This document shows positions 1 through 64,000 of a stretch of 64,000 nucleotides of DNA, piece by piece. Below the pieces are notes generated by a model, which did not search any database, had not been told where the DNA came from, and was given only the letters and a program-made list of their open reading frames with translations. Numbering within the stretch: position 1 is the stretch's first letter; every line of letters begins with the position of its first letter. Source of the stretch: Mizuhopecten yessoensis (lineage: Eukaryota); assembly GCF_002113885.1 (NCBI RefSeq), contig NW_018480040.1:124001-188000 (forward strand), in the 5' to 3' direction. The translations under genes were made by a program, and so were the position numbers.

Positions 1-555
1 CTGAAGATCCTCTGGACCTGTACCGAGAACCTCGGTAAGCATTGCAGGGACATTTGCACCAGCGATAAGCGTCAAGTTTTTTAGAACGCTGTCAAACATT
101 GGTCTAGTCACTTCCGTTAGGCCAGCTGCCATTCCAGTGATGATGCCGTCTACACCAGGTGACGATAATGTAGAATTGCCAACAGTGGAGAGAAACTGCA
201 GAAACTTTAAGGCATTGTACAAAAGATCTAGACTTTCATTATCTACTCCGCGAAATGAGACGTTTCTAGATTGGGCAAAGTCAATGAGTTTGAGAGCAGT
301 GTTGAAATCGACGTTATCCAGTATGTTCGAAGTAGCATTAAAAAGGGCAAAAGCATTTTGTACATAATCAGGGACATTCAAGCCACCAGACGAAATGGAT
401 GTGGCAAAATTCATAACCCCTTGTGTGTATATATCCTTAGGAACGTTATTGTTTGTGGCATTAGCCTGTCTAAAGTACTGACCGTTTGTTACTGAAACTG
501 TAATAGTCAGTACTACTAAAGCGAACATCTTGAAACGTGTCATTGTCAGCTCCAT
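1..555 (-). CDS. 5' end (first coding exon, runs off the window) of a secreted or membrane glycoprotein of unknown family
   Basis: Open frame of 185 codons from ATG 555 to the window edge: MELTMTRFKMFALVVLTITVSVTNGQYFRQANATNNNVPKDIYTQGVMNF...LTEVLGTGPEDLQ. Typical signal peptide, 6 N-x-S/T sequons, no Cys, TATA box upstream. Absent from the ORF track because it has no stop in the window. Confidence 0.85.
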   Translation of the reverse strand, partial: MELTMTRFKMFALVVLTITVSVTNGQYFRQANATNNNVPKDIYTQGVMNFATSISSGGLNVPDYVQNAFALFNATSNILDNVDFNTALKLIDFAQSRNVSFRGVDNESLDLLYNALKFLQFLSTVGNSTLSSPGVDGIITGMAAGLTEVTRPMFDSVLKNLTLIAGANVPAMLTEVLGTGPEDLQ

Positions 556-628
556 GGATTCCGAAAAATCCAAGTGTCTTGATTCTCAATTTAGTCTTGA
601 GGAATAACGCAGCCCAAGGTATTCGGCC

Positions 629-664
629 TTATATAGCTTCTGTGGACGGTGTCACCTGACGTCA
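629..664 (-). promoter_or_regulatory. TATA box (TATATAA, 635..629) and perfect CRE palindrome TGACGTCA (657-664) upstream of the 555..1 gene
   Basis: Motifs read directly; the TATA lies about 75-80 bp upstream of the ATG. Confidence 0.6.
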
Positions 665-1468
665 TCTATACATCCCGTCAGCATAAAATGAACCTCCAAA
701 TATGGTGATCTAGTCATTATACCCCTTAATACTCGCAGATTTTGTCAGCTTGATTCAATCCACGTGCAATATAAATTCTCCATTTGTCCTGTCACTGTCT
801 AACACGTTTCGTTGGATAATGTTGATGTTTTTGATGCAGGCTAATATTGTGTTTTTTTTCTAAATTTTGTTCCTCAAGAAATGCATCTTAAGTAAAATAG
901 ATTCACAAGGACCTATAAGCTTACAATGTTGTGGAGAACACCTCAACTTGTGTGTTTTCATTATTGTCATTTAAATTTGCCATACCTGTAATAGAGATTT
1001 ACACGACATGCGTAAACAGGTAAACGTATGTGCAATGACCTTGTTGTCTGCCTGGGTGCCTTTGTACGTATTTAGATTAACAAGTACTTTATTTGTATGC
1101 TTGACATCATTACGAAATATCTTTATTACGAAATACGAAGTGCTCCATAAATGCTACCTTACTGTTGCCCCTCTGTTATTGAACCAGTAATTCGATAGTT
1201 GACTGAATTGTATCTTTATATGCGTTTTGTATGTTTAGAGTTAAACGTTCACGTAAGAAATAAAGCAATATGACGAATGGTACTACTTCGAATATGTCAT
1301 TCTACTGCGGATAGAAAATTCTGAATAAAAATATATTTGGATGAAAAATATTTGATCTGTAATATGTGAATTTTGATATTTATCTGTGATGTCAGAAGAT
1401 GAAATATAGAAACAATATACAATGACATATCATAAAAATTAAAGAACAGCACCTTGTATATTTCAGAA

Positions 1469-1844
1469 TGACATTGATTGATCTTTTGCATGACTCATAT
1501 GAGACGTATGGAGCTAAGGTTGGTAAAACAACGCAATGGTTGACCTAAATTAGTCTGAAAAGAAATATATCATTAAAGTACCATTCACTAATAACGTTTG
1601 TGGCGACAGGTATTTTACAACCTTCATACGCTTCCCCTTTCTCTTGTTATACTTCAAAATATCATAGCTTAGGTTGCATCTTTAACGTGTCATCTCGATA
1701 AACTTGCTGTGTTAATTCGTAATAGCCTGCAATGTGAGCGTGCTGCTATCTTGAGAACCAGACCGTATCAACATCATAATATAAACGTCTGATCTTTAGC
1801 TCCATACGTCTCATATGAGTCATGTACAGAATCGATCAATGTCA
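1469..1844. mobile_element. MITE/foldback-like element with ~50-bp inverted termini; degenerate symmetry extends to about 1300-1990
   Basis: tgacattgattgatcttttgcatgactcatatgagacgtatggagctaa (from 1469) versus its near-perfect reverse complement at 1796-1844. Confidence 0.65.
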
Positions 1845-2302
1845 AGTTGCTGTTCTGTGTTGAACAAGGCCAGTTCAAATATTTGCTTAGAAAGGTACTC
1901 CTTGAGTTTTGTATGTTGTATATTGACTGATTTTACTTTGTGAAATATGTTCGAAAGAATCGAATTCATCCAAATATAATGTTGTTAAGTAGAACGCTAG
2001 GGATACGCCCTTATTTATGACCTTATTTCAAATATCAGTTTAAAGTAGTATAGCAGAAAGTCTAAAATTGAATACGTTTTGAACATTTTGAAATATTTAA
2101 GTTTACATTAATCTTTTGTTAGTCAGAGACTGCTGGAAAAAATCATATTAGTGTACAATGTGCTATAAGCAAAACATAGACAGGGCGACAACTTATTGAA
2201 AACATGACACCGAAAACAGCGAAAATATACCAAAACAAAAAGTAAAATACTGACAATACACAAGTTTACAATGTGAAACAGAGCGATAAACGAGAAAATA
2301 AT

Positions 2303-3070
2303 TGACTTCAGCGACAAAACACAAGGGCAAAATGTAAAAAAGCGACAAAACACAGGGATTAAATGTAAAACAGCGACAAAAAAATACCTTTATTTTCCCT
2401 ACTGGGCCCCACCCCTCTGCCCCGAGGGGGGCCACACCCACCCTTTATACCAAATTGAATCCCCGGGACAAGGACAAAATGAAAAAAGCGACAATACGCA
2501 AGGAAAAAATAGAAAAAAACGACAATACACAGGGGCAAAATAGAAAAAAAACACAATACACAGGGACAAAATAGAAAAAAACGACATATCACAAGGACAA
2601 AATAGAAAAAATCGACAATATACAGCGACAAAATATTAAACAGCGACAATACACAAGGACACAATAGAAAAAAAAAAACAATACACAGGGACAAAATGTT
2701 AAACAGCGACAATACACTGGGACAAAATGAAAAAGATGACAATACAAAAGGACAAAATGTAAAAAAGCGACAATACACAAGGACAAAATGTAAAACAGTG
2801 ACATTACACAGGGACAAAATAGAAAAAACGACAATACACAGGGACAAAATAGAAAAAAGCGACAATACACAAGGACAAAACGTGAAACAGTGACAATACA
2901 TAAGGACAAAATAGAAAAAACGACATTTCACAGGGATAAAATAGATAAAACGACAATACACAGGGACAAAATAGAAAAAAGTGATGATACACAAGGACAA
3001 AACGTAAAAGAGCGACAACGCACACGGACAAAATGTAAAACAAAAAAGACAATACACAGGGACAAAATGT
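2303..3070. repeat. ~30-31-bp minisatellite (gacaatacacagggacaaaatagaaaaaa-type), about 20 units
   Basis: Tandem units visible at 2463-3070 with a few more at 2303-2380. Explains the overlapping Cys/Phe-rich ORFs. Confidence 0.9.
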
Positions 3071-3394
3071 AAAAAAAAAAGACGAATGTGTTTATTTGTA
3101 TACTTGGCCTCCTATTTAGTAGACACGATCATGTATCATATAACGTACTGTGTTATCCAGTGAATATACCCATGTCATAATTTTCGCGTATTAACCCGTG
3201 ATATATAACCTATCATCCCTGTGTTTGGTTGTCAGTTTCAATTGTTTCAATTGTGACGTCACACCTAAGACAAGTACATAACGTCACAGACTTCAGCACT
3301 GGAGTCAAAATGGCCGCTTTTTACAATTTAATCTTGCATGAAAAATGTCGTTTTACACAAATAAATGCCACAAATCATTTTTTGTGATAAAAAG

Positions 3395-3685
3395 AATCTT
3401 ACACTCATTTCCATTTCATATGAAATGTATAACACTCGTCACGAATTCTTCATTTTAGCTCGCCAGAACTAACACACTTTTTATCAGAAGTCTATTGAGT
3501 TCTTACGTTGCCTTATATAGACATAGACATCCTGTTTATATATAGCAGAGGCTATTACAATTACTGTATAACTGTATAACACTCGTCAAGAATTCTTCAT
3601 TTTAGCTCCCCAGAGGCTCGCTAAATTGAAAAATTCTTGTTTCATAAATCTCATATGAAATGGAAACTCATGTAAGATCCTATAT
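3395..3685. mobile_element. Palindromic non-autonomous element (Crypton-N-like hairpin) interrupted by a templated insertion
   Basis: atcttacactcatttccatttcatatgaaat ... atctcatatgaaatggaaactcatgtaagat arms around a ctcgccagaggctcgc apex. Confidence 0.55.
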
Positions 3686-5764
3686 ATATTACGCAACACT
3701 GAAACCTAACGAGCAGACTACATAAAAGTATACATAAACTATATACAGATTGCTTAAACACTAAAAAAAACACACTATCAAACATAGACAACAATAAAAT
3801 GATATACATTGGATAGCCGCCTAAAAAATGTTCATTACTCGTGAAAACGTTTTGATTTATTGTTTTTCCAATGAAATCAAAAGTTTAACTTTAAGCGAGC
3901 TTTCAAAAGTGTCTGTTTCCTTTACCAATCGAGGAGTGCAGACAGAAATTAAAACTTATTTTTTCGAGCTTTCAAAGTACATTTAGTCTGTTTCTTTTGT
4001 CAAGCTAGAGGTGCAGCGAAAGCTCGCAAAATAAGTTTTAAATTACTGATTGTGTTTAAAACTACAGTAATAAGGCATTTATTATTCCTATTCATACCAA
4101 ACTGATAACTCTCATTCCGAATATTTAAGAAATATGTCTAAGAATCCATTAAGTGTTTGCTAATTTTCTATCTTTAACATAGGAAAACATTTATTCTTGA
4201 TTCATTAAACAGAACTGTTCGTCGTTCACTTACTTTAATTTATTACCCACCTATTTAATTTAAAGGTACTTGTTAAAATAAACACCAAAGGTGTGTTAAA
4301 GGTGCAAACCGTCACAAGTACATTCGAGCTAGGTGTTTCATCTGTATTTCGTAATACGGACATATTATTTAAATAAGCAGACGGGAAGGGTCACAGTTTG
4401 TTAAATAGGACGAACTAACACACATTTTATCAAAGTCTATTCAGTTCTTACATTGCCTTATATAGACATAAACATCCTGTTTATATATATCAGAGACTAT
4501 TAGAATTACGAGTGGTAATATTGAACCGAGTCCACTTGGGTGGTCCTAACACAGGTGTGAATTACCCTTATCTACTTTTGAATGTTGCCTCGCCTCATTG
4601 TATCTCTCAACCGCGGCTGTTGAGCCCCGCAGTCAGCCAGTCAGAGATTGTAAGGAAAAAGTAAATCAAAATATTGACTTGTAAATCTAATTACCTGTTA
4701 AGCGCCGTTGTCAGCCAATGGAAGTTTACAAGCCAGCAGTCAACACAATCGACTAAAACTCTGACATAGATAATTTTAAGAAGACTCCTATGCTATTTTT
4801 ATCATTTTTCGTCATGACTTTTTATCTTGATTTGTGACTTTTTCTCTTGTTCATATATCTATTTCGATTGTAAAAAAATTACCTCGTGCGTATGACTTTC
4901 AATTCGTTTGAATTCCAAAATTGGCATGAATAAGCTTCCGTAGTATAATCATATTATTTGATACTTGTTTATATCTTCTGCTTACTGTAGCCGCATAGTC
5001 AGGTCTCTGTTATCCATCTCAAACGGATGGACTGAATGAAATGGTGTATGTAAAATAGTCTGATAAAGTATAAGTATAAACTTCATTTTATAATAATACA
5101 AAATAAGATTTAAGACATCATACACTTTGTTTTGGTATCACTAGTTCATTTGATGGTATCACGATTTCGTATTTCATTATTTAAAAAATCTACATAATAA
5201 TGTCAAGAAAAATAGTCTATATGTTAATGAAACTTATTATATTATGAATATATTAAGTTTGATGAATAGATAGTTAAACGGCCGTAAAAGTAAACAATAA
5301 GCGATATCTCTGCTAATCCGTACATATATGGAACGCTGTTTGGTTCTTTTATATTTACTATGTGTCATCTATTAGAATAGTGTGTGATGTCATTGGTCAA
5401 AAACGTATTAACTTGGGTTTTTTTAATTTGAAGTTATTTTTGTAATATGACGTGAAACCGTCGTTACAGTAATTAAGCACAACGCGGTCAGCACGTGCTT
5501 CGTTCACCAGTTCATGTCCATATACGGTACACTATTTTTGCTCTTGACGTAATTAATTGCAATTATGTTTGCTCGGTGTCTGCTTTTTGCTCACACTGTT
5601 TTGAAATAACCTGTATGCGTGAAGTGAATTTGCATAATTAAGGATCCTCGTACCACAACATTTTTTACCAACATAACTATAGCTTGAATAAATAAGTTCT
5701 GATAAATGGGGGGGGGGGGTTGTCATCAATAACAGTGTTCTGAGTGTAAAAATAGTATAGCAAG

Positions 5765-5836
5765 ACTAGAACGGGATTTACAACCTGGATTTCACATTGT
5801 TATACTATCGCTCTAACCGCTTGAGCTACGTGTACC
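5765..5836 (-). pseudogene. tRNA-derived (SINE head / pseudo-tRNA) sequence, copy 1
   Basis: A-box gtagctcaagcggttagagcg and degenerate B-box; no acceptor stem. Confidence 0.5.
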
Positions 5837-7104
5837 AGCTGGACAACGGAAGTAACCAGGCTCAAACGTGCAACAGTTATATTCAAATGAAATTAAGTAG
5901 AGAATGTTGTATATACGGAAAACATCACAGTACAGTGAGACAAAGATCCTTAAGCAGGTTTACGAATAGTAAGATGTATACTATTGGGGGAACCAACATT
6001 TTAGTTCTTCCTTATAAAATTGACGTAAATTTCTTCGGTAAAGTTATTAACCATACTAAAATAACCATCATACTTAATACGTACAGTAACAACAAGGCAA
6101 TAATCATTTGTCTTAACTAGTTGTACATGGGTTAATTTATATAGGATATATAGTAATTATCCTCCGGTTTTCCAACTTTGTTATCTATTCAATAAATCTG
6201 AATATTTTGCGTGAGTGTTTAATATCTTTTCCATTGTACGTTTAAGCTGTTGTGTTTATACATTTCACTATTAAGGAGGTCGTAAACTCATTGTAATAAG
6301 ACAACAGAATGAACATTGACCGAGGTTAACGGTCAAGAAAACATGGCGACCTGTAGTGATAGGTTAGAGTTGAACATCCGTGCAGGGTCTTGTATGTGTT
6401 ACTGGTTTGTCAGTTGACACACAAACATTGAACGCCATTAAAGGAACAGCTGACAATGACCCTTTTAGTCCACGACGTAAGTACATATATACCATATTTA
6501 TTCGAATCAGAACTGAGTGGTTAAATCATCGTGTCATCGAAATACTTACTTGAATATGTTATCTGTGACATCGTTCAAATGTTTATTGATTTGAAATAAA
6601 TAACATAATAAGCTTCGAATTTACAATAGAAAAGACGGAACAATAGAACTTATATATATGTTAGACAAATATTGACCAGCAATGTTTGTGAAAGTCATTT
6701 TGTGTTTGTAGTTTATGTTATACGATCTATAGCGATGTTTCATACCATTATCAATGTCTGGTTCTCTTCTCATTAAAGTAACAAACTGTTTATCGTGACG
6801 GTATTAATAACTGCAAGTTAAATTCAAGTCTCATGTACCAATTTGTTGATCAGCTTATAGTTTGGCATGATTCATGGAGCCAATAATGATAATATCGTAT
6901 TTTTTTTTTGATGATCCGAAACATGTTTACTGATAGGTTCACATTTTACGAACACAAGATTTGTGCAAGGTTGTAAAAGTTATATTAAAAGTTCTTTGGT
7001 CGGTCATGTGTAGATTTAAACGTTTTTAAGAATTAATGAAAGTTCGAAACTATATAACGTTATAATAATGATTGGGTCAGTAAAAGTGAGTCTACTTTCA
7101 ATGT

Positions 7105-7332
7105 TTAAAGTTCTAACTGTGCTTTACGTCCTATTAACAGCTACAAGATCGTATGGTCATTTAAGGAGGAGACAAGTTTCGGTGATGGAGTGGAGCATGA
7201 GAACCCCGAAGAAAACCACCGACCAGTGGCCAGTACCTGGTGACTGCCCAACGTTGGCACGAAGCAGGGACCCAATGGTGGGGGACTAGTGATCGGAGAC
7301 GGTCATACGCCTTCACCACCCGGCCACCGCGG
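7105..7332 (-). mobile_element. tRNA-derived SINE (V-domain-like core, bivalve type)
   Basis: Head ccgcggtggccgggtggtgaaggcg, core ggttttcttcggggttctc, tail ccttaaatgacc...gctgttaataggacgtaaagc. Confidence 0.75.
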
Positions 7333-8193
7333 TGTATTTACACACTCGACTTCTTTTTCAATGCATACTTTAATAAGTTACAATATAAAAATGTGTAGGT
7401 GAATAAACTAACCTTTTAATAAAGATTTCATTTCAACGGATTTATTCTATATCAGACTGGTTTCAAAATTTGTCCCACATTATATTTAAAAATCTGTATT
7501 CGTGAAGCGAATCTGCAGTATTAAGTAGACTGACAAGTAGAAAGATGTTTGCTATAGACAAACAAATTTCTACAGTATTTAAAGCTGACAGTGCAAGTTA
7601 AAAAGCTTTCAATTGAGATTTTAATTTGGTCCTTGCGTGGTAACGAGTATGGGTCTCGCTGGGTATAAAAAGCGCATTACTCGTCGAACTTAACTTATCA
7701 ATACAGGTCGTCCTGTTTTCTTGAACGTTTACCTCTGTCAGTTTTCATTTCTGTTGTCTATTTACAATGTGTTTACGCCTTTTTTAATTGTTGAATGCAT
7801 AAACACAACAGCTGAAATGTACAATGGAACAGATATCGAACACTCACACAAAATATTCAGATTTATTGACTAGACAACAAAGTTGTAAAACAGGAGGATC
7901 AAAACTATATTTTCTATATAAATTAAACTGTGTACAACTTGTTAAGAAAAATAATTTCTGTACGTATTAAGTGTGATAGTTATTTTAGTATGGTTAAGAA
8001 CTTTGCCGAAGAAATATATATAAATTTTGTAAAATAGAACTAATTTCTTTTTTAATAGTTAACATCTTACTGATAGTCAGCCTGCTTACGAATCTATGTC
8101 TCACTGAACTTTGGTGTAAACAGCAACCACTCTTTAATTTCATTTGGATATAACTGTTGCACATATGGGCCTGGTTACTTCCGTTGTCCGGCT

Positions 8194-8265
8194 GGTACAC
8201 GTAGCTCAAGCGGTTAGAGCGATAGTATAACAATGTGAAATCCAGGTTGTAAATCCCGTTCTAGT
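8194..8265 (+). pseudogene. tRNA-derived sequence, copy 2
   Basis: ggtacacgtagctcaagcggttagagcg...ggttgtaaatcccg; no cloverleaf acceptor stem. Confidence 0.5.
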
Positions 8266-11200
8266 GTTGCTATATTATTTTTACACTCAGAAAACTGTTA
8301 TTGATGATATTTTACATTTCCCCCATTTTCTCAGAATTTATTTATTAAAGCTGTAGTTAATATGTTGGTAAAAACCGTTTCAAATGCGTAGTTACATTAT
8401 ATTTCGTTTGTGGTACGAGGATTCTTAATTATGTAAATTCACTTCACGCATACATGTTATTTCAAAACAGTGTGAGCAAAAAGAAGACATGCAGCAAACA
8501 GATAATTGCAATTGACTACGTCAAGAGCAAAAATAGTGTACCATATATGGATATGAACTGGTGAATGAAGCACGTGCTGACCACGTTGTGTTGGATTACT
8601 ATAACGATGGTTTCACGTCATATTACAAAATAACTTTTTTTAATTTACACCCTTGTTCAAGGACGAATACACTTCATTATGTGATGTACGATTCAAACCT
8701 GGTAATCGTCTCGTCTACTACCAAACCAAAAACAATGAAGCACACAAATATGTATCACTCATCTGAGTGCAGATGTATCACCAACATAGTTCAAAAAAAT
8801 GGCAAGAAGCATTATCAAAAATAAATCAAATCTATAATCCTTATAGAAGAAACTACACCAATAGTTCGTTTGACGTCGATATTCAATACAAACTATATCA
8901 TCTTGCAGATTTAAAAAAATGTTAATACTGTTTGAGCGTCGAAATAACACAGAGCTCATTTCACTAGAGGCTATGACGATGGTGGGTTGTAAAAGTGACT
9001 TGCAGTCATACCATTGAGCTGTAAATCATATAAAAATGCATAATGGCAGCATTTGTGTTATAATACACACATTGAAGTTTAAATTTGACCGACAGACAAG
9101 GCTTTTACATGTGTAGGGATTGGACAAAAAGCATCAAGACGGTTGCAATTTTGTCAGCAAATAAAGTCTATCACAGCAATCTCCAGTTATAAGTAATTTC
9201 TTAAGATATTGAATCAGAATAAAGTCTTTAATTGTATGAAAAGTTAGTTTGACACATACATAAACACTTTACACACCTGTGTATAACTAAATAAATAACA
9301 AATTCATTTTCAATTGATGAACAATATTTCAAAAAAAAAGATCAGGTCAATGACTTAAATATATTTTGCTACATCATTATCAGACAAGGATAAATTAAAA
9401 ACCATGCAGTCTCAATATTCAAACGAAAATGAGCCAGAATATCTGCAATAAACATGAAGGCGAAACCTAGCGCTTAAGAAGGAGCGTTTCCTTGACAACA
9501 CATAATGGCGGTCGCAGATTCTATTTCTGTCAAAAAGATGTATTCCTTCCCATCAGGCATTCGACGACGGTCAACGCACAGGATATATCGTGATGAGGGA
9601 AGCGGTTTGGGAAGCTAATATCCTCGTTCGACAAGAATGACGCAGCTCAATGACACTTGATAATATGATAAGCAGTGCAAGACACCATGTATTATTCATG
9701 TTTTATGCACATGTATTCAAACAATCCAGGAAAATGTATATAGTATGCTCTTTAACAAAAAACAAAGCATATGTATGTTCCCGTAGGGAGACCGACATCG
9801 TCACAAGCTTGTACTCTCCTATTAAACAAGGCGAGTGTTTTTGACTTTGATAAAATACCGATTATATTAAAACTAATTTCATTTAGACATTAAAGAAATC
9901 TTTAGTGTAGACCCATTACGTAATATTAGAAATGTTTGAAAAAAATCACATTTAAAAGCAATAATCAAGGTTTTCAATTACAATGTTTGTTAAAAATAAA
10001 AGAGGTGTTTTGAGGATGTGTTTCATAAAAAATAAGTAGTATTTGGTTAGTCTTTACTTGTTGCTAGTTGTATAAGTAGGATTGTGAACACCAGAGGTGG
10101 TGATTAAGTTAGCAACTATCATTTATTTAGTAAACATATGTGAAAGACATCCAAATAAACATTTACTAAATATTTTCCAAAACACGTATAAAACAGCAAT
10201 AGTATACTTTTAGATTATGCCTTGATGATATTATATGAAAATAAAGTAAGCTTCGAGACCATTCCGAGATATGACGGTGTTTCGTCGAGGAACCAAATAA
10301 ATATTGTTTCCTTTGTCTTCTTATTTTTCATGTAATTTGTAGCACTATAGACGATATAATAAAGCTGACCCAAAATACAAGTACATTATTTATAAGTAGG
10401 TCACAGTGGTTTATTCTTATCAGCAATATACTCTACTGTATGTGTTAGATACAGATAAGGACTTTGCACCAAGCATGCCAAATTAAATAAGCATAGCAAA
10501 ACTTAATCTACAGAAATGTCGGAGTGAATTCGGTAGAACACGATTAACACCATCGTTAAGATGTTAGGGGAAGGACAAGTAATAAAAGCTACCCTCATAG
10601 TATCCAAAAGCAAAACGCTAAGAGATGAAGTAGGTTAAAAGCTCTTATTATGTCGGAATTTTTGTGTATTGAAATGTCTTCCATCGGAAGTTATGCCAAG
10701 TATTTGGTATGTATTTGTGGTGTACAAACATATCAATGCAGGTCCATGTGAAAATGTTTCAGTAATCGTGATATAATAAAATAAATACGTGTGTAAATGT
10801 GTATATATAAAGAAGGTAAGATAAGTGAAATCAGGACCTGAAATGCGTATACAAATAATCTGTCATATATATATAAAGACCTCGAACCCCCATTACTAGA
10901 CTGGCCACTAGCCAACATATCCATCATTACCATAACGGAATATCACACTTTTATATGCAACCTTAATTTCCATGATTGATTTTTTCATTGTACATCGTTC
11001 TGAACTTGATCGAAGTATTAAAGGTCAAAATTTAAGGTCTTGACTTATACATACTTGTTATTTCAAAATATATAAGTTATTATTCAGGTTAAATATATGT
11101 TTGTTGGTTATATATCATAAAATCAAATACATGACCATTACATAGCTGTTGTGTGGTTTGTTTTGCCAAATATAATGTCATATCAATATGACGAAGTCTC

Positions 11201-12289
11201 ACCAAATACTTCAACACCGTATTTCCCATTTCCTGTGATAAGTCAAAGATATTTCTAAACACAATTTGGCGCGACTATCGACATGCCCCTTTGAGTATTA
11301 AGGCACAAAATAATGCATATTGTCAAAACAGTACCGCGGATATATACCAGTGTATAGTATTTATCAGATGTGTGCTAGATTTTCTTAAGGTCCGTGTAAT
11401 TGAGCTCTCGCACGCATGCGCTAGCGAGAATTTCTTATAAGTCAAGATTCTGTTAAAGGAAAAGTAGGAAGCATCGTGCAGTGATTATAAAGAATCAGGA
11501 TATGCTCATTGGTGTCGTGTTAAAATTACAGTATTAGCATGATCACTATATTACCGGATTTTATGAAATATTATCTTGCCCTTAAGATATATCAAATTCA
11601 AGAGAAGATTTCATATTACTTTTATAAATCTGTATAGCTAACAATGCTGACTATGGCAACAGAACAGCTGACATTTAACATTAACAGGTGCTGATAAGGT
11701 AGGAGAATTAACCAATATGCATGATGTCTATAAAATCGGTTTTTAACAAGTAATCAACTAACAATACATTGCACAAACTCAGACACATTTGTCAAAAAAT
11801 GCGAGCCAATGTGGCAATCGGCCTCTTGTAATATTCAGATTTAGTGTTGCACAATACATTTCAGACACTAAAATGGTTAACTTATAGTAAAATTGTCAAA
11901 ATAGGGTCATTTGTGATTTTGGTTCCCCACTATCGCCTCTTGTCTTTCATACATGTATCTTAGAATGGGCTTTCCAAACTTACATTGGTCATATCATTAC
12001 GTGTCCCGCATAAGGTCAAGGTAAATTTATACGAAAAATATCTTATCGATGATAGCCACCAGAATGCTATCAATGACATCCCTGCTTAAAATCCTTAGCC
12101 AACACAAATAATACATTGTCAAACAATTATTTTGTCAACACTGAATATATATTTCAGCAAAATGTCAAGAGAAATGGTCACCAGATATGCAAAGTGAGAA
12201 ATTTTTCGCTTAAAAAATATGTAGTCTAACATAAGCCAATAATGCTCCACTTATGGTCATTTTGCACACGGTTCCTCTCTGTCTCCAGT

Positions 12290-12296
12290 TATATAT
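12290..12296 (+). promoter_or_regulatory. TATA box of gene A
   Basis: TATATAT about 50 bp upstream of ATG 12344; conserved in the right-arm copy (~52527-52533). Confidence 0.55.
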
Positions 12297-12343
12297 CGTG
12301 TGTGAATGGACGTGTGTCATTCTTGACATATCACTCCTACACA

Positions 12344-14605
12344 ATGTACTGGTCGTTGGCTGTCGCCGTGTGCCTGATTGGGCAGGTATGTTATTAACGT
12401 ACTCCAACAAAAATATACACAAGGTGCACTATAGATCTTTCATTTGTAACATAGGGTATCATGTTGTCCTTAGTATATTGGATGTGTGCTTTGTTTCTTA
12501 TTTGGCCTTATGTGTTGACAATATTGTTTATACTTGAACTTCGTTTAACTACCTTAATTATCTTTATATATAAAATATATTGTATTTTTTCTTAAAACAT
12601 AATCTGTTTGGATTGGTGTTTATTTCTTTCTAATACATGGAGGAATTGTTATGATTTTCAGCTTAATTCCATATACATTTCACGAGTATGGCAGATCATT
12701 AATATTTCCTGCGAGACAAAAAAACAACATAAGTGAACATTTTGGTATATTCTACTATGCAAGTAATATCTAAAACTCTAGAATGGCGGACTCGTTAGTG
12801 CAACCAAATAGTTTTGGAGATGATAGCTTAATCGTTGGCGCTATATTTTAATGATGTTACGCCTGACAAGAAATCTGCACATTTTAAAAGGTCAACTTGA
12901 AACAATAGTACATGTTTTCTTATATCAGGTGATGTTTTCTTCAAAGAATGGCATCAATAGGTTAGTTAGAAAATATATCCTAGTTGATGTAGCGATGACT
13001 TACCTAAACAGCTATTTACTTTACTGTCGCTTCACATGATGTGTTCAAAAACAGTTCTGGCATCTCAAAGGGATATTTACCACTGACAGATATCACCCTT
13101 GATATCAGTCACAGTGTGAAAGATAACGATTTCATTACGCTGATAGAGTTCAACTTATATATAATTCAATTATCGAACTTATATCTGAAAAAATATAATT
13201 GATCATTAAATGAAGATGTTGTTTGAAATAAAAAAAGAGGTGTACATTTTATACTTCCTTTTTTGTAGCCGCTATTTTTTGTATTCCTTAACTAAATAAG
13301 CACAAAATAGCAAGTAGGTGTTTGCAAATGACAGCAATAGTGATAATTGACTCTTTGAGTGATCGTATATAGTCAAATCAGATTTCATTTTCCTTCAACT
13401 GACAATTGTTTAAATAATGTTAATTGCATCATGTCTGGTTTTAAAAGACACTTGCTGTGCTGTAAAAACAGAATTCATTTGATTGATTTGTGATTTTATT
13501 TTATATACAGATATCTGGATTTACTGTATTTCAAGAAACAGCAACACCATCATTTCTAGATGAACTTACAACACAAGAACCAATGCCACCAACCACCCAG
13601 CGTGTCATCGACGCAAACGAGTTCGACCAGGCTTTGTTTTTGTATGACGCTCCGACGGTATGTACCCGTTAAGAAAAAAAGAAAAAAAATGGTTTTTCTA
13701 CAATTTCGGTCCCTGGTATCACCGATGAGGCCTAGAGGAACGGAACAGCTGTAAAGTACAGTGTAAATCATGTTTAGCATACTTTATATACATGCATTAT
13801 CAAATTTTAAAGGTCCATTGTGTGAATCTTAGGTTCATCGTTTTGATATACACTAACCTGTATACATGAATTTCTTTCTCCATAGCATCAACTGGTTATG
13901 AAGCTTGGGCATTACTGTTACATTCATGGCGTCACGTCATCGTCACAGCAATTAGTACATACAGCAGATGGACTTTTAAAATTCGAAGTAAGTAAAAGTA
14001 CAGCATATACCTTCATCAACTGACAATAGCTTTATCAAACATAGAGTGAAAATGTAATGGCCTGTGTCATTTCATTTTTGTACAAGTCCATGAATGAACA
14101 CTTGCCAGACCCATCATATTGTTTCGCTTGTAATAATATGTTCACTGTTGATCACGTGTAGTGATATTCAACAGTTATGTGACATATGTTTCAATGTACA
14201 AAATACCTATGAACTTTATGGACAAGTCCCTGTGACAACTAAATATCATTTAGTACATACAACATATAAGCCTCAATAAAATAAAATAGTGTTTACACTA
14301 CTTGTAGAATCTGTATATATGGATAAAACTTTTACCAATTGGTGTCTTTCGAATTTCTGTTTGAAGTTTAAGGCCAAAACTGACCTGCTTGTGTCGAGGG
14401 GCGGTTAAGCCTGAACAAAGAAGCTGATTGACTTTTTTATTTCCAGAGTATCTTGATGTACCTCGTAGCCGCTGGTATGCATACCCAGATGACCCATGCA
14501 GATGCTAAGAGGTTAAGCGTGCCCATTGAACACTTTTGCAGAGGACATGACATACAGGTCGTGTCAAGGATTCACCATAGCACTACCAAAAGTACAATTG
14601 TGTGA
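12344..14605 (+). CDS. Gene A: secreted BRICHOS-like protein, 149 aa; exons 12344-12385, 13511-13657, 13886-13987, 14447-14605
   Basis: All introns GT-AG, phase 0. MYWSLAVAVCLIGQ|ISGFTVFQETATPSFLDELTTQEPMPPTTQRVIDANEFDQALFLYDAPT|HQLVMKLGHYCYIHGVTSSSQQLVHTADGLLKFE|SILMYLVAAGMHTQMTHADAKRLSVPIEHFCRGHDIQVVSRIHHSTTKSTIV*. AATAAA overlaps the stop. Exon structure is shared with four paralogues. Confidence 0.9.
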
Positions 14606-15619
14606 ATAAATTAGAAACAGGTTTTTCAAACAAGTATTTCATTATTACTCTTCCTTATTCGGCAAACATATTGGTACATCGAATTGAAGTTGCAAACACA
14701 CAATGAAACATAAAGCATGTTAAAATATTGCACATATTTCAAAAACTTTTCGAATTATAATTATCCTATGGAGTTTGCTATAAGTGTAATTTCGACTCAA
14801 CAAACTATGATCCTGTTAACAAAATGGTTAATCTATTGTTAATATATAGAGCTCTGAAATTAAAAGCATATTGTTTTGTTTAGACATTAAGGGCATATTT
14901 TATTAACAAATATATCACCATTATGAGTAACAAAATATATCGAATTCGTTCGATTAGTAAGGAATTTCTGCAATACCAGGTATGTCCTCGACTAATCGTA
15001 TACTAATACTTTGTTCCCTAGTTTTGGTCACTGTTACAATTCTTGACGGTGTACTTTGATCAAGTTATTTGCAACACGATTAGTCCAATGAGTACCAAAT
15101 CCTTTGCAAAGCATCCCAAGCGTCCAGCATATTTGTCGACAAACTTCTTGTCATTTTCTTTATGTGACCTTTATGTTTTCCATTGGGTTTATTTCAAGAA
15201 TAATATCCCCGTTATCGTTAAATTCTATTTCTACTTGGTTCGAAAATATTTTTGAGTTCAACTTATTATAACAGTATGCAAAAAATTATAGAAAGATAGA
15301 TTCCTTTTAAGTGAACGCTTAACATTCGGAAACCATCCTTAATCGTTTCGAGTAATTCCTTTGGTATCGCAGTTAAAACAACTTCTGAAAAACGTTAGCC
15401 GCTTTTTAACTCGTGTTTACAGATATAAATGTCCGTAGGGTTAAGAAAACATTAATGACACTTTTATTGCTTCTGTTAATATTGGTTTGCCTATTAAATA
15501 ATAATTGTTGTCACCCGATAAATCAATGAAACAAATTAGATAACAGCGCTATCTCTTATTTACAAAAAAAAGAATGCAAGAACAATAAAATAAACTCTTA
15601 TACAAAATAATAAACAACT

Positions 15620-15622
<3 letters not shown>

Positions 15623-15678
<56 letters not shown>

Positions 15679-15686
15679 ACACACAC
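15623..15686. repeat. (AG)n(AC)n microsatellite
   Basis: About 26 AG units; the right-arm equivalent (~48917-48931) has only about 7. Confidence 0.95.
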
Positions 15687-17150
15687 AGAGATAGAGGGAG
15701 AATCGTAAAGAAGAATATCAATTAAAGAAAACTGTTTATAACACGCGAACTGGTTTCATCACATTTTTTTTCAAAACAAAATGTTAGAAATGTACCAATA
15801 AAAAAACCTAATGAAAAGGTCAGTATAAAAGACAGCAATGAGGAGAGAGGAGGTTCCAAAACCGAAGAACATTGCTGAACATACCCAATAAATTTACTTC
15901 ATAAACATTACTGTTCACGTGGCTTTACATTGGAAAAACGTTTTTATTACACCAGGGATAATTATGTTAGTCCCCCGAACAAGCCCAAATTCGAAATTGA
16001 CGCACCTGAAAGAATAATTACACCTTCATACCAAGGTTTGAGCATAATCAGACATAGAGATGGACAAAACGCAACACCTTGATTTTCACTAGCAGATGTG
16101 TTAACAAATCAGAAGCACTAGCGGCCATGTTTGATGATCGATCAAAAATGAAGCACGTCTTACAGAACACGCCCATCATTGTTCACATAACCTTCATAAG
16201 TACCAGGCACGTAGTTTCTAAAGTTAAAAACATCTGCAAAGCGTTTGACGTAAGTAAAATGAGAAAAAGAAATGCATCAAAAGCAAGTTCGTTTGGGGAC
16301 ATAAAAATGGAAAGCCAAAGACATAAAGATATGAATGTCAATAAAACACTGTCTTCTCGGCGTTGTCAGATTCATATCTTGACATTTGCCTACGGTATCG
16401 TAATGGTCCCAGCCTCGTTACCAGTATCTCTGACAAAATTTGACGACCATGACTACCTGAATTTATATTCATAACCAACAAATGATTGCCCTCCTCTGGT
16501 AATAATATTCTATGGCTTATTGATTAGACAAATTACGAAATATGTTCGTGTACAAGTGTGAGTGTAGCGGCGAGCTCCCTAAACAACTCCTAACGGTGTT
16601 ATCATTTTTACACGTATAGACGAACATTGTGAAAACTTCACTTAAATGCGCAATTTTATCAATAACACGATTATAAGTATTACACATTCAGATGACGGGC
16701 GTCTTAAACAAACTTACCATGGGTCACATTCGAGCAAAATTTACATGTAAAGTGAGGAATTTGAAACGAGGCAACGCAGAAACTGGAGCGTTTCTTGATG
16801 AATTCTTGCTGTTCTATAGGCGTAGAAGATATGAGTTTCATGTAATTATCGGGAATGCAAAATTATTGCGTATTCGCCAACCATGTCATGTCTATCTGTC
16901 GACTATCAAGACCTACAACCCTTCATGAAAAAATCATAACTTTGTATTTTGGATCATATATAAGATCACTACTTACTAACTGTCAAGCCGGATAATAGTT
17001 GTAGAGATGTAGAACAAGAACATGATACAGGAGGAGTTGTTCTAAGGGCATCTACATTCAACTGTTTTATTGATAAAAAGATTGAATATTGAAATGTCGA
17101 TATCTGTAACAACGTTTACTTTTCTATTGAAAAGTAAACAAAAACATTAC

Positions 17151-17298
17151 ATACGGATTGAATCTGGATTTTTCCAGTGTCCATGCAATTACGAACGGGC
17201 TAAAATTTACTTACACACCACATGAGCGGCCGTAGCGAAGTAAATTTGTACCCATTCATATTTGCATGAACATTGGAAATCCCAGATTCAATCCCTAT
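17151..17298. mobile_element. ~150-bp hairpin of a Crypton-N-like non-autonomous element
   Basis: ggattgaatctggatttttccagtgtccatgcaa ... ttgcatgaacattggaaatcccagattcaatcc. Confidence 0.6.
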
Positions 17299-18238
17299 AA
17301 TTCCAAATCACTATCAATGGGAAGGAAAACCAAAAACATAATTTAAATTACGAATTGTTTTTCATTCATTCATAAATTTAAAATAGTTTAGTAATATGAC
17401 GTCACATCGCAACGTCATTTCGGCGATCTCGAAACTAACTAACGTGAACAATTTTCCACAGCCGCTTCATCGGGTCGAGCGACCTTGTTGATAAAAACAT
17501 TAGCAGTGGTTTAATTTGCAAATGCACATAGAGAAAGTTAACAACATTGTACGTTGACATCGATGGATACTGGTTCTGGAGGACGGCCCGAAAAGGCCAG
17601 GGTTGACACCCGGTTTGAGGATTTTCTTTATTATGACGGAAAGTGCATTAGCTAGACTCGTCACGTTTTTGTGTCTATTGATCTTTCATGGATAAAAAGT
17701 ATGAGAGAACTCTTATTCGTATGTAATTGAAGGACCATAATGTGTCGTAATTCCAACCCTGGGGTTCGTTTTGTTGTAGTCTCTGCCTTGTTATGTGCGG
17801 CGTAAGTAGGCCTAGGACTTGTGTTTGCATGCTGCGTTCGTCATATTCGTGAACATTCATGGATAATACAGTATGTGTGCAAGCAAATTCACCTCAGTTA
17901 ATACTTTCTAATGTTGGAAACACCCAGATTAATTCCTTATTATCGTCACTAGTTTGATCATTGTGCGGACCCATATGTGACATCGAAATATTGTCAGTTT
18001 GAGCTTTGTCAGATTGATATCGTCTAAGGAGAAATCGGATCACCAAACCATCATTTTATTCATTAATTGAATATTCTGAGGATGAATTATATTCATTTAT
18101 GATTGTATCAAAGGAAGAATACCGATGGGTGTTCTTACAAGCACCAGGGGTTCACGCGAGATATGTATAGAACGCTCTGACATCACCAATCAGCGTTTAC
18201 AGTTTTTGCGAATGTCAGGATCAAGCCTTTTGCAGGTA

Positions 18239-18374
18239 CAAGTATTTTTTATATAAAAACAAGTATTTTTTTGATATAAAAACAAGTATTTTTGACATAA
18301 AAACAAGTATTTTTTATATAAAAACAATTATTTTTTATATAAAAACAAGTATTTTTATATAAAAACAAATATTT
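18239..18374. repeat. ~21-bp minisatellite (caagtattttttatataaaaa) x6
   Basis: Read directly; each unit is itself quasi-palindromic. Confidence 0.9.
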
Positions 18375-21300
18375 CTATAGTGTGAATTTATTCCTAGAGT
18401 CCAAAACAGAATGCATAGTCGTCGCACGCACCATCTTTTAACAACGTAAACAAAACACTTTTGAGTTTGAATTACGTTTGCTGGTGCTATTTGAAACACT
18501 AACCATATGTTGACAAAGAATGGTGCATGGTTAGCTATTCTAAGTCTATACCATTGTTATAACTGATCTGTTGACACATTTCTTGATTTCAAAGTATTTT
18601 GGCAAAAAGTGATCCGATTCGGGTACTGATTCGATTTGGTAAGACGACAGAAATTGTCACTGTTGTGAGTATGGTTAACTAGATTTAAAGAATTTCTTTT
18701 AAAAACTCTTATACGTAAATTAATGAAAAATAAGACAAAGATACAATAACTAAATACTAATGATAAACAGTAGATCTTGCATATTTTGTTCACGGCGAGT
18801 ATAGTTTTTCCAGTGGGAGACCACTCGAACGACAATACTGTAAAATGGGGATTTGAAAAACTTTAAAAGTAGTCCCATGGAAAAACAGCTGGTTTTTTGG
18901 TAACTTGTGCTACTATTAGCCAATCACAGAACCTGTAACAAAATGTCAAATGAAATTTGGAATTATATAAGTATAACTTCATCCTAGACTTCACCCATTT
19001 CCTTTAGATTCTACCCAATCATCAAATACGTATGGAGTAGCCTTGCGAATAAGTCTTTTGTAATCATCTTCTCGTGGTGTACGGTATGGTGTGCTAAGTG
19101 TAGAGATATTTGTTAGGTGATATATTTTCTCCGACAGTCAAGGGCAGATCAGCACGGTCAGAGAATTTAAATATTTTATTTAGATACTAATTTTCTTCAA
19201 AATTCACTAACATACGGATGACTACTCCTTCGGTGCCGTAATTGTTCTTTTCATTCACCAACTGCTGTAACTTTTGTCAGTTATAAGTTTTCTGCACGCC
19301 TCATGTTTTTTTATTGTGTCCAGTCTATTCATTACATGACGTGTTCAACGCACCAATTATGTTTGTTTGTTACTTATATCCACCTTTTCAGAAAAATAAA
19401 TATCAACCTTTCAATACAGCAAATATATCTATTGTTTAAACGGTAATTGATAAACATTTATTATGAAACACAGATTTGATATTTACCATATTTCTGAAAA
19501 ATTATACGAATTGATATAATATATATTGCTACTCATATGTCTGGTTCTGGCACGCATACTCTATTGCTCACAATGTTTTGGTTCAAATTGCATTCATCTG
19601 ATTGAGAACTTCCACAAAGTGGTTTAAGATTTTCTTTTTAAATTTGATATAAGGCACCTAATTATTTAAGAATGGAGGTGCAACTGAAATAAAACTGCCA
19701 CAATATCTCTGTATTCAGGTTAGGTTATACAGCTTTGCCAAATCATCGGAAGATTGAACAATGAGTCTTTATTAGTAGGATTTTAGGTATTAAAACGTTT
19801 TCGAAATACTGAGAGACTAAAAAGAACAATTAGAATGTAATTTTGAAGACCAGTCGATTAATATGCATTCAGAGTAAGTGGGTTAGTAGGAGCGAACTTT
19901 CTTTATGTCGACCAATTATTAGAAACAATGACAATAAAAACACTGACATTATTTGCTGAACGCCTAAATAAAACAACTACTATTGACATTTTGCGCCATA
20001 TTTGTTGAGAGGGCCTTTCCTGTATTATACCAGAACATGTCACGTTTCCCTTCCTATGACCCACTACGCGGACACTTGACCGTTATGAAATTGAAGTTCA
20101 TGCATGGCTTTCTGATATCAGCCATTTTACATATGTTACGATATTGCTGATAGCGATTTTACATACATGCTTTCAGGTTGTTTTAAAAAAACACATGGCA
20201 CGATTTTGCAAACGTCCTATAGAAATTATAATTATTATGGAGGGTCATCTACAACCCTCTATGTCTTTTGCGTACCCATGCTCCTCTTGTTCATTCGGTG
20301 TATTGTGTACAAAGTTCTCAAACGAATTCACTGATAGTATCAAAGTATACTATCACGCGTTGTTCCAGTTATGAGACAGACATGATAAAAGTTCAATGGA
20401 AGAGTAAAGGTTCGTGTCATTTCTTATCTTTGAATAACACTGTCTTAGATCTATGGCAGAAGACGAATTTATGGATAACATAGTTTTGGTACCTTTCAAC
20501 CTTGATTTTTTAATGTAATATTAAACTGCAATGTTACAAATCTCAAACAGATTCTTTCAAAATTAAGATTACAGCAAATAATACTTTGATATCAAAGATA
20601 AAAAAAACGAAAAATATCTTAACAAATTTTGTTGTTACCATTTGTGATGTCGGCTTATTGTTTTAAATGGTTGATTGGGGATCCAGTTAACATCATTTTG
20701 TCAACTGCAGTCTTGTCTTTCGATCCCACTGCAATGCCAGATGATGTAAGCAAAATGATGTTACATAAAAAACATACGCAATGTAAAAATCAAGCCACCA
20801 TACAGTGACAAATTTGGTTGTATTATTTGTTTTATATTTTTTTAAAGCCTGTACCAATGGATGCATATGAGTAATTCTTTCAAAGAAAACAATAATCATT
20901 TTGAAAAATTTGCATTGAAAATAAGAATGATCAACATATAATATTTATACATACTTACTAATATACTATTATTGCATTTTTGTTATAGTAAAGGTCAACA
21001 TTACAAATTATCAGGTACAGAAAGCTCCATCGCAAAAAAAGGTTGATGGATCTTTTTCGTTGGGCTCATGTATATGATTGTAGGTGGAATGGACAGCAAG
21101 TGCGGCGTATAGAAAATCATAGTAGTGTTGACATGTCAAATGATCACTGGCAAACTGTAAAGACAATGTTGTGTTGTCATTGGTTAACCTGCAAGGGAAC
21201 AATGCATCAAATGAGTAGCAATAACTTTCTATTCCAGTTACATATAGTTAGAAGACAGCAAATATACTTTCGTCGGACCAGTCGCTCTTCCCGATGTAAA

Positions 21301-21445
21301 TTTATTTTGTGTTTCGTAAAATATCCCTTCACAGTGCCTCACAGTCTTATCACCGAATAATATAAAGACGCGAACTCCAAGTTCAGTCCGCGGATTTCAT
21401 TTTAACAGCATTTTCGACAACTCTTCCATTGAAAGGACATCAAGT

Positions 21446-24400
21446 ATGCAGGCCATTTTCATTGTCGCTTTCTGCGTTATCGGACAGGTGGCGTATATAT
21501 TTTATTATTTTAATAGTAGTAAACACTATTACCTAATATTAACTTTCACCTTGATATTATGTTTTAAATGTTGTTCTGTTTGTGTTTTTATTTTCTTTCA
21601 AAATTAGAATAGAAAAAGAAAAATCAACTATATTTACATTCAAAGCAGATTTGCTTGCAAGTGGCAAAGTTACGTTTATGTACTGTAATAGTAAACGATA
21701 AAATGTAAAGGTGAGATAGACAATCTTCCAGTTAAAATCATATTACACTTGGATGATAATATTTTAAAAGAAAGTAATAATAATAAACTTTATCCAAATG
21801 AAAAAAATAAATGAAAATTTAGAACTTTAGAATTGAAACGTCGTTAGCCACTTGTAAATCTTTAACACAAGATATTTGAGGCTCTTGTAAGTCTTTTAGG
21901 CAGCCGGTACAGACGAACACCCTTGATTCTGGAAGAGATCAAAATTGGTCCCATCTTGCAACGGAAGAATAAGATACATCAACTCTTTGATTGGAGAACA
22001 GCAGGGGTTATGTTATACTGTATAATTAAAATAAGTTGATATACATATCATTGATAGGGTTCATGGTCTAATGTTCTCTGTAAGGATCGTATATGTACCC
22101 TGTTATGAGCTCGAATGGTTACAGAGATCTTGACAGCGAACAACGGACCACTTACCCTAAAATGCACTTAAGACCTGTGGGTTAATTTTCTAGTTCTTCA
22201 TAGTCACATTCGCTAAAACTAAATGATGATGCGTTTACACATCGATCCCTCTTTGTTCAAATGATGAGTTTAAATGATAAAATATGTCGTCATAATTGCC
22301 GTTTACGTAGATATATAACACCTCAACGTTTGTGTCCTGTTCCTTCTCCCGTTATCATCCCGAATGTTTTTTCTTGTCATATTGTTCTTTGGCAAATCCC
22401 CGATGATAAGAAAACATGTTTTCTGAAGTAAAATAAACCGTATAAGATATTTGCACATTCTTATGTCTCTTTCTACAGATATACGCTGCACCTGCTTCTT
22501 CAAACGAGAACAACGAAATAGACGCAGCATCATTCTACTACGATGGCCTTTCAGTACGTGCTAAATAGTGATTTAGACCTAAGAACAAAACATATATACC
22601 AAGAGTACTTATATTAATATGCAATGTGTATAAGTGTATCATAAAATAAATACTATAGAAATGGATTTGAAAATTCGAAAAGCAATACATTTCTGAAATT
22701 ACTGCCAACATTGAATGTTAATATTCATTTACATATAAGTAGGTAATTATGTGTTTTATGTATATTTACTATTTCACCCTTCAGGGAAGAACAATTGTAC
22801 AGCTTGGTTTTTTTCATTATTATTTGAGTCTACTATTTATCATACGTTTATTATTATCTCTTAACTTATATATTTAGATTTGATAATATGCTTTAACACT
22901 ATTGCTGATATGTATGAAGATTACACGTATGAAAAAAATATTAAATATCCAACAATAGTTAAAAATGCTTTAAATGGTTCATTGTATGGAATCTACGACG
23001 GTAGATATGGTTTGACCGATATATCAAGGCCACACCCAGTCGGAGATTCTATACAGCGCTATTGAAAGATAAGAGGGCTATCCATTGCTCCGGTTTCCTT
23101 GTACTTAAAGACACAGTTTTGTTATGTTTGTCCTATATTGGAAGCAAACTCGACTTACAAAGTGTTTCTATACTATGCTATAAGTGCATTTGTATGAGAT
23201 ACCTATATAAAATATAAAACTAATACAAAGATCAGCTCAGCAGAGGAAGGCTTATTATACTGTTGGATTTTTTTAAAAATCTTCTAACAGATATTGTTTG
23301 TTGATGTCTACAAATGATGTATTTTAATCACAATGGTTTATAAAGGTTAATATGAATATTTTTGGAAAATATACATACGATGATAAATAACTTTTACCAA
23401 CCTTCTATCAACAAATACGCTCTATTTGTTTCGGACTTAAAAATGAGTTTCAGCTTCGTATTCGAGTAATTTTAATAGCAGTGAACACCAACACTATCTG
23501 TATTATTGTTTTTAAAAGATAACCATGTTTATCAACTTCACAAAGGTCGATTCCCCTCTGAATAGGTCAATATTTAAAAGGCGCGGGCACATATAGAGTC
23601 ATTACCAAATTATTTTATGAAAGTTTTCAGCCAATAAGTTTAAAACTTTTTTGAGAAAGTATTAAATGTCACGATAAACAATTTGCCAATACCTCTCTCC
23701 TCCCTGATTGCATATTAATCAATTGGTTCTACAGGACTTACAGTCAAAATATATTTAAAAGTCCTTCTTTACTGCCAAGACTTTTAAATTTCTAAAAGCT
23801 TAATATTAAGAGTACATCGCTAAATCATACGCAGCTTGACCAAAGTTAGTTGACCAGACATGAAAACCAATATATTATCCGAATTTTGATTCCATTTGTA
23901 TCCACTGATTTGACTCATTGAGTACCGCGTATAAAATGCCACACGAAAAGCTTAAAAAGTAAATAATTGTGAACAACGGTGTATTCATACCATAAAAAGA
24001 CATATGGATGGATATTATATACAATTTTATATAAATTGATAGAAGTATAATAAACAGAATCAACCTACTAGAAAATACTTTTCTAATCATAACTAACGTG
24101 TGTTTTGTTATAACGATTACGTAACAAACAGAAATCATTGATATTTTGAGACAGTTAGCTAGGTTATATAGCTAAATTGAATCATATACACATATTGAAA
24201 TATTTGGGTGGTTGGGTGGCGCAGTGGATATCGCTTGCCTTTCACCAAGGCGGCCGGGGTTCGATTCCCCGATCAGACGTGAAAGGTATGGTGTCACCTG
24301 CCCGACCACGTGGGTTTTATCCCGGTACTCGGCTTTCCTCCCACATTAAGACCGTTTCCAAATGTGTTATTATTTTACATGTGTCGATTTGGGAAGTTTC

Positions 24401-25260
24401 AAAACACTGAAACACCATTTCTAAGTTTCAGAAAATATAGCTTATACATGTCGGTAAAAAAATAGAAAAAATACTTAAAAAATCAAGTTTATATATTGAA
24501 ATACGAAACTGTATATATTGTTAAGCCATTTCTCAATTTATACCAACCACGATTGTAATCGCACAACGGTCGTCCATCGTCCGCACACATGTGCGCAAGG
24601 AATAATCGTCCTGATATTTATCGTTTGCACATCTTTCACACACCGTGCACACATCACGAGCATATCGCACATCGTGGAACGTTGTTCGATCCCATAACTG
24701 TAACTCGGAATAAAAAAAGGAATCGGATACCATACTGATTATAGCAATATCCATGCTATAAATCACATTGCATGTGTGATTTGTTTTGTTTTATATACAC
24801 TCAACAAGGTCTTTCTTTTTTTCTAATAGGGCTTCGTGGCACTGAAACTTGGTCATAATTGTTATCTATCGAGTCAAGAGAAGAACAGCCCAGACATTCA
24901 CACAGAGGAGGGGCTACTGGCGGCAGAGGTATGATTATTTTAAATTAAATACCTACCAAATTAAATATTGAATTTGCGTAGATATGTACTTTTCAAGCAT
25001 GGCGGAAATTCCAGTTGTTAAGCAATGTAAAAAGCAAACGAGATGACAACACAACTGTGTTGAATAAAGTGATGATAAAATAACTTTTTGTTTTTTAGTC
25101 AAGAATTATGATATTGCTGAGAAGGGGAATACAAACACCGCTGTCTCACGCTGAAGTCAACCAGTTAAGCCTACATTTAGAGCGCATGTGCGCAGGGTCA
25201 TCTGTCTACCAACTTCATCACCATCATCCTCCTTCGACAACAATGGTTTCTTTAATCTAA
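21446..25260 (+). CDS. Gene B: secreted BRICHOS-like protein, 125 aa; exons 21446-21487, 22479-22553, 24830-24928, 25099-25260
   Basis: TATAAA at 21361; phase-0 GT-AG introns. MQAIFIVAFCVIGQ|IYAAPASSNENNEIDAASFYYDGLS|GFVALKLGHNCYLSSQEKNSPDIHTEEGLLAAE|SRIMILLRRGIQTPLSHAEVNQLSLHLERMCAGSSVYQLHHHHPPSTTMVSLI*. Confidence 0.88.
24206..24353 (+). mobile_element. tRNA-derived V-SINE in intron 2 of gene B
   Basis: A-box gggtggcgcagtgg, B-box ggttcgattccc, V-domain gtgggttttatcccggtactcggctttcctcccaca. Confidence 0.8.
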
Positions 25261-27181
25261 CATGTTCACTAAAATTGTAACATAAGATTAAAATATAGCA
25301 TAAGATAGGACGTTTAGTTGTGTTTTATCGTTTTTATTCATTTGTTTTGTCAGAAATTCGAAATAAATTTCTAACGAAGAGTTATATGTTATATAGTCTT
25401 AACGCTGTAATCTGTGCAAAACAACTATTTATCTCCTAGGACGACGTCATCCAGTACGTGATGACGTCATTTGCTTTGGAATCTTCCCTGATTTTCACAA
25501 TGCCGATACTGCATCGCAGTTTGTACCACATGAACCTTAAAAGAACAGCATGCAATCCTTAACTGTTAAGCGTGGATTTAGTACTTTACTTTAATGAATC
25601 GATAATCATTTCAATAAAAGAATATTAAAATGACTTTCGCAGTGCCAAAAATATAACAGAATGGAATGGAAAACCACTTTTGACAACTTTACGTGCTTTT
25701 AAACAGACTCAAACTTGCTCCGAAGGTGGAAATGGCGGCAAACAACTGAACGCTCATTGTAGGCTGGTCTTGATGGAATTTACGACATTCTTTTCCCATG
25801 GTCTATTCGATCAGTGATCAGCTTCTATTCTTTTCGAAATGCATATAAAAAGCATACTTTCCCCACAAATTGGTAATTGCAACTTTAACGTGAAATATTG
25901 TTGTCCCTTGATACATGTTTGTATGAAATGAAATAATATTTTAAAAAATACTGTATCCTCTTTTCCATTTAAGCTTAAAGAGGATCTTTCTAACTGTTCA
26001 AAAAATGAACTTAGGTTAAACCAACTTATATAATTTTATATGTATGCATTCTTAAAAATGACGCCCGATATCTATGAGCTCTGTGTTTGTCATTGTGTAT
26101 TTACGCTGAGTGTTTCTACACCATTATCACAGCAGGAAACATAGACATTATCAAACATTTTTATCACAAATCAGATTGAAAATAAATTATAACATTTTGA
26201 ATTATTTATTTTTTGCTTGATATTACCCTATATGTTCATATTTTTAATAAAACGTCATAAAACACCAGAGGGGCACTTACATGTACGTAAATCGCGCAGG
26301 TGTGAAAACCAAGTGAAGGGGAGCTATAGAACAACACGAATGTAAATAACAAATACTGGAAACGTCCAGTTTGTGCTTTCATAACGGTCATACGGTATCA
26401 CATATCAGCTATTTGTGTCAGGCACAGGCTAGGTAAAACTCCGGTCACTTATCAAATTGTTATTTACCTGTTCTGTTACCTAGGAGCAAAACCCATTCCT
26501 GACAGTCTAACGGTCACTGTTACACTGTGTAACACGCATTTTAAAATTGTACATAATCTTAATTATTGTGATGAGAAGAAACAGTAATATATACAGTGTA
26601 TATTATTGCATACGAGCCTTCCGTATTTTTTCATTCCGTAATATTGATCAACAAATTGTACCAAATCGCACAGTTGTGCGGAGAAAAGCGCACAACGGGG
26701 CGAACAATTGTTCAATCGCACATTTGTCCGCACCATGTGTGGACGATGTGCGGACGGTGCGCGCACGGTACTTTTGGTGCGTTGTGCGGTCACACAATTG
26801 TACCATTTTTTCATATATTTTAACTTTTCTGCAGTGTTTATATTTTGCATATTTCGTTTAGGCCCGAAATTTTTCCAAGATCTAATCGACTTAAAGCATA
26901 CGTTTGGGCAGTATTTGGAATAGTTATAAGATAGGAAAATGGGTGTAAAACCAGGGGAAAACGTGATTGGAATTATTGAATGGCAAAACAACCACTTAGA
27001 TAATCCAATTATTACGGAAATCGATAAAAGAATGCGTCATTTTTAAGGTTTGGTCGTGAATAAGCCTCGTTTTGGTTTTTGTATATCTTCAATAGTCACT
27101 AGACGTAAAGATGGTATTTTCCTGTCACACTTTAAACTATTTCACTTTCTGTATAGGGATGCATTTTTGAATTTCCAATAT

Positions 27182-29089
27182 GGACAACCTCTTCCACAAT
27201 TGCAACTAACGAATGGTACCGGATATATTTATCCTGAATATATCAATAACACGTCTAACCACAAATACAATCAACATGGAAAGTACAGCTTTCCAAACAA
27301 TAACGGTACACATGGCAACCATAGTTTTCCTTATCACAACAGTACTCATGGCCACCATAGTTGCCCTCATCAACACGGTAACCATAGCAACAAGAGTTAT
27401 CCTTATCAAAACGGCACCCATCGCATTCACAGTTACGCTTATTACAACGGCGTCCAAGTGAACCATAGTTACCCTCACTACAATGGCACTTACGGCAACC
27501 ACAGTTACCTTAAACCACAACGGCACCCATGTCAACCACAGTTTCCCTCATCACAACCGCACCTTAGGCAACCACAGTTTCCCTCATCACAACGCAGTTT
27601 CCCTCATCACAACCGCACCTTAGGCAACACGGCACCCGTGACAACCACAGTTTCTCACATCACAACGGCACCCATAGCAACCATAGTTATCCTCATCAAA
27701 ACAGCACCCATGGCAACCACAGTTACCTTAAACCACAACGGCACCCATGTCAACCACAGTTTCCCTCATCACAACCGCACCTTAGGCAACCACAGTTTCC
27801 CTCATCACAACGGAAGTCGTAATACAATACTTATCCGCGATTATAAACGGCACCCGTGGCAACCACAGTTTCTCACATCACAACGGCACCCATGGCAACC
27901 ATAGTTACCCTAAACCACAACGGCACCCATGGCAACCACAGTTTTTCACATCACAACGGCACCCATGCTAGCCACAGTTGTCTTCATCACAACGGTACTT
28001 ATGGCAACCACAGCTATTCCAACGCTAACGAATCACGCATCCTCTATGATGAATCAACCTTTCTTTATGACAGGTGGACGGTTGGTGATAATCTAACCAT
28101 CTATAGTATTCAATGTTACGTCATTCTTATTTAAGGCGTTGTTTTTAATAGCATTCAGATAATAATAATATACGGAACAATAAAGCCACTCGTGTATTAA
28201 TCATGAAATACTTTATCAATTTTTGTTTTTGCAACATTCCTTATACATAGTTCATCCGTCATTTTTTCTGTATACATCATACAATCCCTGAAATGGGTTG
28301 TGATAATGCAAATACTGCGGTACCTCAAATTTGATTTCATAATGGTTTTCTTTACGTCTATCAATTTATCTCAATGTATAAAATCATAAATATTGTGTTT
28401 TGATATCTAATGAAGATAGCAACATATTTTTTTGAATAAACAAGCCTTTTAAGTATATATAAATATGTTTTGCAACAGTGTAATGTTTGCAATTGTTGCT
28501 AAAAGATATAGATGATAGTGGTTCCTGCAACGACAGAATGTCATCAATCGGCATACATTTTAGTATACCGAAGGCCATAAAAAGAAGAATGACGTGTAAA
28601 CGAAATGATTTTATTTCACAGCACACTATGGCCATGCATCTCGGCAATATTTACTATATCATGATATTGACACCTCACCAGTAGAGCATGTTCCTCACGA
28701 ACAATAGCCTAACATCGTTAGATGTATGTCCATATTTTTTCTATTCTAAGACATTTCTGAAAGCAGCAGATATGACTATGTTTTCCGTGTGTCTGACCAT
28801 ACTTCAGTCTTATATTTAGTCAATGTAGGTAACCTTTCTTTTATTTTGCAAGGGCGATTGAGTTTCTCTTCCTCTTTCCCGTCACTGTATATCAGAATTT
28901 TAGGTAATAAATTTGAATCCAGTTGGTGATATATGTACATGCAAAATAACATCTTATTTTTAGCTGCAACTGATGAAGATGTTGAGTACGGGACATAACT
29001 CCGCTATAGAGTTCTAGACTGTACTCTTCCCCGGAGACAAGTTCGCTCCCATTTGTCATGGAACAAACTGTGTATTGCGCGCCAACTAA
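27182..29089 (+). pseudogene. C': pseudogene copy of gene C (exon remnants 27182-28080, 28622-28723, 28964-29089)
   Basis: Exon 1 and TATA deleted; exon-2 acceptor changed aatag>aatat; frameshifts in the expanded repeat; conserved Cys changed to Tyr (NIYYI vs NSCYI); premature TAG at 28682 and 29015. Confidence 0.9.
27290..28020 (+). repeat. 36-bp coding-derived minisatellite (cacaacggcacccatggcaaccacagtttccctcat = HNGTHGNHSFPH), about 20 units
   Basis: Tandem units read directly; only about 5 units in intact gene C (39185-39370). Confidence 0.9.
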
Positions 29090-30504
29090 AAGGAAACACG
29101 TAAGGACGGGCCTATTTAATTGTAAATATTTTACCATTTACTGGTCTATCTGTGTTGTCCTCCTTACCCACTATGAGTTCAAAACCTGTGTTTTAGAGTA
29201 TAAATATAGACACAATTATAATCGAAAAAAATNGAGCATGCTCTGTTGGTAAGGTGTCAATATCATAAGATAACAGGAATTGCCGAGATACAATGCCATA
29301 GTATGCTGTAAAATGGAATTAATTCGTTATCGCTTCATTCTTCATACACACATGCCAATCTTATAAAATAATTATCTCGATTTTTCAGCAAGAAAATGAA
29401 ACATTAAACTTTTACAAACACACATTTTATGTTTGAAATGTATATTGCTATCTTCGAACGTTAGATATCAAACGATATGTACAATATTTATCATTTTTCA
29501 CTTAATTGCTGTAATAAATTGCTAGACGTAAAAGAAACCATCATGATATTGACACCTCACCAGTAGAGCATGTTCCTCACGAACAATGGCCTAACATCGT
29601 TAGATGTATGTCCATATTTTTTCTATTCTAAGACATTTCTGAAAGCAGCAGATATGACTATGTTTTCCGTGTGTCTGACCATACTTCAGTCTTATATTTA
29701 GTCAATGTAGGTAACCTTTCTTTTATTTTGCAAGGGCGATTGAGTTTCTCTTCCTCTTTCCCGTCACTGTATATCAGAATTTTAGGTAATAAATTTGAAT
29801 CCAGTTGGTGATATATGTACATGCAAAATAACATCTTATTTTTAGCTGCAACTGATGAAGATGTTGAGTACGGGACATAACTCCGCTATAGAGTTCTAGA
29901 CTGTACTCTTCCCCGGAGACAAGTTCGCTCCCATTTGTCATGGATCAAACTGTGTATTGCGCGCCAACTAAAAGGAAACACGTAAGGACGGGCCTATTTA
30001 ATTGTAAATATTTTACCATTTACTGGTCTATCTGTGTTGTCCTCCTTACCCACTATGAGTTCAAAACCTGTGTTTTAGAGTATAAATATAGACACAATTA
30101 TAATCGAAAAAAATGTATTTATTACCTCATAGAAATATTACATGACGTAAAATAGTTATATATAATAGTATGGACAACATGGTCATCAAACACATTCGAC
30201 CATTGTGTATGCCTAAACCTTGGTAAATGACTTGGAATTAATTGTATGATGTGTTTAAGAAATTGATCATTCTACTGGCAATATTCTGGTTTCGAGATAA
30301 AAATATATTTAATTTAAATAAGGACAAATGAGACAATATTTGATTTTAGTATGATTATTTATACAAAATAACCATTTTATAAAACCAAATCCTAATTTCC
30401 GTTTTCATTCTTTTATATTCACTACATTGTGATTACGACTGAGAGTTAAAAATCCAATTAAAGACGTACAAAAATACTTTCTTGACTGCTTATGTATTCG
30501 CTGT

Positions 30505-30680
30505 TACGGACGGGTTTCGACTTTCCTATCGTGAACCTTCCCTTTATTGATAGTAACAGCACTGCTACCTCTACTATGCTGTCGCACATGATTCGGTACT
30601 TTAAATCTTGCTCCGGATATCATGACTTCTGTGATAGATGTGGACTGCTGCCGGACAAATTTACAACACAGGTTTTCTAA
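30505..30680 (+). mobile_element. Penelope-like retroelement RT C-terminal fragment (repeated at ~32505-32680 +)
   Basis: FDFPIVNLPFIDSN...SHMIRYFKSCSGYHDFCDR resembles the Penelope-type FPIVNFPF-SNIP...SQLIRY...C..Y.DF motif. Confidence 0.7.
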
Positions 30681-30881
30681 AGATAGAAGTTGTGTTAAAA
30701 ATAAGGTCGGTGCTTTTGATAACGGGTCTCCCTAGTTCTATCGATTTTGAGTTCAAGTTAAGGTTTTGTTGAGACTACAACATGCAGCTGGTTCGTTCTT
30801 CTAAGGCTCATCTGTGATGATAGGGGTCAAACAGATGGAAATCAAAATCGGTCGAAACCACTGTTGAAACAGATTGCTATN

Positions 30882-31300
30882 AAGTCGGAAAATCAATAGC
30901 GTATTTGTGTCCCGTACTCAACTTCTTCATCAGTTGTAGCTAATAAATAAATGAAAATACGATGTTGTAATGCATGTAGCACAATCAGGATTCAAATTAC
31001 TTACTTAGAATTCTGAATACATTAAGGGGAAAGAAGGAAAAAATCTCAATCGCCCATGTCAAATTAAAGATAATTATATACATGCATTGACTAATCCATT
31101 AAATTAATATAAGAACTTAAATGTTTTCTAACACACAGAAAACAAAATCATATTTGCTGCTTTTAGAAATATATAAGAGTGAATAAATATGGACATACCT
31201 CTAACGATGTTAGGCCATTATTCGTGTTGAGCATGCTCTGTTGGTAAGGTGTCAATATCATAAGATAACAGGAATTGCCGAGATACAATGCCATAGTATG
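30882..31300 (-). pseudogene. Orphan copy of gene C exon 3 (31300-31199) and partial exon 4 (30939-30882) within the tandem unit
   Basis: HTMALYLGNSCYLMILTPYQQSMLNTNNGLTSLE; exons 1-2 are cut off by the ATCATGA junction. Confidence 0.75.
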
Positions 31301-33505
31301 CTGTAAAATGGAATTAATTCGTTATCGCTTCATTCTTCATACACACATGCCAATCTTATAAAATAATTATCTCGATTTTTCAGCAAGAAAATGAAACATT
31401 AAACTTTTACAAACACACATTTTATGTTTGAAATGTATATTGCTATCTTCGAACGTTAGATATCAAACGATATGTACAATATTTATCATTTTTCACTTAA
31501 TTGCTGTAATAAATTGCTAGACGTAAAAGAAACCATCATGATATTGACACCTCACCAGTAGAGCATGTTCCTCACGAACAATGGCCTAACATCGTTAGAT
31601 GTATGTCCATATTTTTTCTATTCTAAGACATTTCTGAAAGCAGCAGATATGACTATGTTTTCCGTGTGTCTGACCATACTTCAGTCTTATATTTAGTCAA
31701 TGTAGGTAACCTTTCTTTTATTTTGCAAGGGCGATTGAGTTTCTCTTCCTCTTTCCCGTCACTGTATATCAGAATTTTAGGTAATAAATTTGAATCCAGT
31801 TGGTGATATATGTACATGCAAAATAACATCTTATTTTTAGCTGCAACTGATGAAGATGTTGAGTACGGGACATAACTCCGCTATAGAGTTCTAGACTGTA
31901 CTCTTCCCCGGAGACAAGTTCGCTCCCATTTGTCATGGAACAAACTGTGTATTGCGCGCCAACTAAAAGGAAACACGTAAGGACGGGCCTATTTAATTGT
32001 AAATATTTTACCATTTACTGGTCTATCTGTGTTGTCCTCCTTACCCACTATGAGTTCAAAACCTGTGTTTTAGAGTATAAATATAGACACAATTATAATC
32101 GAAAAAAATTGTATTTATTACCTCATAGAAATATTACATGACGTAAAATAGTTATATATAATAGTATGGACAACATGGTCATCAAACACATTCGACCATT
32201 GTGTATGCCTAAACCTTGGTAAATGACTTGGAATTAATTGTATGGTGTGTTTAAGAAATTGATCATTCTACTGGCAATATTCTGGTTTCGAGATAAAAAA
32301 TATATTTAATTTAAATAAGGACAAATGCGACAATATTTGATTTTAGTATGATTATTTATACAAAATAACCATTTTATAAAACCAAATCCTAATTTCCGTT
32401 TTCATTCTTTTATATTCACTACATTGTGATTACGACTGAGAGTTAAAAATCCAATTAAAGACGTACAAAAATACTTTCTTGACTGCTTATTATTCGCTGT
32501 TACGGACGGGTTTCGACTTTCCTATCGTGAACCTTCCCTTTATTGATAGTAACAGCACTGCTACCTCTACTATGCTGTCGCACATGATTCGGTACTTTAA
32601 ATCTTGCTCCGGATATCATGACTTCTGTGATAGATGTGGACTGCTGCCGGACAATTTACAACACAGGTTTTCTAAAGATAGAAGTTGTGTTAAAAATAAG
32701 GTCGGTGCTTTTGATAACGGGTCTCCCTAGTTCTATCGATTTTGAGTTCAAGTTAAGGTTTTGTTGAGACTACAACATGCAGCTGGTTCGTTCTTCTAAG
32801 GCTCATCTGTGATGATAGGGGTCAAACAGATGGAAATCAAAATCGGTCGAAACCACTGTTGAAACAGATTGCTATAAAAAATTACGATTTTGTAGTTTAT
32901 TAAGTGTGTAATTTGTTGTAAATTTTGGTTAACTTTTGGTGCCGAATTCTATACAGAATCTCCGAAATGAGGGCATGTAAACCAGTGTGGATAGTCCCAT
33001 TTAACCAGGATAGTGGTAAACACTATCGTCTATGGAAAATCATTTGGTTCTGCGGTCCCTATAGAAAGATGCAGGATATGACGTTTTACACCATTCGAGC
33101 GTCCCTGGAAACCGGATGATGGGACTCGCTAGCATATTTCTTGTTGTGAATCTAATCATGGATGTGTTTTGGCAGAATTTAGAGGGAAAATTAGTTGCAG
33201 TAAGATACTATGATGGAAATATACACCCATGTAGAGTGTGGAGGGGGGCATGGACCAGGGAGGATATGGGCGTATTGTGGTTAGATTGCCAAATGGACAC
33301 ATAAAATATATATATCAAAAAATAACAAAGACCAGTTTTTAAGTTCTCAATATTTTAATGTTGCATTTCTTTTTCTCAATCATAACTCTTTATGATGTGT
33401 CTTTCACATAAATTTCTTCACCAATTTTACAGTCATGTAATTTGAATATTTTGTGTCTCTTATTTCTTTTCTGAATTTTACACCACAATGATGTCTTTTT
33501 TGTTC

Positions 33506-33800
33506 TTATTCTAGGTCCTTGGACACTGAGCTCCCAGCAGTGATTGGAGACCCAACCCCACTACACATTTCTTTTATGGCAGTCCCGGGTCCATGGTTCA
33601 CAGGATACACCACCCTATGAGCTCTCCCTGAAAAATTACGAGTAAAGTTGATGGGAGAGACTGCTTCAGCCGTCTGTTCACAGATTTTACCTTTTGGGTC
33701 GACAGGTTCCACAGGCACATTTCCAACACGGAGTCACCGAGACAGACCTTAACTTTCTCCATCATAGTTTTTGACACAGTTGCCTCTCCAACGCTGACCT
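33506..33800 (-). mobile_element. Degenerate DNA-transposase fragment (possibly Kolobok/Mutator-like)
   Basis: Frameshifted STQKVKSVNRRLKQSLPS/FTRNFSGRAHRVVYPVNHGPGTAIKEMC resembles the TQ-x-E-S-x-N region of such transposases; recognised from memory only. Confidence 0.35.
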
Positions 33801-34439
33801 TGAAATCACTTGGTAAATATTAGTTGTCTGTTAGCAAGTTATTTATTTTCTTCTCTGCATACACTAGTGATTTGGTCCTCCACTCACAATGTACACATTG
33901 GTTACACTTCACGAATACCCCCCTTACACCATGTGTAGCAGCCCTCTCCCATCACTGTCTTTCATCTCAGCTGGTGTTATGTAAACATTCTGTAATCCTA
34001 TCATTGTGGTGTTGTACTGTTTGTACAGTTATTAGTCTTTACTTTTGTGTCTGTTTTTGGCTCTTTTTTCTAAATAATTGCTGGTGTCCTGAATTTGTTA
34101 CAGATCCTGAAATTGAGTTATCTCCTCTGATCTTCAGACATTATGTTATTTGTTTATATTTTTGAGTAGTACAGCACATGTACTTTAATAAAAACTCAAA
34201 ACCATAAGTCTAAGTATAATGTGTATATATTATAAATTTACATTTCGAAATCGATTCAATTTTCATGTCTTTTCTTGCAGGAATCTCCATCTTCTGTACC
34301 AGTAGAAGACTTGACCTACCAGCCCAAACCTTGGAGCCAGCCACTTTCCATTTTGTTATCATACCATATGGTCCTGACTTTTAAAAGAAAACAAATGGTA
34401 AATTTGAAAAATATTTGGGATCCTACACAGCATATTCTC

Positions 34440-36810
34440 TACTTAATTTCATTTGGATATAACTGTTGCATATTTGAGCCTGGTTACTTCCGTTGTCCAG
34501 CTGGTACACGTAGCTCAAGCGGTTAGAGCGATAGTATTACAATGTGGAATCCAACGTTTCGAATCCCGTTCTAGTCTTGCTATATCATTTTTACACTAAG
34601 AATACTGTTGTTGATGATAATTTATATTTTTTCCCATTTTCAAGATATTTATTAAAGCTACAGTTATGTTGGTAAAAACCGTTTCCAATCTGTAGTTTTG
34701 TTTCTAGTACGAGGATCCTTAATTATGCAAATTCACCACTTCACGCCTACAAGTCATGTCAAAACACTGTGAGCAAATAACAGACACCAAGCAAACATAT
34801 AATTGCAAATGTATTTTGTCAAGAGCAAAAATAGTGTAATATGAACATGAACTGGTGAAAGAGGCACGTGCTGACCGCGTTGTGCTTATTTACTGTTACG
34901 ACGGTTTCACGTCATATTACAAAAATAACTTCAAATTAAAAAACAAACAAATTAATACATTTTTGACCAATGGCATCACACACTATTTTAATAGATGACA
35001 CATAGTAAATCTGACAGAACCAAACAGCATTCCATATATGTACGGATACGCTGGGATATCGCCTATTGTTTACTTTGAGGACCGTTTAACTATCTATTAA
35101 TAAAACTAAAGATATTCATAATATAGTAAGTTTCATTAATATATACTGATTTTCTTGATATCAATATGTTGATCTGTTTTATAATTAAAAGCGAATTGGT
35201 GTAACCATCAAATGAACTAGTGATATCAAAACAAATTTAATGATGTCTTTAGTCTGATTTTGTGTGTTATTATAAAATTGAGTATCAAATTTCGTTAGAT
35301 CAGACTATTTTACTTACAAATTTTCATGAAGTCAATCCGTTTTAGATGGATAACAGAGACCTGATTATCGGGCTACAGTAAGCAGAAAACAAAAAATCGT
35401 ATCAAATAATATGGTTATACTACGGAAGCTTATTCGTTCCATCTTTGGAAGGAAAAATAAAACGACGAACGAAATGAAAGTCACACGCACGAGGTAAAAC
35501 AAAGTATACAAATGAAATAAAAAGTCGTACAAATGAGATACAAAGTTGTACGCACGAGGTAAAAATCGTACGATCGAAATAGAATTCTGACGAACGAGAC
35601 AAAAAATCGTATAAACAAAAGAAAAAAGTCGCAAATCGAGGTAAAAGTCGAATGACTTTTGACTAATTCCGACGAAGATTGATAAAATCATAGGAAGTTT
35701 CTTAAAGTTAACGATGTCAGAATGTCAGTCGATTGTTTTGACTGCTGGCTTGTAAACTTCCCTACGCTGACAACGGCGCTTACATGTAACAGGTTACAAG
35801 ATTGATATTTTTTTTTTACTTTTGCCTTACAATTTCTGTCTGATTGACAGCGGGGCTCAACAGCCACGGTTTAAAGAATCAATGAGGCGAGGCAACAGCC
35901 AAAACTAAATTAAAGAATTCACCCCTGTATTTGTACCACCCAAGTGGACTTAATATTACCACTCGTAATCATAATAGCCTCTGTTATAAATAGGATGTTT
36001 CTGTCTATATAGGGCAATGTAAGAACTGTATTGACTTCAGGTAAAAAGTGTGTTACATGTAGTTCGTCCTATTTAACAAACTGTGACCCCTCCCGTTTAC
36101 TTATGTAAATTATATGTAAATATTGCGAAATAGAGATAGAACGAACAGTTAGAATCGTCAACACATCTCTGGGTTTATTTTAACCAGTACCTTTAAATTG
36201 AATAGGTGATTTAAATGTATATAAGAAAACAACGCACACTTATGTTTAATGAATCAAGAACTGATGTTTTCTAATGTTAAAGATAGAAAATTAGCAAACA
36301 CTTATTGGACTAATTAACCTCTTTCTTAAATATTCGGGATAAGATTCATCAGTTTGCTATGATGTATGATAAAAACATGTTAAGTTAGTTTTTAGCACAA
36401 ACAGAAATTGAAAACTGATTTTGCGAGCTTTTGCTGCACTTTTCGCTTAATAAAGAAACAGACCGAGTTTCCAATATGTCTTATTTTTAAAGTTTTTATT
36501 GTGCTTTACGTCATATTAACACCTATCGAAATTTAAGGACGAGATAGGTTTCAATGATGGAGGGGAGCCGGAGTACCCGGACGAAAACCGTCGACCAGCG
36601 GAATGTACCTGGTGACTGCCCAAGGTTGACATCGAAGCTGCGACCCAATAGTGGAAATCTAGCGAACGCCTTAACCACTCGGCAACCGCGGCCCTAACGT
36701 CGATTTAACTACACACACGACCCTATTTGCCGATACATCTTCGTAACAAGGTTACAATAGTTAAAAGGTGTAAGTGAATAAACCAAATTTTATGAGGGAT
36801 TTATATTTGA
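34440..36810. repeat. Palindrome spacer built from copies of the 4-8.6 kb region
   Basis: 34440-36463 is an inverted copy of 3986-5897 (includes tRNA-like copy 3 at 34503-34575); 36485-36810 is a direct copy of 7105-7440 (SINE plus flank). Confidence 0.85.
36485..36694 (-). mobile_element. tRNA-derived SINE, same family and flank as 7105-7332
   Basis: Head gggccgcggttgccgagtggttaaggcg; core ggttttcgtccgggtactccggctcc. Confidence 0.75.
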
Positions 36811-37329
36811 AAACATCAAATACCGTAAGGAGTCTTTGCATTACAAAATAAGCACGAACCGTTAGTAAATGTAAAAATACACTTATATTTTGCTTAACTG
36901 ATATTCTACAAAATCGGTCTTCATCATGAATTTTAAAAGCAATCTGTTTCAACAGTAGTTTCGACCGATTTCGATTTCCATCTGTTTGACCCCTATCATC
37001 ACAGATGAGCCTTAGAAGAACGAACCAGCTGTATGTTGAAGTTTAATTCATTTTTAGAATGATGTTATTATTATCAAATTTATCTCATTAATCACATACG
37101 TGTGTCTTATTCTCATAGTTGAAACATATCTACTGTTAAAATTAACATATATAATTTGGTGTTCATGCATGCCTGGTTTTGAAGAGAAGGAAAAATCGAA
37201 GTCTCAACAAAAATTGAAATCAAAATCGATAGAACTATAGAGTTAAATATGAACACAAGCAATATTTACAACGAACCCCATTATCAAAAACACCGATCTT
37301 AATATCACACAAAGAAATCCTGATGGCGA

Positions 37330-37490
37330 CCATAACATGTCCGTCAGCAGTCCACATCTATCACAGAAGTCATGATATGCGGAACAAGATTTAAAGTACC
37401 GAATCATGTGCGACAGCATAGTAGGGGAAGCAGCGATGTTACTATCAATAAAAGAAGGTTCACGACTGGAAAGTCGAAACTCGCCAATAA
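37330..37490 (-). mobile_element. Penelope-like fragment, right-arm copy
   Basis: FIDSNIAASPTMLSHMIRYFKSCSAYHDFCDR; present on both arms, so it predates the inverted duplication. Confidence 0.7.
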
Positions 37491-38123
37491 CATTAAATAC
37501 ATAAGCAGTCAAGAAAGTGTTTTTGTACGTGTTTAATTGAATCTTTCATTCTCCGAAGAAATCACAATGTAGTGAGCACCCCCTGAATATAAAAGAATAA
37601 AAACGGAAATTAGGGTATTACTTTATAAAAATGGTTATTTTGTATAATTAGTCATATGAAAATCAAATAATGTCACGTTTGTCCTTGTTTAAATTAAACA
37701 TATTTATATCGCGAATTCAGAATGTTTCCAGTGCAGTGGTCAATTTCTTAAACACATCATACGTTAAATTCCAAGCGATACCACAAATGGAAAATCTTTT
37801 TACATATACTGTTCATTCTAGACACAACCTCATTATTCGCCTTAGTTTCAGCATACAAAATGGTTGAATGTTAGGACGACAAAGTGTTTACTACAATATA
37901 TATTTTTTTACGTCTTGTTATATTTCTTGTATTTCTATGAAGTCGTAATACAATACTTATCCGCGATTATAAATGTGTTTATATTTTTATTCTATGGCAA
38001 AGGTTTTTAACTCATAGTGGGTAAGGGGAGACAACACGGATAGACACCTTAATGGTAAACTATTTAGATTAAACACCCCGACATAAAGACGTAACGAATG
38101 AGCTCATCCCAAAGAGTTACCGT

Positions 38124-40152
38124 TCAGCTAGCGCGCAGTAGGTAGTTGGTTCCATGGCATAAGGGAGCAAACTTATCTCCGAGGGAGAGTAAAGTCGGAA
38201 AATCAATAGCGTATTTGTGTCCCGTACTCAACTTCTTCATCAGTTGTAGCTAATAAATAAATGAAAATACGATGTTGTAATGCATGTAGCACAATCAGGA
38301 TTCAAATTACTTACTTAGAATTCTGAATACATTAAGGGGATAGAAGGAAAAATCTCAATCGCCCATGTCAAATTTAAGATAATTATATACATGCATTGAC
38401 TAATCCATTAAATTAATATAAGAACTTAAATGTTATCTAACACACAGAAAACAAAATCATATTTGCTGCTTTTAGAAATATATAAGAGTGAATAAATATG
38501 GACATACCTCTAACGATGTTAGGCCATTGTTCGTGTTGAGCATGCTCTGTTGGTAAGGTGTCAATATCATAATATAACAGGAATTGCCGAGATGCAATGC
38601 CATAGTATGCTGTAAAATGAAATTAATTCGTTATCGCTTCATTCTTCATACACACATGCCAATCTTATAAAATAATTATCTCGATTTTTCAGCAAGAAAA
38701 GGAAACATTAAACTTTTACAAACACACATTTTATGTTTGAAATGTATATTGCTATCTTCGAACGTTAGATATCAAACGATATGTACAATATTTATCATTT
38801 TTCATTTAATTGCTGTGATAAATTGCTAGACGTAAAAGAAACCATCATGAAAACGAATTTCGAGGTACCGTTTATTTGCATTATTACAACCAATTTAAGA
38901 AATGGTATGATGCGTGCAGATTCATGCGTAATAAAATCTATAAACTAGCAATATTGTAATGAGAAGTAAAGATGATAAAGTATTTCATAATTAATAAATG
39001 AAAGGTTTTTTTTTTGTTCTGCATGTACATATTTATTTAATGCTTTTTAGAAAACTACGTTTAAATTATCAGAATTCGAATGACGTAACAAACAATCTTA
39101 CAAATACTTATTATCACCTACCGTCCACCTGTCGTAAAGAAAAGTTGACCCATCATACACGATGCGAGATCCGTTTGCGTTAGGATAGCTGTGATTGCCA
39201 TAGGTACCGTTGTGGTAAGGGAAACTGTGGTTGCCATGGGTGCCGTTGTGATGAGGGTAACTGTGGTTGCCATGGGTGCCGTTGTGGTTAGAGAAACTGT
39301 GATTACCATGGGTGCCGTTGTGATGAGGATAATTGTGGTTACCATGAGTACCATTATGGTTTGGAAAGCTGTAATTTCCATGTTGATTATGGTTGTGGTT
39401 AGACGTGTAATTGACATATTCGGGATAGATATATCCGGTACCATTCTTAAGTTGCCATTGTGGAAGAGATTGTCCCTATTCGAAAAAATGTTAATTACAA
39501 ATAAAATGAAACAGTAAAACGTGTGACAGCGAGTTACCACCTTTACTTTAAGTGACTATTGCAGATAAGGGAAGTCAAATCGAGGCTAATTGACGACCAA
39601 ACATGATAAGGATAAGTACACAATATGGTGCGTCCTTTTATCGATATCCGTAACTTTCAAATCGTAAGTTAATGTAGGATATTTACGTCCATAATTACCA
39701 CTTCTGTCATTTTGATTGATTTAACGCTCAAACTGTACAAAAATACCATTTTGACTTTGTGTTCCATCATGCTCATGTAGTGCCAAAATAAATCCTTAAA
39801 TCGTGCAAATGGTTTGCTTCAGGAACACTCATGAACTAATAAAAGCAAACATTAGTGTTAACTTCTTTGAAGTATGAATGAAAACACTCCTACAAGACAT
39901 TTGTGTATACCATTCAGAAAACTTATCACTTTTAAGAAATTGCTACACGGCCAGGTTCGCCTTTTGTAAGACAACATGTAGACAACTCCTCCGAGCGGCT
40001 AATTGTGTTTATCTGACTCTATTTATCAAAGAAATCACATTATTGATGAACAATAGAATGCTCACGAATTATTATCTATGTGTATGTTTAAGTTTGCTTA
40101 CCAATGCCACGACAAGCAAGAACACTGCAGCAATCAAGTAAATGTTGTTCAT
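38124..40152 (-). CDS. Gene C: secreted His/Asn-repeat BRICHOS-like glycoprotein, 210 aa; exons 40152-40102, 39475-39122, 38609-38508, 38249-38124
   Basis: TATAAAAG at 40198-40191; phase-0 GT-AG introns. MNNIYLIAAVFLLVVAL|GQSLPQWQLKNGTGYIYPEYVNYTSNHNHNQHGNYSFPN(HNGTHGNHxx(P/S)x)x5...NGSRIVYDGSTFLYDRWT|HTMALHLGNSCYIMILTPYQQSMLNTNNGLTSLE|LQLMKKLSTGHKYAIDFPTLLSLGDKFAPLCHGTNYLLRAS*. Confidence 0.88.
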
Positions 40153-40436
40153 GTTGTAGTCGACTGGTCATGTCAACCTTACTGATAAGCCTTTTATACT
40201 TGGTGTTTTACCCCCATTTTCTTATCTTATAACAAGTCCAAATACTCTCCCAAACATATACTTTATGTCGGTTAGATCTTGGATATATTCAGGGCCTTAA
40301 CGAAATATACAAAATATTAACCCTGCAGCAAATTTATGAAAAAATGGTAGCTAGAAATACAAATTAATGGCGTAACTATTTGAAAACGTTGTAAGACTAA
40401 GCAGAAAACAGACGGAAAAGAAATAAGATGTAGGTC

Positions 40437-41771
40437 ATTAGTAAGGCTTTTGACCGTGTTTGGCACCGTGGTCTCTTAACCAAACAACGGAGTTTTGGAA
40501 CTACTGGGAAATTGTTGTCATGATTTTCAAACTATCTTTCGGATCGTAATCAGCGAGTTGTCATCAATAATAAGTATTCGTCTTGGCAAAAAGACAATGC
40601 AGGCGTCCCACAAGGCTCTATATTAGGACCACTACTATTTCTAATTTTTATTAATGATATAGCCGACAAGATTCAATCAATTATTAATTTATTTGCCGAC
40701 GATACATTTGTATGCTACAGTTGATTTACCCACAGATAGTGCTGCTGTCTTGAATAGGGACTTGGGGAAAATATTTAATTGGTCCAAAAAAAAAAGAAAC
40801 TTTGATTTTGATTGTTAGTAAAAAAGCAAACAAATCAGTCCATCCTCCTATGACAATGAATGAGAATCTAGTACACGAAGTGAATGCACATAAACACTTG
40901 GGTGTATTTTTCTCATGTGATGGTGGGTGACAATGCCATATTGAATATATTGTTAAAAAGGCATCTGCTAAACCGATATCAGAGTATGGAGATATTGTTT
41001 GGGACAATCTGACCAACCTACATTTACAAAAGATAGAAAATATACAACTTGAAACTGCACAGGAGGCACCAAGCTCACTAGTCATGCAAACCTTTACAAA
41101 GAAACAGGATGGCAAACACTTGCTTGTAGGCGGAAACACCACAAAATCACACAATATCACAAAAAAGTACACAACATTACCCCACAATATCTTAGAAACA
41201 TTCTCCCAGAACGACATTCGCACATCCACCAACATAACACTAGAGACGCAAATTGATCTAGACCTGTACGTTGCAGAACAAACTTATATAAAAAATCTTT
41301 CCTAACTGCTTCTGTCAATCTATGGAACGTTTCTTACCTATTAAATTCATACAATAATTGTTCACTCATAAAAACCTCGGTTTTGTGTATAAGGGTGTGC
41401 GAGGGGGTGTGGTTGTGCGCGCGCCTGGGTTTTTCCCCATTTCAGTTGTGCCATATGCTATTGGTATTTTCGTAGCATCTTTGTAGTAGTACACAGCATA
41501 CATTTTTCCACTGTTATAAATCCGTTATGCCATCAGTGACATTTACATAGGTTAACGTTTGTACAATGGCAAATGCTATTCTTTCTTCTCTTCCTATTTC
41601 TTCTCCTCTTTCTTCTACTTCAAAGTCTCTATTATCCATTATCATTTCTGCTAAGGAAACAGATTGATATAAGTTTAATAACTTGTTTCCGGATCCTATT
41701 TCATGTATGTAATAATTAAATGTTCTGTATATTGTAATTGCAAATTTACGAAATAAAATATGGTTTATACT
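40437..41771 (+). mobile_element. 5'-truncated, degenerate CR1-group LINE (RT fragment and 3' UTR)
   Basis: ISKAFDRVWHRGLL, GVPQGSILGPLLFLIFIND, LFADDT, HKHLGV with stops and frameshifts; 3' end aataaaatatggtttatac; right arm only. Confidence 0.85.
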
Positions 41772-42634
41772 AAACGTTGAGGTGTCATATAGCTAGGTAA
41801 ACGGCAATTATGACGATGTATTTTGGCATTTTATCTCACCATTCGAGAATCATCTTTTCGTTTTAGCGAATGTGACTATGAAGTACGAGCAAATTTGATC
41901 CACATGTCTTAAGTACATTGTATGGTAAGTGGTCCTTTGTTCGCTGTCAATATCTGTTGAACCCTTCGAGCTAGTAACAGGGTACATTTAGATCCTTACA
42001 GAGAACATTAGACTATGAACCCTATCAAATACCTGTATATTAACTTATTTTAATTATACAGTATAACATGACCACTAGTGCTCTCAAGTCAAAGAATCGA
42101 TGTATCTTATTCTACCGTTGCAAGATGGGACTGATTTGGATCTCTTCCAGAATCAGGGGTTATTGTCTGTACTGGCTGCTTAAAGACTTACAAGAGCCTC
42201 AAGTATCTTGTGTTTAAGATTCACAAGTGGCTTACGTTTCAATTCTAAAGAACAAGTACCATGTTACCTTATAGGGGAACTTCAAGTTTGATAATGTGAG
42301 ATAATGTGCTTTGAAATTATTATAACTGTATCATTTTAATTAAATTTTCTTTTATTTGAATAAAACTTAAATTATTATTTCATTTTAAAATAGTATCATC
42401 AAAGCGTTACATGTTTAACTGGGAGGTTGTTTTTCTCACGTTTATAATAGTTTACTTTTACATTACATAAACATATATTTGCAACTTACGAGCTAATCTG
42501 CTTTGAATTTAAATAACGGCTTTTTTTTCTATTCTGATATAAAAATTGAAAAAAAAAAAATGAAATTTCAAGGTGAAAGTTAGCATACGGCAATAGTGTT
42601 TACTACTATCAAAACAATAAAATATATACGACAT

Positions 42635-42763
42635 CTGTCCGATAACGCAAAAAGCGACAATGACAATGCCCTGCATGCTTGATGTCCTATCAATGGAAGA
42701 GTTGTCAAAAATGCTGTTAAAATGAAATCCACGGACTAAACTTACTAAGCTTACGTCTATATA
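42635..42763 (-). pseudogene. B': truncated pseudogene of gene B (TATA and exon 1 only, 42676-42635)
   Basis: MQGIVIVAFCVIGQ with the donor changed GT>AT (cagATgtcg); left-arm 22332-26800, containing exons 2-4, is absent here. Confidence 0.88.
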
Positions 42764-43695
42764 TTATTCGGTGAAAAGACTAGGAGGCACTGTGAAGGGA
42801 TATTTTACGAAACACAAAATTAATTCACATCGGGAAGAGCGACTGGTCCGACGAAAGTATGTTTGCTGTCTTCCAATTATATGTAATTGAAATAGAAAGT
42901 TATTGTAACTCACATGATGCATTGTTCCCTTGCAGGTTAACCAATGACAACAAAACATAATCTTTATAATTTGCCAATGATCATTTGACGTGTTAACACT
43001 ACTCTGTCTTTCTATACGCCAAACCTGCTGTCTATTCTACCCACAATCATTTACCTGAGCCCAACGAAAAAGTCCATCAACATTTCTTTTTACGATGGAG
43101 CTTTCTGTACGTGATAATTGGTAATTTTGACTTTTACTATAACAAACAAATGTAATAATAGTATAATAGTAAGTATGGATAAATATGATATATTTTTATA
43201 CATATTAATCCAAATCTGTAGATTATATATTCTTTATTATGAAAATATAAATATTGATAAGATTTAATTACTAGTATATTTAAAAGATTATTTATCATTC
43301 TTATTTTTCAACAAATTTTTCAAAATTATTATTGATATTTTGATTTCTTTGTAAGAATTGCTCATATGCATCCATTGGTACATGTTTTAAAAATATAGTG
43401 TATAAAACAAATAATGCAACCAAATGTGTTACTGTATGGTGGCTTGATTTTTACGTTGCACATGTTTTTATTGTAACATAGTTCAAAACTGGATCCCCAC
43501 TTAACTTTTCAAAATCATAAGTCGACATCATAAATGGAATAAACAAAATACGTTAAATAGATTTTTCGATTTTTTGTCTTTAGTAAAAAAAAATTAAAAA
43601 AATTGGAAAGAATCGTTTTAAGATATGTAACATTGCAGTTTTTATATTACATCAAAATATCAAGTTAAAAAGGTACCAAAACTGTGTTATCCATA

Positions 43696-44675
43696 TGTTC
43701 GTGTTGTCTGACAGATATCAGTATCTGGATGAACGCCAACATGCTTAAACTTAATCAGGAAAAGACGGAACTAATCGTCTTTTCCCCAAAGTGTCAGCAA
43801 ACAATGGCTCTCCAGCTCAAGGTTGGTGCCAGAATTATTGAGACTGTTCCAGCTGTTAAAAACCTAGGGGTATACTTTGACAGTTCTCTGAACATGGAGA
43901 AACAAGTGAACGCTATTGCCAAATCCTGTTACTACCAGATCAGGAACATCGGCTGTATTCGGCAGTTTCTAACTGCAGATGCATGCAAGATTTTGGTGCA
44001 TTCACTTGTTACCTCTCGGTTGGATTATGGTAACGCCCTGCTCTGTGGTATATCTGACAAACTAACTAGTCGTCTGCAGAGGGTTCAGAACACTGCAGCA
44101 CGGCTAGTTACTCGTACTCGAAAGAGAGAGCACATCACACCTGCGCTTTATTCGTTGCACTGGTTACCTGTACGATACAGGTCGCAGTACAAAATTCTGG
44201 TATACACATACAAGGCACTGAATGGAACAGCTCCTCAGTACCTACAGGAACTTGTTACCCTGTATCAGCCGTCAAGATCACTGCGGTCGGAGTCAGAATC
44301 TTTGTTGTGTGTCCCAAAATCTCGTACTGTGACCTACGGAAACAGATGCTTTGGGAGGGTTTCGGCTACGTTGTGGAATAGCTTACCATCTGCTATTAGG
44401 AAGTCGAATACCCTGGCCAAGTTCAAGAGGGACAAAAAAAGTCACCTCTTCACGTCTGCATTTTAGAATCTTTGCAAAGTCGTCATGTAAATACCACCCT
44501 TTTATTTGTTCAATTATGTGCACATTGCTTGTTAAATGTATGAAAGTGATTGCAAGCCTTTGTTGTTTGTTTTCACAATTATAACCATTACTATATGTTG
44601 TAAAGCGCCTTAGAGTAATTTTACAAATTATATAGGGCGATATATAAATGCTGTATATTATTATTATTATTTATT
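43696..44675 (+). mobile_element. 5'-truncated L2-clade LINE, ORF2 C-terminus intact to stop 44466, with (TAT)n tail
   Basis: LKLNQEKTE, VKNLGVYFDSSL, LVTSRLDYGNALL, LQRVQNTAARLV, LHWLPV, LWNSLP; 3' gtaaagcgcc...atataaat...tattattat; the empty site is seen on the left arm at ~20460-20480. Confidence 0.92.
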
Positions 44676-45549
44676 ATTCGTCTTCTGCCTTAGATTCTAG
44701 ACAGTGTTATTCAGAGATAAGAAAAGACACGAACTGTTACTCTTCCCTTGAACTTTTATCATTGCTGTCTCATAATTGGAACAATGGATGATATTATAAT
44801 TATATACTATTATTTGTTTGAGATCATTGTACAAAATGCACTGAATAAACAAGAAGCATGGGTAAGACTAAGATTTTGATAAAGGGTTGTAGATGACCCT
44901 CCACACGAATTATAATTTCTATAAGACGTTTTCAGTATACAGCAAAGTGTTATGTAGCTGAATGCATTTTTAATAAAACACAAAATACGTTAAAACTAAC
45001 CAAACTTCTCTTCTTTCAGCAAAATCGTGCCATGTTTTTTTTATAAACCTGAAAGCATGTATGTAAAGTGAGTGATATAAGAAAGCCACGAACTTAAATT
45101 TCATAATGGTCAAGTGTCCTTGTAGTAGGTCATGGGAAGGGAAACGTGGTATGTTCTGGTATAATAAAGGGAAAGGCCCTCCCAACAAACATGGCTCAAA
45201 ATGACAATAGTAGTTTATTTTCTGTTTAGGCGTTAAGCCAATAATGTCAGTGTTTTTCTTGTCATTTTTCAATCTTTCTCAGACTTGACAAGCTGCATAA
45301 CCCAACCTGAATACAGAGATATTGTCGCCGTTTTATTTCACTTGCACCTCCTTACTGAAATAATTAAGGACTGTATATCACATTTCAAAAAGAAAATCTT
45401 AAACCACCTTGAAAAATGTTAATCAGATAAACGCAATTTGAAGCAAACCAGACATATGAGTAGAAATATATAACAATTCATATCATTTTTCAGAAATAAA
45501 GTAAAAAGCATATCTGTATTTCATAATAAATGTATCTATTTACAATTGC

Positions 45550-47850
45550 CTTGATTTCCCTCATAGAAAACATACTAACAGCAACTGTGTATACATGCCA
45601 ATAAAATGGGTCGAGAACGTGACCTAGCCGGTGACGTAACAATTGGCGTAGGAATACACGTACACAAGTCAAAGGTCACCCAGGCCCATTCATGTTTACA
45701 AACAAAAACCACGTGTTGGTATCATCGGCCAAACGAGACATCTAAATAATGTTAATAAAGGGTTTTTTATTATTTGTTTTCTAGACTCTAAAGATGATAC
45801 TTATTAAAAACAAAATTTTAAACAAGAAATTAATAACATATGACGAGAAATCTGTGTATTGAGGGTCGTCTGCTTAACTTGGACACCTGCCAGTTTCACA
45901 TGTCGGTAACGCATTGACTGAATGATGGCTGGTGCATTTGGTAATTTCATAGTTTCTCTACCAGGGGAATATAATGTTGTAAAGGACTTGTTAGACTTCG
46001 ATTTTGGAGACGACTTTGACACCTTTTTATCAACACTCCAAGCCTCGGACATGATGCCAATTGTAGGTCCTTAGGTTTTGAATATTGAAGCCATTGGTGG
46101 ACTCCCCCCACCGGAGACTCCTTCCTCCCCAAAACCCATTGGAAAAAATGGCACGGAATCAGGTTCACCGCCATCAAAAAAAAAAGGTTCAAGAAGGTTT
46201 CAGCAGATGCTATGAGGAGATTTGAGGACATGTATCAGTCAGATGCGACAAAGAGAAACATAAAATGGGGCATAATGATTCTTAAAGGTAAACAATAGAC
46301 AGACATGAATCATAAACTAACCGGTAAATATATGAATATACAACTCTTGTAAATGACATGGTGCTATCATACAGTAGATCTACTACACGTCAGATTGAGT
46401 AACACAACACAACACTACCATTGAAATGCAGATAAATTAATACAAAATATCTGTCAAGTCATTGCCATTATTGATTGCGTAATGAATTATCAGTTTGTAA
46501 CCGTTGGTTGTATTTAAATTGTAGATTGGCACAGGGAAGCATATTGCTCCGATGTCAGCATGTTGACCATCACAGCTGACGGGTTGGCCCACAAACTCAC
46601 TAATTTTATTATGAAGCAAAACCAAAAGAGAAACCATCTGATAGTGCTACCAAGCCTTCTGCGAACAATAACGAACATCATACAAACAGTTTAAAAAATA
46701 TACGGGCAGCAATAAATAGACACCTCGAAGATCTAGGTCGAAATATTGACATTGTCAATGATCGGGAGTTTTTAAAAATCATGCAACAAAACCTTAAAGG
46801 AACTTCTGAAAGACCGTATGAGTCGCGGTCAAAACAGCGCAAAGAAATAATTACTCAGAACGATTTCAAGAAAATTGATGCTTACCTTGAAACTGCGAAC
46901 AAATCTCCAATCGGCCTCCGTTTAGCAATTTGGTTTATGACCTCCATTCATTTTTGAGTCGAGGATTGGAATTCCATTTCCAATTAAACATCGATTCATT
47001 TGTCTTCAAACATGACGAGAACGGTGTTGAATGTGCATGTCTGACCAGGCAGAAAAACTGGCAGTGCGGTCTTTACAATAACGAGCCAATGGCCGAAAAA
47101 CGTATGTACTTTACTGGCACATCGTTGTATCCCGTCAGACTGTTGAAAGAATATATCAATAAAACTGATGACAAAGCTACACGTCTGTTCAACACGTGCG
47201 TGAAGGAAGCCTTGAATTCGCCGTTGAACTGAAAAACGTGGTATACTAATAAAGCCCTTGGTAAATCTACCTTCACCAACTTCCTCCCGGACATCTGTAA
47301 ACAGGCAGGCTTTTCAAAAAGCTATACCGCCCACTGTTTACGAGCATCGTTTATCCAACGCATGTCTGATGCGGGCTTCGAAGCAATAACATTTTTGTTC
47401 ATGTAGAGATTGCTCCACTGCCCAGAAACGGTCCATTAGTGCTACACTGACATCCATGAACTCAGGCCTCGACACCTCTGTCTCGGCAATTGACACAAAT
47501 CCTATGCCTGTTGTCGAAAATAATTCGACAGTAACACGTCCAAATTTACCATCATTTCTCTCCTCAAATGTGCAATCGACGTCAGGGATGCTTACAAACT
47601 CGAGTTTTGCAAATTGCACGTTTAACATTAAAATGTAGGCTCGTTTCATGTCCCACCTCGTCGGCGAAGCTGCATCACAGTAAAACTGATATTCTACATC
47701 CGCGTCTTGTTAAGTTTTGTGTGTTTGTACATGTTGCGTAGAAACAATTGGATTTTTTTAATAAAGATATTATTTTAGCACACAAACTGTTACATTTTTT
47801 GGATGCATATTTTTCAAACAATTAAATTAAAGAGTTGCAATAGAAGAACT
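45550..47850 (+). mobile_element. Degenerate Crypton (tyrosine-recombinase transposon)
   Basis: KNIRAAINRHLEDLGRNIDIVNDREF, FLSRGLEFH, WYTNKALGKSTFTNFLPDICKQAGFSKSYTAHCLRAS (H-x-L-R motif); frameshifted; absent from the left arm. Boundaries approximate. Confidence 0.8.
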
Positions 47851-49925
47851 ACTTTGTTTTGTTTCGAAGGGGGAAATGTGGATTAGTATAAACAAAAAGC
47901 ATTGGTGAGTTGAACACGCCATGTAGTGTATAGACTGGACACAATAACAAAACATGAGGCTTGTAGAATACTTATAACTGACAAAAAATACAGCAGTTGG
48001 TGAAACAAAAGAATAATTATGGCACCGAAGGAGTAGTCATCATTCGGTAGTGCACGAGCATGTTTCTTAAATTGTCTATTTAATATAACACAGAGCATTA
48101 TAATCAAAGGAGGGTGATAGTTTGTTCGTGTGTATACATTCAGGTAGTCATGGTCGTCAAATTTGTCAGAGATACTGGTAACGAGGTGGGCACCATTGCG
48201 ATACCGTAGGCAAATGTAAAGATATGAATCTGACAACGCCGAGAAGACAGTGTTTTATTGACATTCATATCTTTATGTCTTTGTCTTTCCATTTTTATAC
48301 CCCGAAACGAACTTGCTTTTGATACGTTTCTTCTTATTATTGTACCTCCGTCAAACGCTTTCTAAATGGGTTTGTTTTTCTTTAGAAAATACGTGCCTGG
48401 TACTTATGAAGGGTATGTGAACAATGATGGGCGTGTCCTGTATAACGTGCTACATTTTCCTGATCGGTCATCAAACATGGCCTCTATTGCTTCTGATTGG
48501 TTAACACATCTATGAGTGAAAAACAAGGTGGTGCGTTTTGTCCATCTCTATGTCTGATTATGCTCAAAACTTAGTATGTAGTTATAATTAATTTCTTTCT
48601 GGCGCTTCAGTTTCAAGTAAAGGCTTGTTCGGGGGACTAACAGAATTGTCCCTGGTGTAATAAAGAAGTGTTTTCAATGTTAAGCCACGTGAACAGTAAT
48701 GTATATGGAGCAAATTTATTGGGTATGTTCAGCAATATTATTCCGTTAAGGAACCTCTGTTCTCATTGCTGTCTTTCATACTGACCTTTTAATTCGGTTT
48801 TTGATTGATACATTGTAAATCTGTTTCATTTTCTAACATTTAGTTTTGAAAACAATGTGATGAAACACTTTCGCTTGTTATAAGCAGCTTTCTTCAATTT
48901 GATATTCTTTTGTCGACTCTCTCTCTCTCTCTTTGTAAATAAGAGATAGCGCTGTTATCTTATTTGATTTATTGATTTATCGGGTGACAACAGTTGTTAT
49001 TTAATAGGCAAACCAATCTTAACAGAAGCAATACAATTTTCATCAATATTTTCGTAACCCTACGAATATTTATATCTGTAAACATCAGTTAAAAACCGGC
49101 TATTGTTTTTCAGAAGTTTTTTACTGGGTGTTGTGGGGGGTAGGTATTTGTTAACTGAGTCCGATACTAAAGGAATTATTCGAAGGATGGTTTCCGAATG
49201 TTTAGCGTTCACTTAAAAGGACTCTATCTTTTTATATAAGTTTCTACATATTGTCATAATAAGATGAACTTAAAAACATTTTAGAATCAAGTAGAAATTA
49301 AATATAACGATAACGGGGATATTATTCCTGACATAAACCCAAAGGAAAACATTAATGTCACATAAAGAAGATGACAAGAATTATGTCGACAAATATGCTG
49401 GACGTTTGGGATGCTTTGCAAAGGAATTAGTACTCACTGGATTAATCGTTTTGCAAATTACTTAGTACACCTACCAGATTTGTAACAGTGACCAAAACTA
49501 GGGAATGCTGCACAAGAAAGTATTAGTATACGATTAGTCGAGGACATACCAGGTATTGGTGAAATTCAATACTAATCGCACGAACTCGATCTATTTTATT
49601 ACTCATACTGATGACATAGTTGTTAATAAAATGTGTCCTTAATGTTTAAACAAAACAATAAGTTATCAATTTTTCATCAGAGCTGTATATATTGACAATA
49701 AATAAACCATATGGCTAACTGGATCCTATTTTGTTGAGTCGAGATTACACTCAAAGCAAACTCCATAGGATAATTATAATCCGTGAAGTGTTTGAAATAT
49801 GTACAATATTTTTACCTGTATTATGTTTCAGTGTGTTTATGTAACTTCAATTCGATTTCCAATATGTTTGCTGAATAAGAGAGTAATAATAAAATACTTC
49901 ATTGAAAAACCTGTTTCTAATTTAT

Positions 49926-52482
49926 TCACACAATTGTACTTTTGGTAGTGCTATGATGAATCCTTTTCAAGACAAGTATGTCATGTCCTGCGCAAAAGTG
50001 TTCAACATCCCTACTTAATGTCTTAGCATCTTCATGGGTCATTTGGGTATGCATGCCAGCGGCTACGAGGTACATCAAGATACTCTGAAAATAAAAAGTC
50101 AGTCAGTTTCTTTTTTCAGGCTTTACCGCCCCTCAACACAAGAATGTCAGTTTTGGCCTTCAACTTCAAACAGAAATTCAAATGACACCAATTGGTAAAT
50201 GTTGTATCAATAGATATATATATTCTACAAGTAGTGTAAACAGTATTTTATATTATAGAGGCTTATATTTTGTATGAACCTAATGATATCTAGTTGTCAC
50301 AGGGACTTGTCCAAAAAGTTCATAGAAATTTTGTACATTGAAACATATGTCACATAACTGTTGAAGATCACTTCCACGTGATCATAATATGGTTAACAGT
50401 GAACATAGTATTACAAGCGAAACAATATGGTGGGTCTGGCAAATGTTCATTTATGGACTTGTACATGACACAGGCCATTACATTTTCACTCTATGTTTGA
50501 TAAAGCTATTGTCAGTTGATGAAGGTATATGCTGTACTTCTACTTACTTCGAATTTTATAAGTCCATCTGCAGTATGTATTAATGGCTGTTGCGATGACG
50601 TGACGCCATGGAGGTAACAGTAATGCCCAAGCTTCATAGCCAGTTGATGCTATGGAAAAAGAAATTCATGTATACAGGTTAGTGTATATCAAAACGATGA
50701 ACCTAAAATTCACACATTGGACTGCTCCTGTACAATTTGATAATGCATGTAGATAAAGTATGCTAAAAACGAATAACACTGTACTTCACAGCTGTTCCGT
50801 CCTTCTAGGACTCACCGGTGATACTAGGGACCGAAATTATAGAAAAACCATTTTTTTTTTTTTTTTAAATGTATCATTTTTTTTTTAAATTTTCTTAACG
50901 GGTACATACCGTCGGAGCGTCATAAAAAAACAAAGCCTGGTCGAACTCGTTTGCATCGTTGACATTATGATGACGAATGGTGGTTGATGGCATTGGTTCT
51001 TGTGTTGTTAGCAGATCTAGAAATGATGGTGTTACTGTTTCTTGCAATACAGTAAATCCAGATATCTGTAAAAAAAAAACACACACACACAAATTACACA
51101 AAAGAATGATTTATTTACCGCACACCAAGTGCTCCCTTTATAAAGGTTGTGGTAATATTCTGGGAGCATATCATATGCAACCACTGTCTCAGCCAAATTT
51201 CATAAGTATTATAAAGTTCTTACTGTATATTGCACGAATAAATAAGTATTTTTTCATTATACACGCATTTAACCAATTAAACCCTAACACAAATCAAGTA
51301 ATACGATAAATATATGTGTCAGATCAGTAAAAATTAAAGCAGGCTTGATTATATAGAAATGGGTCAAGTATTCATAAAAATATCATGGTTGATGTTATTT
51401 GCAAAGACCATTCTATTCATTTTTGTTTACAAAAGAACTTTAACATAACTAGTTTTATTTAATTAGTAAAGAAATTAAAAATGAATATAGGTATTTAAAA
51501 CCCGCGAAAGGTAAGTCATTCAACACTATCTAAACACCTCTTTTTAACCAAAACCAATAAACTATAAAAAAACAAATACTGTTTCATTATCAAAAATAAT
51601 AATTACACATTTAAGGATAAACGTTCGATGATTGATGTTTTTATCCTAGTCATTAGAAAAAATCATCGTAATAAAACCGATATCTTTCTCACTGCTCAAT
51701 ATTCGTTTTTTGGTTTACGCCAATCAAAACTTCTAATCCCCACTGCATCAGAAGCACAGGGTTTTTGAAACACATGTAGGTGAGGCGACTGAGAAATTAT
51801 TAGTTCTGTATGTACGTCTTTGCTTTAAACACCAGTATATTTTTTCTTACTCTAATATTGATCATTTTGCAAAAAAGATTTCACCATATTTTAGAAGAAA
51901 ATTGTATGACTGTTTGTATATAGTAGACTATTTGAAATAGTGAGCAATCTTGTTGTCAGACGTGATCGCATTCTATGAATATAGCGCCAAAGATAAGCTA
52001 TTACTGTATATCTCAAACTGTCTAGATTCACTAAGGAGGTTGTCGTTCTAGAGAGTTTAAAAGATCACGTGTATAGTAGGGTATACCAAAATGTTCACTC
52101 ATGCGATGTACCCACTGGAAATATTGGTAATCTACCATACTCATGAAATGCATATAGTATTAAGCTGATAATAAACAAAATTCCTCTATGTAATAAATAG
52201 AAATAAACACTAAATCCAATAAGATCATATTTAAAACAAAAAACAATACAACTTATTTTAAAAGGTAATTAAGTTTGTTAAACAAAGTTTTAAAATACCA
52301 CGGTGTTAACACATATGGCCCAATTTGAAACAAGCACACATCCAATATACTAAGGACAACATGAGCCCCTATATTACAAATGAAAGATGTAAAGTGCACC
52401 TTGTGTATATTTTCATCGGAGTGCGTTAATAACATACCTGCCCAATCAGGCACACGGCGATAGCTAACGACCAGTTCATCAT
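49926..52482 (-). CDS. Gene A': secreted BRICHOS-like protein, 152-153 aa, inverted duplicate of A; exons 52482-52438, 51065-50910, 50649-50548, 50084-49926
   Basis: (M)MNWSLAIAVCLIGQ|ISGFTVLQETVTPSFLDLLTTQEPMPSTTIRHHNVNDANEFDQALFFYDAPT|HQLAMKLGHYCYLHGVTSSQQPLIHTADGLIKFE|SILMYLVAAGMHTQMTHEDAKTLSRDVEHFCAGHDILVLKRIHHSTTKSTIV*; splice sites intact; AATAAA at the stop. Confidence 0.9.
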
Positions 52483-53469
52483 GTAGAAGTGAAATGTCAA
52501 GAGTGACACAGTTCCATTCACATACGATATATAACTGGAGACAGAGAGGAACCAAAGGGGCGGTCGATACATAACATTCTACGTTATAAGCTTTTAAAAC
52601 TTTTATCTTAACATTCAAATTTTGAAATACAAATTTTATCACCTGATTTTTTAAATGACAAAATCCGTAAAATGTGTAAGATGTTAACATGTTAACATGT
52701 TTACAATGCTCCATACGTCCATTACCTATGACTGCCTGTTGAGTCAAACGAGTGCAAGATGACCAATAATGTTGTCATACATCATGTATCGACTACATAC
52801 TTTGTTTTTTTATGCAAATAATTTATCACTTCGCATTTCTAGTGACGATTCCTACTTGCATACAGCTGAACTATGTATTCAGTTTTGGCAGCGTGACATG
52901 GAATACTTGTTTGACAATGTATTATTCTTTTGTGGCCAAAATTGTTAAGGAAGGGTGCCATTGAAAGCATTCTGGTGGCTTTCATCGATCAGATATATTT
53001 CGTATAAATGTACATTGATCTTATGCGCGTCACGTAATAGTATGATCAAGGTCAACTTGGAAAGACCAGAGGCTCAAGTGGGGGATTAAAATCACAAATG
53101 GCCTCATTTGGACAAAATTATATATTAGTTTATCTTTCTCTGTATCTGTAATATAATGAATTGTGCAACACTGAATATAACAGCAGGCATATTGACACAA
53201 GGGCTCGCACGTTTTGGCGACATCGTGTAAGTTTTTGCAATGCTAAGGAATTAGTTACTATTTACAGACAGAGTTGATAGACCCGATGTTGTTCGGTCAA
53301 CTCCCTTTCCTTATCGGATCAGCACTTGTCACACTGTTGCATAGTCAGCATTGTTAACTTTACGTTAAATATAAAAAATAATATAAGGTCTATGCCCCAC
53401 AAGGTTTTTTCTGGTTTTCACAAATATGTTTTGTTTTTTTTTATTTTTGGTCAGAAATACCTTGAATTC

Positions 53470-54013
53470 AGATTTATTTCTCTTACACTGGACAGATTTA
53501 TCCTTACTTTTACCGGTGTGAGATTTCCTTGTCTCGACCTAGGGTTGAGACAAGCTACACGTGCTCTTTGCACGTTCTCCACAATAAACCCGATGCCACT
53601 GATGTGACCCGGAAGAAGAACTACTTTTATGTGGTCACACACATACACAAGTTCGTCTGCTTATCTTGTCGTGTTTATACTTGACATCAAAGAAGATTGG
53701 ATTGATTTTAAAATGTTTAAAATATGATGCGTGAACCGTCTGACGCATACATATAATACTAATACGCTATCCACGTGTTCCTGTTTACAAACAATATGCT
53801 TCGTCTTACACTTGGACAGGAACAACAGGGTAAGAGAAAAATAATCATTCACCCCTTCGGGAATGAGATAGGGGGATCTCAACCCTCGGGGGGGGGAAGA
53901 TTCTTAAGTTGCCAAACACTCGGCGAAGCCTTGTGTTTGGCAAATTTGGCAAATCTTCCCCCCTCGTGTTGAGATCCCCCTATCTCACCCCCAAGGGGAT
54001 GAAAGATTTTATT
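53470..54013. mobile_element. Right-arm-specific non-autonomous element with a terminal ~170-bp hairpin (53841-54013), Crypton-N-like
   Basis: gagatagggggatctcaac...ggcgaagcc apex...gttgagatccccctatctc; absent from the left arm near 11590. Confidence 0.6.
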
Positions 54014-57000
54014 AATCTTAAAGGCAGGATAACATTTAACAAAATTCGGTACATGCAACATAGTGACCCAACTAATATAGTAATTTAACACGATATTAAA
54101 GAGCATATCCTTATTCTTAATAATCACTGCACGATTCTTGATACTCTTCCTTTAATAGAATACTGAATTATAATATAGTCTCGCTCGCGCGTGCGAGAGC
54201 TCAATAAAACTGACCGTAAGAAAATCTAGCAAACATCTGAAATACTACACTGTGACATTGGTATATATCCGGTTAATTGTGTTAACAATACGCGCTATTT
54301 TGTGCCCTAATAAACAAAGGGACATGTCGATATCCAAATCAAATTGTGTTTTGAAATGCCTTTGACTTATCACAAGAAATGGGAAATACGATGTTGAAGT
54401 AACTAAAGAGACTTACGTCCTATTTGTATGACATTATGACACAGCAGCTATTTTTATGGTCATGTATTTGTCTTTACAAAATAGATTGTACCCGAGTAGT
54501 ATTTTTTTAAATAACAAGTTTGTATAATTCACTAAGTTGAGTTTTGAATTTCAATGCTTTGATCATGTTCAGTACAGTCTACATTCAATAATAAATTATG
54601 GAAAATCAGGTTGCACATAAACGTATTAGATTCTGTTCCAATATTGAACAATGTTTTGGCTAACAAAATGGGTATATACATATAACCACTCCCGAAACAC
54701 ATTTACCATATTTATTGGGGTGGATGTCTTTATATATATGATAATATGTAATTACATATACATTTCCAGTCCTTATTATGCTTTACTTTCCTTCATTAAA
54801 CACTTGGAACAACTTCAGAGGGAAAACATTCTAATACAAGTACCCATAACAACATAATAAGATGTTTAAACCTTCAATTACCCCTAGTGCTTCACTGTTG
54901 GACATTTTCGGGGAAACTTTTATTTCTTGTACACGCCATAACATCTTACTAATAGAGTTAATCTTTTTTTCTCCTAATTCATCCCTTTATTTCTGTAGAT
55001 TAAGCTTTGCTATGCTTATTTAATTTGGCATGCTTGGTGTAAGCTCCTTATCTGTAGCTAAGGACAAAATAAAGTATGTTGTTGATAAGAATAAACTAAT
55101 TTCACTGTGACCTACGCATAAATAATGTACCAGTTTTGGGGATCAGCTTCATTATATCGTCTTAAGTGTTGCACAATGCATCAAAATAATGTAGAAAGAT
55201 CCAGAAAAATTACATATAGTTTTCTCAAAAGGAGGCCATTTTGTTACCCGACTTTATCCTATCATATCTCGGGATGGTCTTCAATGTTACTTTATTTTCA
55301 AATAATATGATCACTGTATCATTCAAAAATATACTATTGATGTATGTATTGCTTCCTTAATCATCACCTTTGGTGAGCACTACTCTGCTTTAAAAAGTTG
55401 AAAATAATAATTGGACAGTATTATCAATATTTTTCTTGTCGAATAATGCATTTAGTTAAGGTAATGTACACATGATTTAGATGTTTTTCTTCATAGTTTT
55501 CGTCAATCTGATAATGTAGATATGTTTACACAAGTCAGATGTATGACGTCAGATTTCAATATTTTGACATAAGCACTGTGAGAACTTTACGTTGCACTTT
55601 ACGTTGTTGATTATAAATAACCGTATACCTCAATCATAATTTACAATATGGCGTTGATTGCGTAACCTCAACATAAATACACCGGATCATTTTTGTCGAT
55701 AGAGAATCTTAGCCGAATCCCTCTTCAAGATGTACTGAACGTTTGTCGTCGCCCTCTGCCTGATTGAATAGGTACACTCTTTTTTAATAGAAACCTAGAC
55801 CAAAGTTACATGTTGTCAAGGAAACGCTCAATTTCCTAAGTACTTGGTTACGTCTTTATTATCATTGGCTCTCTTTCGTTTTGTTTTTGAGTCAGTTTGA
55901 TATCTTATTTTTTCTAGTTCATTAATGATGTTGTTTATCAACTGTATTTAGTCAGTTACCTTATAATTATGTTGCTAGCGATGATTCAGCGTTAACTGAA
56001 TATGCATTTATAACAAGTTTGTTTTCGTTATAGAGAGGTGACGGTATGTGTAGTGTTTATTTCTGTGTTATACTTACGAACTGGAAGTGGTAATGATACA
56101 TTTCACCTGCATAAATTAATCGGAGTTTAATGGCACTCCGAATAGCAAACCATCGTTATTTTCTAATGACTCGATGACTCACACACAGACAAGTTACACA
56201 CATAAACACCAATTACACAACTCTTGGGACGCAAACACACAGAAATGCACACAACTATAATGGCAATCGCCTCTTTTATACGTATGACTATGTACACATG
56301 AATCCTGTGCTTGATGTCTAAAGACCTCCATTTCAAGCGTATGGTTATCAACGTTTAAATTCATCATTCGGTGAGTATTTAATCCTGCATATTGTTTTTC
56401 AAATTTGATAAATATTCACCTTTAGACCTTTGTTTTTATGAGTGTCACTATTGGTAATAATGTGGTTAATTAAAACGATAGGCGGGCGATAACGGTTTAA
56501 TTTTGAACCTGTAAGCCCTACTTTTTTGCTTAAATTAAAATGTACTATGCTTTCTTTATTTAGCCCAACAATTATTAATATTCAAGACATTTTCTCAAAT
56601 CTTCACTACTGGTGTTGGATCATTATCTGCAATTTTATAGGGAAACAACATCTATATAAGAATGAATAAATATTACAATGTTTTTAATCGGAATAAACTT
56701 TACGAATATTGTCATTTTTATAAAAGAAAACAACAAATGGCCTAAATATGAGCTCTGGGGAACGCCAGCTGTACTTTGTCTAAGGGTGCTTTTGTAACTT
56801 TGAAATTTAAGTTTTTGAGATTTATTAATAAACTTCTTTTCAAATCAATAATAAATACTACCTGAGATACAAATCATCTATACAAAATCCGTTTATACCT
56901 AACTCAATCAAAACTTTTCTCTTATGTCAAGAAATACAAATCTATTATCTTTTTATCTAGATGTATACTTATCGTATCATATACTGGAAGAAGTTGGTCG

Positions 57001-58379
57001 ACTGTAGAATCGCAATATTAGAAACCTGATTGCTATTTACTATAAGACCTATTTTTTATGATGATGAATTCGTATGTAAATACTATTTGTTCAGAAATTT
57101 TGGATAGACCTGATGAAATTGTATATAGTTACCTGGGTCAGTAGTATCGCATTAGCTTTCGAAAGAGCATAAACATTAGTTACTCCCCACGTATGAGTCT
57201 AACCACAAGAAAAAAAACTTTCATTGAACAGGAGTTTTACAACGGAAGGAAGTAAAAACTTAATTAGATTTCGGATAACACCATCATAACAGAAACAGTT
57301 GACTTATTTGCCAACAGACCCTGTCTCCGGCACACATGCACGCTTACACAACACACAAAGCGGCACGCCCTTAGCTGTTAAAAGGACGTTAAACAATATA
57401 AAACCAAACCAAACTAACTAAATGCTTTTAGAATTTTGACATCATTTGTATCTTTATTTTCTTATAACTAACGGGAGGTAGGTACTGTTGCCTTCTGTCA
57501 AAGATTATATCAAATACAGTTATAAAAATATTGAAGTCTTCAATTTGACTCATTCAGCTTTGTCACTTGGATATATCAATGTATTATTATTTACCTTTTG
57601 AAGGTGACATGTAGCTAATTTACCTTGAACCAAGAAATCTATGTAGTCATTCTCCACTACTTCCCTAGATAGTGGATGTACGTATCCCTTAAACGATTTC
57701 GCAAACTTACAAGGTAGTAACGTTTGCCATTCTAATTAGGTCAAACAGTTACGACTGTTTTCAAATTTCTGCCAGACAAATACTCAAATACATTTTTTTG
57801 TGATCACACTCATACAATGTTAGAGAACGATTATCACAGGATGTTCGCAAGTGTGCTGTGATTATTTGTTATTTGTAGCATAGAAAACAACAGATAGGCT
57901 TCAGACTCGGTGTAAACATTGCAGTAATAATAACCACGACAACAACAGGCGCATTTGAGACGCATTACATATTAATTTCAAAACAAAGGACATTATATAA
58001 GATTAAAATTTGCAACATGATATGAGGATTGGTGACAGTACAAAATAAGAACATGTAGATACATAGAATAATAGGATACCCTTATAACACTTTGCCTTCA
58101 TGTTAATACCCCACAGGGAAAGCACGTGCGGACCCGGCACAAGGGTAGATGAACACCAGGTGGAAAGTGCATGAGATAATAATGTTTCTGGATGCTCTAA
58201 GAAAACACCACAATCTTGCACTAAAGCCTTTTGGGAAAACACTAAATGTCATGAGGAAAACAACTGATATATGGGTGTAAATTCAGCTAAGGTGTCCTCT
58301 CGTATCAAAATATCAGTTAATTTTGGCTCCTGTTGTATTGATAGTGTAAATTATTTTCTTTTGTGTCTTTTTTTAGGAA

Positions 58380-58590
58380 TCATTAACAGAAACATTCTCA
58401 AGAAAGATTAAAAAGGATGAAACGCAATTGCATAACACGCAAGGACAAAATTTAAGCTCCAAACTAACACAAAAGGAAATAAGAACAAAAACATTATAAA
58501 TCCTAGATATGAACCGAACGCGAAACAAAGTGTTCCGGAGAAAAGCGGTTCCGGCACCACATGTGGTATCAGTCACGCTTTCTCCCGTCA
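58380..58590 (-). mobile_element. Penelope-associated repeat fragment
   Basis: accacatgtggtgccggaaccgcttttctccggaacac resembles the common mollusc Penelope terminal motif. Confidence 0.4.
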
Positions 58591-59364
58591 ATTCAAAGGA
58601 TATTTGTACGTTATTTAGGTTGGAATGTATGCATGGTTAACGTTCGGCGCAATGTTTCTTGAAATCTTGAAAACTTTGGACGAATATTTGAACGCTTATC
58701 TTAGTTTTAAGCGTTAAAACTGATTTCAACGTGCAATTGGATATCTGTCAACCATCTTGTTCAGAAAAAAATATATGGTAAACTGTCAAATAAACCGTAT
58801 TTCAAAGAAACATTAACAGGGAGGCAGAGGCAAAACAGTATCAGGGCTCAATATGGCGACCACAACATTTGTCCAAAGTCTTCATCGACTTGCATGAACT
58901 AAATGAAAAGCACGTGCAAACCCTGCACGTTCTCGAGAAAAAATGTTGCAATGCAAATGTTAATTTGTATCAACTAACTTAATGAGTTAGTGTAGAGCGT
59001 TTAGCGGGTTTCTTTCTCTCTTTATCTCGTCTCTCCTTTCCAGTTATCATAATGTTTGTTAAGTTTTTATTTGTGCAACACACGAGAACATACTACATAT
59101 CAAATATCATAATGTAACCACACAATACGTTAAACTATATTTTTAATCTAATTATGATATTTGTAAGTTCTTTTATGATTTAAGTGTTATACCTTTGGCA
59201 TTTAGCAGTTTTAGGAGTCAAATCACCATTTCCTTGAACTGTTATATGATAGGCATGTGCACTAAATCCAATGAATCAAAATGTAATTTAATGTACAAGT
59301 GTGTGTTCTGAATGAAGTTGACTGATAACATCAGACCCGATTGAATATTATGTTTTTATTGTAT

Positions 59365-62300
59365 TCAACCAATTGGCATCATTGTTGTAGTGTGATGGTG
59401 ATGAGGTCTTGACACGACGAACACGTCCTGACTTGCGCACATGTGTTCAACGTGGATGCTTAACTTTAAAACATCGTCATGGGACATCTGTGTATGGTTA
59501 CCCTTGGCTACGAGAACCATCAAATCATTCTAAAAATAGAAAAAGCAATTACATATTTTATCACATAACTGACCCATGTTACTATGTCATACGGCCATGT
59601 CATAAATATGGTATTACACACGTGTAATAAAACCTAGGTGCTGCAAATGGACGAAACCTTAAGAACATATTCCTTCGCCACTACAGGTATTTAACTGCAG
59701 CTTTTTTGCGGACAAATTTTAATGGTTTTGCTGTGAAATGAATTAAAAATGTTTATTTTCTCATTATTATATTCATTGCATTTCAAACTGTTCATTATTT
59801 AAAAAAAAATCCGGAACTACTTTGCGTTGCGCGAAACGACAATACTATGATCGGAGTACTTTGGTTTTGAGTCAGTTAATTTATCTTTTTTCAAATTATG
59901 AAAGTAATGTGATAAATAGGATCCTACATTCGTGTCCTTATCATATTGAATTTATTAAATCGTTCAATAATTTGATTTGACACTCGCCTGAAGTCTCGTG
60001 TCATATCAAATTATTGAACTCGTTTAACAAATTCAATATGACATGGTAGCTCATGGAAGATTTCTCTATAAATCAATTAATCACATTGTTTTCAAATGTA
60101 TGAACTGAGGCTGTTGATTACTTTCTTCCTTTTTGATTGATACATCAATTGTCTGTTGATGATGGTTGTAAAAAACTTTACTTACCTCGAGTTTTAAAAT
60201 CCCGTCTGTTGTGTGTACCTGTGGTCGTGTGGACATCTTTAGCTTCTCAATGTAGCAGGTATCTCCTCGCTTCATTACCATTTGATGCTGCGGGAAAATT
60301 CACACACATATATATATATAAAGTAGTGCAATAAAGGAATTCAAGATTAAAATATCAATGTCCCATAAATAACGGAATTGACTCCTTAAAGCAGTTCTAA
60401 TAAAATAATATTCAAAAATATACAGATACGTGAATAACATCGATTCGAAACATGGCATGTTATTAACTCAATATGGTAGATAAGCAGTTCAAAAAGGTTT
60501 AATTCCGCAGTAAATCCATATTAAAATTCAAAACTAAGACTACATTAGTCCTATAAATATCATGAAAAGCGCAATTTAATACCTTGATTGGAACTATGTC
60601 TTCGGGATTCATGTGTAATCTAATTTGTATTCAATAACAAAGGAGAAAATGAGACATTTGCTTGGATGCTCAAAAAGTTTGAGTGAAAATTTAAATTTAG
60701 ATTTTCTTTACGTTTTTCGGCCATGATTAGCACCACAATTGGAACACCATATCACAGACTATGAAACTGATTTTATTTCAACTAGTTGATGTGCCGATTG
60801 CAACAAAATATATTGCTTTTATAAATACCATACGGAACTACAATTGCATAGTCCCGGGTAAGAATGGGGTGTAAGACATTTCTATCATACACCTCAGTTC
60901 ACGTGACGTGACATCACAATGGCTCAACAATGACGTGACCTCACGAATTTGGAACTCTCCGATACCACAATGCGGAAAAACTCTGTTTGATAATAAGCGG
61001 TATGCTACATTGATGTAAATCTGGCTGACATATTCGTTTTCGTCAAAAAGATCTCATGAGAAACATTTATATTTTCAAAATGGTAGCCAGTCCACACGCA
61101 TTTTCATGGTTTCTAAGCTTATTGTGGTAGTTGGAATGAGAGAAAAATACTAATTCATGCCCAAGGGTGTAGGATAGGGAATTCCTACCCTCGGAATTTC
61201 CAAGGCAAAACTATCCGAATTTGAAAACCCCTCGGGTGGAATTTCCCTATCCTACACCCCTGGGCATGAAAGAGTCTTATAATACTTTTCGCCTATAAGG
61301 ACCAGAAATCATCATTTAAACATGCTTACAATTCACCCCTTTAAAATACTCCAAAATTTTCATCGACATACGTCGTTTTTCCTTGTTTTCTGATATGTTT
61401 ACTTTGATTTCTAAAACTGTTCATGAAAACAAAACTTTCTGTGGAAATGCTGACAAGTATATCCTTTGGTATACTTTCATAGGAACATATCTTTAAGTAC
61501 TATATTCGAACCATTTTCTGACCGTGTACCAATTTGGGCAGCATACCTATAGTGGTAGCGCGACGTTACATTCGTAACTGATGTCGGTTCATCAACAGTT
61601 TGTGTAACCTCGATATTTTGTTCTAAATATATCGTTTACTTATAAATGTTCCCTAACAGGTACATACCGACAGAGCGTCATAGTAGAACAAAGCTTGGTC
61701 AAACTCGTTAGATTCGTGAGGACGATGAGGATGGTGAGTAGATGGAGGTATTGTGGTCATACAACATATCTGTAAAACAAAATCACATATTCCACAAATA
61801 AATGCCTTCTATAAGACAATGACAGCCATCCCTAAATCCGAAACGAGATTATTTTTCTCGTCAGCTTAATCAAACAGATTATCATATATCGGTATTTCAG
61901 TAAAACTTGAGCTGTAAAATGGCGATAACATACATAGTATTGATAAGTCAGTATTTGTTTTCTATGTTTACACATACCCCTCCGCATTAAAGCCATTTTG
62001 GTCTCTGTGGGGTATAACATGTAGATAGATAGATAAAATTGTAATGAGTTAAAGTAAAGGATACAACACTGCATAAGATATAATGGCGAAGTAGATTCCG
62101 CACATATTTTTTTCTACTTAGAGTAATCTCCCTTTTACATAGATTATGAAGCAATCAAAAGGATTGCTTATTGTTTATTTCGCAGGGTTTGGCGTCCATA
62201 ATTTGGACAGACATCTTGATGTTCGATACATTTGTATGTATATTCCTGAATGGCTCCATTGTTAAAGAGTAGTCTTTGTAATGAAGAGGTTCTTAGATTG

Positions 62301-62832
62301 ACTCCTGAATTTTTTTTTGTTTTTAATATAATCAAAATTTTGAACAAATATAATTCTGTAAAATGCATTCTAACATGTCATTTTTATGAAAGAATTCTTT
62401 GGAAACAGCTTCAACAAACATCTAACAACAGTGCGATAAAGCTATCTGGTTATGGTATAGCTTAACTTGCTGGTCAGTGAGAGATATTATATTTATATAA
62501 CAATCTTGGTACGTCCATGGGTTAAATGTTTGATATCTGACAAGGAGAGAGATAGTATATCAAACTACCACAGTGATTACCTTCAGGAACAAAATTCTAT
62601 TATTCTATTAGGACAAATAAAGTGTCAACAAATATCTTAAATATGGAAACCAAGTAAACACCAAAACAAGATGGAGGACAGCAAGAACATCTACAACACC
62701 AATAAAAAAGCCGACGCCAGATATTCCAAAAGAATACATTCACCCTGCAACACATGCAATTTCAGTCCAATGTCTTTAAAAGCAACTTACCTGTCCAATC
62801 AGACACACGACGACAGCCAAAGCACAGTACAT
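59365..62832 (-). CDS. Gene D: secreted BRICHOS-like protein, 136 aa; exons 62832-62791, 61769-61668, 60287-60186, 59529-59365
   Basis: TATATAA 62907-62901. MYCALAVVVCLIGQ|ICCMTTIPPSTHHPHRPHESNEFDQALFYYDALS|HQMVMKRGDTCYIEKLKMSTRPQVHTTDGILKLE|NDLMVLVAKGNHTQMSHDDVLKLSIHVEHMCASQDVFVVSRPHHHHTTTMMPIG*; AATAAA at 59360-59355. Confidence 0.9.
59916..60070. mobile_element. Hairpin non-autonomous element (Crypton-N-like) in gene D intron 3
   Basis: tcatattgaatttattaaa...ctcgcctgaagtctcg apex...tttaacaaattcaatatga. Confidence 0.55.
61154..61283. mobile_element. Hairpin non-autonomous element (Crypton-N-like) in gene D intron 2
   Basis: ttcatgcccaagggtgtaggatagggaattcc ... ggaatttccctatcctacacccctgggcatgaa. 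Confidence 0.6.
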
Positions 62833-64000
62833 CTTGCAAAGGTATGGTATGGGAAGGTACGGTTTTCTCTCAACAAGAATGACCTAGGTATATGCTCATG
62901 TTATATACTAGTGGACAATGAGGCGCTTAAGGGTCAGTCGACTTAACAATATTCCTATTATTCAACAAAAGATGCAACTAATGTTACGTTCATGTAAAAT
63001 TCTATATATAATTATCGAATATGTCAATTCAACAAGGTCGGGTTTTTTAAACAAGCAGTCATGTAAGATTTTATCAGTTTTGTTAAACACCTCGCAATGT
63101 AGGGTAAATGTCTAATGAACGTATTCACATATCGCTGAATTGTGTAAGCAACAACATATGTTGGTTCCCGTTAGGAAATAGAAATCGTGACAAGATTGTA
63201 CTGCCCGATTAAATAAAGGTGTGTGCCTGGGTGTACTAACTTTGGACACAGGAGAACTGTGTAACCTCAAATTATAGTCATAGCAAATGTTTTCCCATTT
63301 TTGAGATTATTTAAAAACAATTTCAAATATGAAAAATTTAATTGGCTCGAGTTTTGACCGACATCATGATGAACGAAATTTTTAGAAAACAAATCACAAT
63401 GAAAAAATAACAATATAGGTTCCACTTATGTTTTGAAAATTCTATTGTACCAAAGAGTAATTGTATTCAGTAATATTTCAATTCCTACTCCAGTTGGACT
63501 CAATGCAACTACCAAATGTAGCCTGTTTTATATGGCGATGAATTTGACCAGATTAACATTTTCTGTGCGTATAATTTTGCGAAGGGTGATAACTATTGAC
63601 ATGTTTACGCAAAGAAGATTGCGTTTTCTTTTTATGCATGTCTTGGCTGTGTTGAACTACCAACGTACACTAAATTTGTATGATGGTCGTTCAATGACGG
63701 ATTATTTGTTTTACATTACGTCAATACGTAGACTTGAAGAACACGGGACAAACTATCAGAATGGACTTCAAAAGTTTCAAATATTGAAAAAACATGCAGT
63801 TCATTAAATTTGTTTCATAACCAACTCAATTCATCACCCCTGAAATCGACTAAAAAGCAAGATCCTTAATCCTTAATTGAAATGATACAAAAACAAACAA
63901 TAACGGCAATGAACAAAACACAATTTTAGCAAGAAATGGGTACCTTATTTTAACTCTTTTTAGTACTTAAAAAGGCAACGCTTATAAAACGATATTAGTA

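What the first reader, a model, noticed from the sequence alone, without database searches (positions are those of the whole stretch)
9170..56090. 47-kb palindrome with reciprocal gene loss: A kept twice, B only on the left, C only on the right
Seen: an A-B-C cassette was duplicated in inverted orientation. B' lost its donor site and exons 2-4. C' lost its promoter and exon 1, an acceptor and a conserved Cys, and gained two stops. A and A' are both intact. Inference: this is complementary degeneration, so both arms are needed to keep the full gene set, which would stabilise an otherwise unstable inverted repeat.
Basis: partly seen in the sequence, partly recalled or inferred. Interest (0 to 1): 0.8.

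Follow-up and report, generated by a model that had tools for sequence, protein, structure and literature searches.

The report
Decayed scallop palindrome, reciprocal gene loss
A Yesso scallop gene cluster holds an old inverted copy of three small secreted-protein genes in which one gene died on each copy and one survived on both, which is the ordinary fate of duplicated genes and needs no special stabilising mechanism.

Summary
Window 9243-32888 and 36923-56077 are colinear inverted arms with K2P 0.07-0.35 and about 82% identity over roughly 10.5 kb aligned. The spacer is 4 kb.

All three genes are four-exon paralogs of a scallop-restricted, divergent BRICHOS family.
- A and A' are intact.
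- B' keeps only exon 1. Its donor is changed from GT to AT, and LINE debris replaces exons 2-4.
- C' has lost its TATA box and exon 1, and its exon-2 acceptor is changed from AG to AT. It also has frame changes in an expanded His-rich repeat, a Cys-to-Tyr change and two TAG stops.

Comparison with Argopecten irradians shows a single-arm state. The right arm keeps the ancestral orientation, so the only working B now sits on the inverted copy.

Reciprocal loss is real, but the stabilisation idea has no support. The arms are too diverged to recombine readily, and two losses fall on opposite arms half the time by chance.

One caveat: 28707-31583 in the left arm is probably redundant assembly, and the spacer join rests on the reference contig alone.

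The scan had already noted the gene cluster on this same stretch (s1-572313), but found no such palindrome on other DNA.

The parts
9243..32888 (.). Left arm, the inverted (derived-orientation) copy carrying A, B and pseudo-C'
   Evidence: Colinear inverted chain to the right arm. Its genes run opposite to the Argopecten order.
36923..56077 (.). Right arm, in the ancestral orientation, carrying C, pseudo-B' and A'
   Evidence: Gene orientation matches Argopecten G2-G3-NRF.
32889..36922 (.). Spacer: a high-copy transposon at 32894-34425, then locus-specific sequence at 34434-36786
   Evidence: One search finds at least 100 genomic copies at 80-90% identity, and one search shows depth in the thousands. 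One search finds long matches for 34434-36463 only on this scaffold.
12344..14605 (+). Gene A, intact. Exons 12344-12385, 13511-13657, 13886-13987, 14447-14605.
   Evidence: Translation equals P0002, XP_021342003.
49926..52482 (-). Gene A', intact. Exons 52482-52438, 51065-50910, 50649-50548, 50084-49926.
   Evidence: Translation equals P0014, XP_021342000. There is one in-frame 9-nt insertion.
21446..25260 (+). Gene B, intact. Exons 21446-21487, 22479-22553, 24830-24928, 25099-25260.
   Evidence: Translation equals P0003, XP_021342006. It is the ortholog of Argopecten G3.
42635..42676 (-). B' remnant: exon 1 only, with its donor changed from GT to AT
   Evidence: alignment. No hits for B exons 2-4 in the right arm.
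40349..41772 (.). Right-arm filler where B' exons 2-4 should lie, holding a LINE reverse-transcriptase fragment
   Evidence: Homology breaks at 22331/41772 and resumes at 26801/40349. RVT_1 hit at 40524-40721.
38124..40152 (-). Gene C, intact. Exons 40152-40102, 39475-39122, 38609-38508, 38249-38124. TATA box near 40197.
   Evidence: Translation equals P0001, XP_021341994.
26951..29089 (+). Pseudogene C'. The promoter and exon 1 are deleted, the exon-2 acceptor reads AT at 27182-27183, and the His-rich repeat (27230-28092) is expanded and frame-shifted. Exon 3 (28622-28723) has Cys changed to Tyr and a TAG. Exon 4 (28964-29086) has a TAG.
   Evidence: The exon-3 and exon-4 lesions are also present in contigs of three other individuals.
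28707..31583 (.). Probably redundant assembly block: near-identical X/Z copies, two single Ns, and Y pieces that are 98% identical to the right-arm C gene
   Evidence: 99.5% direct repeats. In one search, an 1806-bp contig of run X5 joins 28706 directly to 31584.
45541..47873 (.). Transposon insertion found only in the right arm
   Evidence: Full-length copies at 82-84% identity on other scaffolds.
16554..19216 (.). Left-arm-specific segment made mostly of a dispersed repeat
   Evidence: At least 50 copies at 72-82% identity.
59365..62832 (-). Gene D, a further paralog just outside the right arm. It lies head-to-head with E, which sits beyond the window end.
   Evidence: Translation equals P0011.

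Best explanation
This is an old, decaying inverted segmental duplication inside a scallop-specific cluster of small secreted proteins with a divergent BRICHOS domain.

The ancestral order, as in Argopecten, was thioesterase - E - D - (A) - B - (C) - NRF acyltransferase. In the Mizuhopecten lineage a segment of about 19 kb carrying A, B and C was copied in inverted orientation between C and the NRF gene. After that the two copies drifted apart. Transposons inserted into each arm. One copy of B (ancestral arm) and one copy of C (new arm) were disabled by deletions and point lesions. Both copies of A stayed open.

This is ordinary resolution of redundant duplicates, known as reciprocal gene loss. 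Its side effect is that the only working B now lies on the inverted arm.

Shown here: the structure, the lesions, the synteny and the orthology of B. Inferred: the single-event origin, which arm is the copy, and a later arm-to-arm gene conversion over roughly 13.4-22.3 kb.
For: - Colinear inverted homology through non-coding DNA.
- Exon-by-exon comparison of both arms.
- Gene models identical to database proteins P0001-P0003, P0011 and P0014.
- The Argopecten locus has G1(-), G2(+) and G3(+) between a thioesterase and an NRF acyltransferase, with no palindrome. The same flanks are present in Mizuhopecten.
- In the tree, B pairs with G3 at 96/95 and A with A' at 100/100.
- dS between A and A' is 0.14. 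It is 0.77 between D and E, and saturated between the two species.
- The A/A' coding sequences have no frameshift, where about 3.5 are expected from the flanking indel rate (P about 0.03).
- Arm-specific segments are transposons.
- The C' lesions are seen in three other individuals.
Against: - The join across the spacer is shown only by the reference contig (30882-64000, no N). Other individuals' contigs break in the high-copy repeat at 32.9-33.5 kb.
- Copies of the spacer's unique half lie outside the left arm, in an order that a single simple inverted duplication does not produce.
- Only one outgroup was available, so an inversion in Argopecten cannot be excluded.
- Expression of A, A' and B rests on database gene models. 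No reads were laid on them here.
- A/A' dN/dS is 0.70, which is not significantly below 1.
Confidence: 0.8

Rival explanations
1. Selection-stabilised palindrome: complementary loss makes both arms indispensable, and this is why an otherwise unstable inverted repeat persists.
For: Each arm holds one unique intact gene, B on the left and C on the right. A deletion of either arm would therefore remove a gene.
Against: - The arms are 7-35% diverged and interrupted by transposons, so there is little recombination-driven instability to counter.
- From general knowledge, exchange between inverted repeats inverts the spacer and does not delete an arm.
- Opposite-arm losses are expected half the time by chance.
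- The need for B and C is untested.
Confidence: 0.1
2. Assembly artefact: the arms are mis-joined haplotigs or mis-scaffolded paralogous regions, and no real palindrome exists.
For: The left arm's inner 2.9 kb is demonstrably muddled, with two Ns, 99.5% tandem copies and 98% pieces of the right-arm C gene. An independent contig skips this block. Tiny duplicate contigs also exist.
Against: - Divergence of 13-26% and different gene content cannot be allelic.
- A gap-free reference contig (30882-64000) holds left-arm-type sequence (31535-32888), the spacer and the whole right arm.
- The left contig overlaps it by 575 bp at 99.8% identity.
- Run X5 independently links 27914 to 32596.
- The same outside runs hold both arms.
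Confidence: 0.05
3. Multi-step origin: the present layout arose from several rearrangements, such as a tandem duplication followed by inversions between the S copies, or template-switching replication, and not from one inverted duplication. Later arm-to-arm gene conversion then reset part of the divergence.
For: - The S sequence of the spacer has copies at about 80% identity at 3986-5905 (inverted) and at 7101-7411 and 8134-8636 (direct), all outside the left arm.
- Divergence steps sharply from about 0.3 to about 0.1 inside A intron 1.
- A's introns differ by 0.08, against 0.13-0.26 elsewhere.
Against: The arms themselves form one clean colinear chain. Uneven divergence could also come from local constraint or from alignment bias in poorly conserved DNA.
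Confidence: 0.3

Closest known systems
Reciprocal gene loss (divergent resolution) of duplicated genes, as described after whole-genome duplications in yeasts and fishes (from general knowledge; the term appears in PMC5499181)
   Same: Two redundant copies of a multi-gene segment each lose different genes, so the full set is split between the copies.
   Different: Here it happens within one 47-kb local inverted duplication in a single genome. It is not between paralogous chromosomes or populations. Only two genes are involved, and no effect on speciation is implied.
Large sex-chromosome palindromes of primates, such as the human Y P1-P8 (from general knowledge)
   Same: Arms of tens of kb in inverted orientation around a spacer of a few kb, with paired genes. 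There is also a possible trace of arm-to-arm gene conversion.
   Different: Those arms stay above 99.9% identical through ongoing conversion. These arms are 65-93% identical, full of arm-specific transposons, and carry dead genes. The chromosomal setting of this scaffold, including whether it is autosomal, was not determined.
Duplication-degeneration-complementation (DDC) subfunctionalisation
   Same: Degenerative mutations make both duplicates necessary.
   Different: DDC partitions subfunctions within one gene pair. Here whole genes are lost from different pairs. A/A', the only surviving pair, was not tested for partitioned expression.
BRICHOS domain proteins (Pfam PF04089: proSP-C, Bri2, gastrokines; polychaete antimicrobial-peptide precursors such as arenicin, PMC9756803)
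   Same: The predicted fold's best PDB matches are proSP-C BRICHOS chains. BRICHOS is the only Pfam family with a near-full-length match. One Asp and two Cys are invariant.
   Different: Scores stay below Pfam's cut-off. The proteins are short 'solo' domains behind a signal peptide and a His/Thr-rich linker. They have no transmembrane anchor and no Cys-rich C-terminal peptide. The family was found only in two scallop genera.

Membership tests
Large palindrome (inverted segmental duplication with spacer) | Two colinear arms in inverted orientation | tested here: met
   the chain runs from 9243/56077 to 32888/36923.
Large palindrome (inverted segmental duplication with spacer) | Near-identical arms kept so by gene conversion, as in classical sex-chromosome palindromes | tested here: not met
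   K2P is 0.07-0.35 per block. Only a possible past conversion tract is seen, at about 13.4-22.3 kb.
Large palindrome (inverted segmental duplication with spacer) | Physical adjacency of the arms across a spacer | tested here: inconclusive
   The reference contig 30882-64000 is gap-free. Contigs from other individuals stop in the high-copy repeat at 32.9-33.5 kb.
Reciprocal gene loss after duplication | Both copies originally carried both genes | tested here: met
   A B' exon-1 remnant and C' exon 2-4 remnants lie at colinear positions.
Reciprocal gene loss after duplication | The disabled copies lie on opposite duplicates | tested here: met
   B' is dead on the right arm and C' on the left arm.
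Reciprocal gene loss after duplication | The surviving copies are functional | tested here: inconclusive
   They have intact frames and splice sites and match database gene models. Probable RNA runs hold 20-32% of the words of the C region. No reads were laid on A, A', B or C.
DDC subfunctionalisation | Complementary loss of subfunctions within one retained gene pair | not tested
   No arm-specific expression data for A versus A'. Only dN/dS of 0.70 is available.
BRICHOS (PF04089) | Pfam score at or above the gathering cut-off (25 bits) | tested here: not met
   The best score is 24.0 bits (P0005). B scores 14.2, and A and C have no hit. The six-frame genome scan gave no hit in the window.
BRICHOS (PF04089) | BRICHOS fold | tested here: met
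   The model core has pLDDT 84-93. The top six PDB matches are all proSP-C BRICHOS 2YAD chains, with probability 0.87-1.00 and target-normalised TM 0.53-0.62. A BRICHOS trimer (8ox2) ranks seventh.
BRICHOS (PF04089) | Conserved Asp and two Cys (the feature is recalled from general knowledge) | tested here: met
   D43, C57 and C111 are invariant across nine family members.

The most novel reading that the evidence does not exclude
The locus may be an invertebrate palindrome caught between two states. Arm-to-arm gene conversion may once have homogenised about 9 kb, including A exons 2-4 and the B promoter. It then lapsed, and the arms resolved by reciprocal loss. The functional B would thereby have been flipped to the opposite strand relative to Argopecten, which amounts to gene inversion by duplication and loss without any inversion breakpoint.
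Probability: 0.3. Interest if true: 0.45.

Novelty: new member of a known kind. Interest (0 to 1): 0.3.

Why it matters
This is a clean, fully dissected small example of how a local inverted duplication resolves. Each lesion is visible, an outgroup gives the single-copy state, and the result is a strand flip of a working gene. It is useful as a teaching case and for annotating the scallop genome: C is misnamed 'homeobox protein 2-like', and B' and C' are pseudogenes. It does not change what is known about how duplicates evolve. The gene family itself, a set of scallop-only solo BRICHOS proteins with His-rich linkers, is probably the more interesting subject, and the scan has already noted it separately.

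Tried and rejected
- A six-frame scan of the genome with Pfam BRICHOS found nothing in the window, because the domain is split over three short exons.
- Rfam found nothing.
- The word-based protein search with the C domain found only C itself.
- An alignment of exon pieces to the C domain (A1) was misaligned by MAFFT, with exon 4 placed on the exon-3 Cys. It was discarded, and an exon-4-only profile (A2) was used instead.
- A profile search of PDB sequences gave nothing. Only the fold search worked.
- Reads were laid on the muddled centre (27500-33499). It resolved the redundancy but could not bridge the spacer, because of a high-copy repeat. The probable RNA run laid there was uninformative. 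No reads were therefore laid on A, A', B, C or B'.
- No Pecten or Chlamys relatives appeared in the protein searches, so only one outgroup was available.
- I rejected independent gene-by-gene duplication, because the non-coding DNA is colinear.
- I rejected haplotigs, because the divergence is far too high.
Where a whole protein was needed I used database proteins identical to my models.
- The Ns at 29233 and 30881 were left as they are.
Full report
**Setting.** The window is G000:C76713:124001-188000 of a 988-Mb, 82,659-contig assembly. Database proteins identical to my gene models are labelled Mizuhopecten yessoensis, so this is the Yesso scallop. GC content is about 34% throughout. The only Ns are single letters at 29233 and 30881, and I left them untouched.

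**Is the palindrome there?** Yes.
- The repeat finder and self-BLAST give a colinear series of inverted matches.
- A sensitive chained BLAST runs from 9243/56077 to 32888/36923.
- About 10.5 kb aligns at 82% identity without gaps.
- The rest of the arms is arm-specific, and where I checked it is transposon sequence:
  - a 2.3-kb element at 45541-47873, with full-length copies elsewhere;
  - a dispersed repeat inside 16554-19216;
  - a reverse-transcriptase fragment at 40524-40721.
- The spacer is 32889-36922. Its first 1.5 kb is a high-copy transposon (depth in the thousands).

**The genes.** Reading both arms gave three genes with one plan. Each has four exons with all boundaries between codons. 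Exon 1 is a 14-17-residue signal peptide, a variable linker follows, and a domain of about 90 residues is split over exons 2-4.
- My models equal database proteins residue for residue:
  - A = P0002 (149 aa);
  - B = P0003 (125 aa);
  - C = P0001 (210 aa, named 'homeobox protein 2-like' only because of its His/Asn repeat);
  - A' = P0014 (153 aa).
- The domain is a divergent BRICHOS:
  - BRICHOS is the only Pfam family that matches over nearly its full length, but below the cut-off (best 24.0 bits against 25);
  - an AlphaFold model with core pLDDT 84-93 has proSP-C BRICHOS chains as its six best PDB matches, and a BRICHOS trimer as the seventh;
  - one Asp and two Cys are invariant.
- A full HMMER pass over 1.84 billion representatives found only six clusters, all from Mizuhopecten or Argopecten.
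- More paralogs lie next door. D is at 62832-59365 (-). E lies just past the window end (+). F is on another scaffold.

**The lesions.**
- A' has all splice sites, one in-frame 9-nt insertion and the same stop codon.
- B' keeps a 90%-identical exon 1, but the donor reads AT instead of GT.
- Homology then stops 148 bp before where B' exon 2 should be, and resumes 1.5 kb past the position of the B stop. LINE debris lies in between.
- tblastn finds no B exon 2-4 anywhere in the right arm.
- C' lacks about 550 bp, including the TATA box, exon 1 and most of intron 1, and its exon-2 acceptor reads AT instead of AG.
- The His-rich repeat of C' is expanded from about 350 to about 890 bp, and the His-rich reading hops between frames. 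The frame set by the old acceptor ends at 27902-27904.
- C' exon 3 has Tyr in place of the first conserved Cys, plus a TAG. C' exon 4 has another TAG.
- Contigs from three other individuals, from three studies, cover C' exons 3 and 4 and show no difference at these positions. The lesions are therefore not private to the reference animal.

**Assembly caveat.** Positions 28658-32878 hold three 99.5-99.8% copies of one stretch. They also hold two pieces that are 98% identical to the right-arm C gene in direct orientation, and both Ns.
- An 1806-bp contig from an unrelated 2025 run joins 28706 straight to 31584.
- A 700-bp contig from another run follows the C-like piece to 31541 and then departs.
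- I therefore take 28707-31583 to be redundant assembly, or at most a polymorphism. The true left arm is then about 2.9 kb shorter.
- The C' exon-3 and exon-4 lesions are in the first copy and in the copy that the bridging contig supports, so the conclusion about C' stands.

**Which arm is the copy?** Argopecten irradians has three family genes between a thioesterase gene and an NRF-domain acyltransferase gene. Their order is G1(-), G2(+), G3(+), and there is no palindrome and no A or C.
- The same flanking genes bracket the Mizuhopecten cluster.
- The tree pairs B with G3 (96/95), D with G2 and, weakly, E with G1. A and A' are sisters (100/100). C sits on a long branch with F.
- In the shared orientation the right-arm genes run like G2 and G3.
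- So the right arm is ancestral in orientation and the left arm is the inverted copy. The working B now lies on the copy, and the dead B' lies in the old place.
- This rests on one outgroup.

**Age and divergence.**
- dS between A and A' is 0.14. It is 0.77 between D and E, and saturated between the species. The duplication is therefore far younger than the split of the two genera.
- Divergence is uneven along the arms:
  - K2P is 0.20-0.35 from 9.4 to 13.0 kb;
  - it drops sharply inside A intron 1 to 0.07-0.23 (mean about 0.13) up to 22.3 kb;
  - it is 0.22-0.25 around C';
  - it is 0.07-0.08 at the innermost end.
- A's introns 2 and 3 differ by only 8%.
- A past arm-to-arm conversion tract is the simplest reading, but it is an inference.

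**Is A kept by selection?**
- A/A' dN/dS is 0.70, against 0.15-0.38 for other pairs in the family. It is not significantly below 1 (Fisher P = 0.26).
- The coding sequences carry no frameshift, where the flanking indel rate predicts about 3.5 (P about 0.03).
- Both copies are probably still under some constraint, but it is relaxed.

**The interpretation.** Reciprocal loss is shown. The step from there to 'stabilises an otherwise unstable inverted repeat' is not supported.
- The arms are too diverged and too interrupted to recombine readily.
- Exchange between inverted arms would flip the spacer, not remove an arm.
- Two independent losses fall on opposite arms half the time.
- Nothing here calls for more than neutral resolution of redundancy.

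**Unexplained.** The non-transposon half of the spacer (34434-36786) has copies at about 80% identity just outside the left arm. The copy at 3986-5905 is inverted, and those at 7101-7411 and 8134-8636 are direct. One simple inverted duplication does not give that order, so the history had more than one step.

**Limits.**
- No reads were laid on A, A', B, C or B'.
- The join across the spacer rests on the reference contig.

Noticed in passing
window 59365-62832 (-) and L002 642-4064 (+), which is window 64642-68064: D and E form a head-to-head inverted gene pair with starts 1.8 kb apart. Argopecten has the matching pair G1(-)/G2(+). That inverted pair therefore predates the split of the two genera (dS between D and E is 0.77). 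Inverted duplication has happened at least twice in this cluster.
   Followed up: partly
window 38124-40152 (-): The RefSeq name 'homeobox protein 2-like' for gene C (XP_021341994) is a misnomer caused by its NGTHGNHS-type His/Asn repeat. The protein is a signal peptide, a His-rich repeat and a BRICHOS-like domain.
   Followed up: yes
window 28658-32878: This is a patchwork of 99.5% tandem copies, two single Ns, and 98% pieces of the right-arm C gene joined at the 7-bp motif ATCATGA. An independent 1806-bp contig skips 28707-31583. This bears on the scan's separate note about a 7.3-kb head-to-tail unit at the centre.
   Followed up: partly
window 3986-8636 and 34434-36786: A locus-specific sequence is present three times: in the spacer and twice outside the left arm. 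It includes a local inverted pair at 5431-6371 / 7687-8636. Its origin and its role in the rearrangement are unexplained.
   Followed up: partly
window 38124-40152 and scaffold C76557 (L005 4330-6170): Gene C groups with the unlinked paralog F and its Argopecten ortholog, not with its neighbours A and B. The branch is long and the placement unsure. C may have come from an F-like gene that moved into the cluster.
   Followed up: partly
window 52253-52482 (-): RefSeq isoform X2 of A' (P0012) starts at an alternative exon (MLLTHSDENIHK) and lacks the signal peptide. The same stretch is conserved in the left arm.
   Followed up: no
about 8.5-29.5 kb beyond the window end (scaffold C76713:196.4-217.5 kb): At least five thioesterase-like paralog hits lie in a row. 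The Argopecten locus read here shows one such gene next to the cluster.
   Followed up: no
window 2310-3077: A tandem array with 31-bp and 92-bp periods (about 20 copies, 77-80% matches) lies between the NRF gene and the left arm.
   Followed up: no
window 45541-47873: A 2.3-kb dispersed element inserted in the right arm carries open frames, one with a weak sub-threshold HPF1-like Pfam hit. Its type was not identified.
   Followed up: no

What the first reader, a model, noticed from the sequence alone, without database searches (positions are those of the whole stretch)
12344..62832. Hidden cluster of secreted 'solo' BRICHOS-like proteins with variable His/Thr-rich linkers (5 intact genes, 2 pseudogenes)
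Seen: five spliced genes share one architecture. Exon 1 is a signal peptide (four end in C-[LV]-I-G-Q), exon 2 is variable and ends F-[LFY]-Y-D, exon 3 is 99-102 nt with C-Y-[IL], and exon 4 has L-[SG]-x5-[FML]-C. All introns are phase 0. Established: a conserved Asp and these two Cys, in these contexts, are the BRICHOS hallmark (proSP-C, Bri2/ITM2, gastrokines, polychaete arenicin/alvinellacin precursors), a chaperone domain for beta-prone clients. Inference: these are compact BRICHOS proteins (~53-54 aa between the Cys) with no C-terminal beta-hairpin peptide. Instead, A, A', B and D have His/Thr tails (IHHSTT, LHHHHPP, PHHHHTTT) and exon 2 varies from 25 to 118 codons. They could be an undescribed mollusc family of extracellular, possibly metal-binding chaperones acting in trans (mucus, shell, byssus or immunity).
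Basis: partly seen in the sequence, partly recalled or inferred. Interest (0 to 1): 0.9.

Follow-up and report, generated by a model that had tools for sequence, protein, structure and literature searches.

The report
Bivalve client-less mini BRICHOS gene cluster
Five working scallop genes and two broken copies encode small secreted proteins that fold like the BRICHOS anti-amyloid chaperone domain but lack the sticky peptide such domains normally carry; the family is widespread in bivalves, I found no paper on it, and its job is untested.

Summary
In detail: five intact four-exon, phase-0 genes and two broken copies in an inverted duplication, with at least seven more candidate paralogues elsewhere in the genome. 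Database names identify the genome as Mizuhopecten yessoensis. Gene A is spliced and polyadenylated. The genes are not hidden: four match RefSeq 'uncharacterized' or misnamed entries exactly.

BRICHOS homology is well supported. Two AlphaFold models (pLDDT 91 and 85) rank proSP-C BRICHOS (2yad) first. An Argopecten orthologue scores 24 bits on PF04089 (cut-off 25). One phase-0 intron lies three codons after the conserved Asp, as in human SFTPC.

All 23 family members compared end 10-41 residues after the second Cys, with no further Cys, so no client hairpin exists. The modelled core is about 85 aa and lacks strand beta-1. Relatives occur in seven other bivalve genera. His/Thr-rich N-terminal segments are family-wide; the His tails were seen only in scallops.

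No paper was found. Chaperoning in trans is my leading reading, at about 0.4; metal binding and tissue are untested. This scan noted a different BRICHOS-like peptide precursor elsewhere in this genome (unchecked).

The parts
12344..14605 (+). Gene A, 149 aa. Exons 12344-12385 (signal peptide), 13511-13657, 13886-13987, 14447-14605. Asp60, Cys74, Cys128. = XP_021342003 (LOC110442636)
   Evidence: joints 13657/13886 and 13987/14447 and poly(A) at 14630 in RNA-like contigs; model pLDDT 90.8
21446..25260 (+). Gene B, 125 aa, shortest N-terminal segment. Exons 21446-21487, 22479-22553, 24830-24928, 25099-25260. = XP_021342006 (LOC110442639)
   Evidence: PF04089 14.2 bits, E 0.052; full mature model, tails coil; Foldseek 2yad first
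27182..29086 (+). Pseudogene C-psi, inverted twin of gene C: exon-2 remnant about 27182-28080 (expanded 36-bp repeat, frameshifts, acceptor AT), exon 3 28622-28723 (TAG, Cys to Tyr), exon 4 about 28964-29086 (TAG); exon 1 not found
28658..32880 (.). Near-identical (97-99.8%) extra pieces of C and C-psi exons 3-4 on both strands, next to the single Ns at 29233 and 30881; assembly artefact or very recent local duplication, unresolved
38124..40152 (-). Gene C ('E' in my calls), 210 aa. Exons 40152-40102, 39475-39122 (12-aa His/Asn/Gly repeat, 13 N-glycosylation sequons), 38609-38508, 38249-38124. = XP_021341994, misnamed 'homeobox protein 2-like'
42635..42676 (-). Gene remnant B-psi: exon 1 only, 93% identical to B exon 1, donor GT changed to AT; intron-1 homology runs to about 41772; exons 2-4 not found
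49926..52482 (-). Gene A', 153 aa, 84% identical to A. Exons 52482-52438, 51065-50910, 50649-50548, 50084-49926. = XP_021342000 (LOC110442635)
59365..62832 (-). Gene D, 136 aa. Exons 62832-62791, 61769-61668, 60287-60186, 59529-59365; orthologue of Argopecten XP_069122543
10193..55343 (.). Inverted segmental duplication: left arm about 10.2-30.9 kb (A, B, C-psi), right arm about 55.3-36.9 kb (A', B-psi, C), mostly 75-89% identical

Best explanation
These genes encode a bivalve family of secreted, stand-alone, minimal BRICHOS domains. Shown or strongly supported: signal peptide, a variable hydrophilic His/Thr/Pro-rich spacer, an 85-residue BRICHOS core (beta2-beta3-beta4, long helix 1, beta4', helix 2, beta5; no beta1), and a stop 10-41 residues after the second Cys, so no covalently attached client hairpin. 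Inferred: with no client of its own, the domain is secreted whole and binds beta-strand-prone segments of other co-secreted proteins or peptides, as an ATP-independent chaperone that limits amyloid-like aggregation in a secretion (mucus, glandular product or matrix). The His/Thr-rich flanks would be glycosylated, metal- or pH-sensitive tethers that hold it there. My odds: BRICHOS homologue about 0.93; no C-terminal client about 0.95; chaperone in trans as the main role about 0.4.
For: Fold: the model of A (pLDDT 90.8) ranks 2yad first by Foldseek (prob 0.9, E 0.18) and by VIA-align among 48,161 chains (Z 6.6, rmsd 2.9, 67 aa; Z 7.2, rmsd 2.4). The model of B does the same (prob 0.98-1.0, E 0.012). 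ESM Atlas structure search: three unnamed mollusc clusters, then SP-C (TM 0.67) and ITM2 (0.61); the feature search gives BRICHOS or its OAF kin for all ten best named hits. Sequence: PF04089 24 bits, E 4.7e-5 for the Argopecten orthologue of D; 4 of 14 members match weakly. Gene structure: phase-0 intron at Asp+3 here and in Argopecten, Mytilus and Mercenaria, and in SFTPC (Asp105; exon 4 = 37 codons ending at c.435). No client: no Cys after the second Cys in 23 of 23; B's tail is coil. Purifying selection on the core (dN/dS 0.17-0.29 for D/F-type pairs). All BRICHOS domains studied so far inhibit amyloid of non-native clients (PMC10182729).
Against: No functional data. No Foldseek E-value reached 0.001, and Z 6.6-7.2 lies in the range the tool calls common for unrelated folds; the case rests on several lines agreeing. 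No window protein passes the Pfam cut-off (A, A' and C give no hit). The functionally important Asp is Glu in Mercenaria, Ruditapes and Dreissena members, while family-specific residues in helix 1 (His-Thr, Gly, Glu) are as conserved or more so, which may point to another function. Helix 1 is modelled as long and well ordered (pLDDT above 93), whereas client binding in BRICHOS is thought to need a mobile helix 1. No client or tissue was identified.
Confidence: 0.42

Rival explanations
1. Repurposed fold: a BRICHOS homologue that no longer chaperones but binds a small ligand, metal ion, glycan or microbial surface at a new site made of the acidic His/Glu motif before beta2 and the His-Thr...Gly...Glu motif of helix 1.
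For: His88, Thr89, Gly92, Glu97 and Glu51 (A numbering) are invariant or nearly so, while the Asp is not; beta1 is missing and helix 1 is rigid in both models; gene birth, death and inversion and a patch of replacements near helix 2/beta5 between A and A' resemble recognition-protein families.
Against: The motif residues could be purely structural (helix capping and packing); no coordinates were available to test whether they cluster in space; gene C lacks the acidic motif and the His; A/A' dN/dS of 0.63 rests on few sites.
Confidence: 0.27
2. Structural or matrix protein: the His-rich segments cross-link through metal ions in mucus, byssus or shell matrix, and the BRICHOS core is only an oligomerising, protease-stable anchor.
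For: N-terminal segments hold 18-33% His in most members across bivalves; gene C has a long repeat with 13 sequons; A is deep in two runs and absent from two others, as for a gland product. His-metal cross-linking in byssus is from my own knowledge.
Against: A and B have no His in the N-terminal segment and B's is only about 10 residues; the core, not the His segment, is what selection keeps; no tissue or proteome evidence.
Confidence: 0.16
3. proSP-C-like cis chaperone or carrier: the client is the N-terminal His-rich segment, released as a histatin-like antimicrobial or metal-binding peptide.
For: proSP-C also ends 8 residues after its second Cys and has its client N-terminal (PMC9714404); it is the best structural match.
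Against: The segment is 9-106 aa, unconserved, hydrophilic, coil in the models and nearly absent in B and several paralogues; a dibasic or RxxR site occurs in only 1 of 15 N-terminal segments scored.
Confidence: 0.1
4. Not homologous to BRICHOS: a small alpha/beta fold with a chance two-Cys pattern.
For: Foldseek E above 0.001, Z below 8, 15-17% identity, no Pfam hit above cut-off.
Against: Five lines agree: Pfam near cut-off, language-model features, two aligners on two models, Asp/Cys register, and the identical intron position.
Confidence: 0.05

Closest known systems
proSP-C (SFTPC) BRICHOS domain, PDB 2yad
   Same: Best structural match (Z 6.6-7.2, rmsd 2.4-2.9 A over 66-67 aa); the ends of the alignment put Asp60 on Asp105 and Cys128 on Cys189 if ungapped; the domain is at the C-terminus; phase-0 intron at Asp+3 and a phase-0 exon carrying the first Cys.
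   Different: Signal peptide instead of a poly-Val membrane client; no beta1; Cys-Cys spacing 53-54 versus 68; ordered beta4' instead of a long disordered loop; no second disulfide; His/Thr-rich flanks.
Polychaete BRICHOS antimicrobial-peptide precursors (arenicin, alvinellacin, nicomicin, capitellacin)
   Same: Lophotrochozoan, secreted, signal peptide + linker + BRICHOS; tandem multigene families (PMC5431198).
   Different: No convertase site and no C-terminal disulfide-bonded hairpin; 125-150 aa typical versus 239 for nicomicin; below the Pfam cut-off.
Gastrokines (GKN1-3), ITM2/Bri2, OAF
   Same: Secreted or shed BRICHOS proteins; nearest named clusters by features (GKN1 0.91) and structure (ITM2 TM 0.61); beta4' present.
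   Different: They have beta1', beta2', beta1 and a C-terminal beta-rich region bound in face A; these proteins have none.
Unnamed Mollusca clusters of the ESM Atlas (96, 62 and 118 members; 127-150 aa)
   Same: Nearest by features (0.93) and structure (TM 0.72-0.79); probably this family.
   Different: No name, Pfam family or paper; their members could not be read, so membership is not confirmed by alignment.

Membership tests
BRICHOS domain superfamily | Central beta-sheet flanked by two helices, proSP-C topology | tested here: met
   Two AF2 models; 2yad ranks first in four PDB searches; SP-C TM 0.67 in the Atlas. Predicted, moderate scores; four core strands, not five.
BRICHOS domain superfamily | Five-stranded sheet including beta1 | tested here: not met
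   No strand before the Asp-bearing strand in either model; alignment to 2yad starts at residue 97. Model-based, shallow alignment.
BRICHOS domain superfamily | Conserved Asp at the end of beta2 | tested here: met
   Asp in all five window genes and 18 of 23 members, Glu in 5; it ends the first modelled strand.
BRICHOS domain superfamily | Two conserved Cys, in beta4 and helix 2 | tested here: met
   Invariant in all full-length members; in beta4 and just after helix 2 in the models.
BRICHOS domain superfamily | Disulfide between those Cys | not testable with these tools
   Model coordinates are not returned; needs mass spectrometry or a structure.
BRICHOS domain superfamily | Pfam PF04089 at or above 25 bits | tested here: not met
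   Best 24.0 bits (Argopecten orthologue of D); B 14.2; A, A' and C none.
BRICHOS domain superfamily | Intron position shared with a known member (not a formal criterion) | tested here: met
   Phase 0 at Asp+3 in four bivalve genera and in SFTPC by arithmetic. Only one known gene compared.
BRICHOS proprotein architecture | N-terminal signal peptide or membrane anchor | tested here: met
   Hydrophobic 14-17-residue exon 1 in all five; judged by eye, no predictor run.
BRICHOS proprotein architecture | Convertase site and C-terminal beta-hairpin, aggregation-prone peptide | tested here: not met
   10-41 residues and no Cys after the second Cys in 23 of 23; one KR (A') among 15 tails scored; B's tail is coil.
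BRICHOS proprotein architecture | N-terminal aggregation-prone client as in proSP-C | tested here: not met
   N-terminal segments are 0-29% hydrophobic and unconserved. The repeat of gene C was not modelled.
BRICHOS domain superfamily | Anti-amyloid chaperone activity | not testable with these tools
   Needs recombinant protein.

The most novel reading that the evidence does not exclude
A large, unrecognised mollusc family of natural client-less, minimal (about 85 aa, no beta1) BRICHOS proteins that are secreted to chaperone or control amyloid-like assembly of other proteins in trans, with His-rich tethers giving metal or pH control. It would break the reviewed rule that every BRICHOS protein carries its own aggregation-prone region, and supply the smallest natural scaffold for anti-amyloid work.
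Probability: 0.38. Interest if true: 0.82.

Novelty: new variant of a known kind. Interest (0 to 1): 0.63.

Why it matters
A 2023 review (PMC10182729) calls an attached aggregation-prone region a key feature of BRICHOS proteins and lists 14 families, none client-less. BRICHOS domains are studied as amyloid inhibitors, and whether their action on foreign clients is a natural role is open. A family with no client of its own, kept by selection across bivalves, makes this testable: either it chaperones in trans, or the fold has a second function. It also misses the Pfam cut-off, so domain-based BRICHOS surveys would be expected to leave it out.

Tried and rejected
Pfam exon by exon: no hits. PF04089 against the genome: nothing, and the control rang nowhere, so uninformative. 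Word-index search with one exon: blank. PDB by sequence: only a chance AAA ATPase hit. The source names 'homeobox protein 2-like' (gene C) and 'DUF732' (Pinctada) are rejected: neither Pfam family appears. AMP-precursor reading rejected: no hairpin or convertase site. Positive selection between A and A': exons diverge as fast as introns 2-3 (0.09-0.13 versus 0.08) with 8 replacements in residues 115-137, but intron 1 and upstream DNA are about 20% diverged and the window was chosen after the fact, so inconclusive. Literature: no paper with the accessions, with 'solo BRICHOS', or describing such bivalve proteins; the library lacks most subscription papers. Tissue could not be read: runs are coded. 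The script stopped early (15 of 20 rows); one search repeated the key counts on 23.

Full report
Observation. I rebuilt all five genes from the DNA. Each has four exons, AG/GT ends, phase-0 introns and no internal stop: A (+, 149 aa), B (+, 125), C (-, 210; printed as E in my calls), A' (-, 153) and D (-, 136). Exon 1 is a 14-17-codon hydrophobic signal. Exon 2 varies from 25 to 118 codons and ends three codons after an Asp. Exon 3 (33-34 codons) holds the first Cys, exon 4 the second. An exon-3-like pattern occurs 6 times in the window and never in 20 shuffles. Each gene has a TATA-like site upstream and a poly(A) signal downstream. The cluster is an inverted duplication (A, B, C-psi | C, B-psi, A') followed by D. 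C-psi has frameshifts, stops in exons 3 and 4, a lost Cys and no exon 1; B-psi is exon 1 with a dead donor.

Expression. Contigs of two runs that are probably RNA cover only A's exons 2-4, join them at the predicted GT-AG sites at depth 230-900, and one carries poly(A) at 14630. Two other RNA runs under the same species label gave no reads. That fits tissue-restricted expression, but the tool warns that a zero is no test without a control stretch. Exon 1 of A and the other genes were not tested.

Not hidden, only unnamed. An exon-3 profile search of 1.84 billion proteins returned full-length proteins identical to my models of A, B and C, and later A'. Their sources name Mizuhopecten yessoensis and call them uncharacterized, or 'homeobox protein 2-like' for C. 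D was not looked up.

Family. The genome holds at least seven more candidate members: F just beyond the window, G on C76557, four on C5475 and one on C4925. Not all were modelled in full. Relatives occur in Argopecten, Pinctada, Mytilus, Mercenaria, Ruditapes, Mya and Dreissena, often as neighbouring paralogues. The four-exon, phase-0 plan is identical in Argopecten, Mytilus and Mercenaria. Argopecten has an F-D-B arrangement and the tree pairs D, F, B and G with Argopecten genes (D and F pairs weakly), while A/A' is a younger pair. The core is under purifying selection: dN/dS is 0.27 for D/F, and D versus its orthologue has saturated dS with dN 0.20. The ESM Atlas has three unnamed mollusc clusters of 96, 62 and 118 members as nearest neighbours.

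BRICHOS homology. No single test is decisive, but five agree. (1) PF04089 scores 24 bits (E 4.7e-5; cut-off 25) on D's orthologue and 14 on B. (2) The ten best named language-model hits are all BRICHOS or its OAF kin. (3) AlphaFold models of A's core and of mature B (pLDDT 90.8 and 85.3) put proSP-C BRICHOS first by Foldseek and VIA-align (Z 6.6 and 7.2). These scores are moderate by the tools' own notes. (4) The aligned ranges (model 11-95, chain 97-197) place Asp60 on Asp105 and Cys128 on Cys189 if the ends are ungapped; the number 189 is from memory. (5) SFTPC exon 4 is a 37-codon in-frame exon ending at c.435 (PMC2063649, PMC9360361), so the intron before it follows residue 108, three codons after Asp105 (PMC6714457; PMC9627735 treats D105 as the conserved Asp), in phase 0. 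That is the position of intron 2 here.

What differs. Of the five features used to admit OAF (PMC9714404), the signal, the Cys pair and the Asp are present; the convertase site and the hairpin peptide are not. All 23 members end 10-41 residues after the second Cys with no further Cys, and B's tail is coil. The N-terminal segment is hydrophilic, His/Thr/Pro-rich and unconserved, unlike the poly-Val client of proSP-C. Both models lack beta1 and have a long, ordered helix 1 and a beta4' strand, giving a core of about 85 residues. Family-specific residues (an acidic His/Glu motif before beta2; His-Thr, Gly and Glu in helix 1) are as conserved as the Asp or more so; the Asp is Glu in five clam members. 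His-rich N-termini are general; His tails were seen only in scallops.

Mechanism. The most likely reading is a secreted chaperone acting in trans (0.42), because every BRICHOS domain tested inhibits amyloid of foreign clients (PMC10182729) and nothing else in these proteins is conserved. This step is inference. Rivals are a repurposed ligand- or metal-binding fold (0.27), a metal-cross-linked matrix protein (0.16), an N-terminal cargo peptide (0.10) and non-homology (0.05).

Novelty. The review says BRICHOS proteins carry an aggregation-prone region and lists 14 families. Ten literature searches found no description of this family; the library is incomplete. I class it as a new variant of a known kind, interest 0.63.

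Limits and operator rules. Spliced models were searched exon by exon, by reference. The joined step was left out for D, F, G and the other paralogues: their joined forms were built only in local scripts for frame checks, selection counts and the tree, and were sent to no search. Full-length searches and folds used only database proteins returned by the tools. The Ns at 29233 and 30881 were not filled or looked up (one script set them to A only to count a pattern).

Noticed in passing
window 28658-32880: Three near-identical copies of C-psi exon 3/4 DNA and inverted pieces 97-100% like gene C, next to single Ns; may be a misassembly or a very recent duplication at the centre of the inverted repeat.
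   Followed up: partly
window 14447-14605 versus 49926-50084: A and A' differ by 8 replacements in residues 115-137, around helix 2 and beta5; exon 4 is more diverged (0.126) than introns 2-3 (0.077). Possible local diversification, not established.
   Followed up: partly
window 39122-39475 (-): Gene C carries a 12-aa His/Asn/Gly repeat with 13 N-glycosylation sequons, expanded further in C-psi; RefSeq misnames the gene homeobox-like.
   Followed up: partly
L028:642-4064 (contig C76713, 188642-192064): Sixth intact-looking gene F just beyond the window, head-to-head with D; the same head-to-head pair exists in Argopecten, and divergent neighbours of similar size flank the Mytilus and Mercenaria genes.
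   Followed up: partly
L029-L031, L051-L053: Further paralogues on C76557, C5475 (four) and C4925; those on C5475 and C4925 mostly share a His/Glu-rich motif (H-E-H-[SP]-E) before beta2, a possible metal site.
   Followed up: partly
window 43684-44466 (+): 260-aa open frame that by eye resembles the C-terminal part of a LINE-type retrotransposon protein; Pfam gave nothing significant.
   Followed up: partly
window 2310-3077: 31-bp minisatellite, about 20 copies.
   Followed up: no
window 3986-6371, 7687-8636, 34434-36463: Dispersed repeat, about 80% identical between copies, probably a decayed transposon.
   Followed up: no
P0014, P0025, P0026, P0027, P0007: Mercenaria, Ruditapes and Dreissena members have Glu at the BRICHOS Asp; Glu or Ser make up only 0.3% of single BRICHOS domains in PMC9627735.
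   Followed up: no

Follow-up and report, generated by a model that had tools for sequence, protein, structure and literature searches.

The locus examined here is a window of 64,000 nucleotides from Mizuhopecten yessoensis (contig NW_018480040.1, positions 124,001 to 188,000), in which one gene, gene C, seemed to place a His-rich repeat crowded with N-glycosylation sequons in front of a BRICHOS-like domain. Research on BRICHOS domains treats them as chaperones against amyloid formation, and in nearly every case the cargo lies C-terminal to the domain. The locus raises the question of whether the repeat is really translated, whether the domain belongs to the BRICHOS fold, and whether the repeat is the client of its own domain or something else.

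Gene structure, splicing and coding frame

Gene C was confirmed as a minus-strand gene with four coding exons encoding 210 aa, and all of its introns are in phase 0 with GT-AG ends. The mature protein has a calculated mass of about 22 kDa. The features are as follows.

40192..40198, minus strand: TATA-like box, 40 nt upstream of the gene C ATG (sequence; putative function)
40102..40152, minus strand: exon 1, Met and hydrophobic leader, 17 aa, a probable signal peptide (sequence, inspection)
39122..39475, minus strand: exon 2, 118 aa, His/Asn arm and first domain strands, ending just past the conserved Asp132 (sequence, RNA contigs, model)
38508..38609, minus strand: exon 3, 34 aa, two strands with Cys146 and the start of the long helix (sequence, RNA contigs, model)
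38121..38249, minus strand: exon 4, remainder of the domain, including Cys200 and the last strand; coding part 38249-38124, 41 aa plus the stop codon at 38126-38124 (sequence, RNA contigs, model)
37583..38120, minus strand: 3'-UTR intron, GT..AG (loose contig end of run X2 mapped to 37554-37581)
37554..37582, minus strand: 5' part of non-coding exon 5, 3' limit not fixed (X2 contig)

Of the 24 listed runs, four were compared with the locus, and two of these, X19 and X24, yielded no reads. Contigs from each of the runs X1 and X2, which belong to two studies, join all four exons at the predicted junctions. Missing from them are the first intron and the stretches 38610-39121 and 38250-38507, each bounded by CT..AC when read on the plus strand. 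We regard these contigs as derived from mRNA because they are spliced, the runs themselves being only guessed to be RNA. Both match exon 2 with no mismatches and no gaps. The 3'-UTR intron is spliced out in the main X2 contig and retained in the X1 contig and in a minor X2 contig. Both spliced contigs stop at 40131, exactly 30 nt into exon 1, so that support for the ATG comes from the sequence and from the NCBI model; their shared end suggests either that the graph branches where exon 1 ends, through a different splice partner or allele, or that position 40132 is variant.

Our model is identical, letter for letter, to XP_021341994.1 of M. yessoensis, the single protein returned by a search with exon 4. 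NCBI names this protein 'homeobox protein 2-like'; a Pfam search found no homeodomain in it, and the name was probably drawn from its Asn-rich composition.

A Thr-rich open reading frame overlaps exon 2 at 39118-39555, and the first-pass annotation had dismissed it as the wrong frame. When the repeat units were compared with each other, the His/Asn frame gave a pN/pS of 0.12 (11 synonymous and 6 replacement changes; p = 3.6e-5), whereas four of the other five frames gave 1.6-6.7, the Thr-rich frame among them with 1.76. The remaining one, at 0.30, is the antisense frame in codon-mirrored register, and it is interrupted by stops. Thus, the pN/pS values and the spliced contigs bear out that exon 2 is read in the His/Asn frame and not in the Thr-rich one, and the X1 and X2 contigs showed neither another frame nor skipping of exon 2.

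The predicted BRICHOS domain and the sequon-dense arm

Membership of the gene C domain in the BRICHOS fold is well supported by sequence comparison and structure prediction, although the domain lies below the Pfam cut-off. PF04089 did not match the gene C protein (P0001) at E <= 10; it matched four of the 11 members of alignment A2 below the cut-off (best E 0.007), and all three Solemya homologues passed the gathering cut-off on the two-domain sum. The gene C protein was connected to P0002 of Solemya velum by phmmer (E 2.1e-10), and alignment A2 to alignment A3 by hhalign (96.7%, E 3.8e-10, 88 columns), a homology link that is transitive and in which A2 includes gene C itself.

The predicted fold consists of an antiparallel sheet, two helices and a last strand, as in BRICHOS domains. 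Cys146 lies on predicted strand 145-150, and Cys200 terminates predicted helix 196-200; both are invariant in 11 of 11 rows and would link strand 4 to helix 2 by a predicted bond, as the BRICHOS Cys pair does. Asp132 closes predicted strand 127-132, where BRICHOS domains have an Asp at the end of strand 2, and falls at about position 104-105 of 2yad, as judged from the range offset and not from a residue-level alignment; in proSP-C, the BRICHOS domain's conserved Asp is D105 (PMC9627735). Among 18 domain rows, the position is Asp in 16 and Glu in 2. The leader, with hydrophobic residues 4-17 by inspection and a helix at 3-18 in the model, has the character of a signal peptide or anchor and supports the extracellular location proposed earlier. 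C-terminal cargo was not found: only 10 residues follow Cys200, with no convertase site, whereas all human BRICHOS members except proSP-C have such a site and a mature, beta-prone C-terminal peptide (PMC9714404). Neither dibasic (KR, RR) nor R-x-x-R sites occur anywhere in the gene C protein. The homology links and the predicted fold thus uphold a BRICHOS-like domain next to the repeat.

39167..39445, minus strand: sequon-bearing arm, residues 28-120, 13 N-x-S/T sites (sequence; predicted disordered)
39179..39358, minus strand: five 36-nt (12-aa) units, residues 57-116 (TRF and sequence)

Direct counting and TRF (copy number 5.4) confirmed the earlier description of about five units and 13 sequons, as the 118 aa of exon 2 include 13 N-x-S/T sequons along with 21 Asn and 19 His. 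In 20,000 shuffles of exon 2, the mean was 3.15 sequons and the maximum 10, against 13 observed. Because the repeat multiplies a few events, the unit and the non-repeat part were tested separately: the probability of two sequons in a shuffled circular 12-mer unit was 0.015, and the non-repeat part has four sequons where a mean of 1.1 was expected (p = 0.01). The estimate of nearly two sequons per 12 aa was also right, since four of the five units have two and one has a single sequon (9 per 60 aa). Within the repeat (residues 57-116), ionisable side chains come only from its 16 His, K/R/D/E being absent, and the positions of these His are conserved from unit to unit, with variation at positions 9-12. 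GHGXY-type motifs are absent from the units and from the arm. In the predicted structure the arm is disordered, strandless and of low confidence, and so is the Argopecten arm in its own model. Repeat-number polymorphism, which had been suggested as a check, was not seen in the two samples with coverage. Judging from the sequence, N-glycosylation of the arm at the predicted sites and metal binding by its His residues are both plausible.

The gene family and its locus

The window holds five intact genes with the layout of gene C (A, C, D, E and F) and a broken one (B). The family sits inside an old inverted duplication, in which about 4-30 kb is paired with 55-34 kb at 68-92% identity.

27158..29089, plus strand: copy B, broken inverted sister of C (sequence)
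12344..14605, plus strand: paralogue A, four-exon layout like C, Thr/Pro/acidic arm (sequence-only model)
21446..25260, plus strand: paralogue F, short arm, His/Thr tail (sequence-only model)
49926..52479, minus strand: paralogue D, inverted duplicate of A (sequence-only model)
59365..62832, minus strand: paralogue E, LOC110442637 (P0043), weak Pfam BRICHOS match (sequence)

In copy B the repeat is longer, at more than 15 units, and carries frameshifts; exons 3 and 4 contain stops, the first Cys is lost, and the TATA box and exon 1 are absent. The divergence of B from C (dS 0.55, dN 0.12) suggests that it was functional for a long time. In its repeat, at 27810-27846, one unit is replaced by about 35 nt matching 37939-37975, a plus-strand match just downstream of the gene C stop and in the sense opposite to the gene.

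All paralogues have leaders of 13-17 aa. The arms of A, D and F are His-poor, and these genes have His/Thr tails instead. Short C-terminal tails with a His run followed by a Thr run come after the domain in A, D, E, F, P0006, P0019, P0041 and P0044; gene C has no such tail.

Relatives were located in Argopecten, Pecten, Ylistrum, Dreissena and Solemya, and the ESM Atlas contains unnamed mollusc clusters of 62, 96 and 118 members (TM 0.78-0.82). Arm composition was compared in 10 single-domain database proteins, two of which are isoforms or near-copies. In all 10, the arm contains 18-31% His regardless of its length; Thr makes up 14-29% of the nine arms outside gene C, which have 0-3 sequons each, against 7% Thr and 13 sequons in C. 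These compositions indicate that a variable, low-complexity exon 2 arm is a trait of the family, and that the N-sequon ladder is peculiar to gene C. In the tree, C fell outside the short-arm scallop group (85/96) but was not placed more exactly, and database searches found no annotated orthologue with the 12-aa repeat. In Solemya velum, P0002, P0040 and P0042 are secreted-type proteins that each consist of a tandem pair of minimal BRICHOS domains, with neither arm nor cargo, and at least three such paralogues lie on one contig.

Further observations were made along the window. In the stretch 28658-32878, pieces of 98-100% identity form a patchwork, with 28658-29232 present three times and 29234-30883 twice, which includes pieces of the gene C locus in inverted sense (30882-31541 = 38192-38850; 29234-29546 = 38538-38850) and reflects either template switching or misassembly. 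An orphan copy of paralogue F exon 1, with no good donor, lies at 42635-42676 on the minus strand; the rest of the duplicate was not found. Decayed LINE-like remnants occupy 40400-41350, with a reverse transcriptase match (RVT_1, E 4e-9) at 40524-40721, and 43669-44466, where a 265-aa open reading frame at 43669 with no significant Pfam match presumably resembles the C-terminus of LINE ORF2. At 1-585 (minus strand), a 195-aa open frame with a signal-peptide-like start, six sequons and no significant Pfam match leaves the window. We also noted a strongly A-skewed tandem array of about 20 copies of a 31-nt unit (2212-3077) and three related segments of 0.5-1 kb in mixed orientation (4879-8636 and 34434-35497; 82% identity), to which no gene was assigned.

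Role of the arm and comparison with known systems

The reading that we favour, with a probability of roughly 0.45, is that the 210-aa product of gene C is secreted and joins a predicted minimal BRICHOS domain to a predicted-disordered, N-glycosylated His/Asn arm, which acts as a pH- and metal-switched tether and not as cleaved amyloid cargo. It builds on the gene structure, splicing, frame, composition and selection on the unit, together with the predicted fold; the steps beyond these are inferred from squid beak and Nereis proteins (PMC9999432) and from BRICHOS biochemistry. After signal-peptide cleavage, many of the 13 sequons would be N-glycosylated in the ER. In acidic secretory granules the 16 His would be charged and keep the arm soluble; in seawater they would lose their charge and bind Zn/Cu or stack with Tyr/Phe, and the uncharged or metal-bound arm could then anchor the protein in mucus or a matrix gel. 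The glycans would hold water around the arm and make cross-beta stacking harder, and the BRICHOS domain, having no C-terminal cargo, may bind beta-prone secreted partners in trans.

It is also possible, though unlikely, that the arm is the domain's own client in the manner of proSP-C, that is, a former of beta-sheets or coacervates triggered by pH or Zn and restrained by the BRICHOS domain until it is secreted to build a structural material. The gene C domain resembles that of proSP-C most, and the client of proSP-C is N-terminal (PMC9714404). Relatives in Dreissena and Argopecten have His/Thr arms of the suckerin-peptide and NVJP-1 kind; according to PMC9999432, NVJP-1 (His/Gly/Tyr-rich, from the Nereis jaw) is beta-rich at seawater pH and gives amyloid-like fibrils with Zn, and a His/Thr-containing suckerin peptide forms cross-beta fibres. 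By analogy, a beta-prone arm is conceivable. However, residues 57-116 contain no V/I/L and 23% Pro+Gly, with a mean Chou-Fasman beta propensity of 0.92 and a sequon every 5-7 residues; the protein has no convertase site, both modelled arms are strandless, and arms of 12-16 residues suffice in four of the eight relatives measured. Two single-chain models showed no sign of the arm docking on face A of the domain, and AlphaFold likewise misses the docking of proSP-C's own client (PMC9714404). Of the first interpretation, then, the frame, splicing, BRICHOS-like domain and extracellular location stood, and the beta-prone client in cis found little support. An N-terminal client had been called unusual, which is true of human BRICHOS proteins, but N-terminal His-rich arms are common in the bivalve family; gene C stands out by how densely its sequons are packed.

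Somewhat less probable is a role as soluble carrier or scavenger of metals, whether in plasma, in extrapallial fluid or in the gut, like that of mussel HRG/EP, with glycans serving solubility and half-life. The 19 His of the arm are consistent with it, and in the plasma of Mytilus heavy metals are transported by His-rich glycoproteins (PMC6530089). Such a role would leave the BRICHOS domain without a function, no sequence link to HRG/EP was found, and gene C is not among the Cd-binding scallop proteins listed in PMC12357810. We give about the same small weight to a purely mucin-like, hydrated spacer, an N-glycan brush replacing the Thr/O-glycan arm of the relatives, with inherited His and no switch. 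Arm length and make-up do vary freely across the family while the domain is kept, and sequons are enriched outside the repeat as well, but the preserved His positions within the variable units and the His share, which stays at 18-31% in the 10 database proteins whatever their arm length, argue against it. An uncleaved leader, making a type II membrane protein with a glycosylated stalk like BRI2 or proSP-C, is very improbable: several BRICHOS proteins use a signal anchor (PMC9714404) and the leader is a helix in the model, but paralogue leaders are equally short, and the hydrophobic stretch of about 14 residues starts at residue 4. It also ends in small residues. Such an end is typical of a cleavage site.

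The tethered-arm reading, as a proposal on function, overturns no known biology. The gene C domain is proSP-C-like and lacks cargo; it belongs to a bivalve expansion that apparently has not been described, and it sits behind an unusually sequon-dense His arm. The locus displays a radiation of minimal domains with interchangeable low-complexity arms that standard annotation misses, gene C having been filed as a homeobox protein. We found no paper on gene C or its family in the open-access literature, and neither appears in the supplements of PMC12357810, PMC9641012 and PMC6281612; the unassigned 'group I/II' BRICHOS families of PMC9627735 might include some molluscan members. These proteins offer natural material for asking whether BRICHOS acts in trans once secreted and whether N-glycan density can tune His-switched assembly, and the gene C protein is small and easy to express, which makes the question directly testable. 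A more far-reaching proposal, which we consider doubtful, is that a large class of minimal proSP-C-like BRICHOS proteins, so far undescribed, exists in bivalves and chaperones its own N-terminal His-rich arms as pH- or metal-triggered assembly modules for mucus, adhesive or matrix gels; the domain Asp and arm His would switch in one pH window, and the N-glycan ladder would tune assembly in C.

Among known systems, the best structural match to the predicted domain is the proSP-C BRICHOS domain (PDB 2yad, 8ox2), with gene C residues 118-209 on 90-197 and 15-20% identity. In both, a minimal domain with the strand-end Asp and two Cys is C-terminal, with nothing after it. The client of proSP-C is the N-terminal mature surfactant peptide, a poly-Val membrane helix, whereas gene C has a polar His/Asn arm. 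proSP-C is the sole human BRICHOS protein that has an N-terminal client and lacks extra strands (PMC9714404). BRI2, gastrokines, OAF and the polychaete arenicin and nicomicin precursors share the leader, BRICHOS domain and secretory route with gene C, but they carry a convertase site as well as a mature peptide at the C-terminus, of which gene C has neither. Marine invertebrate BRICHOS proteins include polychaete antimicrobial precursors with a C-terminal peptide (PMC9756803 and PMC6265681), and an unnamed 'BRICHOS domain-containing protein' is up-regulated in a mussel gut transcriptome (PMC4203926).

Mytilus HRG/HIP/EP is, like gene C, bivalve, extracellular and His-rich; it is a glycosylated, metal-binding major plasma protein of 63 kDa with no Pfam or sequence link to gene C, and we take it to belong to another, C1q-type family. 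Squid beak HBPs, Nereis NVJP-1, suckerin M1 and the mussel preCol ends resemble the arm in their His/Gly/aromatic repeats with His as the only charge, and they are switched by pH or metal (PMC9999432). The likeness is compositional: HBP/NVJP-1-type proteins have the GHGXY motif that the arm lacks, and the passages on these His-rich structural proteins in that source describe neither a BRICHOS domain nor dense N-glycosylation. The bivalve BRICHOS-like proteins share with C the domain (21-32% identity over 85-88 columns), the leader and usually a His-rich arm or tail, the four-exon layout being common to the window genes. Their arms are His/Thr-rich with few sequons, whereas gene C combines its 13 sequons with a regular 12-aa repeat.
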